NCBI GenBank assembly: GCA_032718475.1
Contig: JAUCBJ010000877.1
Coordinates: 196,109 to 260,108, forward strand
From: Nemertoderma westbladi
Taxonomy: Eukaryota > Animalia > Xenacoelomorpha
Length of the DNA: 64,000 nt
Direction of reading: 5' to 3'
Made by a program: the position numbers and the translations under genes
Part shown: one piece after another, positions 1 through 64,000 of the stretch
How the letters are laid out: each line of letters begins with the position of its first letter
How positions within the stretch are numbered: the stretch's first letter is position 1
Notes under the pieces: model-generated
What the model was told of the DNA's origin: nothing
What the model saw: only the letters and a program-made list of their open reading frames with translations
The model's database searches: none

Positions 1-750
1 AAGTCTCCCAGGAATGTTAAGAATGCATGCTTATCCACTCCATCAGTAGCTGCTTGTAGATTGTGGTAGAAATTTTCCACCTCTTCTACAGGGGCAACAC
101 TAGTTGGAGAGTAGCACACAATCAGAACCACCTTAGGAAACTTCTTAGCCAGTCTTCCAGAACATGAGAAGTGGCAACGGATGATGCGGTTAGTGATTTG
201 GTCTATTTTGTCCAATGCTGCATGTGCAGTTGGATTCATCAATAGACCAATTCCACCATTGCCACCATCATCTGCTGACGCGAGGGCGAGTCGCCAACCG
301 CCCCCCATGTCCTTAATCAGAACCTCATCAGTCTGTCCAGTCTGCATTCGGTGCTCTTGAACACCCACTGCGCTAAGAGAAAGCTTATCTGCCAAGGCAG
401 TCAGCTCACCTTGTCGCATTGGGGACCCGAGTGAGAGGGTGTTTACGGAGGCTAGTCTAGTGACTTGCCTCAGATTCACCAATGGCTTTGTTGGTCGGGG
501 TGGAACATGAGAGTAGCCTCCAACTCCAGAATCCCTCTCCCCATCACAATCTGGCCTCCCTGGTGACCCAGGGTTTGGGCTAGAAAGGTCATCAGGAAAG
601 GGACTCAAAGAATTGTTAGCTGCTCTCTCTCCAGTAGGGGGTGAGACAGGCAGCCGGTCAGGAGTTAACTGACGCCTGTGAGCTTATATACCAGTTTAAC
701 CATAATGGAATAGCATAGCACGGGCCAAAGGGGCATTATTACAAGTAGAA
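1..750 (-). mobile_element. 5' end of an RTE-like non-LTR retrotransposon (AP endonuclease domain), running off the window edge
   Basis: Manual minus-strand translation is open from about 683 to 1: RLASVNTLSL...AVGVQEHR...GNGGIGLLM...NRII...VCYSPT...EEVENFY...FLGD, the APE motifs of RTE-type LINEs. The 5' boundary is approximate. Confidence 0.8.
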
Positions 751-949
751 TGTGTGTATAATGGCACTAGATGGCGTAAAAACCCTTAGCAAATAATTAT
801 TTAATTGAAACGGCCAATATTATACCGTAACTAGCTTTATCAATATAAAATGGTGTTTTGAGCTAAAAATCAGTAAAATAAGTAATCTAAAAAGGCAGAA
901 TTAATGAATGCATCAACAGTACTAGTTATTTGAAATACTCTGGCCTATT

Positions 950-1660
950 ATGGCGTGGTTTTTTCAACATATAGTTTCGACTCTAACATTAATTATGGGT
1001 ATAGAACGATTATCAGCTCTGTATTTTCCAATTTTCTATAAAGATTCGAAATTGAAAAATAACAACATAATTTATTTAGTGGCGCTATTAACCATTGTGA
1101 TGACAGCTTTTTTCCAATGGCCAATTTTATTGCATAATGTTGGTGAAATAAGATATTTTGATGGTGAAAGGAAATATTTGATTCTAGAAGGATTTTATGA
1201 GGCACACACGTGTATAACGGATACATATTTCTGGAATATTTTAGTCCTATAAGGCAAACCATACAAGTTCTATCAGTGTGAGTTATAAACGGCCTTATGA
1301 TAAGTTAAAGAAGCTTGTTAAATTAAACCCGAATTCTCCATCGACAGCTAAAATGGCTGGAGCTGTAAAAATGATGTTAATAACAGCGACACTAAATAGT
1401 ATCAAGGATTTCTTAAGTGTCGTCTGGAACACAATTTATGCTTATCAAAAGCCCTTGGAAAATGCATTCATTCCGCAGATGGCAAATCTGGGGGGATATT
1501 CAAATTTATTCATTTGGAGATTTGCCGATCATATTCAGCCTACATTTCAACTTTGGGTTGTTTCATTTATGGTGTCAATTTCTATGTCATGTATATTTTT
1601 GTAGGGAGTTTTCGGAAAGCTGTCAAATCAAACGTATTTAAGTGCGGCGAAAAAAGTATT
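950..1660 (+). pseudogene. Rhodopsin-class GPCR remnant (TM3 to helix 8) with a frameshift and stops
   Basis: IERLSALYFP matches the DRY-region pattern [DE]RxxAxxxP and is followed by hydrophobic segments. ORFs 950-1252 and 1278-1604 are in different frames; an FRKAV helix-8-like motif follows the stop at 1604. Confidence 0.6.
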
Positions 1661-1831
1661 AATTAGGCCATTATTTATTGTGTATTGCGGTGACATACCT
1701 TTTTCTCCCTTAATATTTACATATACTGTATTTTACAATAGTGTTTAAGGCCCAACGTTCATATCCAGGAAGTATGTATAAATTTCACACTGTTGTGTTG
1801 TGTCCCTTTGCTTTCTATATTCATTGAATTA

Positions 1832-2166
1832 TTTATTAGCAAGTCGTAGGACTTGATTACTGTGAGAATTGTTGGCTGATTGACTGGCTGGCTGACTGAC
1901 TGGCTGGCTGACTGACTGATCTACAGCCAAAACTACTCTAACGATTTTGATGAATTTTTCACAGCGGCTAGATACCGCGATTTTAAGGTCCCTGGCATGA
2001 TCGGCTACTCCGTCCATAGCCTCTGGGTTCGAAAAATAAACGTAAACGAAAAAACGCCATAGGCGCAATGGTTAAATAACACCAATGACAGCTTGTTGAT
2101 GGAATTTACATTTGATTGATGACTTCCGACTTGCTTAACGGCATCTTGACGCCGTCTCTAGTAGTT
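1832..2166 (+). mobile_element. Non-autonomous Helentron-type (DINE-1/HINE-like) element
   Basis: Subterminal inverted repeats AGCAAGTCG (1838-1846) and CGACTTGCT (2127-2135), an internal (GACT/GGCT)n microsatellite at about 1872-1920, and a 3' hairpin ACGGCATCTTGACGCCGT (2138-2155) followed by CTAGT. Confidence 0.65.
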
Positions 2167-2619
2167 AAAGTTAGGCAATAAAATTTACATAACTTTAGGT
2201 ACAATGGGAAGACAAGCTTCACAACTGGTGGAGTGAAGTTTTTTAATAGTTACAGAGTTTTTACCCTTGGAGTTAGAGTGGTACATTCCCCTCCTTTCAG
2301 GCAACAGCCAAGAGAGAGGAGCCTTCGGCTTGCCTCCAGTGTTTTGTGTTTCACGTTCACCACTAACTTTAATTTACTTTATTTAATTCCTTCCAAAATC
2401 ATATACATAGTAATGCGATATATAAGTACTACTAATTAAATATATAAATGCTACTAAAGCGCTAGATACATCATTGTTACTATGCAATATATCAATGTTA
2501 CACCTGTAACCAGTAAACTATTTCCTATCGTCGTAATGTATGTATGTATGTTGTTCAACCTTTGTTGTTCTCAACTTCCACTGTAATTTGTAGCCCTAAT
2601 ACGACTAGGGGGTGGGTCC

Positions 2620-2890
2620 GGGAGGGGGATTCAGCGGTCCAGAAAACTAAAAATGAGTAGAACTTGGTGTATTTGGTGTATTTTCAAAATATCGAATTTT
2701 ATTAAAATTTGAAGTGCCACTACCACTTGTTAAGTTCAATTTTCGGAAATAGAATATAATAATATTCGATTCAGCGTCTTAAGAATCCTACTACAGCTAG
2801 CCAACAATTCCGAACTCCTGGGACTACTTCCATTTTTCATGAAAATTATTATACCCAGCTTATGAAATTTTCATTTTTTAGTTTTGAAAA
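2620..2890 (-). mobile_element. Degenerate fragment related to the left subterminal region of the piggyBac at 53672
   Basis: The reverse complement aligns by eye to about 53820-54130 (for example TCGATTCAGCGTCTT, AAATTTGAAGTGCCAC, CCTGGGACTACTT). Confidence 0.6.
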
Positions 2891-3139
2891 TGTTCTTTGA
2901 TTATGTTTTCATCTACAGACCAAATTTCGAAGAATTTCACAAAATGAATACAAAAATATATTGCATATCATGACTACAGTATACAATATAATGATAATTT
3001 AAAAACAACATCTTTAATTAGATAGTAGTCATTAATAGGAAACTGCTAGGACTAGAGGTCCAAATATTATATATTTATATTTATTTTTGATGTAATATTA
3101 TTGTTTAGAAATGGTAAAAACTAGGAAGCACGTCGCCAG

Positions 3140-3212
3140 TGGTTGAACTCAGCGCCTTACATACGTTTCGGCCTATAAGGCCTCATCAGTATCGCTAACC
3201 AGTTCAGCCAAT
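3140..3212 (-). ncRNA. Type I hammerhead ribozyme motif (PLE/retrozyme-like); stem I imperfect
   Basis: Minus strand reads AGCGATA-CTGATGA-GGCCT TAT AGGCC-GAAA-CGTATGTA-AGGCGCT: full catalytic core, perfect stem II, short stem III, and distal stem I pairing (AGCG/CGCT, TGAACT/AGTTCA). Confidence 0.7.
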
Positions 3213-5404
3213 TGCCCCTGACACTTCTCCCATCGAATCCATTTATATTGATGATGGAGTCTTAAAAGTTGCATATCCTAATACAATATATATAAAAATG
3301 CTGATATAAATATATGGATATGTGTATATAAATACCCATATCCAATTCAGCTAATTTATATTTATTTTAACGGAATATATGATAAATGCACTTATAATTA
3401 TAGCATTTCTCCAATCTCTATTTAAAACAATATATAGGAATAATTCTATAACAATTTATGAATTCAGAGAGGTTTTTTTGATGAAATAATTATAATGTTA
3501 TTGGTAATTTACTTACTATAAACAGTTTTTAATAAAATAACATGTTTTACTTGTGGTACTTTTATTACAAAGAACTACTTCGTTGTCGCGATAAGTTTTC
3601 CAAATGCGGATGTGGGTTCAAACCTAGAAGTTCAGCTAAATGTTTTTGGTTTGTTTGAACTAAACTCTCGCAGAAAGTCTTAAAATCACTATAGGGTCGT
3701 TTCTTTATTTGCTCTATCAATTCGTTGTTACAATCAAATAAATTTGTCTTTGATCTTATAATGCCAATACCGAAGCTATTTAAAACTAATTCACTTTGCA
3801 GGATTATAATGAGCGCCTCATGCTCCATTTCTATAGCCAGTTCGTGCTGATATTTCGTCAATAAAACCTTGTGTTGATGTCGATCAAATTTAATTTCAGA
3901 CCGTGAATCTTCCAGAAACAAGAAGAGATCTGCCAATCTTCCTTGGTTAGATTCTCTCAAACTCTCGCAGAAAACTTCAAAATCCTTATAAGGCCTTTTC
4001 TTAATATAGTCAATGAGATCACAGTTTTTTTGAAGGGAGGTGGGCCTGGACTTAATTAATTGAACACAATTGTTACTAAGAACGTGTCTGCTTTCAAGGA
4101 TAGGAAGTAAATTGGTTGGGTCAAGGCTTTTTGCCAATGTATATTGGAGTCTTGTTAGCATATATTAGTGATGCCTATTAAATTTAAGTTCTCTTTTATG
4201 GTCTTCTAGAAACAAAGGAAGTTCACCTATAATATGACTTTGATTGGTGGCTTTCAAACCCTCATAGAAAATTCGAATTTGATAAAATCGAAGCCCTCTA
4301 ATATGATTAATAAGATAATTATTTTTTTCAATAGTTGTTACTTTTGATTGGATTATTTCGACAATAGATTTACTGATAACTGATTTGCTTTGAAGATATA
4401 TTAGGAGTTCACCAATCTCCATATGTTCAGCTATAATATCCAGCAGCTTTTCTCGATGAAATGATTCCAATGTTGTTGCTAATTTACATTTTATAAACCA
4501 TTTTCGATAGAACAATGTTGTTACGTCTATCCCACTTGTATCACAATGAACCACTTCGTTTTCCAGACAAGATTCCAAACTTATGAAGTGAAAAGATCCT
4601 TCCAGTAAGTAATATGTTCTGGTTTTATGTCATCTCGAACAGTTACTATTCTAGAAAACATATTATTTAACCATTCAGTGTTTAGTATCACTGTGTCTTT
4701 CAATTGATCATCATCAAAATATATTAGTGTGCCTCTATCATGGTAAAAGTTTAACATTGTTTTTAACCCTGAAGTGTCAAAACTTACTTGAACTTCATTT
4801 AATTTTTCCTCTAAATCAACAACATCAATATAATCTATATCCTTTTTCATTAGTATGAACACAAGTTGTTCAAATTTAATATATTGCAAAGGAATTTCCT
4901 CTTTGAATTTCACCATTTCGTTTACAATATTTTTCTTTAATGCTTCCAGTTCATGATCCTTCGAAGATCTTAATGTGCCATTATTTTCTATGCCATGATA
5001 TCCTTTAATAAGTCCGGAGTAAGGTTTGTTTTGAACTGAACTTCTAATTTCTCTAAACTGCATAGACAACCATTTCTTTGAGTCATTATTAACACATCCC
5101 TTATGTGTTCCAACCACAAAAACTGGTGGATGTAAACCATTACCTTGAGTACTGCATGATTTGGTGCTAAAACTATATATATTTCTCATCCATAAATCAA
5201 TGAAATCAATGTTTCTCATGGTGGTATAAAGTTTATAAATGTTTTTATCATCATCTCTGACTACAATGTCAGCCTCTTTATGAAGATCTTGAGATAGATC
5301 AAAAACTAGTAAATAAATAGCTTGTCTGCTCAGAAATATCGGATGAGTTGTATAGTAAATGCACTGGCCACCAAAATCTAGAATCTTCAAGGAAAAATGG
5401 TTAT

Positions 5405-8400
5405 TTTTTTTAAAACAAGGTGCCTAAACGGGGTAAAAGGTTTATTCTTTTATACAGGTGGAGCAATAAGTTTAAAATTAATTAAAATTTTACAATTAGT
5501 TGGAATGAAATACGATTCAGTACGAATATCAAAGTCTCATGGCTGTGGTGAACCAATTTTCTTTTAGTGATATGGGTGGCTGGCCAGTTCTGTCAGAGAG
5601 GGGCAGCAATCGCAGTTGAGAGCGTGGTATCTGTCCACGGCTGAGTTCTTACAATATTTACAAATACATTGCGATGACAGCTCGTGGAAAGGGGTGCAGG
5701 TCAAGCAGATGAGGTAGTGAAACCCATGGGCGGTTGCCCTGGTGACAGTGTGCCGGTTTCTCTGCTGTGAGGATTTCCAACTCGAAGTTGTGAAGGCTGG
5801 GCCCCTTGTGTAACCCTGCCGGTTGAAGTTTTCTGTGCGTTCGGTTCGGTAAGAGCGATATTGGTCTAATGCTGTAGGGTTGAATAGCGTGGGGTTTACG
5901 ATAAGGAGATCTTCAATGAATGTTTTTTCTCCTATAGCTTTAATGGCCATGGTTGTTGATGAGTTGGATGGTAGGGAGAGCACCCTTTTAATAAACTTTG
6001 ATTTGATTTTATCCAGTTCTTTCATGTGTGCAACTGTAAAGAAGCAACCGATCTCTACAAGACCATATGATACCATTGGCTGTATTTTCATTGCGAAGAT
6101 CTTCATTGCGGTACATATTGACAGTCTGTTTAAATTTCGAAGACAACCAATCGCTGCATAAGATTTCCGTTTTCTTTTGTTAACATGTTTGGTAAAAGTG
6201 AGGGTCGGTTGCAAGGTTATGCCAAGATATTCGTATTCATTGCAGATGAGAACTTCTTTTCCCCCGTAGTAGAATTTATCGTTAATACACAGCCGGCCAC
6301 CTTTACGGAACTTCATTATTTTTGTTTTAGAGAGGTTCACTTCCATTGAATTATTTATACACCATTCTTCTAGGACATCAAGACCGCGTTGGATAACTTG
6401 TGGATTCGAAGAATAAAAGGCTAGATCGTCCGCAAAGAATATGAATCGTATCGCTCTCGATATTGCACGGAGTGCAGTTGCGAGGCTGGTAATAAAAATT
6501 ATGAAGCAAGTTGGGGAGAATGAGTCTCCTTGCAGAATTCCTCGCAACTGTATGATCGGTTTTGATAGGCTGAAACCGTCGGATATTTTTATTGTATTTG
6601 TTAATAATGCCTTAATGAAGCCGAATAATTTCCCCTTTATTTCGAAATCATTATATATCTTGCCACGGAGCAAGGCTCGGTTCACTAGGTCGAATGCCTT
6701 TTTAAAATCAACAAAGGCTACATACATTACACGGTCTTCTTTTGAGTGAAGGGCTTTGTTAATATCTGAGACGAGTTTCCTTATTGCTTGCATATTTGAT
6801 CTCCCTGGTATAAATCCATATTGCTCATCTGGGAACAGGTGGGATATGTTCCGTTGAACCCGTTTGTTTAGTATGGAGGTTAATAATTTTAGGAAAACAC
6901 AGATAAGAGCGATACCTCTATAGTTATTTGGGTCCAGCAGGCTCCCTTTCCCCTTGTATATAGCCTTGATGATGCTACATGTCCATGACAGTGGGATTGC
7001 GCCCATGTTTAGGCAGAAGTTGAAAAGGAGAGTTATAATTGTAATTAGGAGGGGACCTGCAGCTTTTAAATGTTCGTAAAATATTCCATCTGGGCCGCAG
7101 GCTTTCTTTGATGCAGAGTTCTGTATAGCATCGCTTACCTCTTGTTCTCTGATTGGCTCATTGTACCACTCTTCAACACATTTCTCCTGTTCAGATGGCG
7201 AAGGTGGGGTGCTGCTTCCGGGAGGGTCCAGTCTTACACCCAATAAATTGTCGAAGTGGGTCCTCAGAGTTGCTGGTTCTATGGGGATTGATTTCGCCAG
7301 TTTCCCCTCTTTGAAGATCATCCAAGGTTTGATCTCCGCCTGTTTTAAGTTTTCGAGTAGCATTTCTTCCTCATACGCTATTTTCTTGTTTTTCAGTAAG
7401 GCTTTATATTTCTTCCTATTCGCCCAGTACAGGTCATTGTTAGCAGGCGAGTTTTGGCGGTTGGCCATCATCTCAAGTAGTTGGTGCTTGCAAGTCCTGC
7501 ACTCGTCATCGAACCATGGTTTATTGTGGTGGTCTGAGACTTTATTGGGGGGGCATGACGCAGAGTTTATTGTTTCTGTTAGGTATGCTGTCGCTGCGTC
7601 GATGTCTTCCTTTTCTAAGAAGAATTCGATCCAGTCTTCATTAAGTTCCTGCTCAAGGCGGTTAAGGTTTAGAGTCCTGCTACTTCGAAAAACAGGTTCT
7701 GGGTTACATTCACCATTTTCTTTGGAGTACTCCATTGATAGATGCATTTTCTGGTGCTTCCTGATAGGATTGCTCTCTAAGCTGACCGTGATGTTTGTGC
7801 ATCGGTGGGAAGTGGGGTTTCTTATATAGAGAAGATCTATAGTACTCTCGCCCTGGGGAGAGATATATGTCTTTAATTTCGGATTATTGAGTAACTCGAA
7901 CCCAATATCTTGGAGTGATTCTGTCAGGTCGTTTCCCCTATCCCCCGAATCGATCCGACAGTTGAAATCCCCACCAAGAGTTATTGTGTCATCAGCATCT
8001 GTGTATGTTAGTGATTCGTTTATTGCAAATATTACTTCTTCTACAGGAGTGTCGGGGGTAAAATAGAAGACAATATAAATTCCAGCCATTGTCTTAATTG
8101 CCATGTATTCATTTGTTTTGATAAGTAGTTGAGGATCTAATTTTGGAACAGCTAGGACAATTAGACCTCCAGATGGGCGGCCATATTGATTCTTTTTTGC
8201 TGGTTGGACGAAAGGTTTATATGGGGCGCTGCAAATATTTTCTTCTACTTGAAACGTTTCGGTTAGTAATAGTATGTCAGAGTTACTAAATAGTTCTTTA
8301 GGGTTTAGATTTGTTTGTAGGTAGTTCCATCCTTCCACATTCCACAGCGAAACATTGATTTTACTTTTAGAGATTGGTTGTCAATCCGCTCCGTTACCGT

Positions 8401-8520
8401 CTACACGAGGGGCTGTCGCCGTCACATGTTGGGTTTCCTGGCGGTGGCGGTGTTGTACCCGCGGGCGTAGGCCAAATGATTCTCTCTCGGCGTTGGTCAA
8501 TTCTCTCTCGGCGTTGGTCA
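5405..8520 (-). mobile_element. 5'-truncated non-LTR retrotransposon (RTEX-like) with intact ORF2
   Basis: 12-bp TSD AAAAATGGTTAT (5393-5404 and 8521-8532); the empty site is visible in the intact gene copy at about 48019. Short poly(A) tail and a 21-bp tandem duplication at the 5' junction (8479-8520). Confidence 0.93.
5564..8380 (-). CDS. LINE ORF2: AP endonuclease, reverse transcriptase, C-terminal Cys/His motif
   Basis: WNVEG, LLTETF, GGDFN, STIDL (APE); NYRGIAL, FVDFKKAFD, GILQGDSFSP, FFADD (RT); CKYC...HALNC. The frame is open up to the TGA at 8383-8381 with no ATG start. Confidence 0.92.
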   Translation of the reverse strand, partial: QPISKSKINVSLWNVEGWNYLQTNLNPKELFSNSDILLLTETFQVEENICSAPYKPFVQPAKKNQYGRPSGGLIVLAVPKLDPQLLIKTNEYMAIKTMAGIYIVFYFTPDTPVEEVIFAINESLTYTDADDTITLGGDFNCRIDSGDRGNDLTESLQDIGFELLNNPKLKTYISPQGESTIDLLYIRNPTSHRCTNITVSLESNPIRKHQKMHLSMEYSKENGECNPEPVFRSSRTLNLNRLEQELNEDWIEFFLEKEDIDAATAYLTETINSASCPPNKVSDHHNKPWFDDECRTCKHQLLEMMANRQNSPANNDLYWANRKKYKALLKNKKIAYEEEMLLENLKQAEIKPWMIFKEGKLAKSIPIEPATLRTHFDNLLGVRLDPPGSSTPPSPSEQEKCVEEWYNEPIREQEVSDAIQNSASKKACGPDGIFYEHLKAAGPLLITIITLLFNFCLNMGAIPLSWTCSIIKAIYKGKGSLLDPNNYRGIALICVFLKLLTSILNKRVQRNISHLFPDEQYGFIPGRSNMQAIRKLVSDINKALHSKEDRVMYVAFVDFKKAFDLVNRALLRGKIYNDFEIKGKLFGFIKALLTNTIKISDGFSLSKPIIQLRGILQGDSFSPTCFIIFITSLATALRAISRAIRFIFFADDLAFYSSNPQVIQRGLDVLEEWCINNSMEVNLSKTKIMKFRKGGRLCINDKFYYGGKEVLICNEYEYLGITLQPTLTFTKHVNKRKRKSYAAIGCLRNLNRLSICTAMKIFAMKIQPMVSYGLVEIGCFFTVAHMKELDKIKSKFIKRVLSLPSNSSTTMAIKAIGEKTFIEDLLIVNPTLFNPTALDQYRSYRTERTENFNRQGYTRGPAFTTSSWKSSQQRNRHTVTRATAHGFHYLICLTCTPFHELSSQCICKYCKNSAVDRYHALNCDCCPSLTELASHPYH

Positions 8521-9739
8521 AAAAATGGTTATCTTCTTTGATAAATTTAGCTAATATTTCTTCAGGTTTTCCAGATGAAAGTATATCTTTTATGCGACAT
8601 AGAATATCTGTTGGAATAGGTGGCATGATTTGGTCATTTGTATTATCTAGCAGAAAATAATTTTTCGCAGTCGATTTCGGTTTTTTTCTTTTACCCACAT
8701 ATTTAGTCTTTGATTTTCTAGATTTTTTATTCCTTTTACTTACTAAGACTTTAGTGGCTCCTTTTAAAGGGTAGCAAAATCTACTGTTACTTCTCGATCT
8801 GTTCTCACTCAATTTTTGGAGTCCGTCATTATTATGGTTAACAGCACAACTATCCACTGTTGAATAGTTCGATGCGGCATTGGTTCCAATTGAATCTCCA
8901 CTATGATAATTACTTTCTAAAACAGATCTTGCAATTTGGTTTGCAAAAATCCCATTAATTTCAGGACCAAATGTATCGTTATCTCTCATGTTAGTCCAAT
9001 CACTGTATTGATCAGCATATATATAACAGTTTGTTGAAGAATCCACACCATCTGTTAAAGGCTCATTCTCCATGAAGGACAGGCCAATAAGAGCCTTCTT
9101 TAAACTTGTCTTGCCAGCTCTCTCTTGTCCAACTAACATTAGCCTGGTTTTCATCATCCATGTTGCACCAATCGATAGAGCTTTTTGATAAGCAGATAAT
9201 GCCTCAGATTAGATCCTAATTGACAGGTGTCATCAATTAATTAGTACAATTAAACCCTAACAGGTGTCATATGACTCCTAATTAGGGTTTAATTGATTAT
9301 CCTAATTAATCAGACTGATTAGCGCCCTGACACACAATGGGTCATCAGTTGGGTCTAACTGTCACCGAGAGGAGCAAAGGGTGTCATAAGTGACACCGCG
9401 GCTCTTTTATTTATTAATACCTATTTATTTATATTTAATTTTAATTAATTATTTGTATTTTATTTTACTTTATTTATTTGTATTTAATTCTAAATTAATT
9501 ATTCATTTGTACTTTATTTTAAATTAATAAATTGTATTAACTTTACTTTATACATTGATTTCTATTTTTAGATTAATTAGTTTTTATATTACTCTTATAT
9601 ATATCCAGACAGCTTTATCGTTGACCTTTGACCCCCAATTAGCTATAACCAAGCAACAGCTTATTAATAATAGTTGTATCCAAGCACCCCACCCCCTCTC
9701 GTGACACCTCTGATTACTAATTACTCTTACCTATATCCA

Positions 9740-10222
9740 GCCGTCTGCAGTTCCATAGTCTGCCGCTAGAGGGCATATTATCTGAAAATTAACATCTTCT
9801 CTAACTTTGTTATTTTCATTCCGAATAGGTTTAAACTCGGTAGGCATCTACTACAGCATAGGTCATATCTTTTGCGGAGTCATAGAGTTGTCTGAAGTTC
9901 CCCTGTCTGCCGTTAGAGGGCGTATTATTTGAAAATTAACATCTTCTCTAGCTTTGTTATTTACAATCCGCAAAACTATGAAGTTATATTGCTTAAGAGT
10001 TTAAGGGGCGAGCCATGAGGCAAGATGTTTGAGGCTTATTTAGATATATTATTACTTAATTTTGACCCCCCAATCGGCATCTACTACGGCATAGGTCATA
10101 TCTTTTGCGGAGACATAGAGTAGTCTGAAGTTCCCCCGTCTGCCGCTAGAGGGCGTATTATTTGAAAATTAACATCTTCTCTAGCTTTGTTATTTACAAT
10201 CCGCAAAACAATGAAGTTATAT
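9740..10222. repeat. ~239-bp subterminal tandem repeat of the host DNA element (continues at 26149-26310)
   Basis: GTCTGCCG(C/T)TAGAGGGC...GAAAATTAACATCTTCTCTA recurs at about 9758, 9906 and 10138, and partially at 26298. Confidence 0.85.
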
Positions 10223-11869
10223 TGTGACGGGATCCGAGAGGATCCCGGTTTATCCGGTGTTGTTTATGTACGCGTCAGGCCGCACCGTGTGGTTGGAAAA
10301 GAGTTTGTATTGTTCTAGTGTTGTTGTTAATGATATAAGATATATATGTGGTACAATGTACAGATGTAGGTACAATAGCAGATAGCGGTAATACACGTTA
10401 ATAGACCGGTAATATGGGTGACGGCGGCGACGGTCTTAATTGTCACCGTACTGCTGTGACTGCACTGAGATAACTGAATGAATGATACGCAACTGGTAGT
10501 ATATATTGCACGGTTGGCCATATTGCTGTACCCAGTCTATGCTTCCCCCCTATTGGCTAATAACCCTGTTGTGGCCCTTCTGCTTCCCCTGGAGGGTTTC
10601 CCTTCGCCCCTGTTGCTCTCTCTCTCTCTCAGGGGTATAACCCCTGACCCTCATTGTGTGTGTGTGCCTTTCTCCTTCCCACTTTGTTGGGATGACACGA
10701 GGTTGATTGCTCACCCTAGTGTTCCCCAATATTGCTTAACGGCTCACTTTATGGGGTAGTTAGTGGAATTGGATAAGCTAACACTCCCCCCCATGCTATC
10801 TTCCCGGTGAGAAGATAGCATCTACCTCTAGTGCGCTACAATTCCGCTGGATCCCGACCTAGTATCGGGTGTGGGGTGGAACTATTTTCTTTCGGAGCCG
10901 GCTTTCCAGGCCGCTCCCTATGGGTATGTTAATGCTATCCGTTTGTCTGGCGTCCCGTGTCAGGCTGATCGTGCGCTTCTCTCACACAACTTTTGTTTCC
11001 CCGACACTTTCGCCCTAACTCTCCTCCACTCTCACCCTAACTCTCGCATACTCTCGGATCTCCTCGTCCCACACTCTTCCTCTCACTTCTCCCCCCCCCC
11101 CCACACTTGAATTGCGCCCACACTCTCTCCACACTATCTCCACACCACCTCTCGCTATCTCTCTTGCGTTCTCCTCCCATACTCTTCTCACATTCCTCTC
11201 ATACTCCTCTCGTACTCCTCGCTCTCCACGCCTGTGGTCCCACCAAGTGCCCCTCCTACTCGTATCCCTGTAGTGCCCATCCGCACGATTCTTATCCCGG
11301 AGGATACGAGCTTTCACAGTAAATCCTGAACTCCACCTGTTGTTCAATGACCACACACTTATCGGGTCCCACACATGTGTACATCATGTTAGTGGGAGCC
11401 GTCTAAGTCCCGTCCTGTCGCCCTAGTCAATTAGTCCCCAGTCCCAGTAGCTAATTGGAAAAGGTTGTGCTTGACTACGGTACATACTGTATAATATATA
11501 TATACGAGTTATTATATAATTTTTTATAATATTATAATTATAATTATTATATGTATTATGTTATATGCTCGTCTACATAACGCGCTTCATTCCTACTACC
11601 CACTACTCTCTCTCCGCCTTTCTCGCCTGGCGACTTCTTCCAGTCGCTTCCCCTCCAGTCTTTCCGCTTCCAACTTCTCCCAGCTCTCTTGTGTATCCAC
11701 CTCCCTGTCTACTGGATGCCGGCTGTTGTATTACGCCGACTCGCCCTCCAGCCCCGGGTGGTCTACCAGACCTCCGAAAGCCACCTAGAAGGCCCTTCTG
11801 TAGTTCGGAGGTGATCCTGATATTTGCCCCTATTCTGTGCTATTACCCTATCTACCCTTTCTAGCTACT

Positions 11870-12700
11870 ACTTCTATGGTCTCTACTCTCTTACTGCTAA
11901 CTCTACTGACCCACTAGCTCTACTAACTCTACACCACTAGCTCTGCTAACCTCCTAGCTCTCTAACTCTACTGACTCTCTAACTTCTACTACTAACTCTA
12001 ACTCCGCTACTAACTCTCTACTAAGTCTACTCCACTAGCTCTACTAACTCTGCTAACTCCATTTACTCTCTATTAACTCTCCAACTCTCTAACTTTCTAC
12101 TTCTGCCAACTCTACTGACTCTCTACCTCTGCTGACTCTACTAACTTTCTAACTAACGGCACTACGTACCCTCTTACTACTTCTACTAACTCCTCTAGCT
12201 AACGGCACTACGTACCCTCTTACTATCCCTACTAACTCCTCTAGCTAACGGTACTACATACCCTCTTACTACCCCTACTACTCCTCTAGCTAACGGTACT
12301 ACGTACCCTCTTCCTCTACATCTACTTCCTCTACTCTATCTACATCTTATCTCCTCTACGTCTCCTCGCCTGCACGTGACGCTCTGAGTGCCGGCAAAGT
12401 GGGTATGTTAATTGTGTGGTCTATTACAACCAGTACCTACGTACCCTCTTACTACGTCTATCTGCATGGCGCTTGCGGTGCCCACAACCACGAACGGTAC
12501 TACGTACCCTCTTACTACGTCTATCTGCATGGCGCTTACGGTGCCCACAACCACAAACGGTACTACGTACCCTCTTACTACGTCTATCTGCATGGCGCTT
12601 ACGGTGCCCACAACCACAAACGGTACTACGTACCCTCTTACTACGTCTATCTGCATGGCGCTTACGGTGCCCACAACCACTCTACTACTACCTCTACTCT
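11870..12700. repeat. Internal tandem repeats of BEL-A: CTAACTCTA-type low complexity, ~42-bp units, then 4 x 63-bp units
   Basis: TACGTACCCTCTTACTACGTCTATCTGCATGGCGCTT...CCCACAACCAC repeats with period 63 at about 12432-12680; related shorter units at 12150-12315. Confidence 0.92.
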
Positions 12701-15524
12701 GCTAATACTAACCCTAATTAACATACCCTACTCTTAAATCAAACACGTCATCACGCACGTGCCCTACTTATTCAACGCACCCCTGTACCCTTCTCATCTC
12801 TCCCATCTTCCTCCTCTAGCTCACCCTACTTGTTTCCTCTAGCTTGTTCTCTTGTTCCTGTATGTTCTTGGTTGTTTATACTGCGGATATTTTGTAATGG
12901 GGGAATGTCACCCTGTCCCCCCCCACCAGTGTAATGTTTGGTACTGGGGTTGATGTTAATATATTGGGGCCCATCCATCTATCTGCAATATCCCCTTCAA
13001 CCTGGTCTATGTTATGTCCCTGTGTATTATAGTCATGCTGCCGTACTGATATAGGCCTACCCACTTCTTGCCTACCTACCGGTATGTACTCCGCGACTTC
13101 CGGGTTTAATCCCGTCGTCCGCGCTACCCTATCGCCTATTCTATCTCTCCCAGCATGGCCTATAATAGTATGTGCAGTAAGGCCTACAGTATGTCCTGCA
13201 GTCTGCATGTGCCCTTCCGAACCGAAGTTTAATTCTCTCAAATCTCGAATCTCCCCGTGACTACCGTACTCTCGATCGGCAGCTACATATTCCCCACTGC
13301 TGGCTGATGAACCTGTGAGCCGCTAATAACGCGTAGCTCCCGCCCTTCCCGAACCCATGATAATAAAGTTGAATAGATCTTAGAATGATGTTGTTATGCA
13401 TAAGTGAGTTTTATGGGCCGGTCTGTGAGTGACTGATGTTGAATGTCTGAAAAGGCAGAAACTACGGTAGAAGCAATGGCACGCTGTCAGGTACACTGCA
13501 GAAGGAATAATGCAGAGGTTGAGAAACGCCCGGCCTTATAGGTTCTGGCGGTAGAACCGTTAGCGAATGGGAGACAACAGCCACTCACAGAGCGCGGTAT
13601 GATATACACCTATAAATAGCACCCAATCATGACACAGTAATACCATGGCTACGCTACACCTACTGTAAGGGCCGGTGGCAATGCTGTAATAGGTGAAGCG
13701 GCCGAAATGGTAGAACTATTGGTATTGTGGGTAGTTAAATGGGGAAAGAGAGATGAGGGAATATTGGAAATTGAAGCCCCTACCCATATAATGGTTCTTA
13801 TGGCCGGGATGGCTGGGCTACGGTCACACTCCCCCCTAAGGAATTTGAGAGGTTGCGGAACAACCTCGCAAATTTCCTTATACCCAAAAGACTTAGCCTG
13901 CTGGTTGACATGTTGCAGTTGAATGGACTATTCCCTCCCTTGGACATACTGCTGATAGTACTTACCCTTGGTTAACACTGACTAGACTTTGGGAGAATCC
14001 CTACTGTAGTCCCAAGGGGCAGATGGGTACATGTTCTCGCTTCGTCGGGGACTAGGCGATTACATTCTTGTTTCCTTACCTGTGGTGCTAGAGGCGCTAA
14101 CTTTACCTCGATTGCTAGGTAACGAAACTGCAGCCGGGCGCGCGGGTGTAACTGCGGAGCAGTACACCCTAGGTTACACTAACCATTTTTGCCAGCTGTG
14201 GAGCAGGCAAGAACAGGTACTACGACGGAGCCGATACCTATGACCTTACCTTGCTGAGTCAATGTCTCTTGATCTTCGCCAGAGGGGAGACACATCAAGC
14301 AACTTACCGCGTATCTTTGGCAAGCACTAGCGTGTCTGAGAGCTAAACGACGGATCGTCGCTCCTTGGTACATGAACAGGCGTGAATTCATGTACCCCAG
14401 ACTGCCTGTGAGAACTAAATGCGCTTTTTAGCCCACACAGAGAAATGTACATACTTCACTGTATGTACATCCCCAGTATTAGCGCCAAGCAGCGGAACTG
14501 CTAAGTCGCTAACTATGACCCATGTTGACGGAGCCAACATGGTGGTTTGCCGCCTTAGAATGATCCCGTTGTTAAAATGGGTTGTCAGTGGTCTCATGTC
14601 CATCAAATTCGCCCCTACCGTATTAGGTTTAATAAAGTAAGAAAATTTTAAGAACATGGAGCACTTTATTAATTTACAATAAACTATTGGTGGATGGTAT
14701 GACTAAATTTTACTATGCACAAATTTTGAATTTAATAGGGCATATCTTTCTCTTTAGGTCGAGCGCTCTAAGCTATATAACACTGATAGCCGACCCTTCA
14801 CGTTCTAGAACGGTAATTACATAAGTTGTCACGTAAACACGGTTTCACACTTTATAACATACATTTTGGACATTGCGGTGGGATAATCTTCAACCAGATA
14901 CGCGTAGAAAGTAGAACCCGCGTGTCATATCCTTTAGTTGATTGGCATTGGGAACCATAGCTATAATCTAAGCCAACAAGGCTTAACTCGCGATAACTCA
15001 GATTGTGCTAGCTATGGTTTGTATGTGACAAGGCAGTGTCTTGATGAGACTCAGATGTTAAATAGCGTGGCGCAATATTAATCCAATTCCTTGTCACAAT
15101 GAATAATAATGGTGGTTGGTGGTGCTAATATAGGTTTCACTTAGCCTAAGAAGAATGCTATCCTAGTAATAGCCTACATACGTTGCGCGTAATGTGCCTA
15201 TAAGTAAGAGGCACAGACCTATATTACACTATAGAAGTTTGCTATAATTATACATAGTGCTAGGTACATAATTAATTAGAAATAGAAGAGTTAGGGCTAA
15301 TTAACAAATGACATTGTTAATTAGAGTGGCGCTATGCCGTAGAGCGCGGAGCCCTCTACAAACATAGCTTTTAGGGGTAGCCTCGCTCACCGATTGCGGC
15401 ACAATCGGATAGGCATATCCCTGCGGTGGAATATTCAAGTGCACACTGACAGCTGTGCCTCCCGTGGTGGGTTTGCCCTTTACAGGGTTTACCACGCGTC
15501 CTAGAGACCCAGTCAGTTTTTAGT

Positions 15525-15930
15525 TACTGAAGACTACGGAGTAATCCTAGTAACATTAGCTGTCTATGGAATAGACATAGTTGAGCTGTCCCGGAGTGGA
15601 CATTATAGTACTAGCAGCCTATAAAGCAGGCCTAGCTACATCGTCTACGGAGTAGACATAAGGTTGTCCATTAAGTGGACATAAGTAAGTGGTCTACAGA
15701 ATAGACCTAAAGCTATCCACGGAGTGGATGTAAGTAAGCGATCTATGGAATAGATCTAAAGCTAAAGCTGTCCACGGAGTGGACCTAAGTACACAGTCTA
15801 CGGGGTAGACCTATGTTGTCCTTTAAATAGGCACATAAAGCTGTCCATAGAGAGGACATTAAGTTGAGTTTATTAAGTCTATTGAATAGACATAAAGGAG
15901 AGTTTGTTAAAGTCTACGGAGTAGACATTG
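15525..15930. repeat. Array of about 15 short palindromes (GTCYAY-NNN-RTRGAC), ~25-nt period
   Basis: Examples: GTCTATGGAATAGAC, GTCTACGGAGTAGAC, GTCCACGGAGTGGAC, GATCTATGGAATAGATC, ATCCACGGAGTGGAT. Confidence 0.88.
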
Positions 15931-16059
15931 AGTTTATGATAATCCACTGGTGGATATCATCCTTCGCACCAGTTGTCGATATCTGCTGTCGATGCGAAGT
16001 TGAGAGGATTTTGGTTTTTTGCCACCCATCCTCCCCCCAGACGGCTGCCCCGTCTTTAA

Positions 16060-19000
16060 TTAGGGCGCGCATTCCAATAGGCAGCAGTTGCCTATTGGTC
16101 GCTTGTAGGTGCGCTCAGCTCCGCTGCCAAGGCTGACCTCGACGGAACGCACTCGGCCGTCTGCGCCTGGGTAGCAGCGCACGATCCTGGCCATGCACCA
16201 GTCTTTCTTGAGTAGGATATCATCGGTAACCAGTATGAGGTCGCCCGGTTTGAGGTCCCTCTGCTCCGTCCTCCACTTTCGTCGCTTGTGGAGAGTGGGT
16301 ATGTATTCTTGTACCCACCGACGTTGATACTCGTCCGCGAGCGCTTGTACCACCCGCCAGGACTTGCGTGAATAGAGTTCATTAGGGTCCCACTCCCCCC
16401 GTCGCATCATCTGAGCTGGTCGTCGCAACAGTAGATGGTTGGGTGTGAGAACCTCGAGTGACATTGGGTCGTCATTGAGCGCGCAGAGTGGTCTGCTGTT
16501 CATAATTTGTTCGCCCTCTGCAAAGACAGTGCGGAGCACGTCCTCCGTGACGATGTGCCCTCTGAGTAGTGCCAGCATCAGGCGTTTGGAACTTCCAATG
16601 AGACGTTCCCAAACTCCGGCGGTGTGTGGTGCATAGGGCGTAGTGTGTACCCAGTCCACACCTTCGCGGCGCATTGCAAGAGCCACTTCCTTGGCATTGA
16701 AGGTACACCTGGCTTCTTTGAGCTCCGCCTCTGCACCGATGAAATTTCCCCCATTATCGGAAGCCATGCGCTTGATCTTTCCACATCGATTGATGAAGCG
16801 TCGAAGGGCGTTGATGAAAGCGCTGGCCGAGGCGTCGACTGCAAGTTCCAAGGCGATGGCTCGGGTATTGTAGCAAACGAAAATGATGCCGTACGATTTC
16901 CGCTGCTGTCGATAAACCTTTACCACTGTCGGCCCGAACATATCAGTTCCTGTATAGGTAAATGGTGGTTCATACTCTATTGTTCGTTCGGGTGGAAGCG
17001 GCGCCATCACTTGGGTTACTCGTTCTTTCCGCACTAAACGGCAGGTAGAACAAGAGTTTATAGTCTGTTTGATTGATCGGCGCACCGCTGGAATCCAGTA
17101 CGTGCGTCTCACGTAAGCAAGAGTTGCGTCAGTACCCCCATGCATCACCCGCTGGTGACTATCGTTGATGATCTGCTGCGTCACTGGGCTCTGCCGCGGT
17201 AGTATTACGGGCTTGCTTGGAATTATCTGACATCCTGCCCGTCGTACTCGTGAGTCCATGACCAGGACTCCTTCCTGGTTTAGTGTTGGTGACAACGATT
17301 TGATTAGGCTATCCATCGGAATGGGTTTCCCAGATGCTAACCGTCCTATCTCCTGTGTGTATGCCAGTCGCTGGACATACTTAATGACAGCCACCTTGGC
17401 TCCCTTCCAGTCTATAATGGGCTTGTCTCCAGTACGCCCTTGTCTGATATAGGCGAACCAGGCCCTGAAGTAGGCTGCCAGCTTCACAGTCTTATACCAT
17501 GAAGAGCTATGACTCAAGAGTTTTCCTGTTGGTGTCATCAGTGTACTAGTAGTAGCGAAGCACACGGTCTCCACCTTGACCTCTGGATCTTCTGGGTCTA
17601 ACTTGGGAGATTGACCTTTGTCCAGGAATTCCGGCCACTTCCCCTCATCACGGAGAAAAGAGGGTCCATGCTGCCAGAGCGTCTCCAACTCCTTAGATGG
17701 GACTTTGAGGGTTCCCCGGGACACTAGGTCGGCTGGGTTCTGGTCTGTCAGGCAGAAGTGCCACTTATTAAGGTTGGGCGTGGCACGTATCTCGTCCACT
17801 CTATGAGCAACGAAAACTTTGAATCTTCGTGATTCATTTTGAATGTAGCGAAGCACAACAGTGGAATCCGTCCAATACTTTACTTCTCGCTCATTCTTAA
17901 GAGCTTTTCGTACTTGTTGAGCTGCGCGTGTGGCCATAAGTGCAGCCATCAGCTCTAATCGCGGGATTGTCACTAGTTTTAGTGGAGCAGTTCTGGCCTT
18001 ACTGAAGATCAGACGTGGTTGCAGGTTGTTCTCTCCTCCTTGAACCACGTATATCACGGCCCCATATCCCTTAGTCGATGCGTCTGAGAAGGCATGCAGG
18101 ACCACTTCGGACATATTCCCATCCGAGAAGTACGGTCGCAGTATACTTAGCCTTCTAGTATCCTTGAGAACTTCGAGCCAAGCTCTCCACTTGATTTTGA
18201 GCTGTTCTTGGAGTTCCTCATCCCATCTGAACTTCCCCAGATATGCTTTGCGAAGGATATGCCTTCCCACCACCAGGTTAGGTGATGCTAACCCTATGGG
18301 GTCATACATCCTCGCGATGTATGATAGGTAATTCCGTAATGTATGCTTTGTCATAGCTGTCTCGTTGAAGATATACACGAGATTATCGTTGATCCTATCC
18401 CATGAAATCCCAAGCACTCTGGCCTCAGGCTCTGCCGAAGCCTCCGTCAATATCCGGTTGACTTCCCCTGAGGCTGCGTCTGGCTGGCTCCTACCCTCCG
18501 CTAGAGGTTGTAGGCTTATAGGAGCCATGTTCTCACTTTGTTTGAGAAGGCCTGTGGATTTATCCTCTGGGGCCATCTCGGCGTCAAATTCGGGACAATT
18601 CGACTTGAACTGCCTCAGCCAGAATCCTCCCCGCCGTAGAATCTCTACCGCTTCCTTCGCTAGGCTGAGGATTTGTTCAGTCGAGTTGGCTGATTGCAGA
18701 CCATCGTCTACATAGAAGTTCTCCCTAATCATGCGGATTACCTCTTGTGAGAATTCGATGAGAACATTCTTGTCAAAGGTGGTTTGCCGTAGTTTATCTG
18801 TGGCGATGAACGGCGAACACTTGGCGCCAAAGATGTGGACCAACATCTTGAATTTCTTTGGCACCTCGTTCGGGTTATCGCTGTCGTGCCAGAGGAATCG
18901 GAGGCTATCGCTGTCCTCCTGATAGACCCGAACTTGGTGGAACATGGCCTCCACATCGCATGTGAAGGCCTTGGTTCCCTCTCTGAACCTCATGAGCACA

Positions 19001-20444
19001 TCTGCTCCTGTATTATAAATGTTGGGCCCCTCATGGAGATAGTCGTTCAGCGACTTCCCATGGTATTTGGCTGCAGCGTCGTTAACCAACCGGAGTTTAT
19101 TGTTCTTCTTCACATCTACGGCGACATGAAGGGGTAAGTAATAGGTTCGAGTGGTATTGGGTTCCTGGTTCGCTAGCTGGACTGCCCACCCTCGATCTAG
19201 ATACTTCTGAATGGTTCGATGAACAAACTGTTTCTTTCGCTCATCTCGGTTGAGCGTTACCTTGAATTTGCGTAGGCGCTCTACTGCCATGGATTCATTG
19301 TTAGGTAACTGCCCATTCGGGTCTTTCCACAGCATTCTTGCTGTGTAGTGGCCATCTCGAAAGATGGTTGAATTTGTTAGTGCCTTGGTTGCTCTAACGT
19401 CCTCCTGGGATTGGCCAAGCGTCAGTTCATACAACCCTTCGCTATCCAGGTTGAAGAGGGTTGCTAGGTCTTGTGCCACCGTAGTGCCACTTGAGATCCC
19501 GGCTGTGTCAGTTGGGGTATAAGTGAGTTCATGGGATGTGATTGGTCTAGCTGGGCCCGGTTTTACTGATTTAATGATGTGGTTAGCAGTAACAGCCTCT
19601 GTCGGGTTTGATATAGACGGTACCTTAGCCACCTTGCCAAGTAATACCCAACCCAGGGGTGTTCGTACAGCCTGGGGCTGATTTCTACCTGGACCCTGAA
19701 CTATCTCCAGCTCTGCATGTACCGGGAGACAGCACATCCCCAGCACCATGGTGACATATGGAAGATCCAATGGCGGAAGAGAGAAGTCGATGCCGTCCAG
19801 GTATGAGTACTGGGCTATCTCCTCCATTGTTGCTCTTTCGGCGGGAACGTTTACCTCGTCTATCACACGTACTGCTGGGCACTTAATTGAGAACTCAGGC
19901 CCTGGCATAATAGAACTAACTGTACATTCCCCAACCGGCATGTTTATCTCCTGGTTCTTTAATGCAATAGTGCTTATATGCACGGTCTCTGGCTGTGTTG
20001 CAATATGCAACTGTTTCCGAACGACTTCACCTTGGATGTCGATTCCAGCACCGTTATCGACTAGTGCTAGGGTTGTCAGTGACCGTTTCCTCGATCCTGT
20101 CACTCTAACAGGAAGTATCTTAAGATACGTTGTCTCTCCATAATATCGATCCTGGAGAGATAAAGTGTTTATCACGCCTGTAGCCCCGGATTCAGCAGAT
20201 TTCCCAGACTTTGCAGGCGCATAGGGACAGTTCGTTGAAAAGTGGCCTGTGGTCACACAATGCTTGCATGTACCATGATGCTTGTGGTAATTCCACTTGT
20301 CCTGTTGGCTTTGTGCTTGCCACACCCTGCAAGTTCTAGTAGGGTGACCTTTGTTTCTGAAATGGATCTGGCAGTCCACCTCGTCGCTGTAATCTAAGGT
20401 TCCTATGTCCCAGTAAGGTGTAAATGGAGTAAACCGCTCCGATT
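16060..20444 (-). CDS. pol: BEL/Pao polyprotein: Zn knuckles, protease, RT, RNase H, integrase
   Basis: CKHCVTTGHFSTNC knuckle, ALVDNGA protease, DVEAMFHQV and FYVDD (RT), HAFSDAS, TIPRLEL and NPADLVSRG (Pao RNase H region), HHCC zinc finger, TDMFGP, SDNGGNF, GVWERL (integrase). Confidence 0.96.
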
Positions 20445-23003
20445 GTTTATATGTTTATATGTTTCACCAATATTTGGTCTATACATTCCTAGGCCCCCTG
20501 GGCCCCTTGCCATGTCCTTACCCCCAACATTATTATATGCAGGTTTATCAGTTTCCCTACTGGGGTAAGATAGCCTAGGTAAAGTATCATAATGTGGACC
20601 TACGGGGCTATGAATAGTTTCATTAGACCCCCTTTGGGTGTATGTCCCTGATGAAGTTGGGTTGTATGAAGGGCTTGCTGTTACTGGTAAATATTCTCTT
20701 ATATTACTATTGTAATACACATTATCATCCCTAGGCCTCCATAGGGGTACTCGCGGTACCGGTACATTCGCAATGGAGTCTGCATGTCGAACGTCCGATA
20801 AATTAAGTCGACCCCCTTCTGGAACTCTCGGCGGTCTATAATCACTCGCATTGGGGTTTAGGGTTGTTTGTTTATCTATGTCCGGCACTACTGTAGCTTG
20901 TTCTTGCTGGTCTACTGACTGATAGCCTACAGTAGCTGGCTGGCCTAGCCTACATAACGGATCGACGAGTTCATCCGAAGAGCGATCCTCCTGAGCCCTC
21001 GTCGCCCGCTCAGACTCGCCAGATTGCGTAAGTTGGCCAGTTCTTGCCCCCGGACATCCTTCGTAGTAGACTTCCTCCACTTTGCTACTGACTCGAACCG
21101 ACGTGCGATCTCCCGAGTCTCGCAATCGCTCCTCCCGATCCGACTCTTCGCGTGAAGCGATTTGATTACCACAGTACAACCTACTGCCGCTTGGCGGCAC
21201 TGCAATGTCGTCTGTGTTATGTGTGGGTTGGTGTGAGTCACTGTCTATGTTATTAGACAGGACTGGTGCCTCCACATTACTTTGTATTATTATTGGTGCA
21301 ATTATATTAGCGTTTTTATTAGAATTTGCATTATATTGCAATAAATCAATATTTGGTGTTAAATTGTTATTTAAATTTCCATTTAAATTAATACAATTAT
21401 CAGTATCTCGGCTCATCAGCCTTATACTGTCTCCTTCAGAGACTCCCTGTACTAACCCCTGTGTTGCAGGTAACCTGGCCGATGTCTGAACGGCTTGCCG
21501 CTGTACAAGGTATGTCGGCCGACGGCCTGCTGTCTGGTCTATGTCAACCAGTTGGGTTTGTTTATTTAATAGATTTAAATTATTAAATTCTATGGGTTTA
21601 TTTAATTCAACCCGATTATTTGTTTGCTTGCGGGCTGCGGCAACCTGCGCCAGACCGCACGGCACTGAGACACTTTGACTAACCTGGGTAGGGCGGGACA
21701 CTGAACTACCATTCTCAGAGGCTGCTCGTAGACTAACTAACCGTTTTTGCTGTCGGGCCTCTAATTGTTGTTTCCTATTTTTCGCTAACCTGCGGGCCCT
21801 AACCCTTCTAGCCTTCTCTTCCCTCTCTAACTCCTGTTCTAGGAGTTCACCCTCCAGTTCCCGTTGTTCTATAAGGAACTGGGCATGTAGTTCTTCCTCC
21901 CTTACCCCCCTAGATGAAGCTACCGACATGTAGTTTGAGCAAACTTGGCTCGAAATAAAAGTCCCCCGATTGGACTCAACCTGGGAAACTGAATCACTGG
22001 GTAGGAGCTCTGCTTCCGCTTCCCTCATCTCTCCCCCCAGTGGTACACTATCCCAATTTTTGGCGACAGCTGTCGCGGCTTCACCTACTACAACCTTACC
22101 AACCCTGTATATACCTACCAGTTTATGCGTAATATACAGTACAGTAAGTAAGTTGGCTATATGGTCCGTTATTTGGTCACTTGCCACCTCCTGCTGATAT
22201 TTATTGAGGTGCTCTATGTACAAGTTTACCTGCTCGACGGCCTCGTCAATGTTGAAGTTTAACGTACCCGTCTTGACCCCATCCTCCATACGGTCCCTAG
22301 CGCGTCTGTATTTCTGCGCCAGTTTCTCGACCTCACCTGTATCCCTAGAAGGAAGGGTCCCCTTCTCGATCGTAGATCGCGTTAGGCGTCGGGCGCGGGT
22401 GGGTTTAACGGGTGATCCAGTTCGTGTATCGCTCCGTGCTCCCCGCGGCTGCAATCGAACGACCGCGTCCTCGACCGTCGCTGCCCCCGCGGTGGCACCC
22501 GCAGGAGCACGTCTGTCGTCTGAATCGGAATGCTGCGGGCTCCCCCCATCAGGGCTCGGTGTCCTCGGCCGAACTGGGTGTTGCCCTGTTGTAGTTGGCA
22601 GTACCGGTCCAGTGCGCGAGTTCACCGCTGAACCGACGCGCCCTGGAACCGTGGATGTTTGGTTGATATCAGGTACATTGACTGACTCCGGTAAAACCGC
22701 CGAGTCAGAACATACCTCGGGTTGCGGGTCTCCTCCAATGGCCCCCTGGGAGCCGGGTTGATCCGCGTGGGATGAGTCTGACCATCCCTCGAACTGGCTG
22801 TCTGCTGAGCCGGTTGGAGTCCCGTCTAAGTGGGACGAATGTTCGGGGCCTACCGTACTGGCTGTGCCCCGCCGGGTTTCTCCTGGGATACCGGTACTCA
22901 TTATCGCTGCGGGACAACGTAGGTACTTAGCGCGGAGGCATTGGGCAGGGTACCGCACCGGTGACCGGTATGCTGGCTGTAAGCTGTTGTAATTGCTGAC
23001 CAC
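20403..23003 (-). CDS. gag: BEL-B gag-like N-terminal region; put out of frame with pol by an 8-bp duplication
   Basis: 866-aa ORF upstream of pol with LPSDSVSQV, a coiled coil and low-complexity sequence. Removing one GTTTATAT copy at 20445-20460 fuses it to the pol frame. Confidence 0.8.
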   Translation of the reverse strand: MVSNYNSLQPAYRSPVRYPAQCLRAKYLRCPAAIMSTGIPGETRRGTASTVGPEHSSHLDGTPTGSADSQFEGWSDSSHADQPGSQGAIGGDPQPEVCSDSAVLPESVNVPDINQTSTVPGRVGSAVNSRTGPVLPTTTGQHPVRPRTPSPDGGSPQHSDSDDRRAPAGATAGAATVEDAVVRLQPRGARSDTRTGSPVKPTRARRLTRSTIEKGTLPSRDTGEVEKLAQKYRRARDRMEDGVKTGTLNFNIDEAVEQVNLYIEHLNKYQQEVASDQITDHIANLLTVLYITHKLVGIYRVGKVVVGEAATAVAKNWDSVPLGGEMREAEAELLPSDSVSQVESNRGTFISSQVCSNYMSVASSRGVREEELHAQFLIEQRELEGELLEQELEREEKARRVRARRLAKNRKQQLEARQQKRLVSLRAASENGSSVSRPTQVSQSVSVPCGLAQVAAARKQTNNRVELNKPIEFNNLNLLNKQTQLVDIDQTAGRRPTYLVQRQAVQTSARLPATQGLVQGVSEGDSIRLMSRDTDNCINLNGNLNNNLTPNIDLLQYNANSNKNANIIAPIIIQSNVEAPVLSNNIDSDSHQPTHNTDDIAVPPSGSRLYCGNQIASREESDREERLRDSGDRTSVRVSSKVEEVYYEGCPGARTGQLTQSGESERATRAQEDRSSDELVDPLCRLGQPATVGYQSVDQQEQATVVPDIDKQTTLNPNASDYRPPRVPEGGRLNLSDVRHADSIANVPVPRVPLWRPRDDNVYYNSNIREYLPVTASPSYNPTSSGTYTQRGSNETIHSPVGPHYDTLPRLSYPSRETDKPAYNNVGGKDMARGPGGLGMYRPNIGETYKHINNRSGLLHLHLTGT

Positions 23004-23752
23004 GTACTGCCGTAGGGCTAGGCAACAGTTCGTAGGCCTACCCTACTACAACGACAGCGTTTTTTTTACCGTAATTACCGGTGACCGGACCGGTACGCAC
23101 TTACAGTTCTGTCGTTGATCGCTCCTTTTACTTTTACCTAGCTGGGTGCCTAGAGATGTTGAAGAAGCAGTTTTTAGCAGCCCTATCCGGACAATGCTTC
23201 TACTTTTATTCCCCACTGCTGGCTGATGAACCTGTGAGCCGCTAATAACGCGTAGCTCCCGCCCTTCCCGAACCCATGATAATAAAGTTGAATAGATCTT
23301 AGAATGATGTTGTTATGCATAAGTGAGTTTTATGGGCCGGTCTGTGAGTGACTGATGTTGAATGTCTGAAAAGGCAGAAACTACGGTAGAAGCAATGGCA
23401 CGCTGTCAGGTACACTGCAGAAGGAATAATGTAGAGGTTGAGAAACGCCCGGCCTTATAGGTTCTGGCGGTAGAACCGTTAGCGAATGGGAGACAACAGC
23501 CACTCACAGAGCGCGGTATGATATACACCTATAAATAGCACCCAATCATGACACAGTAATACCATGGCTACGCTACACCTACTGTAAGGGCCGGTGGCAA
23601 TGCTGTAATAGGTGAAGCGGCCGAAATGGTAGAACTATTGGTATTGTGGGTAGTTAAATGGGGAAAGAGAGATGAGGGAATATTGGAAATTGAAGCCCCT
23701 ACCCATATAATGGTTCTTATGGCCGGGATGGCTGGGCTACGGTCACACTACA

Positions 23753-25544
23753 TCCCGTCGGGAAGTTTCTCTTCGATCCCCTATCCTGCTCTCGTCTTTG
23801 TATCGGTACATCCTGTACCGCTCTCCTGGCGTGCGGTGCGTTTCTCCGGGGCGACGGCAATCTCCCGAAGTTCGACCCCACTCGCTACTAATCTCTCGTG
23901 GTGGGGCGCCCGTAGCCCCCCCCCCCCCCCCCCCCCCACTCGCCACATCTTACTTCACTATCTCTTACTTCACTTTTACACCCCTCTCTAGTCGACGCAC
24001 TGTCTCTACTGCGGCTGGGTCTATTCACCCCCGCCTCTCTTTCTACTACTGCGTGGCCTACCAGGCCCACCTCGGGTTGACTCAACCCCTTCTCTCTCTG
24101 CCTACTAACTACATGGCCTACCAGGCCCTCATTTGCCGGATTATGCACATCCGACACGCTCATATTAATAGCACCATTCCCAATATTATTTGTTAAATCA
24201 ATTAAATCCCCTAAATCAATTAAATTATTAGAATTTGAAACGGGATTATTATTTAAATTATTTAAATTAGAATTATTATTATTTCCTAAATTTAAATTAT
24301 TATTCGAATTATCTGAATTATCCTGAATATTTGAATTAATATTATTATTTGAATTTAAATTTAAATTTAAATTACCGGGTAAAATATTTCCTGTAATAAA
24401 GGGATTAGGGTTATTTACTACGGTACTATTAATATTAACATTTTCTAACCTACTGTCATTACCCCCCCCCCCCCCCCCCGCCCGTACGGTCACACCAGTC
24501 TTGGGTCTGTCGTCCGGTCCCTGAAAGTGGGGTATTAACAAACGTTCCTCTCTCTCCATCCTCACGCAAACCTTGCTTGGCCAACTCTGTCTCTCTCGCA
24601 ACCCTCTCAAGTCTTCTCGCCTCGCGCTCTCTTCGCTCACTCGCCCTTTTTGCCTCGCGCTCTTCACGCTGACACGCCAGATTTATCTCCCACACCCTTC
24701 TTTCTTTTGTGGAGGATGTAGCAGACTTATCGGTTGCGACGGACTCCCGTCGCCCCTCCGTCCTACTAACTTTCCCCCGCTCTCCGGGGTTTCCTTCGAC
24801 TGACGAGACCGAATCCTCGGGGTTAACCTCGGATTCGCCCTCCTGCGGTCTCCTCCAACCCACTAATTTTATTCCCCGGGCATCGACTAAGTATGGCCCT
24901 ATGTACACTACACTAGGCTCCATACCCCTACATTCCCATAACTCGAACAGTTCGCTGGCAACCCCTCTCGCTCTCTCATCGGCTAGTTCTCCCTGCCCAA
25001 AACGCACTAGGAAATCAAAATGTCTGTTCGACTCACCTAGCCGCTTTCCTAACATCACCTGGTCTATCCTGGCCCCTCCCCTAGCTTCCCTCAGTTGCTT
25101 TCGAGTCGCGTTGTAGGCCCGTCGGAGTCGGTCGCTAACCCCGACGTCCTCGTCGCCGACGTATCCTCTATCCCTCCGTGTCCAGCATCGTACCGTCCGC
25201 CCCACCGTCGCCGTTCCGGTGGGCCGTCCGTCGCCCTCGGCCTGTGGCTGGCCGGCGACATCGGTACGTCGACCCTCGCTCCGCGTCGACTCATCTTTCT
25301 CTTCTCCCGACTCGTCTCTCCTTTCTCTCGACTCGTCTTCTGGTTCCAGATGGCCCCCCTCATCCTGAATTGCCGGATCGCCCGTTGTGGATGGCTCCGG
25401 TGTTGTGGGCCGGTACCGTCTAGTCGCGGCCTCGCGGATCGTTAGATTGTCGTCCGGGGTCCGCGGCGGTGTCATCTCTCTCCCTTGGCTCATCTTTGGC
25501 AGTCGCGGCAGGCCTAGAATTAAGACTGTGCCAAAGATACACAA
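23753..25544 (-). pseudogene. BEL-A gag-like ORF, frameshifted at a G/C homopolymer and interrupted by BEL-B
   Basis: ORFs 24459-25544 and 23888-24667 overlap across the poly-C run at about 24462-24483. PEDSVSSV, an R/E coiled coil and an N-rich tract resemble the layout of BEL-B gag. Confidence 0.65.
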
Positions 25545-26699
25545 CTCAGACAGTTCGGCAGCTCTTAGAAATTAAGACTGTGACGGGATCCGAGAGGATC
25601 CCGGTTTATCCGGTGTCGTTTATGTACGCGTCAGGCCACACTGTGTGGTTGGAAAAGAGTTTGTGTTGTTCTAGTGTTGTTGTTAATGATATAAGATATA
25701 TATGTGGTACAATGTACAGATGTAGGTACAATAGCAGATAGCGGTAATACACGTTAATAGACCGGTAATATGGGTGACGGCGGCGACGGTCTTGATTGGC
25801 ACCATACTGCTGTGACTGCACTGAGATAACTGAATGAATGATACGCAACTGGTAGTATATATTGCACGGTTGGCCATATTGCTGTACCCAGTCGATGCTT
25901 CCCCCCTATTGGCTAATAACCCTGTTGTCGCCCTTCTGCTTCCCCTGTAGGGTTTCCCTTCGCCCCTGTTGCTCTCTCTCTCTCTCTCAGGGGTATAACC
26001 CCTGACCCTCATTGTGTGTGTGTGTGCCTTTCTCCTTCCCACTTTGTTGTGGTGACACGAGGTTGATTGCTCACCCTCGTGTTCCCCAATATTGCTTAAC
26101 GGCTCACTTTATGGGGTGGTTAGCGGAATTGGATAAGCTAACATATATTGCTTAAGAGTTCTAAGGGGCGAGCCATGAGGCAAGATGTTTGAGACTTATT
26201 TAGATATATTATTACTTAATTTTGACCCTTCAATCGGTATCTATTACAATATGGGCTATATTTTTTGCAGAGTCACAGAGTAGTCTGAAGTTCCCCAGTC
26301 TGCCGCTAGACCAGTCTATGCCTCAGTGAGGCATAGTGCCTCACTGAGGCATAGACTATGCCTCACTGAGGCACTGAGGCATAGACTATGACTCATAAGG
26401 GTCTAAGGCTGATCATTTGCTTAGTTTTCTAATTAGAAGGTCGTGAGTTCGAACCCTAGAAGAGCATTATTCTTTTTCCTAGCTCTAGGCTGACTCTAGT
26501 GTACACTAGCTTTAACTCTCCCAGCTATAGTGATAGTATGGAACCTTGGGAGTTAATGTGAGTAAAGGCCAAGAGATTAGACTTTAGGTTGCCTCCATTG
26601 ATTCACTCTTCTTAACTTTATAAAATTACTCAACCCTTACTTAAAGTTTTAAAAATTATGACTTAGTCGACCAATTTTCCAAAGTATATTATAAAAACA

Positions 26700-26870
26700 T
26701 ATAATTTCTTGAATAAATAGACCTAATAGTAATAAATATTGTGGGGTAAATACATGTATAATACTAATATATTTATTATGGATAAATAGTCCTAATACTA
26801 ATACAATTGTTATGGATAAATAGTCCTAATACTAATATAATTGTTTTGGATAAATAGACCTAATACTATT
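26700..26870. repeat. ~34-bp AT-rich tandem repeat
   Basis: GGATAAATAG(T/A)CCTAATACTAAT recurs four to five times. Confidence 0.8.
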
Positions 26871-27039
26871 ATGAAAGGAACTCAAACAAACAAATGTCAA
26901 TAGCGTCGTCCTGTGCGGGCATATACTGAACGAGAGTTTTTTTTATCGAAAATTATCGAATTATTATTTTATTTTTTATAATTTATTATTTTATCGAATT
27001 TTCTTCGAAAATTAGTAAAAGCTGGTTGATTTACTTTAC

Positions 27040-27998
27040 TTTCATCTTCCTCATTACCCAACTGTTTCTTAATTTTATTCAATTGTTCATTAATTTTCAG
27101 TAATTTACTTTTATTTCCCAGAACCTGTCTTAATAATATTAAGAAAATGAGGAAAATAGAGAAGAGATATTATCTCTTCTCTATTTTCCTCATTTTCTTC
27201 CATTTGTTTAATAACTTTCCGCATTTGATTTTTGTTTCAATATCTCTTCTTTATTTTCATGTTTCTCTTCTAAATGTTTAATAAATTTCTGTAATTTAAT
27301 TTTACTTCCTAGAACTTGGGTCAATGTCGCCTCTTTATTTTCTTCATTTTCCTTCAAATGTTTAATAATTTTCCGCAATTGATTCTTATTTCCAAGTAAT
27401 TGCCTCTTTATTTCCTCATTATCATCATTTTCATCCTCTTCTCCGCTTCCCTGCCTTCACTTTCTTCACCCTCTTTCTGACCTTCACTTTCTTCATCCTC
27501 TTCCCCGTCTTCACTTTCTTCATCCTCTTCCTGTTCTTCACTTTCTTCATTCTCTTCCTGACCTTCGCTATCTTCACCCTCTTCTTGACCTTCACTTTCT
27601 TCATCCTCTTCCTGATCTTCACTTTCTTCGTTCTCAACTTCACTCTCTTCAACTTCATCCTGACCCTCACTATTTCCATTCTCCATTCATCATCCTCTTC
27701 TTCTCCATCTTTCTCACTCAAATTTTCCTCATTTTCTAGGGGTAACTATTTTTGTATCCCTTTCAAAATATTCATAACTTTATGAAATTTATTTTCCATT
27801 GTTTGTTTTATATTTAATATATCACGCTCATCTCTCTTTTTCTTTTCATCTTCACTAAAAATATCTTCGGATTTTTTTAAATTTTTTTGGTAACGGAGCC
27901 ATTAGTTTTTCCTTTCTTCTATGTGTTTCCATATGACGAGATAAATTGTCTTGTCTCATTTCTTTATTACAAACCAAACAACTTTCATGTCTATGCAT
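27040..27998 (-). pseudogene. Decayed C2H2 zinc finger / acidic repeat / coiled-coil ORF of the host DNA element
   Basis: 27998-27855 translates as MHRHESCLVCNKEMRQDNLSRHMETHRRK... (CxxC-x11-HxxxH). It is followed in shifted frames by EEDEESEGQ-type repeats (27408-27686) and repeated LLGNKNQLRKIIKHL-like helices. Confidence 0.6.
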
Positions 27999-28159
27999 TA
28001 TAGCAATGTCAATTGATATTATTGAATTTTAGCTAAATGATTTTACAAAATTTTAAATAAATACAACTTTTACGAAAATAAATAAAACTTTTTAATATAA
28101 AACTTAGAGAATGACTGGGAATGCGTTGAACGGGGGCTATTATAGAGGGAGGCTAGAAT

Positions 28160-28245
28160 GGATTATCCAATCAGAGTGCGAGGGTGAGTTAGGCAGCCAA
28201 TCAGGACTCGAGGGAGGAAAGTTAGACAGCCAATGAGAGAGCAGA
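28160..28245. promoter_or_regulatory. Cluster of three CCAAT boxes upstream of the zinc-finger ORF
   Basis: TCCAATCAG, AGCCAATCAG and AGCCAATGAG spaced about 30 bp apart, as in NF-Y-type promoters. Confidence 0.45.
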
Positions 28246-29794
28246 TGCGAGTACAGTGGTAAAGCGCCCGCCCATCCATGGTGAGAGAGGGCTGTTGCGC
28301 TGTCAGTCAGAGAGGTAACAGCCCTTGGGGTAAGGATTTACCTCTGGGACCTTGTAAAAGCTTTTGCGTAATTAGCCAGTTATTTTCCCGTAAAGTACTC
28401 TGTAGTTGGTGTTTTAGAGGACATAAAAGCCATTTCTTCTGTATGTGTACTTTAAAGGACATAATCCGTAATTTCGTGACGCAATAGCTGGATACTCTTG
28501 AAAACAGTGTCGCTACCATGACGACGGCTAACAGCTGATATTGCCACGTAGAACATTTCTTTGTTTCTTTGTTCTCTCTTAGTTCAGTCAGCCAATCAGA
28601 GCATTTTTATGGCTCTTGTAGAGAAATTTCCTAGAAATCACGCAATGCTGTATGGGCAGTGTTATCATTCAGTCCTGAGCGAAGGAAGAACGGCTTTGGA
28701 GTATTTTTGTGCTTTTCTGCTTTAGCCTTACACTAGTAGGCTTAATTATAAGGACATATATCCGTTATCAAACCAACTGGGTAACTCAATGTTATCTGCA
28801 CTGGTTAACACTGGTTAACTGGCCCATACTGTGCAACTTAACTTAACATTACTGCTTTGCTGTCGGTTATTCATTATATTTGTTGATGAATTATTATATT
28901 TGGAATAACGAGAAATAACCCCGAAACCCAATATTCTTGATATACCGAAGGTAAGAGAGAAAGGTTACATATAACGATTGCGACTTATGTTAAAGTGGTT
29001 TGAAGTGAATCTAATGTTATTTGATAGACCCTACATGAGTCGGTCTGTGTTCCTTTTATACGTGACTAAAATCAGTGAAGATCGGCAGATTAGTATGCAG
29101 TATTGTGCAGCATTGTGTATGAGTGAGACTGATAACGAAGCATTTCCTAAAGAATGCGCCATATATGTGAATTGTAACTAAGCCATATCGTTGTGAGTAG
29201 TTTAAGTCATAACTCTGTTTATATAGATAGAGCGCCACGTCCTAAAGGAACTGTTAATATTCCCCGAAGGTGAATAATATTGTCAGAGATTATATAATAC
29301 TGTCAGTCGAATAATACATTAGGCTTACATAGCAATACGATTAAGCCGTCGAAGTCAATCTCCCGGGTATATCCAACGGGTGAATGATCGCGCACAGATT
29401 GGTTTCAACTAGTGTAGTGAATCAAATACTTGTCAGAGGCTAAAGCGATTTATTATCTAGAAGACATCCTAATTTGGCGGGTTAAACTGCCAAAAGTCTG
29501 AAAGCGCGAACAATAACGGATATAGCTTCTGTATTGCAGTAGGCAATAAAGCGGAAGTACCGGCAACCGGTACCCAGTAGGCCTGACTACCTAACAGCCT
29601 AACCACCCGGACCGGTACCTACAGCAGTACAGGTACAGCAGTATTATTCGATTTTGATAGTTATATACCGGTAGGCCTTAATAATTAATCAGGGAGGGCC
29701 CGCCCTGGTTTTTTATTGAGATTTTTACTTATTTCTGTCAAGTTGTAGGCCGATATTGAACAGAAGGCGTGTAAGCCTGATCAGATTGTACAGA

Positions 29795-30368
29795 CAATTT
29801 GTAGGCTGAGCTGTTGTCTGATTGTTGTTAAGTCTGAACGGATTGCAGTGTGTGTAGATCACCTGTCCGATAAAGAACGGTTAGGAAGTAGGGGCAGCCA
29901 ATGCTGTAAGGTAAACCCCCAACTAAAGAATAAGTCGTACTACTGTGTTAGAACGCATACTACCTAATCATTTCGGAGTCTGCATGTCCTGTAGTTTATT
30001 TAGGCTTGAGAGTAGTCTGCCATCGTTTAGTCTGTACTTTGTTTGTGTAAGTCTGTACGGGTAGCGTATAATATTTATTTAGATAATTTGTAGGCTGGAT
30101 AGTTGTCTGGCTGTTATTAGGTCTGAACGGATTGCAGTGTGTGTAGAGCCTCTGTCCGATAAAGAACGGTTAGGAAGTAGGGGCAGCCAATGCTGTAAGG
30201 TAAACCCCCAACTAAAGAATAAGTCGTACTACTGGGTTAGAACGCATACTACCTAATCATTTCGGAGTCTGCATGTCCTGTAGTTTATTTAGGCTTGATA
30301 GTAGTCTGTCAGTGTTTGGTCTGCATTTTGTTTGAGTGGTTTGTACGCGTAGCGTAATATTTATTATT
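29795..30368. repeat. Two tandem copies of a ~289-bp unit in the BEL-C leader
   Basis: TTAGGAAGTAGGGGCAGCCAATG at 29881 and 30170, with matching flanks. Confidence 0.9.
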
Positions 30369-30769
30369 CAGAGTTTATGCGATTATTCGCAACATTCATT
30401 CCCCAAGTTTGTTCCTACAATAATTGTGTTTGTTATACATACCGCTATAGTTAAATTAACCCCGGTACTACACGGGCTGCTTGGCGTAGGTAAAGACTGG
30501 TGATTTTGTGCACCGGTCACTCCAGCAGATGCCGTGGTTCTTTTAGCTGTTCAAGTATATTTAACTACTGATTATATGTTATACAAGTACTTGTACCTAA
30601 TTTAGGGTTTAGTGTACAGTACTTTCCGAAAGTAATTAGTGTAGGCATTATATTTGTGTTGTAAAGTGGTTGATAGGCACGTTCGATTAGCTCTATTAAC
30701 TTCTAGGTAGGGACACTCCGTGATATTGACGTATTTTTTCCAAGAAATAATTTTACGGCACAGAATAAC

Positions 30770-32960
30770 TAATGCAAATTGAAATTGAAATTATACAGAC
30801 CAACCATTTACAAATAAACAATTACGGCAATAAAAAATATCGTCCAATTATTATGACTTCAAATACAAACAATTTAATCCTAATTAATATAATCTAAACT
30901 AATATAATCTTACCTAATTTAATTAATCCATACTATCTAAAACACGCTCTATATACTTACACATTACATACAATTCCTTACTCTGAAAAAATTCCGGTAA
31001 TGATGAAAAAATAAGATTGGTGTGAAAATAGGGGGTAACACGAAACGGTTTGGAAATGGGACAATGAAGGAGAACGTGTGTCTCTGTCTGCACCGATTGG
31101 TTATCACAGCGGCACACACGGTTCTCTCTCGGCAGCCTTGACCACCTTCCAGTCTCAATTTTCAAATTATGGGACATAACTCTCAATCGAGTAAAATAAA
31201 TACGTAAGTAATCCGGCACAAAAGGTCTCAGACATGTATATATTGGATGTGGAACTAAGGCAATGTTAAACTGACTACGGTAGGTTACAAACTTTGTAGC
31301 TGACAAAGGTTTAGACATAATTCTACTTCGTATCTCATCCAGTGGATTGATGTTATCTGCAAAATGTTGTGCCTCAGTTAGCATTCGGAAACCTGGTGTA
31401 TTCGCGCTTCGGCATAGATTAAACACTTTGTGAAAAGGTAACTCTTTATCTACTACTTTAAACATTCTACTCATAAAACGTTTCCTCGCTCGCATAATTA
31501 AATACTTCAATGTGGGAGTACCAATTTCTATTAAGCAAACATCTGTAGGTGTCTGGGACCTAACACCAAGTAAACTTTTCACCATTCTGTAATAGTATTT
31601 CTCTATTTGTACAGTATTTTTTGATAACCAAGCTTCACATCCGTAAATCAGGCCGGACAATACAGCAGCGTCAAATACACGTTTCTTAATAACAAACGGC
31701 AAACTGGTATTTGCACTCGCAAAAATACTAAATTTATTTACCGTTGCCTCGCACTTTAACTGATGCAAATTAATTGTACTATGCACACTACCATCTGAAC
31801 AGAAAGGTACACCCAGATATATATAACTATTACAATAGTTAACAACAAGGTTATTAATAACAAAGGGCATTTTATCACTAGCCTTGGCATTGATGACGAA
31901 GAACTTAGTTTTTTTCTCATTAATTTCCATACCTGACTCCTTGCAGTAGTCAAGTAAAGCATTTAATTTCAACAATGCACAATGCCGGGTAGTAGATAAA
32001 ATTACCGTGTCATCCATTAGCAGTAATATTTGGACTACACCTAAAAACCCATCACTGCTCACGGCAGAGCGAATCATATGCACCAATTTATCTATATATA
32101 TACAGAACAGTACAACACTAGATGGCGTACCTTGACGGACACCAATAACAGTAATCAAAACAGCCGATTTTAATACATGCTTAGTACACTTATATATTGC
32201 TTGTATGGCTAATAACATAACCCTCCCGCAACCTAGTGATCTTAAACAATTTAATAAACCATGCCGCGGAACTCGGTCGTAAGCCTTTTTAAAATCAACA
32301 AATACTACAAACAATTGTTGTTTATTAAACAAAGCATAGTCTATAAGTAGGCGCAGCGACATTATTTGCTCTAAACACCCCCGCTTTGGCTGCCCTCCAG
32401 CCTGACATTTATCAATCGTACACCATTTCGTTAACCTATTCGTAAGTAACAAATCATACACTTTGGCAAGTGTCGTAATTATAGAGATTCCTCTATAATT
32501 ACCACACATTTTACGATCCCCCGACTTAAATAAAACAACTAACTTACTAATTCCCCATGCGATAGGATACCAAGATCTGCTAAACAGAATATTAAATAAT
32601 GACAGAAAAAACAATAACCAAGACGCTGGTAATGCTGTGAAAATACCCGGGTCGACTCCAATATAACCTTTCCCTGTTTTTAGGTCTGCCATCGCTTCAG
32701 CTAACTCTCTGTCACTAAACGGGTCGTCCAGAATCGGAATATACGGTTGCGAGTCCGTTTGTAATTCAGGCGCTTCAGCGCCAGTGGCAGCAGATAAGTC
32801 GCCGCCCAAAAGGCTGTTGAAATGATTGACAAACTCCTCGTTGTTTGGGGTATCCGCTGCTCCGTCGGCGCTAATAGAACCCTTCCAATTTATAGCCCTC
32901 CATATCTTTTCAGAGTCGTTGCCCTCTGTCAATCGTTCCCAACGATAAACACCATCAGAA
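30770..32960 (-). mobile_element. 5'-truncated RTEX-like LINE (RT plus C-terminal zinc motif) inserted in BEL-C
   Basis: ORF 30923-32932: NYRGISI, FVDFKKAYD, GVRQG, LLMDD, SHNLKIETGRW...CRC...ETHVLLHC. Tail (AATTTC)n at about 30776-30792. No TSD found, so boundaries are approximate. Confidence 0.88.
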
Positions 32961-33809
32961 GATCCCTTAGATACATAACGTAGTACCTATAGCGATACGG
33001 CTATAGGTCGTCAGGCGGTGGTATTTTCCTATCTGGACAACGCAGTGTATTTACTACTACGTATTATTTTCAAATACCGCAGTACCCTGTCCGTTGTAAT
33101 AACCAGAATTCTAACCCTTTGTTAGGCTGGTTTGTAGACTTCTTGTAAAATTACCCTAAAAATTCGTATTTTGTGTTTTTTGTAAATTTTTGTGTTTATT
33201 TAGAGATTGTAATCTCACCCGAATTGTACGTAATTTGTAGTATTAAGTAACTTAGGTAAATTAGAATTATTTGTTTTAGTGTCCTATAAGTAACACTTCA
33301 CTGAAAGCGCACCGCTTTGTGTAGTGATTACTCCCCAGAAATAATAACATTTATTTCAAACATTGACAAACCCATTAAAACGGGTATATATATATTATAA
33401 ATCAAATCTAACGATTTATAAATAGTAGGCCTGCCATACAACAATTAGGTCTCAATATCAGTTGGACTACTGCTTAAATAACGGTAATAAAGTAAGTTAA
33501 AGTAACCAAGTAACCCTTAAAATTCAGAAATTCAATTATTCTAAAATAATTGACATACCGGTATCCACGATAGGCCTATTATATATTTATATATATTTGT
33601 GCTAAAATTATATACCGGTTTCTGTGAAAAACCTAGTCTGTAATAATACTTATATATACCATAAGCATACCGGTATTCTAATATTATATATATCACGCTA
33701 CACTGAGTAGCAGTATCGGTAATTAATTACTAGGCTAGCAGTTAATACTGAATTACTAGACTTGCTTGGACTGTAATATAGCAGTAGGCATTCAACTGTA
33801 CAACCAAAC

Positions 33810-36800
33810 ATGTCTGACTCACAACAAACATTGTCAGATAGTCTCTTAGAGGGTGTTAGAATGAGTATTAGACTTAGACAGCGTCTTAAAAGGATCTGTG
33901 ACCAAGATCAAAGTATGGAACATCCCAGACCAAAGTCTAAGTCCCCTCCTACTGTGCGAAAGATCATCCCTCAAGTAGTAGTATCAGACCCTAGGCTAGT
34001 CCAACATCGTAGGTCTATCATAGGCACTCGAGCTCAGGTCAAGCGGGACCAAGAAGCAGCGGAACCTCAACAACCCGCGAGCCAAGAACTTACTTCTCAA
34101 CGGCCTGATAGCTCCAGTAGTTCGGATACTGTTGAGCGGACTCCCGAACGCGGAGCGAAGATGGCGGATAAGGTTTATGATGAGCGGCCAACCTATGAAG
34201 AATCAACCGACGCCACTTCTTCTCAAGAAGAAAGCGAAGTGACAGCAGAGAAACCGCATAAGAGGGATGCTATTGACATCTATCTGTCAGACTATCAACG
34301 CTTTGTAGGAGATGAAGAGTTGAGGAGAAGGCTGGAGGGGCTTAGCCCTAATAGTGAAGGAACAAAGCTTGTGCTGGACGCAATCGATGCGGAAATGTTA
34401 GCGGCGAACCAAGCTAAATTCGATGAACAACTCCGCATCACACGAGTCCAAGAAGAACAAGTAAAGAAAAAACGTATAGAAGACAGAAAGAAAGCAGCAG
34501 TGGTAGCTGCAGAAGCAGAAAGAAAGGCGGCAGCGGCCAAGGCAAAAGCGGCAGAGGCAGCGGCAGAGGCAAAAGCGGCAGAGGCAGCGGCAGAGGCAGC
34601 GGCAGAGGCAAAAGTGGCAGAAGCAGAACGGAAAGCGGCTGAAGAAACCACCCAATTAGAATTGGAAAACATTCAGGAGAATCAAGACTGCATAAATAAA
34701 CAGTTAGCAGCTAGTAATATGCAGATGATGAATCGATCTACTCCCAAAAGACAGGGATATACATCATCTGAGGAAGGCGATACCACCGATACTGAAGGCA
34801 AAGGAAATAGATCTCGTCTAAGCAGACGTAAAAGAACATTCCACCGTCAGAAATTGCCTGATTTGCCTCCAGCTGTTAGAAGGCAACTAAATAGCACCAA
34901 CTTAGGTAGTACAGAACCCACAGACCAAATAATTAAAATAGAAAGACTCCCTACTATAGTAGATGAGCCTGAAATAATTAGGCCTGTTCTTGAAATCACC
35001 CCTTCGGTGATAGACACACCTGTGCTCCCTGAAGTTACCTCTAAATTCCCTCTGCACAGCACTAAGCTACCTGTGCCCAGTAGAACAGCCCATGAGGCAG
35101 TTCAGGTCCTGGACCCCGAGCGAAATATTCCTGATTTGTCGCCCGTTGTCCCTCGTCCGCCCGCTACAACGTTGGCGACTCCCGCTTCGGCGGTCGAATG
35201 GGTGGACGAGAGACGGCGGGGGATGGATCTCCTGCTCGGGCAGATGCAGGAGACTGTTCAACAATTCAAAGGCACAGTAAGGGAAAGTAGGCTAGAGTTG
35301 CAAGAAGTGCAGCAAAGTATCGCGCTAGAACGCGATAAATTAGTAAATACACAAAAGGGTATACCACCACCCTCTGTAACAATGTGTCAACCTGTTAGGT
35401 CTGAAGTATCGCATGCGCAAGGTGTGGAGCCTACACGCATCTATACTGCTAGCGAAGTAGAAACTCCTATAGTGAACCCTATTAAGGGTAATTATAGACC
35501 TGTTGATAAGGATATTCCATATAGAACGGATCATAATCCGAGAAATTTATATACCGATAACTCGATATTAAATAACACGATGGCCCAAGAAAGTTTTACG
35601 CGTCAAATGGCTAGAACCGAAGCCCGGCAAGCGGTAAAGGTGGGAGAGATCGTCAAGTTCAATGGAGATGAGATGAAATGGTTACCTTTTAATGAATATT
35701 ACAAAGATAACATACAGAACTCTGTGCTATCTAATGGAGAGAAACTTAGATTCCTCATCGAGTGTTTGGAAGGATCTCCCAAGTTAATGGCGTTAAAGTT
35801 TATTGGACATCCAGACGGATTAAGACAAGTTTGGGATACACTTAACATCAGGTATGGTAATAGGAATAACATAGCTGGGTACTTGTATGCAAAGTTGGTA
35901 GCGCCCCGAAAGTTTATTAGCAGCGGAATTATAGAGTTTTCCGATGAGATTCAGGAGATCTGCAGACAATTAGATTGGCTAGGTAAGTCTCATGAGTATC
36001 AGAACACTATGGTTATTAGAGCAGTAGCTTCTACTTTACCGAAGGGTGGAGTAGGTACACGCTGGGATAAGAAAGTGTTATATATGATGGAACAACAACG
36101 AAGAGACCCTACCATGGCTGATCTCATGTCATTCTTAGATATAGAAGTGAAATTACAGCTCCTAAGGCAGTCCAGAGAGAAGACATTGGAAAACAAGGTA
36201 AGTGAGAAACCCGTTTCTAGGAGAAGGGTAACACCAATGTGTTATACAGACGACGGCGAAAGCCTAACCTCTCAAGGAGAGGACAGCGGGAAAGACACTG
36301 AAAGATCTTATTATGTCAATAAAACGCCTAAAGACCAGGTAAGTAAATCCAAGTCTCGACCCAATGACAGAAGGGAACCGGTACAAAAAACCCCTCCTAC
36401 GTCTCCTAAAAGAATTCAGGTGAGAAAGTCCGAGGAAAGAACAAGTGTGCACCACATAGCACAGGTTAAAGTAAGTAACATCAAGCCGAAATGTGTGCTG
36501 TGCGACGGGCCCCACCGTTTAAATGCGTGTGATAAATTCCTGAGGAAATCACTAAAGGATAGACGTGAAGTCATGTGGGATAAGCGGTTGTGTTATAATT
36601 GCCTCAGACGAGGACACCAACGGCGAACCTGTTACTCCGACGCAAGGTGTGCAAAGTGCGGCGCAAAACATCATATCTTGTTGCACACGGAATTCGAACG
36701 AAACAGCCCGAGTCAGGTAAGTGAGTCCGAACTACATGTCCAATTCAGTGATGTGAACGACACTGATCAATCTGAGATGGAAGGATTATATACGGACGAG

Positions 36801-37130
36801 TTCTCCGACCAAAACGAATCCTGTTACCTAATAAACACCACCGCAGTGTATCGAGCACTCGTGCATGAGAAAGACACAGACAGCGACCTTACCTTAACTA
36901 CTTCTGATCAACAACCATCTTGGAAAGCGCCAACTTCCAATATAGGAATCCGAGAATTTCCTGTAGTCCAGTTACGGGTCCACGGACCTCAGAAGAGCTA
37001 TATAGTGAACGCCCTCCTGGACTCCGGTAGCACAGGAACATTCATCGATAAAGAACTAGCCGAAGTCATCTTTGCTGGACAACCCAAGTTCCGAACCAAG
37101 GGATCATGCAGGTTTGGAATTCTACTGTAG
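33810..37130 (+). CDS. gag: BEL-C Gag (capsid-like domain, three Zn knuckles) and protease start
   Basis: KFNGDEMKWLPF...EKLRFLIECLEG (Pao gag, DUF1759-like); CVLCDGPHRLNAC, CYNCLRRGHQRRTC, CAKCGAKHHILLH; ALLDSGS. Confidence 0.93.
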   Translation: MSDSQQTLSDSLLEGVRMSIRLRQRLKRICDQDQSMEHPRPKSKSPPTVRKIIPQVVVSDPRLVQHRRSIIGTRAQVKRDQEAAEPQQPASQELTSQRPDSSSSSDTVERTPERGAKMADKVYDERPTYEESTDATSSQEESEVTAEKPHKRDAIDIYLSDYQRFVGDEELRRRLEGLSPNSEGTKLVLDAIDAEMLAANQAKFDEQLRITRVQEEQVKKKRIEDRKKAAVVAAEAERKAAAAKAKAAEAAAEAKAAEAAAEAAAEAKVAEAERKAAEETTQLELENIQENQDCINKQLAASNMQMMNRSTPKRQGYTSSEEGDTTDTEGKGNRSRLSRRKRTFHRQKLPDLPPAVRRQLNSTNLGSTEPTDQIIKIERLPTIVDEPEIIRPVLEITPSVIDTPVLPEVTSKFPLHSTKLPVPSRTAHEAVQVLDPERNIPDLSPVVPRPPATTLATPASAVEWVDERRRGMDLLLGQMQETVQQFKGTVRESRLELQEVQQSIALERDKLVNTQKGIPPPSVTMCQPVRSEVSHAQGVEPTRIYTASEVETPIVNPIKGNYRPVDKDIPYRTDHNPRNLYTDNSILNNTMAQESFTRQMARTEARQAVKVGEIVKFNGDEMKWLPFNEYYKDNIQNSVLSNGEKLRFLIECLEGSPKLMALKFIGHPDGLRQVWDTLNIRYGNRNNIAGYLYAKLVAPRKFISSGIIEFSDEIQEICRQLDWLGKSHEYQNTMVIRAVASTLPKGGVGTRWDKKVLYMMEQQRRDPTMADLMSFLDIEVKLQLLRQSREKTLENKVSEKPVSRRRVTPMCYTDDGESLTSQGEDSGKDTERSYYVNKTPKDQVSKSKSRPNDRREPVQKTPPTSPKRIQVRKSEERTSVHHIAQVKVSNIKPKCVLCDGPHRLNACDKFLRKSLKDRREVMWDKRLCYNCLRRGHQRRTCYSDARCAKCGAKHHILLHTEFERNSPSQVSESELHVQFSDVNDTDQSEMEGLYTDEFSDQNESCYLINTTAVYRALVHEKDTDSDLTLTTSDQQPSWKAPTSNIGIREFPVVQLRVHGPQKSYIVNALLDSGSTGTFIDKELAEVIFAGQPKFRTKGSCRFGILL

Positions 37131-38218
37131 CTGCCGACTATTATATAGGTGAGTTGTCCACTCCACAGGATAAACTAGGAGAATACAGTATAAGGTCAGT
37201 CAAAATGGTGGCAATAAAGAACTTCGCTACCACCCAAGTGGAACCTTATAATTGGGACGAAGATGATCATGCCCAACAACTTAACATCCCTAGATTCGAC
37301 ACCGATTATCCTGGAGTACAAATATTAATCGGTCAAAACGCGCATGAGGCGCTGGAGACATTGGAGAAACGACCTGCTCAACCGCAACCACTTCAGACCT
37401 ATGCGGTAAGAACTAGAGTAGGTTGGTACCTTACTGGACCTTCCCGAAGAACGCTCAGAGAAAGACTGCTTCAAGATCGCGTCCGCCAGGTGAGTGAATG
37501 GGAAGATGATACTAGTGAGGGAGACGACCCAACAGAGGGAACACCATACTCCTCAGATAATGACGATATTAGCTCCAATGTAGATCAATGGAGATATTGC
37601 CCCAAGAAGTTTAATCCAACTGACATCGCTTCCAGAGGAGCAACTCCTCAAGAACTGACAGATACTACAGACCGGTTAGGTGAACCCGACTTCCTGAGTA
37701 AGGAGGATGAATGGCCTCCCCATCTTACTCCGACTGAGATTAGACCAGCCAAGGGAGCGGAGAAAGTCAAACCTAAAACCCAGACGGGTGGATCGGAGTT
37801 ATTTGAACCCGGGATAGATCTGTCGGTATTACATATTGCCAGGGACGACGCCGTGGATCTGGACCTCCCCACCGCGAGTGGATCCTTCATGAAGATCAGA
37901 GAGAGCGATTGGAGCTCTGGAACATCAGACGTCTCGCAGGGACTCTCACCTCTCCTGCAGGGAGCGACGGACCACTATAGCTCCTGGAATCGGCTTTGTA
38001 AGGCCGTCGTGTACTTAGAGCGATGTTTCTATCGTCACTATTCCAGGACGAAGAGGAAACCTGGAATTGTATTCGGGATGCAGCGACTCAATCACCCAGT
38101 CGGTCGTTTGTGTTTACCGGAAGGGAATGGAGGACTCTCCGGAAACTGTGGAAGGCAAGATTCTCTTCCCACGACCACCTCCCTAATCCTTCAAACATCT
38201 AGGGACTCCATAACGTAA
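37106..38218 (+). pseudogene. BEL-C pol remnant: protease C-half joined to the post-RNase H region; RT, most of RNase H and integrase missing
   Basis: ILIGQN...AVRTRVGWYLTGP, then QWRYCPKKFNPTDIASRG and SSWNRL. No YVDD or DDE motifs. Confidence 0.85.
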
Positions 38219-41200
38219 CAACATATGGAGTGGGTGTGTGACTCTATTATTTTGTATTTGTTTTATTTTTATATTTATGTATGTATTATTATGTAATTTT
38301 ATTTTAATCGTTTTATTTAATTTTATTTAGTAGTATGGTATTTTAGAGATTATTTAGTAGATTAGTGCAATATATATTCGCGTTTATTATTTAATTACGT
38401 ATATTATATATTTAGTGCGACGGCGAGAAATAATTATTTTCTCTTTCCTTACTGCCCGTATTACATTATCAATACGTGACTACAGTAAGATGAAATATCC
38501 GTACTTATTAAAGTACAATAAAGCCACTACTATATTTAAGTATTATTGGTAGGCAGAGTATTAGGAATGCAAAGTTCAGATCCTCGTGTCTCGGCTAAAC
38601 CAAGCTCTGGGTAGACCTTGGAAACGACTTGCCTCTTCACACTGACATTGCTTCGTGCGATATTGCTCTCATACCGTATATTAAATAATACATATAGTAG
38701 CGTGATGTCCCTTTAACAGTAGCGTATAACGGAAAATAAATCTGTTAAACCCTTTGACCATCTGCAATTCTAGTCTATTAAGATATCGCGGCACCCACCG
38801 ATATACTTGAAAGACAAATTTTAGAATCAGTGGTTAACGTCCCCAGACAAGTTCTGGAATAAATTGGTGCCCATCTCAAATATTAATTATTTAATATTTG
38901 CAAATCTAATAAATCAAATCTGTAAAATTCAGATCCTTCAACAATTCTAGTCAATTAAGATATCGTAGCATTTACCGATATTCTTAAAAAGACAATTTTC
39001 ATAGAATTAAGGATCTTGTGTCCCCAGACATGTTCTAGAATCAAAATATGTCCATTTAATTATCAAATAATAAAATTTCAGGGAATAAATTTAAATTCAT
39101 GCCTTTTAATGAATTTAATAAATTGCCATTTTTACGCAATTTATAACATTCCCAAAATTCCATTAATTAATAGATCAAGGGAGCGGAGATTTATCTTATT
39201 ATGAGTATGAGTGTGCGAAGTCTCCCAAACATAGTCAATAGCCGATAAAATTCATAAAGTCATGTATAAAACAGGACATTGACCATTAAAGAATTACTAT
39301 TAAATAACATCCCAGATCTGTATGCATTGGAATTACCCTAATTCTACCGCTAGCTTTACATAATGTCACCATAGCAACAACCACGCTAGAATTAGAATTG
39401 AGTTAAAAGAACAATAGAAAGCTTGTCCCATTGAATAGCATAGGGAATAAATAGCGCACTGCTAGTATCCAAGGATACATAATAATACAGTGACATTCTG
39501 GAAGGCATTGACTAACGGACAAATGGCCCGAGTGTGTGTAATTTGTGACAAGTTGTGTGTGTGGTATTTGTGAGTTTATAGGCGAATGTTACTACTAAGG
39601 TGTGTTTACAGTTGCGAGTCGCAATTGTGAAAGTAACCCTAACTCTCCAGTAAGAACCTGAGGTGTATCTAAGCCTTTGGGACGGACAGTCGAGTGACTT
39701 GTGCCGGTTGTCGTTGTCGTTGTGCGGCTACGTCGTTGGCGAAAGTACAGCAGCGACGACACATCGGCGACTTTAGTCCAACTGCTGCGGAGGACGATGG
39801 TCGTTATATCGAACCGCCAATGTCCCAAGAGCAGCTCGCGCGAGTTGGACTATAGAAAATTCGCTGCTCGATATACGCAGCGTAATGGTACGTATATGGT
39901 CTTCTTAACTACTGGTCATCCTATCGATTTACACAATACGGACTATGTCGACTATATATCCTGCCCAGCGGAGTCGGAACCATAAACTGAAATTCGAATG
40001 CGAAAATTCTATTCGAAATCGACTCGAAAGAAAAGACACTAAAGAAACAAATAAACGCGGTAACTCCAACGTATATTTGGAATTCTTGATAGAAGCATTG
40101 TAACAACAAATAAATATCACCCGCGTTTCCCCTACCAGACGTACGTCTTTGGTATTATTACGATAAATGCCCTAGACCCAACTAATAAACGGAAAGACAT
40201 AAACATCCACGGAAACGTTGTGTTAAACACAGTTGTGCTCGTTATATTTATTGGAGTTTCGAGCGAAACTTGTTTGACGTATCACCTATGCTCACTCGGC
40301 TCGAACGATCCTGGAGTAAACCTATGATCAGAGTCCCGGAATACTCGGTCAAACCTCCTCATTCCTTAGTTGGACCTCAGACCTGCGATCCTGGTGGTGT
40401 CGCGGATCCTCGCGGACTGTATTCACTGTTCAAAGATCTAGTGCTACCCTAACAATTAATCGGTAACACTCCGACAGTGATTTCTAGCTAGCCGCCCATC
40501 TTACCTAGCCGGATTGTGACGCGGACACCTAATATCACTATCCCACCGTATGGTCGTCCCCGTTTAACGCGATACAACCCTTCATCAAGGTGAAGGAGAG
40601 CGTTGTACGAAACGAGTTAAACGCTATTCTATAAAGATCAAAAAAAAGAAACCTGCGTTTGTTCAGATAAACGTAAGTTATAACAGTAAGTCCAATCGAT
40701 AAACGAATTGGCCTTATCTTAGTTCGATTGGGAAATCTCGAATCTCTAAGAAGATATCAAGCTTAGAAAACCCTATTCTCTGCGAGAGTTTTGGACGAAC
40801 GTATCCCATGACAAGCGGAGGAAAATCAGCTCGAGGAGAAGCATATCGAAATGGACGAGGCTCCGACCGTAAACCCAAACCTTCTAATGCAATTGTATTG
40901 CACCCTTTACCCAGGAGTTATGGCCCTCCTAGTAAAGTGGCTCCCCCCAAAGAGAAAAAGACTCTTGCTAGCCTCAAAAAACTGCGTAAACGCCGTCTGC
41001 GTAAGAAAGACTAACTGTTTAGAGTATCTTTATATTTTAGAAACTGTGATTTGTTATATTTTATAGACTTAAATCCCATTTTCTGGGAGCGGTGTAAAAG
41101 CTTTTGCGTAATTAGCCGGTTATTTTCCCGTAAAGTACTCTGTAGTTGGTTTACCAGGCATAAAAAGGCCGTGTCCTTACTGTACTGGTGTTTTAGAGGA

Positions 41201-42774
41201 CATAAAAGCCATTTCTTCTGTATGTGTACTTTAAAGGACATAATCCGTAATTTCGTGACGCAATAGCTGGATACTCTTGAAAACAGTGTCGCTACCATGA
41301 CGACGGCTAACAGCTGATATTGCCACGTAGAACATTTCTTTGTTTCTTTGTTCTCTCTTAGTTCAGTCAGCCAATCAGAGCATTTTTATGGCTCTTGTAG
41401 AGAAATTTCCTAGAAATCACGCAATGCTGTATGGGCAGTGTTATCATTCAGTCCTGAGCCAAGGAAGAACGGCTTTGGAGTATTTTTGTGCTTTTCTGCT
41501 TTAGCCTTACACTAGTAGGCTTAATTATAAGGACATATATCCGTTATCAAACCAACTGGGTAACTCAATGTTATTTGCACTGGTTAACACTGGTTAACTG
41601 GCCCATACTGTGCAACTTAACTTAACATTACTGCTTTGCTGTCGGTTATTCATTATATTTGTTGATGAATTATTATATTTGGAATAACGAGAAATAACCC
41701 CGAAACCCAATATTCTTGATATACCGAAGGTAAGAGAGAAAGGTTACATATAACGATTGCGACTTATGTTAAAGTGGTTTGAAGTGAATCTAATGTTATT
41801 TGATAGACCCTACATGAGTCGGTCTGTGTTCCTTTTATACGTGACTAAAATCAGTGAAGATCGGCAGATTAGTGTGCAGTATTGTGCAGCATTGTGTATG
41901 AGTGAGACTGATAACGAAGCATTTCCTAAAGAATGCGCCATATATGTGAATTGTAACTAAGCCATATCGTTGTGAGTAGTTTAAGTCATAACTCTGTTTA
42001 TATAGATAGAGCGCCACGTCCTAAAGGAACTGTTAATATTCCCCGAAGGTGAATAATATTGTCAGAGATTATATAATACTGTCAGTCGAATAATACATTA
42101 GGCTTACATTGCAATACGATTAAGCCGTCGAAGTCAATCTCCCGGGTATATCCAACGGGTGAATGATCGCGCACAGATTGGTTTCAACTAGTGTAGTGAA
42201 TCAAATACTTGTCAGAGGCTAAAGCGATTTATTATCTAGAAGACATCCTAATTTGGCGGGTTAAACTGCCAAAGGTCTGAAAGCGCGAACAGACCTGTAT
42301 TAGGCAAAATAGCAGTAGCTGTGTAGGCCCACCAGTACTGTGCACGGGTACAAGACCCAAAATGTAGCCTACATCTGTAAATAATACACGGTTTCATGGT
42401 ACAACACCATATAAATTAGACCACCATCTGTAAAATGCTCGCCTGAGTTCAGGAGTTGCACAGATGTCAGGATGTGCTGATTCTATATCATCCACTATCG
42501 GATTCTGGTAGCCTGGAACTAGACTAGACCACAGAACTGATGCGACAGAGCGAGGTGCCGTTAGCCTAATATTTCTTGGAGGCTGGTCCGATAACACTCA
42601 ACTCATTGTTTGGTTGGACATTGACATTATTGCATTACAGTGTACATTATTACATACTGATTAGTATGGATTGAGAAATTGGATATATTTGGACGTCAAT
42701 GGATGGATAGCTTTGGTTTGAGAAACTAATATCACGTAGGCCTACCTTATCATATCTTTGCGATAATTATTACT

Positions 42775-43290
42775 AGATCCACTGGCCCCCAGCCACCTTC
42801 AACAAACCATCATTGCCGGGGGGCACTCAGCTGAGGGGGCTGGGGGCGGAGCGCATTAAAAACTCTAAGTATCGCGACCTAATGGACCGGGGTCATTTCT
42901 TTCACCCCGTTGCTTTGAGACCTTTGGCCGCCCCAGTCCAGAGACATCCACCTTCCCCCGGGAGATCGGGGCTCGTCTCCACAGTGCCACCCACGAACCG
43001 CAGTCACGCCAGTTTCTGCTCCAGCGCCTGGAGATTGCAATTTTGGTTGGTAATGCAGCCTCAGTCATGGGGACAGCAACCACACCGACCATTGGTCTAT
43101 TCGGGGACTGAAGAGCCGAAACTGTCGAAATGGTTGCCAATGGAGTCACCAACGGGATGACGGCCGAAGATATTCAATACTCTATCTTATGCAATCTCAA
43201 ATATTCAATTCGGTACTGTACCTTCAATTCAATCTTAGTATTATTTCTGTGCTTCGTTATTTAATAATGTGATTAGATAAAAAAAATAAA
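42775..43290 (+). mobile_element. 3' fragment of a CRE-type non-LTR element (restriction-like endonuclease), frameshifted
   Basis: Across frames: AERIKNSKYRDL...FFHPVA-ETFG...EIGARL...QFLLQRLEIAILVGNAASVMGT, followed by an A-rich tail at about 43278. Confidence 0.75.
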
Positions 43291-45532
43291 TTAATGAAAT
43301 ATAATTCATCTGTTAATTATTTCAAAAAAAAATCCAAAATTATATTAACATTTATATAGTTTTGAATTAAATGTTTCGAAATCAATACAGCAGTGTCATA
43401 TATCGCGTATCCCTTGGTTTAATCACTATTCTTTATTCAAATAAAACTGAATCCTGGCCCGCCGCCTTCACCCTCCACTGATAATTTAAAATCGTAATTC
43501 ATTCAATCTTTGACTAAATTATACCAAACTTGGTAAACATGTAATCTTGTCTATCGGCTAAAATAAACACAACTTGCTAAAGTTTCCCCTATAATGTTTT
43601 TTCCTATAGAACAGGATGCAGTTTTATTTTAGTAGTAAACAAGCTGTTATTTGCGTCGATTTTCACCTGGAGAGGGAAGAATATTGATTGCCCCCCCCCC
43701 CCCCTACCTGCAGTTAAGTGAAAATATTTCGGCACCATTTAATTTTATTATCACGGTCGCGCATCAAGTAGTCTGTCAAAAGATACAATTCATTATAAAC
43801 ATAACAAAATTAATTATAATAATTCTAAAAATATAAGGCGGATTATCCTAAAGTTAGCTCTTTAGTCTTTAGCAACCTTATACATTGACAAGTCTTATAA
43901 AATAATTGATGTTGAATAATTATTATTAAGATTAAAATATATTATTAGGAATTCGAAGAAAGCAAATTGTATTGAGTTAGTATTGGCAAGTTAATCTCAC
44001 AAACCAGTCTAGTCTAACTTTACAGTAGCCTTGTTCGCTTTGTTCCAGGTTTAGGCCTATAGATTCCACCGTCTTCGTTCCAGGTTTAATACTGTAATAG
44101 ACACCGTTATCCGTCTCGATCGCTTCGCTATGCACCATCTTACTGGGTTTAATAAACTCCGTCGCCTTCCTGTCATTCTGTGTTTTGTAGATTACCTCGC
44201 CATCGTGTGATCGCTTTGGTTGCGTGTTTAATACTGTAATAGACTCAGTCGCCATTGTATCGTTATGGATTGAATAGACATTCCGTTGTCCATCGTGATC
44301 GTTTCATTGTTTACGTTTAATTGACTCCGTCGCCTCCTCGGATTAGGAATCCGGCCGGGTTTCGTAGATTCCACCATCGTTCAGCAGTTCAGTGTTTTTA
44401 ATCAAAGCCAGAATTCCGGCACGGGCACCACAATCAACGATTTCGGAAGTAACAGACCAGCAGACTCCGTCAACAACACTCGGGGTTTAAAAACTACAAC
44501 TGAGGGCAACTTGTAACTGCAGAACTGGGCGATCATCTATCTGATAGTTGAAAAAGACTGTCTGACAGTTGGTATCAGACTATCTGATAGTTAGCGCCCC
44601 ATGGGTAAATCCTTACCCCATGGGCTGTTACCTCTCTGACTGACAGCGCAACAGCCCCTATAGTCCATGGTGAGATAATGTCACACTAAAATTAACTCTC
44701 AATGATAGTCATACTCACCATTCAAATATCCCTCACAAACCAGATTCCCCCCAGCATCTAAAGTATTCCACTTCAATGCAAAATATATAGAGCTTTAGTT
44801 GGATTTGAACCTGTGCTTGTAAACTCTTTTGTGCTCGTATATTGAAGTGACGCATAGACTATGAGGGTGTCATAAGTGACACCCTTTGCTCCTTTCTGCG
44901 ACACTTGGACCTCACTGATGACCCATTGTGTGTCAGGGCGCTAATCAGTCTGAATAATTAGGATAATCAATTAAACCCTAATTAAGAGTCATATGACACC
45001 TGTTAGGGTTTAATTATACTAATTAATTGATGCCACCTGTCAATTAGGATCTAATTAGCCTAATTAGGAGGTGTCACCCAGACAGTCTGGCGCCAATGAC
45101 ACCCAATGACACCCATAGGCTGATAATTGGGTGTCATATGACACCCAATGGGTGTCATGTAGGTCTAACTGTCACCGAGAGGAGCAAACCCCTACTCCCA
45201 TCTAATCCATTTATATTGATCATGGAGTATTAAAAGTTGCATATCCTAATACAATATATATAAAAATGCTGATATAAATATATGGATATGTGTATATAAA
45301 TACCCATATCCAATTCAGCTAATTTATATTTATTTTAATGGAATATATGATAAGCGCACTTCTAATTATAGCATTTCTCCAATCTCTATTTAAAACAATA
45401 TATAGGATTAATTCTATAACAATTTATGAATTCAGAGAGGTTTTTTTGATGAAATAATTATAATGTTATTGGTAATTTACTTACTATAAACAGTTTTTAA
45501 TAAAATAACATGTTTTACTTGTGGTACTTTTA

Positions 45533-48500
45533 TTACAAAGAACTACTTCGTTGTCGCGATAAGTTTTCCAAATGCGGATGTGGGTTCAAACCTAGAAGTT
45601 CAGCTAAATGTTTTTGGTTTGTTTGAACTAAACTCTCGCAGAAAGTCTTAAAATCACTATAGGGTCGTTTCTTTATTTGCTCTATCAATTCGTTGTTACA
45701 ATCAAATGAATTTGTCTTTGATCTTATAATGCCAATACCGAAGCTATTTAAAACTAATTCACTTTGCAGGATTATAATGAGCGCCTCATGCTCCATTTCT
45801 GTAGCCAGTTTGTGCTGATATTTCGTCAATAAAACCTTGTGTTGATGTCGATCAAATTTAATTTCAGACCGTGAATCTTCCAGAAACAAGAAGAGATCTG
45901 CCAATCTTCCTTGGTTAGATTCTCTCAAACTCTCGCAGAAAACTTCAAAATCCTTATAAGGCCTTTTCTTAATATAGTCAATGAGATCACAGTTTTTTTG
46001 AAGGGAGGTGGGCCTGGACTTAATTAATTGAACACAATTGTTACTAAGAACGTGTCTGCTTTCAAGGATAGGAAGTAAATTGGTTGGGTCAAGGCTTTTT
46101 GCCAATGTATATTGGAGTCTTGTTAGCATATATTGGTGATGCCTATTAAATTTAAGTTCTCTTTTATGGTCTTCTAGAAACAAAGGAAGTTCACCTATAA
46201 TATGACTTTGATTGGTGGCTTTCAAACCCTCATAGAAAATTCGAATTTGATAAAATCGAAGCCCTCTAATATGATTAATAAGATAATTATTTTTTTCAAT
46301 AGTTGTTACTTTTGATTGGATTATTTCGACAATAGATTTACTGATAACTGATTTGCTTTGAAGATATATTAGGAGTTCACCAATTTCCATATGTTCAGCT
46401 ATAATATCCAGCAGCTTTTCTCGATGAAATGATTCCAATGTTGTTGCTAATTTACATTTTATAAACCATTTTCGATAGAACAATGTTGCTACGTCTATCC
46501 CACTTGTATCACAATGAACCACTTCGTTTTCCAGACAAGATTCCAAACTTATGAAGTGAAAACAAGCCTCATTTCTACAATTATTTAGCTTATGAACTTC
46601 ACAAACGATATTACATCGACATCTAACTTTTAATTCAAAGTTATTTTTATTAAACAGTAAGTCATTTAATGTTATAAGTAATTGTTGTTTAAAACATGTA
46701 GTTATAACTCTATCTGGACATGGTTTTGCAAATTGGTTCTGCTGTGACAGAATTGGTCTTTGTATTATTTGAATTTTAATTCTAAAGAGACCCAAGGGAG
46801 AATTTTCTATAATAATCTCATGATCTGCATCCAGGTAAATCTGAGTAAATCTATGATAAAGTTTTGGCTCAGTTTCTCTATCACCATTCTCATAGCACCA
46901 GATAATGATTTGTTTTATTAACTTAAAGTACAAGTTGCTTGGAATGAATCCGTCAAATATTAAATACATTTCTATACTGTTCCATTCAATTGGAAATCCA
47001 TCAGTGTCTCCCCACGGTGTAAGGCGACAAGGAACATAGTATGAAGTCATTGATCGAATAGTATCATGAGATATCAATGCATGGGCTGGAATAGGAATTC
47101 TTTCAACCAATAAATCAAATCGTTCTAAAATATCTAAAGTATAAGTTATCTTAATTGGATCAGTAATATCTCTCCACAAGTAATCAATAAGCTTCTTATG
47201 TAAGATTCCTTTTTCATTAAGATCCTTCCAGTAAGTAATATGTTCTGGTTTTATGTCATCTCGAACAGTTACTATTCTAGAAAACATATTATTTAACCAT
47301 TCAGTGTTTAGTATCACTGTGTCTTTCAATTGATCATCATCAAAATATATTAGTGTGCCTCTATCATGGTAAAAGTTTAACATTGTTTTTAACCCTGAAG
47401 TGTCAAAACTTACTTGAATTTCATTTAATTTTTCCTCTAAATCAACAACATCAATATAATCAATATCCTTTTTCATTAGTGTGAACACAAGTTGTTCAAA
47501 TTTAATATATTGCAAAGGAATTTCCTCTTTGAATTTCACCATTTCGTTTACAATATTTTTCTTTAATGCTTCAAGTTCATGATCCTTCGAAGATCTTAAT
47601 GTGCCATTATTTTCTATGCCATGATATCCTTTAATAAGTCCGGAGTAAGGTTTGTTTTGAACTGAACTTCTAATTTCTCTAAACTGCATAGACAACCATT
47701 TCTTTGAGTCATTATTAACACATCCCTTATGTGTTCCAACCACAAAAACTGGTGGATATAAACCATTACCTTGAGTACTGCATGATTTGGTGCTAAAACT
47801 ATATATATTTCTCATCCATAAATCAATGAAATCAATGTTTCTCATGTTGGTATAAAGTTTATAAATGTTTTTATCATCATCTCTGACTACAATGTCAGCC
47901 TCTTTATGAAGATCTTGAGATAGATCAAAAACTAGTAAATAAATAGCTTGTCTGCTCAGAAATATCGGATGAGTTGTATAGTAAATGCACTGGCCACCAA
48001 AATCTAGAATCTTCAAGGAAAAATGGTTATCTTCTTTGATAAATTTAGCTAATATTTCTTCAGGTTTTCCAGATGAAAGTATATCTTCTATGCGACATAG
48101 AATATCTGTTGGAATAGGTGGCATGATTTGGTCATTTGTATTATCTAGCAGAAAATAATTTTTCGCAGTCGATTTCGGTTTTTTTCTTTTACCCACATAT
48201 TTAGTCTTTGATTTTCTAGTTTTTTTATTCCTTTTACTTACTAAGACTTTAGTGGCTCCTTTTAAAGGGTAGCAAAATCTACTGTTACTTCCCGATCTGT
48301 TCTCACTCAATTTTTGGAGTCCGTCATTATTATGGTTAACAGCACAACTATCCACTGTTGAATAGTTCGATGCGGCATTGGTTCCAATTGAATCTCCACT
48401 ATGATAATTACTTTCTAAAACAGATCTTGCAATTTGGTTTGCAAAAATCCCATTAATTTCAGGACCAAATGTATCGTTATCTCTCATGTTAGTCCAATCA

Positions 48501-49143
48501 CTGTATTGATCAGCATATATATAACAGTTTGTTGAAGAATCCACACCATCTGTTATAGGCTCATTCTCCATGAAGGACAGGCCAATAAGAGCCTTCTTTA
48601 AACTTGTCTTGCCAGCTCTCTCTTGTCCAACTAACATTAGCCTGGTTTTCATCATCCATGTTGCACCAATCGATAGAGCTTTTTGATAAGCAGATAATGC
48701 CTCAGAACCTCTTGCTAAAATTTCTATTGGTATTCTTTGATATTTTATATATTGAACTAAAACTTTAGGCAGAATTAAAGTTGACCCTCTTCTTATTAGA
48801 AGTCCTTTATCTATTAACTTTCCAATTACCTTGCAACTTGATAGTTCATCAGTACCCCAAATTTCACTGATAGCTTCCATTTGTAATTCAGTAACATCAA
48901 TATCCAGACTCAAGTATAATTCCTTATCTTCTACCATGAGGGAATCGACGGTTCTTTTAATTATTTCATTTATTTGGCCATGATAAATTTTATTAATAGG
49001 ACCAACCCTTCCAACATAATGAACAATTTCTTTCCACTGGGTTGTATCATCCAAAAGAACTTCTAACTCTGTGATGCTTTTCTCAGAAGCACACGGTTTC
49101 TTATGAAGGGAATTTACTCGTAAGATTGTTCCACTATTATTAC
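45533..49143 (-). CDS. Roco gene, last exon: end of WD40, winged-helix-like region, Roc GTPase, COR, Cys-rich region, 3x CARD
   Basis: Acceptor TTTTTATTTAG at 49144, phase 1. GQERAGKTS (G1), TDGVD, ILDFGGQ (G3), VGTHKG (G4); LNFYHDRGTLIYF...VILNTEWL (COR); three ~85-aa CARD-like repeats (for example LDPTNLLPILESRHVLS...LIDYIKKRPYKDFEVFCESLRESNQGRLADL). Confidence 0.93.
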
Positions 49144-49854
49144 CTAAATAAAAATATTAAATAAGTAATAACATCAGTATTGAAATATTAAATATAATCG
49201 GTCCAATTAAAGCCAAAATTAAAAAAGTCTATAGAATGAAAATTGTTTGCGCTTCTAACATTCACTATATACCATGTATTGATTTAAGTATTAATTAGGC
49301 TAAGAAATCGAATATTTATTGTATGCAGCTAAAACATCAGCAAATGGATGGCCGATATCTCCAGCTGATTATTTATGTGTCATAGATTCCAGTGTCCTAG
49401 GCGAATTACTCCTCACCCCCCCCCCCCCCCCCCCCCCCACCTTCCCGGCACCCCTCATCCTCCCCTATAGACTTACGGTATATTAATAATGTGGTAGGTC
49501 TAATTTAGTTAATTAATTTTACTCGGACCCTTGGCAAACAAAGGGCCGTTTGACTCTTATATTAATGTCACTAACTCTAAGTTATATGATCTGGGAGTAT
49601 ATTGCTGGTATTTACTGAATTGAACGGGCTCTATGCTCAAAATAATAGAGTAGATTGCTCTAATCCTAGTATACGGTTTCAGGATATCCCTGATTAACAG
49701 TTACGTGTCCACCAAATTCAGACGTCTAAGTACAGTAGGATTGAACAGTGAGCACAGTGGAACCATATGATGGTATTGACAGATGGGAGGCCATGAGGGC
49801 GTAAATTGAGGGCATACAAAGCATCGGGTAGTATTTCCAGGTCAACCTTTTACC

Positions 49855-49950
49855 TGAACCACTAGTGGAATGGTTAAACCATCGGACTTCCAACCTGAAG
49901 GTCACCAGTTCGATCCCACTTGGACTGGATGTCATTGCCAACTTTACCAC
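49855..49950 (+). mobile_element. tRNA-derived SINE-like head in the Roco intron
   Basis: A-box-like TAGTGGAATGG, anticodon-like loop CTTCCAA, B-box AGTTCGATCC; no proper acceptor stem. Confidence 0.55.
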
Positions 49951-50176
49951 ACGTGTCCAATGAAAGTTAAAAATCTAGACAGGACGTAGATCTATTGGTG
50001 ATAATTACTTGTGATTGACAGAATAGGCCCATAATACTTGTCAACTATTACTATGCAAACTACTTGTCACTGAAACATCGACATGTTCCAGTGACAAGGA
50101 CATGTTACAGTCAACGTTGATGTTTCGGCTGTGAGCAGTGGAACAACAACATAATAGCATAAATTACTTAGATTAC

Positions 50177-51050
50177 CTATAATGATATGGACGTTGTCGT
50201 TGTGATAATGAACAGCCATTACAATTGTCCTCTCTGCAGTGAGTTTGATTCGGTTAACTATCTCTCCGGTGTGGAAATTAATTATGTAAATCAACCCAAG
50301 TCCAACGGCGGCAACTCTAGACCCGTCTGAACTGAAAGCGAGACGGCTTGAACCTGTAGCCCCTTCCTGCTCCCAAAGTAATTCACAAGAATCAACAAGA
50401 AAGCGATGAATGCAACCTCCATCTTCTAATGAAACGATAGATTTAGAATCTTGACTCCAACCCAGTCGGAGGACACCTGCACTGTGACCGAGATATTCCG
50501 TTATGAATTCTTTTGTACTTATCAACCAGACTTTAACAGTTTTATCACGAGATGAACTGGCCAATCTGGAACCATTCGAATCAAAACGAATATGCGTGAC
50601 CCAATCAGAATGTCCTTTCCATGACAATACTTTGTATCTATACCCTTTAATATATATTATTGAAATGCTCCCATCACCAGAACCGCATGTGCATAGTATA
50701 TCAGGGTCACTTGGGTGGAATTGGATTCCAGTTCTGACTACAACCATTCCACCTCTAATCTGGAACTCAGAGCCAGGTATCTGGAATCTCAGGTCCCACT
50801 TACCAGAAGACATTCTGTACCATATAGCAACATCTCCACCTCTAGTACTTGAAGCAATCCGGCTCCCATCACACGAAATAGAAACTCTAAGAAAATTCAT
50901 TGATGAACTTGACAACGTTGGCATAGAGTTAGTTACGTATAAGGTCGATGAGTTAGCAATGACTACGCTTTTTGGGGAACTATATACAAACTCATCCGTG
51001 TCTGTAGGAAACGGTTGGATGTCACAAATTCCATTATCTTCAGATTCCAT
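50177..51050 (-). CDS. Roco gene, WD40 beta-propeller exon
   Basis: GHSDWVTHIRFDSNGSRLASSSRDKTVKVW and similar repeats. The phase-1 donor G|GTAATC at 50177/50176 joins to 49143 to give HIIIG-NNSGTILRVN, completing a WD blade. An acceptor-like TTTATAG at about 51081 suggests further upstream exon(s). Confidence 0.88.
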
Positions 51051-52940
51051 CGCGAATATAAAGAGTGGATGGATGTAATACTATAAATTTTTTTAGAGAA
51101 TGAGTCTATATTATTTTAATTACTATAATTAATCGAATTAATGGCATGTTTAATAGGTGTTAAATGATTTATAATTGTTTCAGTAATATAATAATCGAAG
51201 ATAAATTATTATTAAGAATTTAAAATCAAGAATCTTAAAATACTAAGAAATTAATTGGACTTTAATACAACAAATATAAAGGAAAATTACCTTTATTATC
51301 ATATATTAATGGTGTAAGTTAGGTAATCGTTTTGACCGCTGTGACAGAGTAATGTTCGAAAGCATTTGATTAAGTTTGATAACAATCATGTAGTCAAACA
51401 TTAAAGGGATTTAGACACGTATATATTTGTTATTTATACAATATGTAATTTTATGTAAAATTTACCTAAAGGATATACCTTAGCATAATAACTAAATCGA
51501 AAATCTGGATGAATCTTTCGAATATAATTCGAGAAATGCATGCAGGATATTATCGACGCAATTTGAGTCAATAAGGACAAAAAATATCAGATATGCCTGG
51601 ATCTACCAAAATATTTTTAATGTAACTGCCAAGAAAGTGCTGCCTTCGTGTGTTACCTTACCACTTGGTGTTTCATGTTCACAGGCAAATTTAAATTACT
51701 TTACTTTTAGCCTGACCCTCCATTAGGTTAAAGAGCACTTTAAACAATAACAAATTAAATAACATCTAATCAGATTTAATTAACAAGCACCTTCAACAGA
51801 AAGTACATAGAGTTTCATACCACCTTCATATAACTCCTAAAAACCCAATTACCCTGATTTAGTAAGTCTGATCTTCAAGAGTTTACTTTATTCTCGGCTA
51901 CAATCAACTGAAAAATTAAAACAGATATTTAGAAGTGAAAAATGGTATATATATATATATATATATAACATATGTAGGTACGCAAGTGCATGATGTGTTG
52001 CAATATGTGGACAGTATAGTCCATGTAATTTTATGTTCCAACAGACACATATGTAATAAGTGCATTTGCTGCCTAGTATAGTATTAACAAGCAGCTTAAA
52101 GATATTGCGAGTAAACGCAAGATATATAGAAGAGTGAACACAACACTAGTGTGTAATATGTGTGTTCACTTATTCAGTATGAAATAAAGAAACGCTAGTT
52201 ACAGTAGGTAACACTTTGCATGATTGCTAAACACTTATTTTGATCAATTACGATTAGGCAAGAGTTCTGCCATGTAACGCGGTATAGCAAGGGCACTCAT
52301 GTGCCACCCTTGGTAAAAACAAAGTGTGGTCGAAATCAGAGATGCGCAACGATTTAGCACAATTATGATACTGTTAGTAATCCTACATAACTGTCTCTAT
52401 CCATCGTTGCAGTAATCACACACTGATTGACAATCGGTTATCATGTATTTTGGATTGTTGGAACACTCTCCCTCGTGCTGCCCACGTGATACAATGTTCG
52501 TTCAGATCTTCCCTTTCAGAGCATTCTGGATTTAAGATAAATTAAGCAACTATTTTTATGTAATATTAATATTAGGTTTGTCGATTAAATATTCCAGAAA
52601 ACTAATAAATTTTTACGAATTTGACATTAAATACCAAATCAATAATTCTGTGAACCTTCAATATTCTGAAATAATATTGTGCAATGCTAGGTCGATAGGT
52701 CGATAGGTCGATAGGTCGATTTCTTGATCAAACATCAAATTGTTTTATGCAAAACTAACATGAAAATAACTGCAAATATTGCTGGGCATTCGTAGAAAAA
52801 TAATTTATTGAGGGATAGTGCTTAAATAGCTCTTATAGACGACGTTCACTGTCTTAGTAATGGGCTGAGAGTTGGGGAATCGAAAACAAAGAATAGAGAT
52901 GAGGAACAGCGATAAAGTTTTTAATTTCATAATATTATAA

Positions 52941-52992
52941 GTCAAATGCAAACGTTTCGGAAGTAAACAACTACCATCTTCAGTGCAATCAA
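52941..52992 (-). ncRNA. Minimal hammerhead ribozyme of the Penelope pLTR
   Basis: Minus strand reads TGCA-CTGAAGA-TGGTAGTTGTTTACTTCC-GAAACGTT-TGCA: core, stem II with one mismatch, palindromic AACGTT in place of stem III. Lies about 240 nt downstream of the GIY-YIG stop. Confidence 0.8.
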
Positions 52993-54009
52993 AAATAAGC
53001 CAAATTAAAGTAAACAGAAATTTGAAAAAAAAACGGCCAAAGAAACAAATATAAAATGCAGTAGTGCTATAGTGCAGAAATAGGGCCTACCTAAGAAGGG
53101 AGAGCAGTATAGTAAATAGGTTTAAACAATATAACGGCAAATATCCTATCTAAATGGGTCTATACTGTATATGTGTAAAGTAGTAAATAAGGGATAGGGG
53201 GGGGGGGGGGGGGGTTTGGGTGGGTGTCCTAAAATAATTCAAGAGGAATGGAGCTAGTTTGTGTATTCAACGTCGGGTGTCTGTCTCTAATAAATAATGT
53301 CTCTTTAATGGATAAGCTAAAGGAATCACGCGCCGTACAAAGTACTTCGAAGTTCTGTAGGGAGAATGAGTGGTCCGTACCAATCCAGTGGTCGAAAACC
53401 GCTGAATTTCTGGGGACAGAGAAGTAGTTTGTAAGGTATGACTTTCCACTATGTTCTCCTACACGTACGCCAAGATGACGGATAGATTTACCAATATACG
53501 TAGCATTACAGCTACTACAGGAAAAAAGATAAACAATCTTGGAGCGCATATGCTTGGGAACTAGATCTTTAGTTCTGAAAAATGAAGACAACCTATTAAC
53601 AGGTCTAAAAATAATACGTAGATTGGTGGCAGGTAAGGCATCCCTGAATAGGCGACGTAGCCTGTTCTTAACCCTATTACCACTGGGGTGTTTTGACCAT
53701 TAGCACCACTGGGGGGGGGCCGATTCGGCCCACCCACTATATTTTTGTAATCGTCCAATGAAATCCTACAAAATTTGGGCTGTTGGTGAAACAACTATAG
53801 ATGAACACTACCAAACCCTAAAAAGTTAAAATTTCATAATCAGGGACTCATAATTTTGATGAAAAATAAAAGTAGTCCCAGGACAAAATTACAAAATTTT
53901 TCGTTTTCTAAAAACTAATAGCGTGGCAGTGTTGGCTAGATTTAGTAGGTTTTTCAAGACGCTGAATCGATTGTGATTATATTCCATTTCCAAAAATTGA
54001 AGTGGATGC

Positions 54010-54680
54010 TATTTTTCGTGCACCTAAGAAGTGGGCGTGGCACTTCAAATTTTGAAAAATTAGATATTCAGAAAATCCCACTAATTTTTTATTTCAACGC
54101 ATCTTTATAGGTTTTCTGGGCCGCTGAATCGATTGAAAGTAATATAAAAGCCTGAAGACTTAGTGGTTCGCCATTTTTGGTGCACCAAAATTAGGGCATG
54201 GCACTTCAAATTTTGAAAAATACGAGATTCGGAAAATAAACCAAAATTGAAATTTTAACGCATTTATATAGGTTTTCTAGACCGCTGAATCGATTGAAAG
54301 TAATATAGAAACCTGAAGACCTAGAGGTTAACCATTTTTGATGTAACAAAATTAGGGCGTGGCACTTCAAATTTTGAAAAATACGAGATTCGGAAAATAC
54401 ACCAAAATTGAGATTTTATCGCATTTATATAGGTTTTCTGGATCGCTGAATCGATTGAAAGTAATATAGAAGCCTGAAGACTTAGTGGTTCGCCATTTTT
54501 GGTGCATTAAAATTAGGGCGTGGCACATCAAATTTAAAAATACGAGATTCGAAAAATGTTTCTAAGCATTTTTATAAGTTTGCTGGGTCGCTGATTCGAT
54601 TGAGATTACTCATAAAACCAGAATACTTAGTGGGCCTCATTTTTGGCGCCCAAAATTTAGGCGTAATCTAATAATTTCGA
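54010..54680. repeat. piggyBac left subterminal ~121-bp tandem repeats (about 5)
   Basis: CGCTGAATCGATTGAAAGTAATAT...GGCGTGGCACTTCAAATTTTG recurs with period about 121. Confidence 0.9.
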
Positions 54681-55295
54681 AAATTAAGAAAATAATACAG
54701 GCCAAGCTATATGCTTTTGGTACAAGAATCTGGGAAGGAAATGGCTTACTCAAAGGAATGAACCATAATGCCTTGTGAAACCAGACTAACCATATCTAAG
54801 TCGCCAGCAGGTAGGAGGTTTGTTTACTCCCTGCATTGCTAATGTAATAATTATATAATTATATACAAAGCTGGTAACCTCTAAGGTAGTGGAACTATGC
54901 TGTGATTGGTTCTATCAGAAGTTGAACTCAGACAATATCAGCCCTTGGTTGCAATATTGGCAACTACTGGGACTGGAATTGCGTAATTTGTAACTATTTT
55001 ATTATATGATTATTAATTTGTGAAATTTGGATATCAAAATCATTGTAATTATTAGTAAAATAATAATATTCATTTATTGCTCTAATTAATTTCACACATG
55101 ACACATACCATTTACTCAGATATACTGTTACTCAGTACAGCAGTAGTAACAATGCGGTATTGTAATGTCCGAAATTCTGCTAAATTGATTATATTATGAC
55201 TCGATAATAGCATATTATAAAATGTAGATTTTCCACGCAAAAAAAATGATCGCAGTGTTTGTGAAAGTAATTATTCCCTTATTACTATTTACAAT

Positions 55296-58008
55296 ATGAC
55301 TGCCCAAAGGGGGAAATCAAATTATACATTGGAACAAGCTATCCGTTTTCTTGAAAACGATGATTTACTCCCACCACTAACTGACTCTGATAGTGAAACG
55401 GAAAGTGAGAGTGGAATTTCAGGAAATTAATTACTTCTGGATAATGTGGGTGAAGAAATCATTGGTATAACCGAGGGCGGTAGTGGTGAAGTGGAGGAAG
55501 AAATCCGAGGAGGGGATGATTCAATTCAAGCAGAAGAACCAGATAGGCCTAATGTGAATATAGTGATGAGACCAATCCCTGCATCAACTAAGTTGGCAAG
55601 TGGAAAAACACCCAATGTAAGAAAACGCCTCTTCACAGAAATTTCAAAAGCTGGCACTATTCATCACAAACCAAAACATATAATAAATAGTTTGGATGCG
55701 TCATTGGATATAAATAATTATAATCCACTTGATTTGCCAGCTGATAGTTGCAACTATGACGCACCCTATGGTAGAGAAGGGCATCAAGGTGTTTATACAT
55801 GGAGTGGTAAACCATATGATTTACGTGGACAACACTCAGCCCTTGATGTTGTTGTTGGGAAACCAGGGTTAGCCACAACAGAGGCTAAAAACATTAATAA
55901 CATTGAACAGGGTGGTCGTTATTCTTCAGAGATAACATAATAGGTGAAATATTAAAGTACACAAATGTAAAAATAGCACGAATCAATGAAGAATTCCCAC
56001 TATCAGCATCCCAGCAAAGTAGACAACGTGATTGGAGAGGGCTAACAGGTGAGATAGAATTGAAAGCGATGATGGGCCTAATGTACATTCGCGGACTGCT
56101 GGGGTGGCATAATTATTATATCTCTATGTTGTACGATGGAAATCTAGGAAATGACATATTTTCTGCGACAATGTCACGAGATCGATTTCAGTTCCTTCAT
56201 GCGGTATTGACTTTTGATGATCACACTACTAGGGAGGATCGTTGGGCCCAAGACAAGTTAGCTGCATTTCGTAGCATCTTGAATATGTTCAATTCTAATT
56301 GTTCGAGTCATGTCATCCCAAGCGAATACCTTACAATTGATGAAACATTGTACCCCATGAGGTAAGTATTAAATAATTCGGTTAATTAAATGCTTGAATT
56401 TAACATAAAAAAATTAAAACTGAATAAAGTTTATAAATTTATAAGCAAACGATACCAAAAATGCAGTATTATGTGTTTATAAAACTGTTTAATTCATATC
56501 TGGCCAATGCCATGGTTACACTAAAATATGAATATTTACTTTAATTTCTCAGACATGCCATATCGGGAATAAAGACATATATAAAAGCTAAGCCGGCGAA
56601 GTATGGGATCAACAATCGGTCTTTGAATGACGTTATATTTCCTTATACCTATTGCTGTGACCCCTATGCCGGTAAACCGTTAGTACCTGATGATGCTCCT
56701 GAATATGTTGAAGGCTATGTTGCTGTGGTTACTAAACTTGTTGATATTCTCCGCAAACACACATCTGTCAAAGGACGTAACATATCCAGTGATCAGCTTT
56801 ACACCTCATTACCGCTATCAGCCGCCCTTGAGGACAGAGATATGACTATACTTGGGACAATGCAACTAAATAGAGTTGGTATACCCGATTACATGAAGGA
56901 GATTGGAGATAGGGAGACTCACGATGTACGCATGGTATACCTACCGCGTCACAAATCAAAGGATGGAATAATCGCGAAAAATAATCGGGCTACTATGACT
57001 TCATACAAAGACTAAAAGCAAAGGGAAGAAGTTAGTTTGGTTTAGTATTGTTGATTTAATATAACTTATTATAATTATATAACTAATAACTTCATGATTA
57101 TACTCGTGTGCTACTACTTGTTGCTAAAGTAGTCTGAATGAAGTAAATTGAAACGAAATAAATGTTGATTAGTAAAATTAAAGAAATTAATAAAATACAT
57201 AATTAAAATTATCTTGTAATAATAGAAAAATAAAATTACCAAATAAATAATAATTAATAAAATAGTGCCGATAATCGAAAACTGAGAAAAATATTTACTT
57301 ATGTTTTATATAATATTATAATAATGTAAGACAATAAATTTATAAAGTAATATGTAGTAAAATAATCGCAATTAAATATGTTATTATTTTGTTAGGAATA
57401 TTATAGTATTGACGTCGATGCATCCACTCCTTGGGAAGACAAAGGATGACAACAAGAACAAACCCGCAATCATCAAACTTTACGACTTTTCAAAAGGGGA
57501 CACAGATATAGTCGACCAACGCATTGGATACTACACCACAAAACCGAAATCAAATAGGTGGCCAATGGTAGAATTCAGCTACATTTTAGATACGGCCCGT
57601 GTTAATGCTACAACTGTCCTTGCCTTGAAGGCAAAAAAAGATCCAAGGAACGTCAATACTCGGAAAATCATTTGGGAGTTGGGTGTTGCACTGGTAAAGC
57701 CATATATGGTCAGTCGTTCTAGAACTGGTCTGCAAAGATCAGTTCTAGAAAAAATATCGCGGTATATCGATGAGCCAGTTACGACTGCTACTCTTCCCTC
57801 GACATCGCAAACACCACAACCTCAGGGTGGTACACCAACACGTAAACGTTGCCGCGATTGTCTACATAGTCTAGCTGGAACAGGTTGTTACCGTGCAGAG
57901 AAGGATAAGATAAAAAAAGTGAAAACTGTATGTTCCCGTTGCAACGAAACTTGCTGTCAAACGCATGGAACTCTCCTTTGCACTAAATGCTATACTGGAA
58001 ATCTCTAA
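55296..58008 (+). pseudogene. Intron-containing piggyBac transposase with stops and frameshifts
   Basis: TMSRDRF, LTIDE, KPAKYGI, ISSDQLYTS, GDTDIVDQ and a C-terminal Cys-rich domain. GT-AG introns at 56362-56552 and 57031-57395 (the second join gives KSKGKK-NIIVLTSMHP). In-frame TAA at 55428. Confidence 0.9.
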
Positions 58009-58209
58009 TCATGTACCTTGTCAGTATATTTTAAAGTTAGACCACTACCAATCATGTTTATTTTAGGTATATAAAACCAAGTTAGACTCAATTGCATGTA
58101 TGTAGTAGTTATAGAAAATTCTAATTTCAATATATATGATATACCATTGTAGGCCATATTCACGAACATGAAATAAACCCTTACATTCTGGCCAAGTCAC
58201 ACACACATT

Positions 58210-58820
58210 CGTTTCAGCGGCCCATAACACCTAAAAAAATGATTTGAAATCAAAACTTTAGTGTTTTTTCCGAATAAAGTAATTTTGAAAATTTGAAGTG
58301 CCACACCCTAATTTTGGTGCACCGAAAATTACGTACACCAAGGATTAGAGGCTTCTATATTACTTTCAATCGATTCAGCGCTCCAGAAAACCTATAAAGA
58401 TGCTTTGAAATCAAAACATTAGTGTATTTTCCGAATCTTGTTTTTTTCAAAATTTGATGTGCCACGCCCTAATTTTGGCGCACCAAAAATGGCGAACCAC
58501 AAAGTCTTCAGGCTTCTATATTACTTTCAATCGATTCAGCGCGCCAGAAAACCTATAAAAATGCTTTGCAAATAAAAAATTTAGTGTATTTTCCGAATCT
58601 CGTATTTTTCAAAATTTGAAGTGCCACGCCCTAATTTTGGTGCACCAAAAATGGCGAACTACTAAGTCTTCAGGCTTCTATATTACTTTCAATCGATTCA
58701 GCGCTCCAGAAAACCAATAAAAATGCTTCGAAAACAAAACTTTAGTAAATTTTCCGAATAAAGTAATTTTGAAATTTTAAAGTGCCACGCCCTAATTTTG
58801 GTGCTCCAAAAATGACGTGC
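58210..58820. repeat. piggyBac right subterminal ~121-bp tandem repeats, inverted relative to the left array
   Basis: ATTACTTTCAATCGATTCAGCG...GAAGTGCCACGCCCTAATTTTGG repeats. Confidence 0.9.
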
Positions 58821-59126
58821 CACTACACTTACATACTTGTATAGAGCATTAGAGTGATCCAAAGCAATAAAAATAAATAAAAATAGCCCAAACATAAATA
58901 ATTACTAAATCACGAATGACTTTGTAAAATTCGAAAATTTCAAAAAATTTGGTTCTGGAGACCAAATTTTGAGGTGGCACCCACATCGAAAAGTAGAAAT
59001 CCAATTGCAACGTTGTTTTTTGCAAAATATGCGGCATTAAATTTGGCTAATTCTCAATAAAAATTGGGCGGGTACGTAATGTGGTTGCTTAGTTACAGCA
59101 ACTAAAAACTAGGAAGGGGCCGATTC

Positions 59127-59157
<31 letters not shown>

Positions 59158-59574
59158 GTGGTAATAGGGTTAAGTACCAGACAATGTGGACCTGTAAAGG
59201 GGAGTACAATATACAGTGGACGTTGTTCGACAGTGGTAACAGGGTCGCGTGGGGGGGTATTCACTTTACGTAGAAAAACTCGTGTAATAGAATCAAGGAG
59301 GGCTTTAGGGTAACCGTTCTTTCGTAGTGTCGCGCAGAGGTCTAGTAGTCCCACATGAAAAATACTGTATGAGGTTGAAATTCGAAATAAACGGTTGAAT
59401 AAAGTAGAAACTAGGCCACTTTTGTAACTAAAGGGAATAAAACTAAAGTAGCTAGTGTAAAGGCCGGTATATGTTGGCTTACGATATATAGAAGTAATAA
59501 GGTTAAATGAGTTATTTTGTGTAACTAGTACATCGAGAAAGGGAAGGGATGAGTTTTGTTCATGTTCATGTTTG

Positions 59575-59689
59575 TTATTATCAGCGCACCTAGTGTGCCC
59601 AATAGGCAGTGGGAAGAGTGAGCGATTAACATCATTATCAACGAACTCATCCCACTGCCTATTGGGCTCACTAGGTGCGCTGATAATAA
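59575..59689. repeat. 115-bp near-perfect palindrome (MITE-like) at the centre of the PLE inversion
   Basis: TTATTATCAGCGCACCTAGTG(T/A)GCCCAATAGGCAGTGGGA and its reverse complement: 40-bp arms with one mismatch. Confidence 0.88.
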
Positions 59690-60239
59690 TGGTCCTACTG
59701 TAGAGGGTATAAATAAAGAACAGTTCCAACGTCTATTGAGACTTGCACTACATGATAATTATTTTATATTTAATGGTGCACTTTATAAACAACTAGACGG
59801 TGTAGCTATGGGCTCCCCTTTAGTCATGGCCATCGCTAACGCATTTTTAGCTCACCACGAACCAAACTGGATTAATGAATGCCCCCCATCCTTTAAACCG
59901 AAACTCTACAGGCGCTATGTTGATGACACTTTCCTTATTTTTGATAACAAACTCCAGTCAGACCAGTTTCTTGCTTACTTAAACTCTAAACACAAATATA
60001 TTAATTTTACTTGCGAACATGAACAAAACTCATCCCTTCCCTTTCTCGATGTACTAGTTACACAAAATAACTCATTTAATCTTATTACTTCTATATATCG
60101 TAAGCCAACATATACCGGCCTTTACACTAGCTACTTTAGTTGTATTCCCTTTAGTTACAAAAGTGGCCTAGTTTCTACTTTATTCAACCGTTTATTTCGA
60201 ATTTCAACCTCATACAGTAATTTTCATGTGGGACTACTA

Positions 60240-63200
60240 CACCTTTTCAACATGTATTTCAGAAAACATCACATTGATTTCATAAAATACATTTGAATTA
60301 TATATTCTTTCATTTGGATTTCAATAATTGCATTTTGATTTCAGAATATTGTAATTGGGGTTCATAAATTCCATTTAAATTTCAGAAAGTTATAATTGAA
60401 TTTAACTTTTGCTATTTTCATTTCAGAATGTTTCAATTTGATTTTAGTAAACTCATTTCGATTTCAAAATGTACTATTTGAATTTCAAGATTAAGATTTG
60501 AATTTCAGAAGGAACCAATTGGATTTCAAAAATTCCAATTGCAATCCAGAAATTCCTAAATGTATTCAGGAAGATATATTTATAATATCAGAAAATTTCA
60601 TTTGCACTTTAGAAAATTATAATTTAATTTCAGAAAATATTATATTTGAGTACTTGAGTTTCAGAAACAGTCTAATTGAGTTTCCGAATTTCCATTTCTG
60701 TTTCAGAATTTCCAACTCGATTTCAAAATTTTCATTTCTATTTCAAAATTTCCAACTCGATTTCAAAATTTCCATTTCTACTGTATTTCCAAATTTCCAC
60801 TTCTATTTCAGAATTTCCAATTTGATTTCAGAATTTCCAATTTGATTTCAGAATTTCCAATTCGATTTCCAAATGTCCACTTCTATTTTATATGATGAGG
60901 TGGGGTCGGAGGGTCGGGTCGTCGGATTTTGCTATTTTATAAGCGCTGACCGGCCAAACCGCAAAGTTTTAGATAGGTGGTGTGGTGTGATTTATAGTAT
61001 TGGGACGGACAACTGGCGGACTAACTGACAGACAAACAGCCTAGATGCCGTCAATAAAAAAAAAATAGACATAGAAAGTGAAATCACCGACCAAGAAAAA
61101 CCCCTTACAGAAAAACTAAGTTATGTGGTGGTAATCCTTATTGACGGATATTATTTGAAATCTGTCTACTGAGTGCTGATTTATTGACGGCCCTAAACTG
61201 ACATTCTTACATATTGACAGACAATTTGAGCGGGAAGGTTTAAAAGTCCGTATTTACCCGTTTTAATCCGATTTCAATTTCGGACTTCGCGCAGCACGTG
61301 ACATAAACTTATGTTAAGTGTCTACGCGAAATAATTTCAAGCAAATCATACATAGACGTCCCATAATCAATTATTAAAGCCAAACCCGTCTACGGCACGG
61401 CCTGTCTACTATGAATGAATATATTCATTTACTGGTTTATCGCCAAATTGAAATGTCTACTATGAATGAATATATACTGGTATTAGGCCTAGGCCTACAA
61501 GACCGCAATACGACCGAGTAATTCGAACTCGTAGCCATACACATCTCGCTATCTCCTGATCTCGGTTCAGCAATCCTGAATCAGTCCAACTCTGTAGCAT
61601 GGATGGATACAGGTACCCCTACCGGGAACATGTAGTTTCAGCACTTTCAGCAGTCAGGCAGTGCAAGATAAATGCAAAGGTACCGGGTATTATATTAGGC
61701 TCTACCTTCTATAGCCTACCAGTTCACGTACAGTAATATTATATACATTATCACTATCAAATTACTGATACAGGTCTGGCATCAGTAATTAGTATTCCGT
61801 AATCTTTGTAAAATGAAAGTATTTCCTCAGTTAGTTAAAATACATAGGCCTAAGGCAAAGATATAGACCTACTACTGTATTTAATAAAAAATCCTAAATT
61901 CCAATGGAAAATCTGAAATTCAAATGGAAAATTATAAATACAAATGGGAATCTGAAATTCAAATGGAAAATTTTAAATACAAATGGAAAATCTGAAATAC
62001 AAATGGAAAATCTGAAATACAAATGGAAAATCTGAAATACAAAGTGAAATCTGTAATTCAAATGGAAAATCTGAAGGCCAAAGTAATAATCTATTAGCGA
62101 TACAATAGACCATTTGATATGCCATATAGATAATATACCAGCAACAATAATTATATTTTTTATTAATTATATTTAATTATATGTGGATATGTACAAGTAT
62201 AACGCCCCGAATTCAATAATTCCCCGCCAAACCCATCCCACGGATCCCCGCCCCATCCCCGAACCCTAACCCTCGCCAAGACCGCCGTCCGCCACGGAGG
62301 CAGAGGGAGCTGGACCGGAGGAGCGCAAACTGCAACCGCCGGCGAACACCCCCCAGGACACATGCGAGGCCCCTTTCGCGCATGCCATCTCGCCGAGATA
62401 CGAGGGTCTCGGCGAGGTGGCGGATTAAAATCTGGGCCTCAGCGCACCAGACACCGTCAGTGGTGCCAACCAACGGTTTGAAGGCCATCCTCCGGTCCTC
62501 GCAGACGGTGCGGTAGTGGCGCTTCTTGAGCCTGCACCGCTCCTCAAGCAGTGACTCAGTCGAACGGTTTGCCTGGGCATACGAGGTGGCGTTAGCGTTT
62601 ATTAGCGATATATCAAACGACGCCACCCGTTGATTGGCCCAGACTCCCCGAGCGACCAGGTCTGCTCGCACTCCCCCTACCACCCGGCCCTCGCGGTCCA
62701 GACACGATGAGAGGGTTACCTCCCGCTCCACACTACAGTAGAAGGCCCGACCACCGCAGCCAAGAGGCCCAGTAATTAAGTTAATCAATTAGTCCATTTA
62801 TAAAGTATAGCCTTGAATATAATTTTGAATTTCTATAGAGTTACATATTATTTGTTGGTTGTTGCCATTATTGTACATATGTTGGTAGGCCTGCTACATT
62901 GCCTTATTCATTTTGAAATTCAAATGGAAAATCGGAAATTCGAATGGAATATCTGAACTCCAAATGAAAAATCTGAAATTCAAATGTAAAATTTAAAATC
63001 AATTAAAATATTCTGAAAATCAAACGGAAGGTTTTATAGACTTTCATAAAATCGAATTCGTCATTTCTGAAATCTACATTGAATTTACCGAAATCGAAAT
63101 TTAATTTTCTAAAATCCATTTGATATATTTCAAAATTATTCTTTCCTTATCTGAAATTGTAATGTAATTTTTGAAATCCAAACGGCGCATTCTGAAATCG

Positions 63201-63440
63201 AAATGATAATTTTAAAATCCAAATGACGCATTCTGAATTCGAAATGTAATTTATAAAATCGAAATGACACATGTTGAAATTGAAATGTATTTGTTTAAAT
63301 ACAAATGGTATATTCTGAAATCGAAATAGATTTATTGAAATCAAATTGTAACATTTTGAAATCAAAATAAAAAAACTGAAACCCAAATAGACCTTTCTGA
63401 AATCAATATGATGTTTTATGAAATACATGTTGAAAAGGTG
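60240..63440. mobile_element. Non-autonomous foldback-like DNA transposon with CAC...GTG ends and TA duplication (EnSpm/CACTA-like or Tc1-like; unresolved)
   Basis: TIR CACCTTTTCAACATGTATTTCA; TA at 60238-60239 and 63441-63442; empty site in the mirror arm at about 59343. Long inverted arrays of ~20-21-bp units (TTTCAGAATTTCCAATTTGA / CAAATGGAAAATCTGAAAT). Confidence 0.88.
62160..62772 (-). mobile_element. 3' fragment of a second CRE-like non-LTR element (restriction-like endonuclease)
   Basis: GC-rich island encoding RADLVARGVW...ASFDI...SY...KKRHY...FKPLVGTTDG...RLQFALLRSSSLCLRGGR. Confidence 0.78.
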
Positions 63441-64000
63441 TAGACCTCTGCGCTACACTACGAAAGAACGGTTACCCTAAAGCCCTCCTTTAATCTATCA
63501 CACGTGTTTTTCTATGTAAAGTGAATACCCCCCCCCCCCCATGCGATCCTGTTACCACTGTCGAACAACGCCCACTGTGTATTGTACTCCCCTTTACAGG
63601 TCCACATTGTCTGGTACTTAAGAACAGGCTACGTCGCCTATTCAGGGATGCCCTACCTGCCACCAACGTACGTACGTGTTATTTTTAGATCTGTTAATAG
63701 GTTGTCTTCATTCTTTCAGAACTAAAGATCTTGTTCCCAAGCATATGCGCTCAAAGATTGTTTATCTTTTTTCCTGTAGTAGCTGTAATGCTACGTATAT
63801 TGGTAAATCTATCCGTCATATTGGCGTACGTGTAGGAGAACATAGTGGAAAGTCATACCTTACAAACTACTTCTCTGTCCCCAGAAATTCAGCGGTTTTC
63901 GACCACTGGATTGGTACGGACCACTCATTCTCCCTACAGAACTTCGAAGTACTTTGTACGGCGCGTGATTCCTTTAGTTATCATTAAAGAGCCTTATTTA

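Follow-up and report, generated by a model that had tools for sequence, protein, structure and literature searches.

The fission yeast retrotransposon Tf1 primes reverse transcription with its own RNA: the first 11 bases anneal to the primer-binding site (PBS), with RNase H cutting between bases 11 and 12 (as described in the part of PMC7175516 available to us). Tj1 also self-primes (available part of PMC4600332). In the TAR lineage of Ty1/copia (Houba, Osr-1) self-priming has been predicted from an LTR complement of at least 10 bp lying 0-5 bp past the 5' LTR; these are plant copia elements, and the available part of that report mentions no intron-split primer (PMC6317226). For BEL/Pao elements, the ICTV profile of the Belpaoviridae describes LTRs of 0.2-1.2 kb, a polypurine tract (PPT), gag with an overlapping pol in the order PR-RT-RH-IN, and a PBS of 18 nt that complements tRNA-Arg or tRNA-Gly and at which host tRNA primes, and it calls their replication poorly understood (PMC8742986). 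Yet another arrangement is seen in the fungal copia group GalEa, where a hairpin with a local partner in the leader replaces the PBS and no LTR complement was found (available part of PMC5445492). A term search returned no passages on PBS or tRNA in the main texts of Copeland 2005 (PMC554778) and de la Chaux 2011 (PMC3118150), and we found no paper reporting a BEL/Pao self-priming signature or a splice-assembled primer. We regard tRNA priming in BEL/Pao as an assumption; the textbook description differs from self-priming.

Here we compare these systems with three LTR elements (A, B and C) in one window, the whole stretch of 64,000 nucleotides of Nemertoderma westbladi DNA that was analyzed. 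Like Tf1/Tf2 (Schizosaccharomyces pombe), Tj1 and the Tf1/sushi and Tcn1 groups, the window elements have no tRNA site. All three carry a complement of their own LTR adjoining the LTR edge, as Tf1-type elements do, and the predicted duplex with the LTR-derived RNA would be of similar length. There are also differences: Tf1-type elements belong to the Ty3/gypsy chromovirus RT lineage whereas the Pol of B is BEL-type, and the Tf1 segment starts at base 1 whereas here it probably lies, by prediction, 35 nt or more inside the transcript. Also unlike Tf1, the segment of most BEL relatives spans an intron joint, and an A[C/T] end of the paired segment is invariant. The Belpaoviridae layout is shared (B has gag, an overlapping pol and the same domain order), but the tRNA PBS is missing in A, B and C. 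GalEa and the window elements both have self-complementarity in place of a PBS; in the window elements the LTR itself holds the partner, 46-744 nt upstream of its end. The original prediction had named self-priming as known in Tf1/sushi elements, which is correct but too narrow given the prediction for TAR.

Three LTR elements and their classification

All three elements have 5-bp target site duplications (TSDs), which were used to refine their boundaries, and purine tracts. Element A is on the minus strand, with a 5' LTR of 565 bp (25579..26143, TG..CA, TSD ATATA) and a 3' LTR at 10223..10783 preceded by a PPT; its LTRs differ by 15 substitutions and 4 gap columns. B is nested within A on the same strand. 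Its 5' LTR of 541 bp (23207..23747, TSD TGTAG) and its 3' LTR (13288..13828, preceded by a PPT) show a single difference, and the terminus is TA instead of CA (TG..TA). C is on the plus strand, with a 5' LTR of 1160 bp (28353..29512, TG..CA, TSD GACCT) and a 3' LTR at 41093..42291 that follows a purine-rich tract.

In B, a gag-like ORF of 879 aa (20403..23042, minus strand) has no Pfam match, and the pol ORF of 1464 aa (16060..20454, minus strand) encodes Cys-His knuckles, protease, RT (YVDD), a Pao RNase H region that retains its acidic motifs, and integrase. Pfam matches in Pol are Peptidase_A17 (E 3e-41), Integrase_H2C2, rve and DUF5641; these are BEL-type domains in PR-RT-RH-IN order, and the best homologues of B Pol share this set of Pao domains. 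In the protein collections searched, its nearest relatives are at most 40% identical, so no close one was found. Neither the RT nor the LTR pattern of B was matched in viral contigs, where an alignment-based search gave 389 pattern matches, 0 of them confirmed. On the RT tree B is a long branch, placed without support under the mixture model, and a topology that joins it to the tRNA clade could not be rejected (p-AU 0.39). In C, a gag (DUF1759, Cys-His knuckles), a protease and pol remnants occupy 33777..38218 on the plus strand; RT was not found, and the pol remnants match BEL proteins. Another element, probably of LINE type, has inserted into the leader of C; its RT ORF (30923..32986; RVT_1, E 7e-30) is on the minus strand.

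On their proteins we file B and C as BEL/Pao. For A, which lacks pol, the two gag-like ORFs (370 and 264 aa, 23888..25571, minus strand) had no Pfam match, and blastx against fetched BEL proteins gave none at E<0.05; there is a weak match to B Gag (blastp, E 0.002). This weak match, the PPT end and the LTR layout make A a likely BEL/Pao member. The description of all three as BEL/Pao-type therefore stands for B and C by protein domains, whereas A has no BEL-defining domain. Similarly, the LTR families had been called unrelated. Overall LTR similarity among A, B and C is indeed not significant (A-B 17/200 shuffles), but A and B both have a PPT ending in GGGGGGAG, an almost equal distance from TATA-like box to segment end (72 nt in A, 73 nt in B) and the weak Gag match, so that they are probably not independent lineages.

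Complementarity between primer site and LTR

No TGG follows the 5' LTR in A, B or C, which confirms the proposed absence of a TGG-type PBS. The 64-kb window contains no tRNA gene (ARAGORN) and gave no Rfam match. The reported complementarity of each primer site to its own LTR was reproduced exactly. In C the site (29513..29524, plus strand) is flush with the LTR end and pairs at 12/12 positions with a segment in the 5' LTR (28757..28768) and in the 3' LTR (41536..41547); this segment overlaps a motif that occurs three times in the LTR. The site of B (23192..23203, minus strand) begins 3 nt after the LTR and matches 11/12 positions of the 5' LTR segment (23386..23397), with a perfect core of 9 bp at the predicted primer 3' end; the 3' LTR copy (13467..13478) also gives 11/12. 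In A the site (25570..25578, minus strand) is again flush and matches the 3' LTR at 9/9 (10433..10441) and the 5' LTR at 8/9 (25789..25797), where the longest perfect run is 5. Because the LTRs of A differ at 15 positions, this mismatch can post-date insertion. The perfect cores of A and B (9 bp each) are below the 10-bp rule set out in the available part of PMC6317226, which C passes.

Dinucleotide shuffles (direct match, offset 0-4) equalled the observed match in 0/200 and 1/200 cases for C, for which slightly wider LTR bounds than the TSD-refined ones were used. For B the values were 4/200 and 1/200 (perfect) and 1/200 (one mismatch); for A they were 2/200 with the 3' LTR, and 188/200 (perfect) or 33/200 (one mismatch) with the 5' LTR. 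False leaders taken from real internal sequence gave 0/2304 for C, 14/1864 for B, and 9/855 (3' LTR) and 742/855 (5' LTR) for A. A more permissive null, in which any splice joint is accepted as well, gave 4/1000 for C, 45/1000 for A and 54/1000 for B. In A, B and C alike the paired segment ends in A[C/T] followed by C; when the A[C/T] motif is required, false leaders of the observed length give 4/855 (A, 3' LTR), 2/1864 (B) and 0/2304 (C). Most of the signal is lost once G-U pairs are counted (A 65-128/200, B 24-39/200, C 8-9/200), and for this reason only Watson-Crick runs were scored. Taken alone, the match is strong for C, moderate for B and weak for A. We also asked whether the paired segment of each of the three elements could itself contain a splice joint, and rejected this: the best candidates reach 6, 7 and 11 nt in A, B and C, shorter than the direct matches, and have poor donors.

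The position of the segment in the transcript was predicted from motifs. A motif scan of A places a candidate core promoter at 25826..25861 (minus strand), with a TATA-like box, an initiator-like motif 30 nt on, and a CCAAT about 80 nt upstream of the predicted start. In B the stretch 23415..23507 (minus strand) allows two mutually exclusive readings, a promoter region with a TATA-like box at 23459 or a candidate LTR intron of 93 nt whose end is 29 nt upstream of where the primer is predicted to end. The candidate intron combines the best donor and the best acceptor of the LTR (matrix from the introns of 26 relatives); both score near the bottom of the training range. For A and B the segment is predicted at +35 to +45. 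The prediction for C is about +87 to +98 unless the segment lies in U3, where a TATA-like box only about 10 nt before it would place it. The Tf1-like placement at the extreme 5' end of the transcript, part of the original prediction, is thus probably not correct.

With the predicted starts the helix is missing from the folds of all three elements (pair probability 0-0.04), lying 2.0-6.9 kcal/mol above the optimum. A short 5' tail favours it in B and C (0.84-0.98), while in A pair probability is at most 0.03 whatever the tail. Hypothetical upstream introns rescue the helix in B only, not in A or C. Single-sequence folds show no U5-leader stem common to the three.

Covariation in related families

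From 50 metagenome BEL/Pao families 32 could be scored. In the other 18, either LTR or leader was absent or ambiguous; among them are L019 (a 12-nt direct match in a blind scan, 2/40, at a doubtful LTR), L012 (a TGG site, no full LTR), and L035, L036/L037, L058 and L078 (only one side present). The LTR end was picked by eye in 20/32 families. The covariation check envisaged at the outset was applied to these families: a perfect match of 10-15 nt between primer site and own LTR is present in 28/32 families (10/12 where the LTR end was fixed independently), against 59/1190 cross-family pairings with at least 10 nt and 0 with 13 nt. A later, separate set has a perfect 11-nt match at 5/6 scored loci and 10/11 at the sixth. 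An ICTV-type tRNA site is missing from 29/32 scored relatives as well as from the three window elements, and the tRNA-type families form one separate clade (SH-aLRT 99; both trees are quick trees). Within the limits of sequence comparison, the covariation in both sets strongly supports tRNA-independent self-priming, though probably not from a Tf1-like transcript 5' end.

The matches have a further feature, absent from the original prediction: 26 of the 28 exist only across a GT-AG intron joint, the best unspliced match being 5-9 nt. When the joint is picked by complementarity alone, the donor is GTAAGT in 17/26 cases (21/1393 for background GTs). All 28 end in A[C/T], with C or G next in 26. 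A ready-made segment, as in the window elements, is also found in L060, L073 and L087.

Proposed priming by the element's own RNA and competing explanations

We consider it likely, with a probability of roughly 0.7, that the BEL/Pao elements B and C, together with A as a likely member, prime with a fragment of the element's own RNA and not with tRNA; the cut is predicted to fall beside the segment. The LTR contains a 9-12 nt segment complementary to a site 0-3 nt past the 5' LTR. This segment would lie in R, and the 5' part of the genomic RNA would fold back onto the primer site. By analogy with Tf1, the element's RNase H would cut just past the paired A[C/T], leaving a primer that has a 3'-OH and, at its 5' end, a tail of about 35 nt or more that stays unpaired; as in standard LTR replication, strong-stop DNA would then be made and moved to the 3' R. 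Later re-copying of the primer site from the primer would hold both exactly complementary. In most relatives the segment would arise only after removal of the LTR intron, whose joint is visible in the DNA, and the unspliced 3' LTR copy would be unable to pair. A and C, which have no RT, would be copied in trans. Weighing against this reading are the helix missing from the folds at the predicted starts, the 8/9 match of the A 5' LTR and the lack of a BEL domain in A, the 9-bp cores of A and B, the TATA-like box close to the C segment, the three window LTRs without a poly(A) hexamer and the placement of B; the poly(A) hexamer position in relatives and the TATA-like box spacing in A and B speak for it.

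Since most readable relatives share the own-LTR pairing, usually across an intron joint, much of the group likely self-primes, and the window elements are best read as junction-free variants. A broader proposal, which we hold at slightly better than even odds, is that self-priming is the main mode of a large aquatic-animal BEL/Pao branch in which the spliceosome normally joins the primer from two LTR exons, so that only the 5' copy pairs and is cut. Window-like lineages would have lost the intron or shifted the joint upstream, kept the A[C/T] boundary, and would rely on a capped primer whose unpaired 5' tail is long; such a primer would resemble a tRNA more than it does the 11-mer of Tf1. If most sampled relatives do self-prime, self-priming would be a major strategy of a third LTR superfamily and would account for the many BEL elements whose annotation lacks a PBS; a splice-assembled primer would link reverse transcription to nuclear RNA processing. 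From the signature, the cut site, the splice joint and the end of the RNA attached to the first cDNA can be predicted to the nucleotide. The three junction-free elements show that the boundary rule persists without a split primer.

A different role for the pairing is conceivable, namely as a structure (packaging, a splicing-checkpoint or a translation switch) while a host RNA such as a tRNA half primes at or near the site. Several relatives have GTTCGAA, similar to a tRNA T-loop, within their primer sites. Precedents exist in the half-tRNA priming of some copia lineages (available part of PMC6317226) and in the conserved non-priming hairpin that fungal GalEa has in place of a PBS (available part of PMC5445492). 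Yet the paired site begins at a distance of 0-5 nt from the LTR edge, which is the position required of a primer 3' end. The sequence of the site varies freely over 28 families but follows the LTR of each one through Watson-Crick pairs alone, with the invariant A[C/T] end; moreover, a re-copied RNA primer would leave just such an exact copy of the spliced joint. We judge a structural role with priming by a host RNA improbable.

Slightly less probable still is that the relatives self-prime while at least one window match, A above all, is fortuitous or decayed and priming in the window is by something unseen. The lax null for A and B, the 742/855 false leaders of the A 5' LTR, the A helix that never forms in folding and the unsupported placement of B would fit this. 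Against it, all three window elements match, C at 0/2304, all three have the A[C/T]-then-C boundary of the relatives, the segments of A and B are equally far from the promoter though their letters differ, and the mismatch in A can be younger than the insertion. We give least credence to the primer being the 3' LTR copy of the segment, from the RNA 3' end or a U3/R cut, possibly on a second packaged RNA. It would suit A, perfect in the 3' LTR only, and C, if the TATA-like box puts its segment in U3. The LTRs of 26 relatives, however, keep the intron whose removal the match needs; the 3' copy would then be unspliced and the paired copy would have to be the 5' one. A poly(A) hexamer (AATAAA/ATTAAA) is absent from all three window LTRs; in 24/28 relatives it lies downstream of or within the segment, which also argues against a 3' copy.

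LTR elements of the window and their primer sites

Self-comparison of the window yields three LTR pairs, the ends of which were set by 5-bp target duplications. Element A (minus strand; LTRs at 25579-26143 and 10223-10783, duplication ATATA) holds gag-like ORFs and lacks pol. Nested inside it sits element B (minus strand; 23207-23747 and 13288-13828, TGTAG), with 1 difference between its LTRs; it is the only one of the three carrying RT, RNase H and integrase, and is classed as Pao-type by Pfam. Element C (plus strand; 28353-29512 and 41093-42291, GACCT) has a gag with DUF1759 plus protease and pol remnants; an RT of its own was not found, and a foreign RT is inserted in its leader. Element A is probably BEL as well, given a weak match to the B Gag (E 0.002) and a common PPT end and LTR layout. 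The B gag ORF (20403-23042, minus) shows no DUF1759 hit, and the C gag has one. The capsid region of B may be missing or diverged, in which case B could supply enzymes to C and receive Gag from it.

As originally predicted, TGG is absent after all three 5' LTRs, and each primer site (PBS) is complementary to a segment of its own LTR. The predicted matches were all recovered: 12/12 at offset 0 from the LTR edge for C, 11/12 at offset 3 for B (perfect core of 9 bp) and, at offset 0, 9/9 with the 3' LTR and 8/9 with the 5' LTR for A. Shuffled LTRs equal this direct match in 0-1/200 cases for C, 1-4/200 for B, and 2/200 (3' LTR) or 33-188/200 (5' LTR) for A. When real internal sequence replaces the PBS (false leaders), the counts are 0/2304 for C, 14/1864 for B, and 9/855 (3' LTR) or 742/855 (5' LTR) for A. 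A laxer null, in which any GT-AG joint is also allowed, gives 4/1000 for C, 54/1000 for B and 45/1000 for A. Taking the window alone, the pairing is convincing for C, suggestive for B and weak for A.

The 9-nt primer site of A recurs in its leader 52 nt downstream (25518-25530, minus), again preceded by CACA as at the LTR end; this is possibly a duplicated unit of LTR end and PBS. The C LTR contains the motif GGACATA three times (LTR positions 67, 105 and 400; window 28419-28758, plus). The third copy and the beginning of the paired segment overlap, and a diverged segment copy follows the second.

Own-LTR matches in related elements

Database searches revealed no close relative of B. Relatives were sought with an alignment of the B RT-RNase H and 29 hits. 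The metagenome scan (41/64 parts) gave 79 loci from the best 80 of 532 confirmed, at 32-42% identity, grouping into 50 families. We scored the 32 families with readable LTR and leader, taking LTR ends from two-copy divergence in 12 and choosing them by eye in 20. Perfect own-LTR matches of 10-15 nt occur in 10/12 and 18/20 of these, respectively; the remaining four have TGG sites (L006, L056, L076) or a 10/11 junction match found by eye (L072). Shuffles equal the own match in at most 8/200 cases for 27 of the 28 families and in 22/200 for one, values that are optimistic where LTR ends were hand-chosen. A blind scan of all CA positions in 17 stretches ranked the same pairing top in 13 (6 at 0/40 shuffles, the others at 2-16/40). 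The covariation between PBS and LTR segment that the original prediction had proposed to check against shuffled controls is borne out: own matches in 28/32 families against 59/1190 cross-family pairings of at least 10 nt (window elements included; 3 reach 12 nt and none 13 nt), many of the high ones between kin.

A later scan of genome contigs added 12 loci (L080-L091), of which 5 lack a readable pair. Six were scored, three with LTR ends set by eye: there were four spliced and one direct 11-nt matches (1-22/200 shuffles) and one 10/11 junction match. Another, L090, shows by eye a 12-nt junction match at offset 8. These contigs lie in records titled bacterial genome bins and most likely represent contaminating animal host DNA.

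Splice joint, boundary and proposed priming

For 26 of these 28 families, pairing requires a GT-AG joint within the LTR (unspliced best 5-9 nt), the introns measuring 66-426 nt; L060 and L073 match directly, as do the window's elements. Although picked by complementarity alone, 17/26 joints have the donor GTAAGT, against 21/1393 GT sites overall (three options tie in L014, GTAAGT being one). Each of the 28 matches begins within 0-5 nt of the LTR edge; its last two bases on the LTR side are A[C/T], with C or G as the next base in 26. The A, B and C segments have the same end, followed by C, which the scoring did not impose. With this motif required, false leaders equal the match in 4/855 (A 3' LTR), 2/1864 (B) and 0/2304 (C) cases.

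We demonstrate complementarity, LTR-edge position, cross-family covariation, intron-joint dependence in most relatives and a common boundary. This signature is real, and self-priming in BEL/Pao is its best explanation, with a probability of roughly 0.7 for A, B and C and a higher one for the spliced relatives. Transcription would start upstream of the segment, only the 5' LTR copy would be spliced, and RNase H would cut after A[C/T], as modelled on Tf1, for which PMC7175516 describes RNase H cleavage yielding the self-primer. Plus-strand synthesis would re-copy the primer into the PBS, so that the match stays exact without double mutations. Persistence of the intron could be explained if strong-stop DNA starts downstream of it and the unspliced 3' copy serves as template for the upstream LTR. 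Elements without a joint might stem from a spliced 3' copy once copied, or from a joint shifted upstream; the window contributes three such examples, unequal in strength. Some C. elegans BEL-type elements have been proposed to encode a tRNA-like primer. Our search of full-text literature found no BEL/Pao element described as self-priming or as using a primer assembled by splicing (subscription papers, Repbase notes or supplements could hold such a description), and a term search of PMC554778 and PMC3118150 gave no relevant passage.

Motif scans place a CCAAT box at about -80, a TATA-like box at about -30 and an initiator-like motif at about +1 (the predicted start) in A; the TATA-like box and initiator-like motif of B align likewise. 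The segment ends 72 nt (A) and 73 nt (B) past the TATA box, at a predicted +43 and +45 or so, with different letters. In C it would span +87 to +98 if the CCAAT box and initiator-like motif set the start; a TATA-like box about 10 nt ahead of it would instead place it in U3. Alternatively, a 93-nt stretch of the B LTR, bounded by the best donor and acceptor (matrix from relatives' introns) and ending 29 nt before the segment end, may be an intron rather than promoter region. With this stretch deleted, the helix probability is predicted at 0.8-0.9 instead of 0. Initiators are rich in pyrimidines and can mimic acceptors, so the B acceptor could equally be an initiator. At the predicted starts the primer helix lies outside the optimal fold in A, B and C (probability 0-0.04); when the 5' tail is short it is the prevailing structure in B and C, but in A it never is. 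Poor folding is also seen in several relatives whose matches are clear, and folding is therefore weak evidence. The TATA-like box of L082 stands 224 nt upstream of the donor, which makes long 5' tails plausible. The predicted transcript start of B (23417-23430, minus) forms a duplex of about 14 nt with the U5 end (23205-23218) in the optimal fold and competes with the primer helix (nested folding); no such pairing was seen in A.

Tree of relatives and other features of the window

A quick, unrooted RT-RNase H tree (71 rows; two families left out as too short) separates the four families with tRNA-type sites from all others by one branch (SH-aLRT 99), most of the remaining tree being spliced families. 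The direct L060 and L073 cluster with spliced L014 (support 100); the intron was therefore lost or gained within clades. The branch leading to element B is very long. Under a simpler model with 26 rows, B falls next to the spliced families L008 and L004 (96), but a topology that groups it with the tRNA clade is not rejected (p-AU 0.39). As the tree is unrooted, we claim no order of events. The L006 site is presumably of tRNA-Tyr type, and that of L012 equals the tRNA-Met-type PBS given for GalEa in PMC5445492. L014-L016 represent one BEL family assembled as head-to-tail units with single LTRs between them (tandem array or circular assembly).

The window also holds two Roc-COR gene copies (3224-9208 and 45192-49156, minus), about 99% identical to each other and about 30% to the nearest proteins. 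An endonuclease-RT ORF of the LINE type (5564-8380) interrupts the first, and the second has a CARD domain at its end. Roc-COR-CARD genes of this kind point to an invertebrate host. A WD40 beta-propeller ORF of 337 aa lies at 50067-51080 (minus). Arrays of about 160-bp tandem repeats form an inverted pair (53940-54660 and 58206-58825), past which more short repeats extend up to 64000.

What the first reader, a model, noticed from the sequence alone, without database searches (positions are those of the whole stretch)
45533..51050. WD40-WHD-Roc-COR-3xCARD: an apoptosome-like scaffold built on a Roco GTPase
Seen: phase-compatible splice sites join a WD40 propeller to a Roc-COR module with three C-terminal CARDs (about 1494 aa, no kinase, no LRR). 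Established: Apaf-1/Dark use CARD-NB-ARC-WD40; Roco proteins (LRRK, DAPK1, MFHAS1) dimerise through Roc-COR, and invertebrates have expanded kinase-less Rocos with death-fold domains. Inference: sensor (WD40), switch (Roc-COR) and effector (CARDs) are in reverse order to Apaf-1, giving a candidate nucleotide-switched caspase-recruiting or immune receptor.
Basis: partly seen in the sequence, partly recalled or inferred. Interest (0 to 1): 0.85.

Follow-up and report, generated by a model that had tools for sequence, protein, structure and literature searches.

The report
Roco GTPase carrying three CARD domains
An animal-type gene whose two exons are predicted to splice into one protein, joining a WD40 propeller, a Roc-COR GTPase and three CARD death-fold domains, likely acts as an intracellular danger switch, and it is a new combination within a known, heavily domain-shuffled invertebrate family rather than a second apoptosome.

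Summary
Exons 51050-50177 and 49143-45533 join in frame to 1494 aa. Pfam confirms WD40, Roc, COR-A and CARD. CARD2 passes the curated cut-off; CARD1 and CARD3 are sub-threshold repeats of it. GTPase motifs G1-G5 are present. No RNA could test splicing, but the junction falls inside a WD40 blade and ranks first of 89 in-frame GT/AG pairs. The winged-helix label is only a lead. A 99%-identical broken copy lies 40 kb away.

The interpretation needs trimming. Sensor-GTPase-effector is the normal Roco/AP-GTPase order, and propeller+AP-GTPase+TIR proteins are listed for prokaryotes (PMC8195603 supplement). Roc-COR with CARD is known in Trichoplax (PMC4104024) and occurs in 3 of 154 relatives; 0 of 154 carry WD40. 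This scan earlier noted Trichoplax CARD-Rocos and a protist WD40-Roc-COR-MLKL gene on other DNA. No STAND ATPase is present, so 'apoptosome-like' is an analogy only. Best reading: a lineage-specific, GTP-switched CARD-recruiting immune or death receptor (about 55%, untested). New variant of a known kind.

The parts
50177..51050 (-). Coding exon 1: ATG plus WD40 propeller (aa 1-291; about 7 blades by eye, 4 detected by HMM; the last blade is cut by the intron)
49144..50176 (-). Predicted phase-1 GT-AG intron, 1033 nt; no long ORF or P-loop seen in the three sense frames; one AATAAA at 49320
50798..50806 (-). Alternative donor candidate CTG|GTAAGT (exon end 50804), same phase; would give a 1285-aa form lacking most of the propeller
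45533..49143 (-). Coding exon 2 (aa 292-1494 and stop)
48740..49084 (-). Helical linker, aa ~312-426; possible STAND-type helical plus winged-helix remnant (lead only)
   Evidence: Atlas: the three named families shown are STAND winged-helix domains at 0.82-0.84. Not significant; AlphaFold pLDDT 32
47552..48652 (-). Roc GTPase, aa ~456-822: G1 GQERAGKTS (464), G2 Thr, G3 DFGGQ (672), G4 THKG (762), G5 IEN; ~155-aa variable insert with a Lys/Arg-rich patch at 595-622
47108..47518 (-). COR-A domain
   Evidence: PF16095 E 3e-14
46478..47107 (-). COR-B-equivalent region ending in a Cys/His cluster shared with the Neuralized-Roc-COR-Death-TIR relatives
46184..46432 (-). CARD 1 (20.5 bits, below the Pfam cut-off)
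45890..46138 (-). CARD 2 (43.3 bits; best PDB sequence match is the RAIDD CARD, E 0.0095)
45590..45841 (-). CARD 3 (22.0 bits, below the Pfam cut-off)
3224..9208 (-). Broken duplicate of gene positions 48706-45192 (99% identical). It lacks WD40 and linker, has a LINE inserted in Roc (5412-8520), a ~656-nt deletion in COR and a nonsense codon before CARD2; 3 synonymous and 15 non-synonymous differences

Best explanation
The locus is an intact gene, predicted to splice into one kinase-less Roco protein that likely works as a cytosolic immune or cell-death switch: the WD40 propeller (with the helical linker) would sense a ligand or hold the protein off, the Roc-COR unit would change its dimer state with GTP binding and hydrolysis, and that change would cluster or free the three CARDs to recruit a CARD-bearing caspase or adaptor. 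Shown: the open frames, the domain identities, G1-G5 motifs, tandem CARD duplication, and membership in an invertebrate Roc-COR radiation whose two ends are swapped freely. Inferred: splicing of the two exons, GTPase activity, the sensing role of the propeller, the dimer switch (from Roco literature) and the CARD partner. It likely arose by lineage-specific domain shuffling; its Roc-COR is a long branch with no close relative.
For: Domains. G motifs line up with 25 relatives. Junction inside a WD40 blade, top of 89. The C-terminal slot in relatives holds Death, CARD, TIR, caspase, HEPN, trypsin, OTU or GT4 domains. A caspase domain is fused C-terminally in 3 of 89 scanned (P0051 Lingula, P0075 Owenia, P0070), linking this slot to caspase activation. 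Kaur et al. (PMC8195603, section 15) describe AP-GTPase+COR proteins with N-terminal sensor repeats and at least 24 C-terminal effectors as counter-invader systems. The intact copy has no lesion, while its 99% duplicate has four and a neutral 3:15 syn:nonsyn ratio (20% of sites are synonymous).
Against: No expression, splicing or biochemical evidence. CARD1 and CARD3 are below the Pfam cut-off. G4 reads THKG, whereas the aligned relatives mostly have N, D, E or S at the last position, so guanine specificity could be altered. No orthologue was found (best identity 33% over the Roc-COR core), so conservation cannot vouch for function. No functional study of an invertebrate kinase-less Roco with CARDs turned up in my 9 literature searches. 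The two copies cannot be polarised, so selection on the intact copy is only suggested.
Confidence: 0.55

Rival explanations
1. The gene is real and spliced but is not an activating receptor: it is an inhibitory CARD sink, a membrane or cytoskeleton scaffold like other Rocos, or a young chimera with little function.
For: Orphan long branch of 1.48 changes per column. The window is rich in transposons and the gene was recently duplicated. Exon 1 and exon 2 differ in GC (41.5% vs 32.5%). Civiero et al. stress cytoskeletal and trafficking roles of Rocos.
Against: 4.5 kb of coding frame and G1-G5 are intact while the duplicate decayed within 1% divergence. Relatives carry overt effector enzymes in the same slot.
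Confidence: 0.25
2. The WD40 frame and the Roc-COR-CARD frame are not joined as proposed: either WD40 reads through to its own stop (327 aa), or splicing uses the 50804 donor and the main product lacks a full propeller.
For: The WD40 frame runs 35 codons past the donor (p about 0.08) and an AATAAA lies in the intron at 49320. The donor at 50804 matches 8 of 9 consensus positions and is in phase. 0 of 154 relatives carry WD40.
Against: The last blade is completed only by the proposed junction. Exon 2 has 73 open codons before any Met, and its frame opens 13 nt before a pyrimidine-rich acceptor. The 209 WD40 codons after 50804 stay open and recognisable.
Confidence: 0.13
3. It builds a true apoptosome-like ring, with the winged-helix remnant and CARDs assembling as in Apaf-1 but driven by GTP.
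For: It holds the three non-ATPase part types of Apaf-1 (CARD, possible WHD, WD40). Atlas leads point to STAND winged-helix domains. A gap-poor 80-column alignment to the matching region of two cyanobacterial NB-ARC-WD40 proteins was obtained.
Against: No STAND nucleotide-binding domain. The WHD alignment is not above shuffles (16.9 vs 95th percentile 18.4; rank 79 of 1911 scored). Roc-COR is described as a dimerisation device. One propeller rather than Apaf-1's two (recalled).
Confidence: 0.07

Closest known systems
Kinase-less animal Roco proteins with death-fold ends (Trichoplax repertoire, PMC4104024; Branchiostoma P0135 Roc-COR-CARD; Sinanodonta P0064 Roc-COR-2xCARD; Amphiura P0004 Rho-Roc-COR-CARD)
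   Same: Roc-COR core, no kinase, no LRR, C-terminal CARD(s).
   Different: None of the 154 examined has an N-terminal WD40 or three CARDs. The CARD-bearing members do not form one clade (AU p 6e-53, group named after seeing the tree), so CARDs were likely gained separately.
Neuralized-Roc-COR-Death-TIR proteins (Owenia, Tubulanus, Branchiostoma, Physella; NHR/ROCO/Death/TIR domains are noted for Aplysia in PMC9334734) and echinoderm Roco expansions
   Same: Best sequence matches (E to 1e-99, about 30% identity). Shared pre-Roc motif and Cys/His cluster after COR. Same supported 13-row clade.
   Different: Both ends are replaced: WD40 plus linker for Neuralized, 3xCARD for Death-TIR. The branch is very long, so it is not shown to be an orthologue.
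Prokaryotic AP-GTPase counter-invader proteins, including BetaPropeller+AP-GTPase+TIR (Kaur et al. 2021, PMC8195603, Fig 6 source data)
   Same: The same order: propeller or LRR sensor, Roc(-COR), effector.
   Different: Prokaryotic, with TIR or enzyme effectors; no 'COR+Death' string in that file. The window's core groups with animal Rocos, far from the bacterial ones.
Apaf-1 / Dark (CARD-NB-ARC-WD40)
   Same: Uses CARD and WD40 around a nucleotide switch; possibly a related winged-helix piece.
   Different: The switch is a Roc GTPase, not a STAND ATPase; order reversed; three CARDs; no evidence of a ring.
LRRK1/2, DAPK1, MFHAS1
   Same: Roc-COR tandem. LRRK2 has a WD40 and DAPK1 a C-terminal death domain (recalled).
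   Different: No kinase, no LRR or ankyrin; WD40 is N-terminal here.

Membership tests
Roco (Roc-COR GTPase) | Roc domain with G1-G5 motifs | tested here: met
   PF08477 45.3 bits, above 27; motifs aligned with relatives, G4 ends in Gly
Roco (Roc-COR GTPase) | COR directly after Roc | tested here: met
   PF16095 53.5 bits, above 35.3; COR-B-equivalent region aligns with relatives
Roco (Roc-COR GTPase) | GTP binding/hydrolysis and nucleotide-dependent dimerisation | not testable with these tools
   needs biochemistry
CARD-domain protein | CARD repeats | tested here: met
   CARD2 43.3 bits, above the cut-off; CARD1 and CARD3 20.5 and 22.0 bits, each 35-44% identical to CARD2; fold model unusable
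Apaf-1-like apoptosome scaffold | STAND NB-ARC nucleotide-binding domain | tested here: not met
   no NB-ARC or NACHT hit in either exon; no P-loop seen in intron frames
Apaf-1-like apoptosome scaffold | Winged-helix domain of STAND type | tested here: inconclusive
   Atlas leads 0.82-0.84; profile tests not significant; AF2 pLDDT 32; Foldseek E 0.86 or worse, mostly winged-helix regulators
Apaf-1-like apoptosome scaffold | N-terminal CARD, C-terminal WD40 | tested here: not met
   order is WD40 ... CARD
Apaf-1-like apoptosome scaffold | Ring oligomer that activates an initiator caspase | not testable with these tools
   needs structure and assay
LRRK / DAPK1 / MFHAS1 | Kinase and/or LRR-ankyrin repeats | tested here: not met
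   none listed by Pfam at E up to 1
AP-GTPase sensor-switch-effector conflict protein | N-terminal repeat sensor, Roc-COR, variable C-terminal effector in one chain | tested here: inconclusive
   met if the junction is used; junction supported by sequence only

The most novel reading that the evidence does not exclude
Invertebrate Roc-COR proteins form an unrecognised GTP-driven counterpart of NLRs with integrated decoys. Relatives carry captured pieces of host signalling proteins in the N-terminal slot (CBP/p300 TAZ, KIX and CREB-binding domains, PARP14-type RRMs, Macro, Bcl-2, DED, SH2, Ets, Rho, NACHT) and death-fold or enzyme effectors at the C-terminus. This gene is the member that captured Apaf-1/STAND-type parts (WD40 plus winged helix) as its sensor and uses three tandem CARDs to nucleate a caspase-activating assembly without any ATPase ring.
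Probability: 0.2. Interest if true: 0.8.

Novelty: new variant of a known kind. Interest (0 to 1): 0.5.

Why it matters
If the mechanism holds, it is a compact natural test of a long-open question: what the Roc-COR nucleotide cycle outputs when there is no kinase. It would also show that animals can wire caspase or CARD signalling to a GTPase switch instead of a STAND ATPase. The wider pattern in the relatives, host-protein fragments in front and death or enzyme effectors behind, suggests a large and under-described invertebrate immune receptor family. As a single orphan gene without expression data its weight is moderate.

Tried and rejected
RNA: no RNA holder listed; no evidence either way. 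No whole genome is held, so paralogues outside the window were not counted. Metagenome scan: 409 pattern matches, 0 relatives. AlphaFold without alignment: exon 2 pLDDT 31.8, linker 32.3, both unusable. Foldseek on the linker model gave nothing at E up to 0.001. The wide structural search and the complex prediction (whether exon 2's first strands close the propeller) were not available. Linker searches in Pfam, PDB sequences, NCBIfam and the 5.8-billion set gave no significant hit. An HMM from 69 of 80 cyanobacterial NB-ARC loci ranked the linker 79th of 1911 scored sequences. WD40 search for longer fused forms: 120 of 981 hits were listed, all generic WD40 proteins at 23-38% identity, 0 of 120 with Roc-COR. 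Hidden NB-ARC exon in the intron: rejected, no long frame or P-loop seen. Duplicate as a retrocopy proving transcription: rejected, since it has no poly(A) tail, runs ~340 nt past the stop and does not span the junction. First IQ-TREE run on 71 rows did not finish; FastTree on 71 rows and IQ-TREE on 31 rows were used. Host taxon not determined: animal, probably invertebrate, by inference from the relatives.
Full report
Observation. The minus strand holds two long frames: 51080-50067 (WD40) and 49156-45533 (1207 codons). The longest frame in 1000 shuffles of the latter was 182 codons. Pfam finds WD40 in exon 1 and Roc, COR-A and three CARD stretches in exon 2, with no kinase, LRR, NB-ARC or NACHT. 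Taken singly the CARDs score 20.5, 43.3 and 22.0 bits against a cut-off of 23.9. Repeats 1-2 and 2-3 are 35% and 44% identical, so they are tandem duplicates of one CARD. The best PDB sequence match is the RAIDD CARD (E 0.0095). G1 to G5 align with 25 relatives; G4 ends in Gly, where relatives mostly have N, D, E or S.

Is the junction real? It could not be tested on RNA. Three sequence arguments favour it. First, the intron cuts the last WD40 blade. With a repeat HMM built only from database proteins, the proposed pair ranks first of 89 open in-frame GT/AG pairs (2.4 bits; next -0.2; read-through -0.8). Only 23 of 2000 shuffles and 2 of 1100 other exon-2 pieces do as well. The absolute score is low. 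Second, exon 2 is open for 73 codons before its first Met (p about 0.005 at the local stop rate), so it needs an upstream start. Third, its frame opens 13 nt before a pyrimidine-rich acceptor. Against: a closer-to-consensus donor at 50804 is in the same phase and would give a 1285-aa form with most of the propeller skipped; the WD40 frame also reads through 35 codons to its own stop, with an AATAAA in the intron. I put the proposed junction at about 85%.

The winged-helix claim. Residues ~312-426 have no significant match in Pfam, PDB sequences, NCBIfam or the 5.8-billion protein set. They align almost without gaps over 80 columns to the helical/winged-helix region of two cyanobacterial NB-ARC-WD40 proteins, but not above shuffles (16.9 vs 95th percentile 18.4). 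An HMM from 69 of 80 such loci ranked the linker 79th of 1911 scored sequences. The ESM Atlas top hits were unnamed, and the three named families shown were STAND winged-helix domains at 0.82-0.84, which the tool calls leads. The AlphaFold model is unusable (pLDDT 32); its Foldseek rows are mostly winged-helix regulators at E 0.86 or worse. So a STAND-derived winged helix is plausible but unproven.

Surroundings. The window is rich in transposons: two LINEs, Pao-type LTR elements and a broken DDE transposase. At 3224-9208 lies a 99%-identical copy of gene positions 48706-45192. It lacks the propeller and linker and has a LINE inserted in Roc, a ~656-nt deletion in COR and a nonsense codon before CARD2. 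Its 18 coding differences are 3 synonymous and 15 non-synonymous, as expected under neutrality. It is a DNA-level duplicate, not a retrocopy. The contrast with the lesion-free copy suggests, but does not prove, that the intact gene is maintained.

Relatives. The word-indexed search gave 6 hits. The exhaustive search gave 4150 at E up to 0.001, of which the best 150 were listed; together 154 distinct proteins were examined. All match over Roc-COR only, at about 22-41% identity. Named ones are from annelids, a nemertean, a brachiopod, molluscs, echinoderms, amphioxus and cnidarians. 0 of 154 score on WD40 profiles. 3 of 154 have C-terminal CARDs: Amphiura P0004, Sinanodonta P0064 with two, Branchiostoma P0135. 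Pfam scans of 89 of them, showing the best five families each, reveal extreme shuffling. In front: Neuralized, DED, Macro, FN3, ankyrin, NHL, NACHT, kinase, TAZ, KIX, CREB-binding, Ets, Bcl-2, SH2/SH3, EH, PARP14-type RRM, CAP-Gly, Rho, caspase. Behind: Death (35 of 89 show one, two of them N-terminal), TIR, CARD, caspase (3), HEPN, trypsin, OTU, GT4, kinase. In trees of the Roc-COR core the window protein is a long branch (1.47-1.48) with odd composition. It falls inside a supported group holding the Neuralized-Roc-COR-Death-TIR proteins and echinoderm expansions (FastTree, 71 rows; IQ-TREE LG+G4, 31 hand-picked rows; midpoint root only). One clade of CARD-bearing members is rejected (p-AU 6e-53; group named after seeing the tree). 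The Atlas also returns mollusc and sponge Roc-COR clusters with Death or CARD (CARD on 26% of an 85-member cluster). Conversely, 0 of the 120 listed (of 981) long WD40 hits contain Roc-COR.

How it likely works. Shown: parts, order, intact motifs, family context. Inferred: the propeller and linker sense a ligand or restrain the protein; Roc-COR changes dimer state with nucleotide; the three CARDs then recruit a CARD caspase or adaptor. The dimer model is taken from Civiero et al. and from recall of Roco biochemistry. Caspase domains fused in the same slot in relatives support the caspase link by context only. Confidence 0.55. Rivals: inhibitory, non-immune or near-neutral chimera (0.25); exons not joined as proposed (0.13); true apoptosome-like ring (0.07).

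What is known. Civiero et al. 2014 (PMC4104024; passages and part 1 of 2 of section 5 read, figure not held) report at least 17 Trichoplax Rocos with CARD, death, TPR, LRR and ATPase domains. Kaur et al. 2021 (PMC8195603; passages, section 15, and term searches in its supplements; file 4 was cut when stored and file 13 was not searched) define AP-GTPase+COR proteins with N-terminal sensor repeats and at least 24 C-terminal effectors. They list prokaryotic BetaPropeller+AP-GTPase+TIR and animal APGTPase+COR+Death or +caspase architectures; the strings 'COR+CARD' and 'WD40+AP' were absent from the files searched. Passages of PMC11378527, PMC5094078 and PMC9334734 propose immune roles for Rocos in brown algae, sea anemones and Aplysia. 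PMC11874512 has no whole-word Roc or COR in its main text. Nine full-text searches (listings only, 30 of 54 shown) surfaced no description of WD40-Roc-COR-CARD in an animal. The library lacks most subscription papers, and unseen supplements could list it. The scan's own notes include a protist WD40-Roc-COR-MLKL-like gene and a Trichoplax CARD/death Roco cluster (unchecked AI notes).

Verdict. A real, apparently intact Roco gene with a combination I could not find elsewhere. It is a member of the Roco family and works, by inference, like the sensor-GTPase-effector conflict proteins. It is not a member of the Apaf-1 class. Each half of the design is already known, so it is a new variant of a known kind. 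Interest 0.5. The boldest reading not excluded, a GTP-driven receptor family with integrated decoys in which this member captured STAND-type parts, has probability 0.2 and would merit 0.8.

Noticed in passing
proteins P0016, P0060, P0133, P0127, P0075, P0019, P0083, P0113: Invertebrate Roc-COR proteins carry pieces resembling CBP/p300 (TAZ, KIX, CREB-binding), PARP14 (RRMs, Macro), Bcl-2, DED, Ets and SH2 in the N-terminal slot, a pattern like integrated decoys of plant NLRs. One search for 'ROCO' with 'integrated domain', 'GTPase' and 'immune receptor' found no paper. Gene-model fusion artefacts were not excluded.
   Followed up: partly
proteins P0075 (Owenia), P0051 (Lingula), P0070, P0144 (Potamilus): Roc-COR fused directly to a caspase domain; P0075 is Bcl-2-Roc-COR-caspase.
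   Followed up: no
proteins P0028/P0278 (Montipora), P0068 (Actinia): NACHT-Roc-COR(-Death) fusions: a STAND ATPase and a Roc GTPase in one chain.
   Followed up: no
window 3224-9208: 99%-identical pseudogene copy of the 3' part of the gene; its 5' break abuts an inverted piece (9208-9397) of the repeat element that lies just downstream of the intact gene (44866-45055).
   Followed up: yes
window 5412-8520: LINE with a stop-free 938-codon endonuclease-RT frame and a ~19-nt target duplication, inserted after the duplication, so very recent.
   Followed up: partly
window 16060-23042 (-) and 33777-38218 (+): Pao/BEL-type LTR retrotransposon frames (Pfam Peptidase_A17, DUF5641, DUF1759).
   Followed up: no
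window 55431-58008 (+); 30923-32986 (-): Fragmented DDE_Tnp_1_7 transposase; a second RT frame.
   Followed up: no
window ~51851-51905 (-): Short AG...GT-bounded segment with stops in all three frames; candidate non-coding 5' exon, with an acceptor-like site at 51080 before the ATG.
   Followed up: partly
window 48160-48240 (-), aa 595-622: Lys/Arg-rich patch (14 of 28 residues) in the variable Roc insert; could bind acidic membranes or act as a nuclear signal.
   Followed up: no
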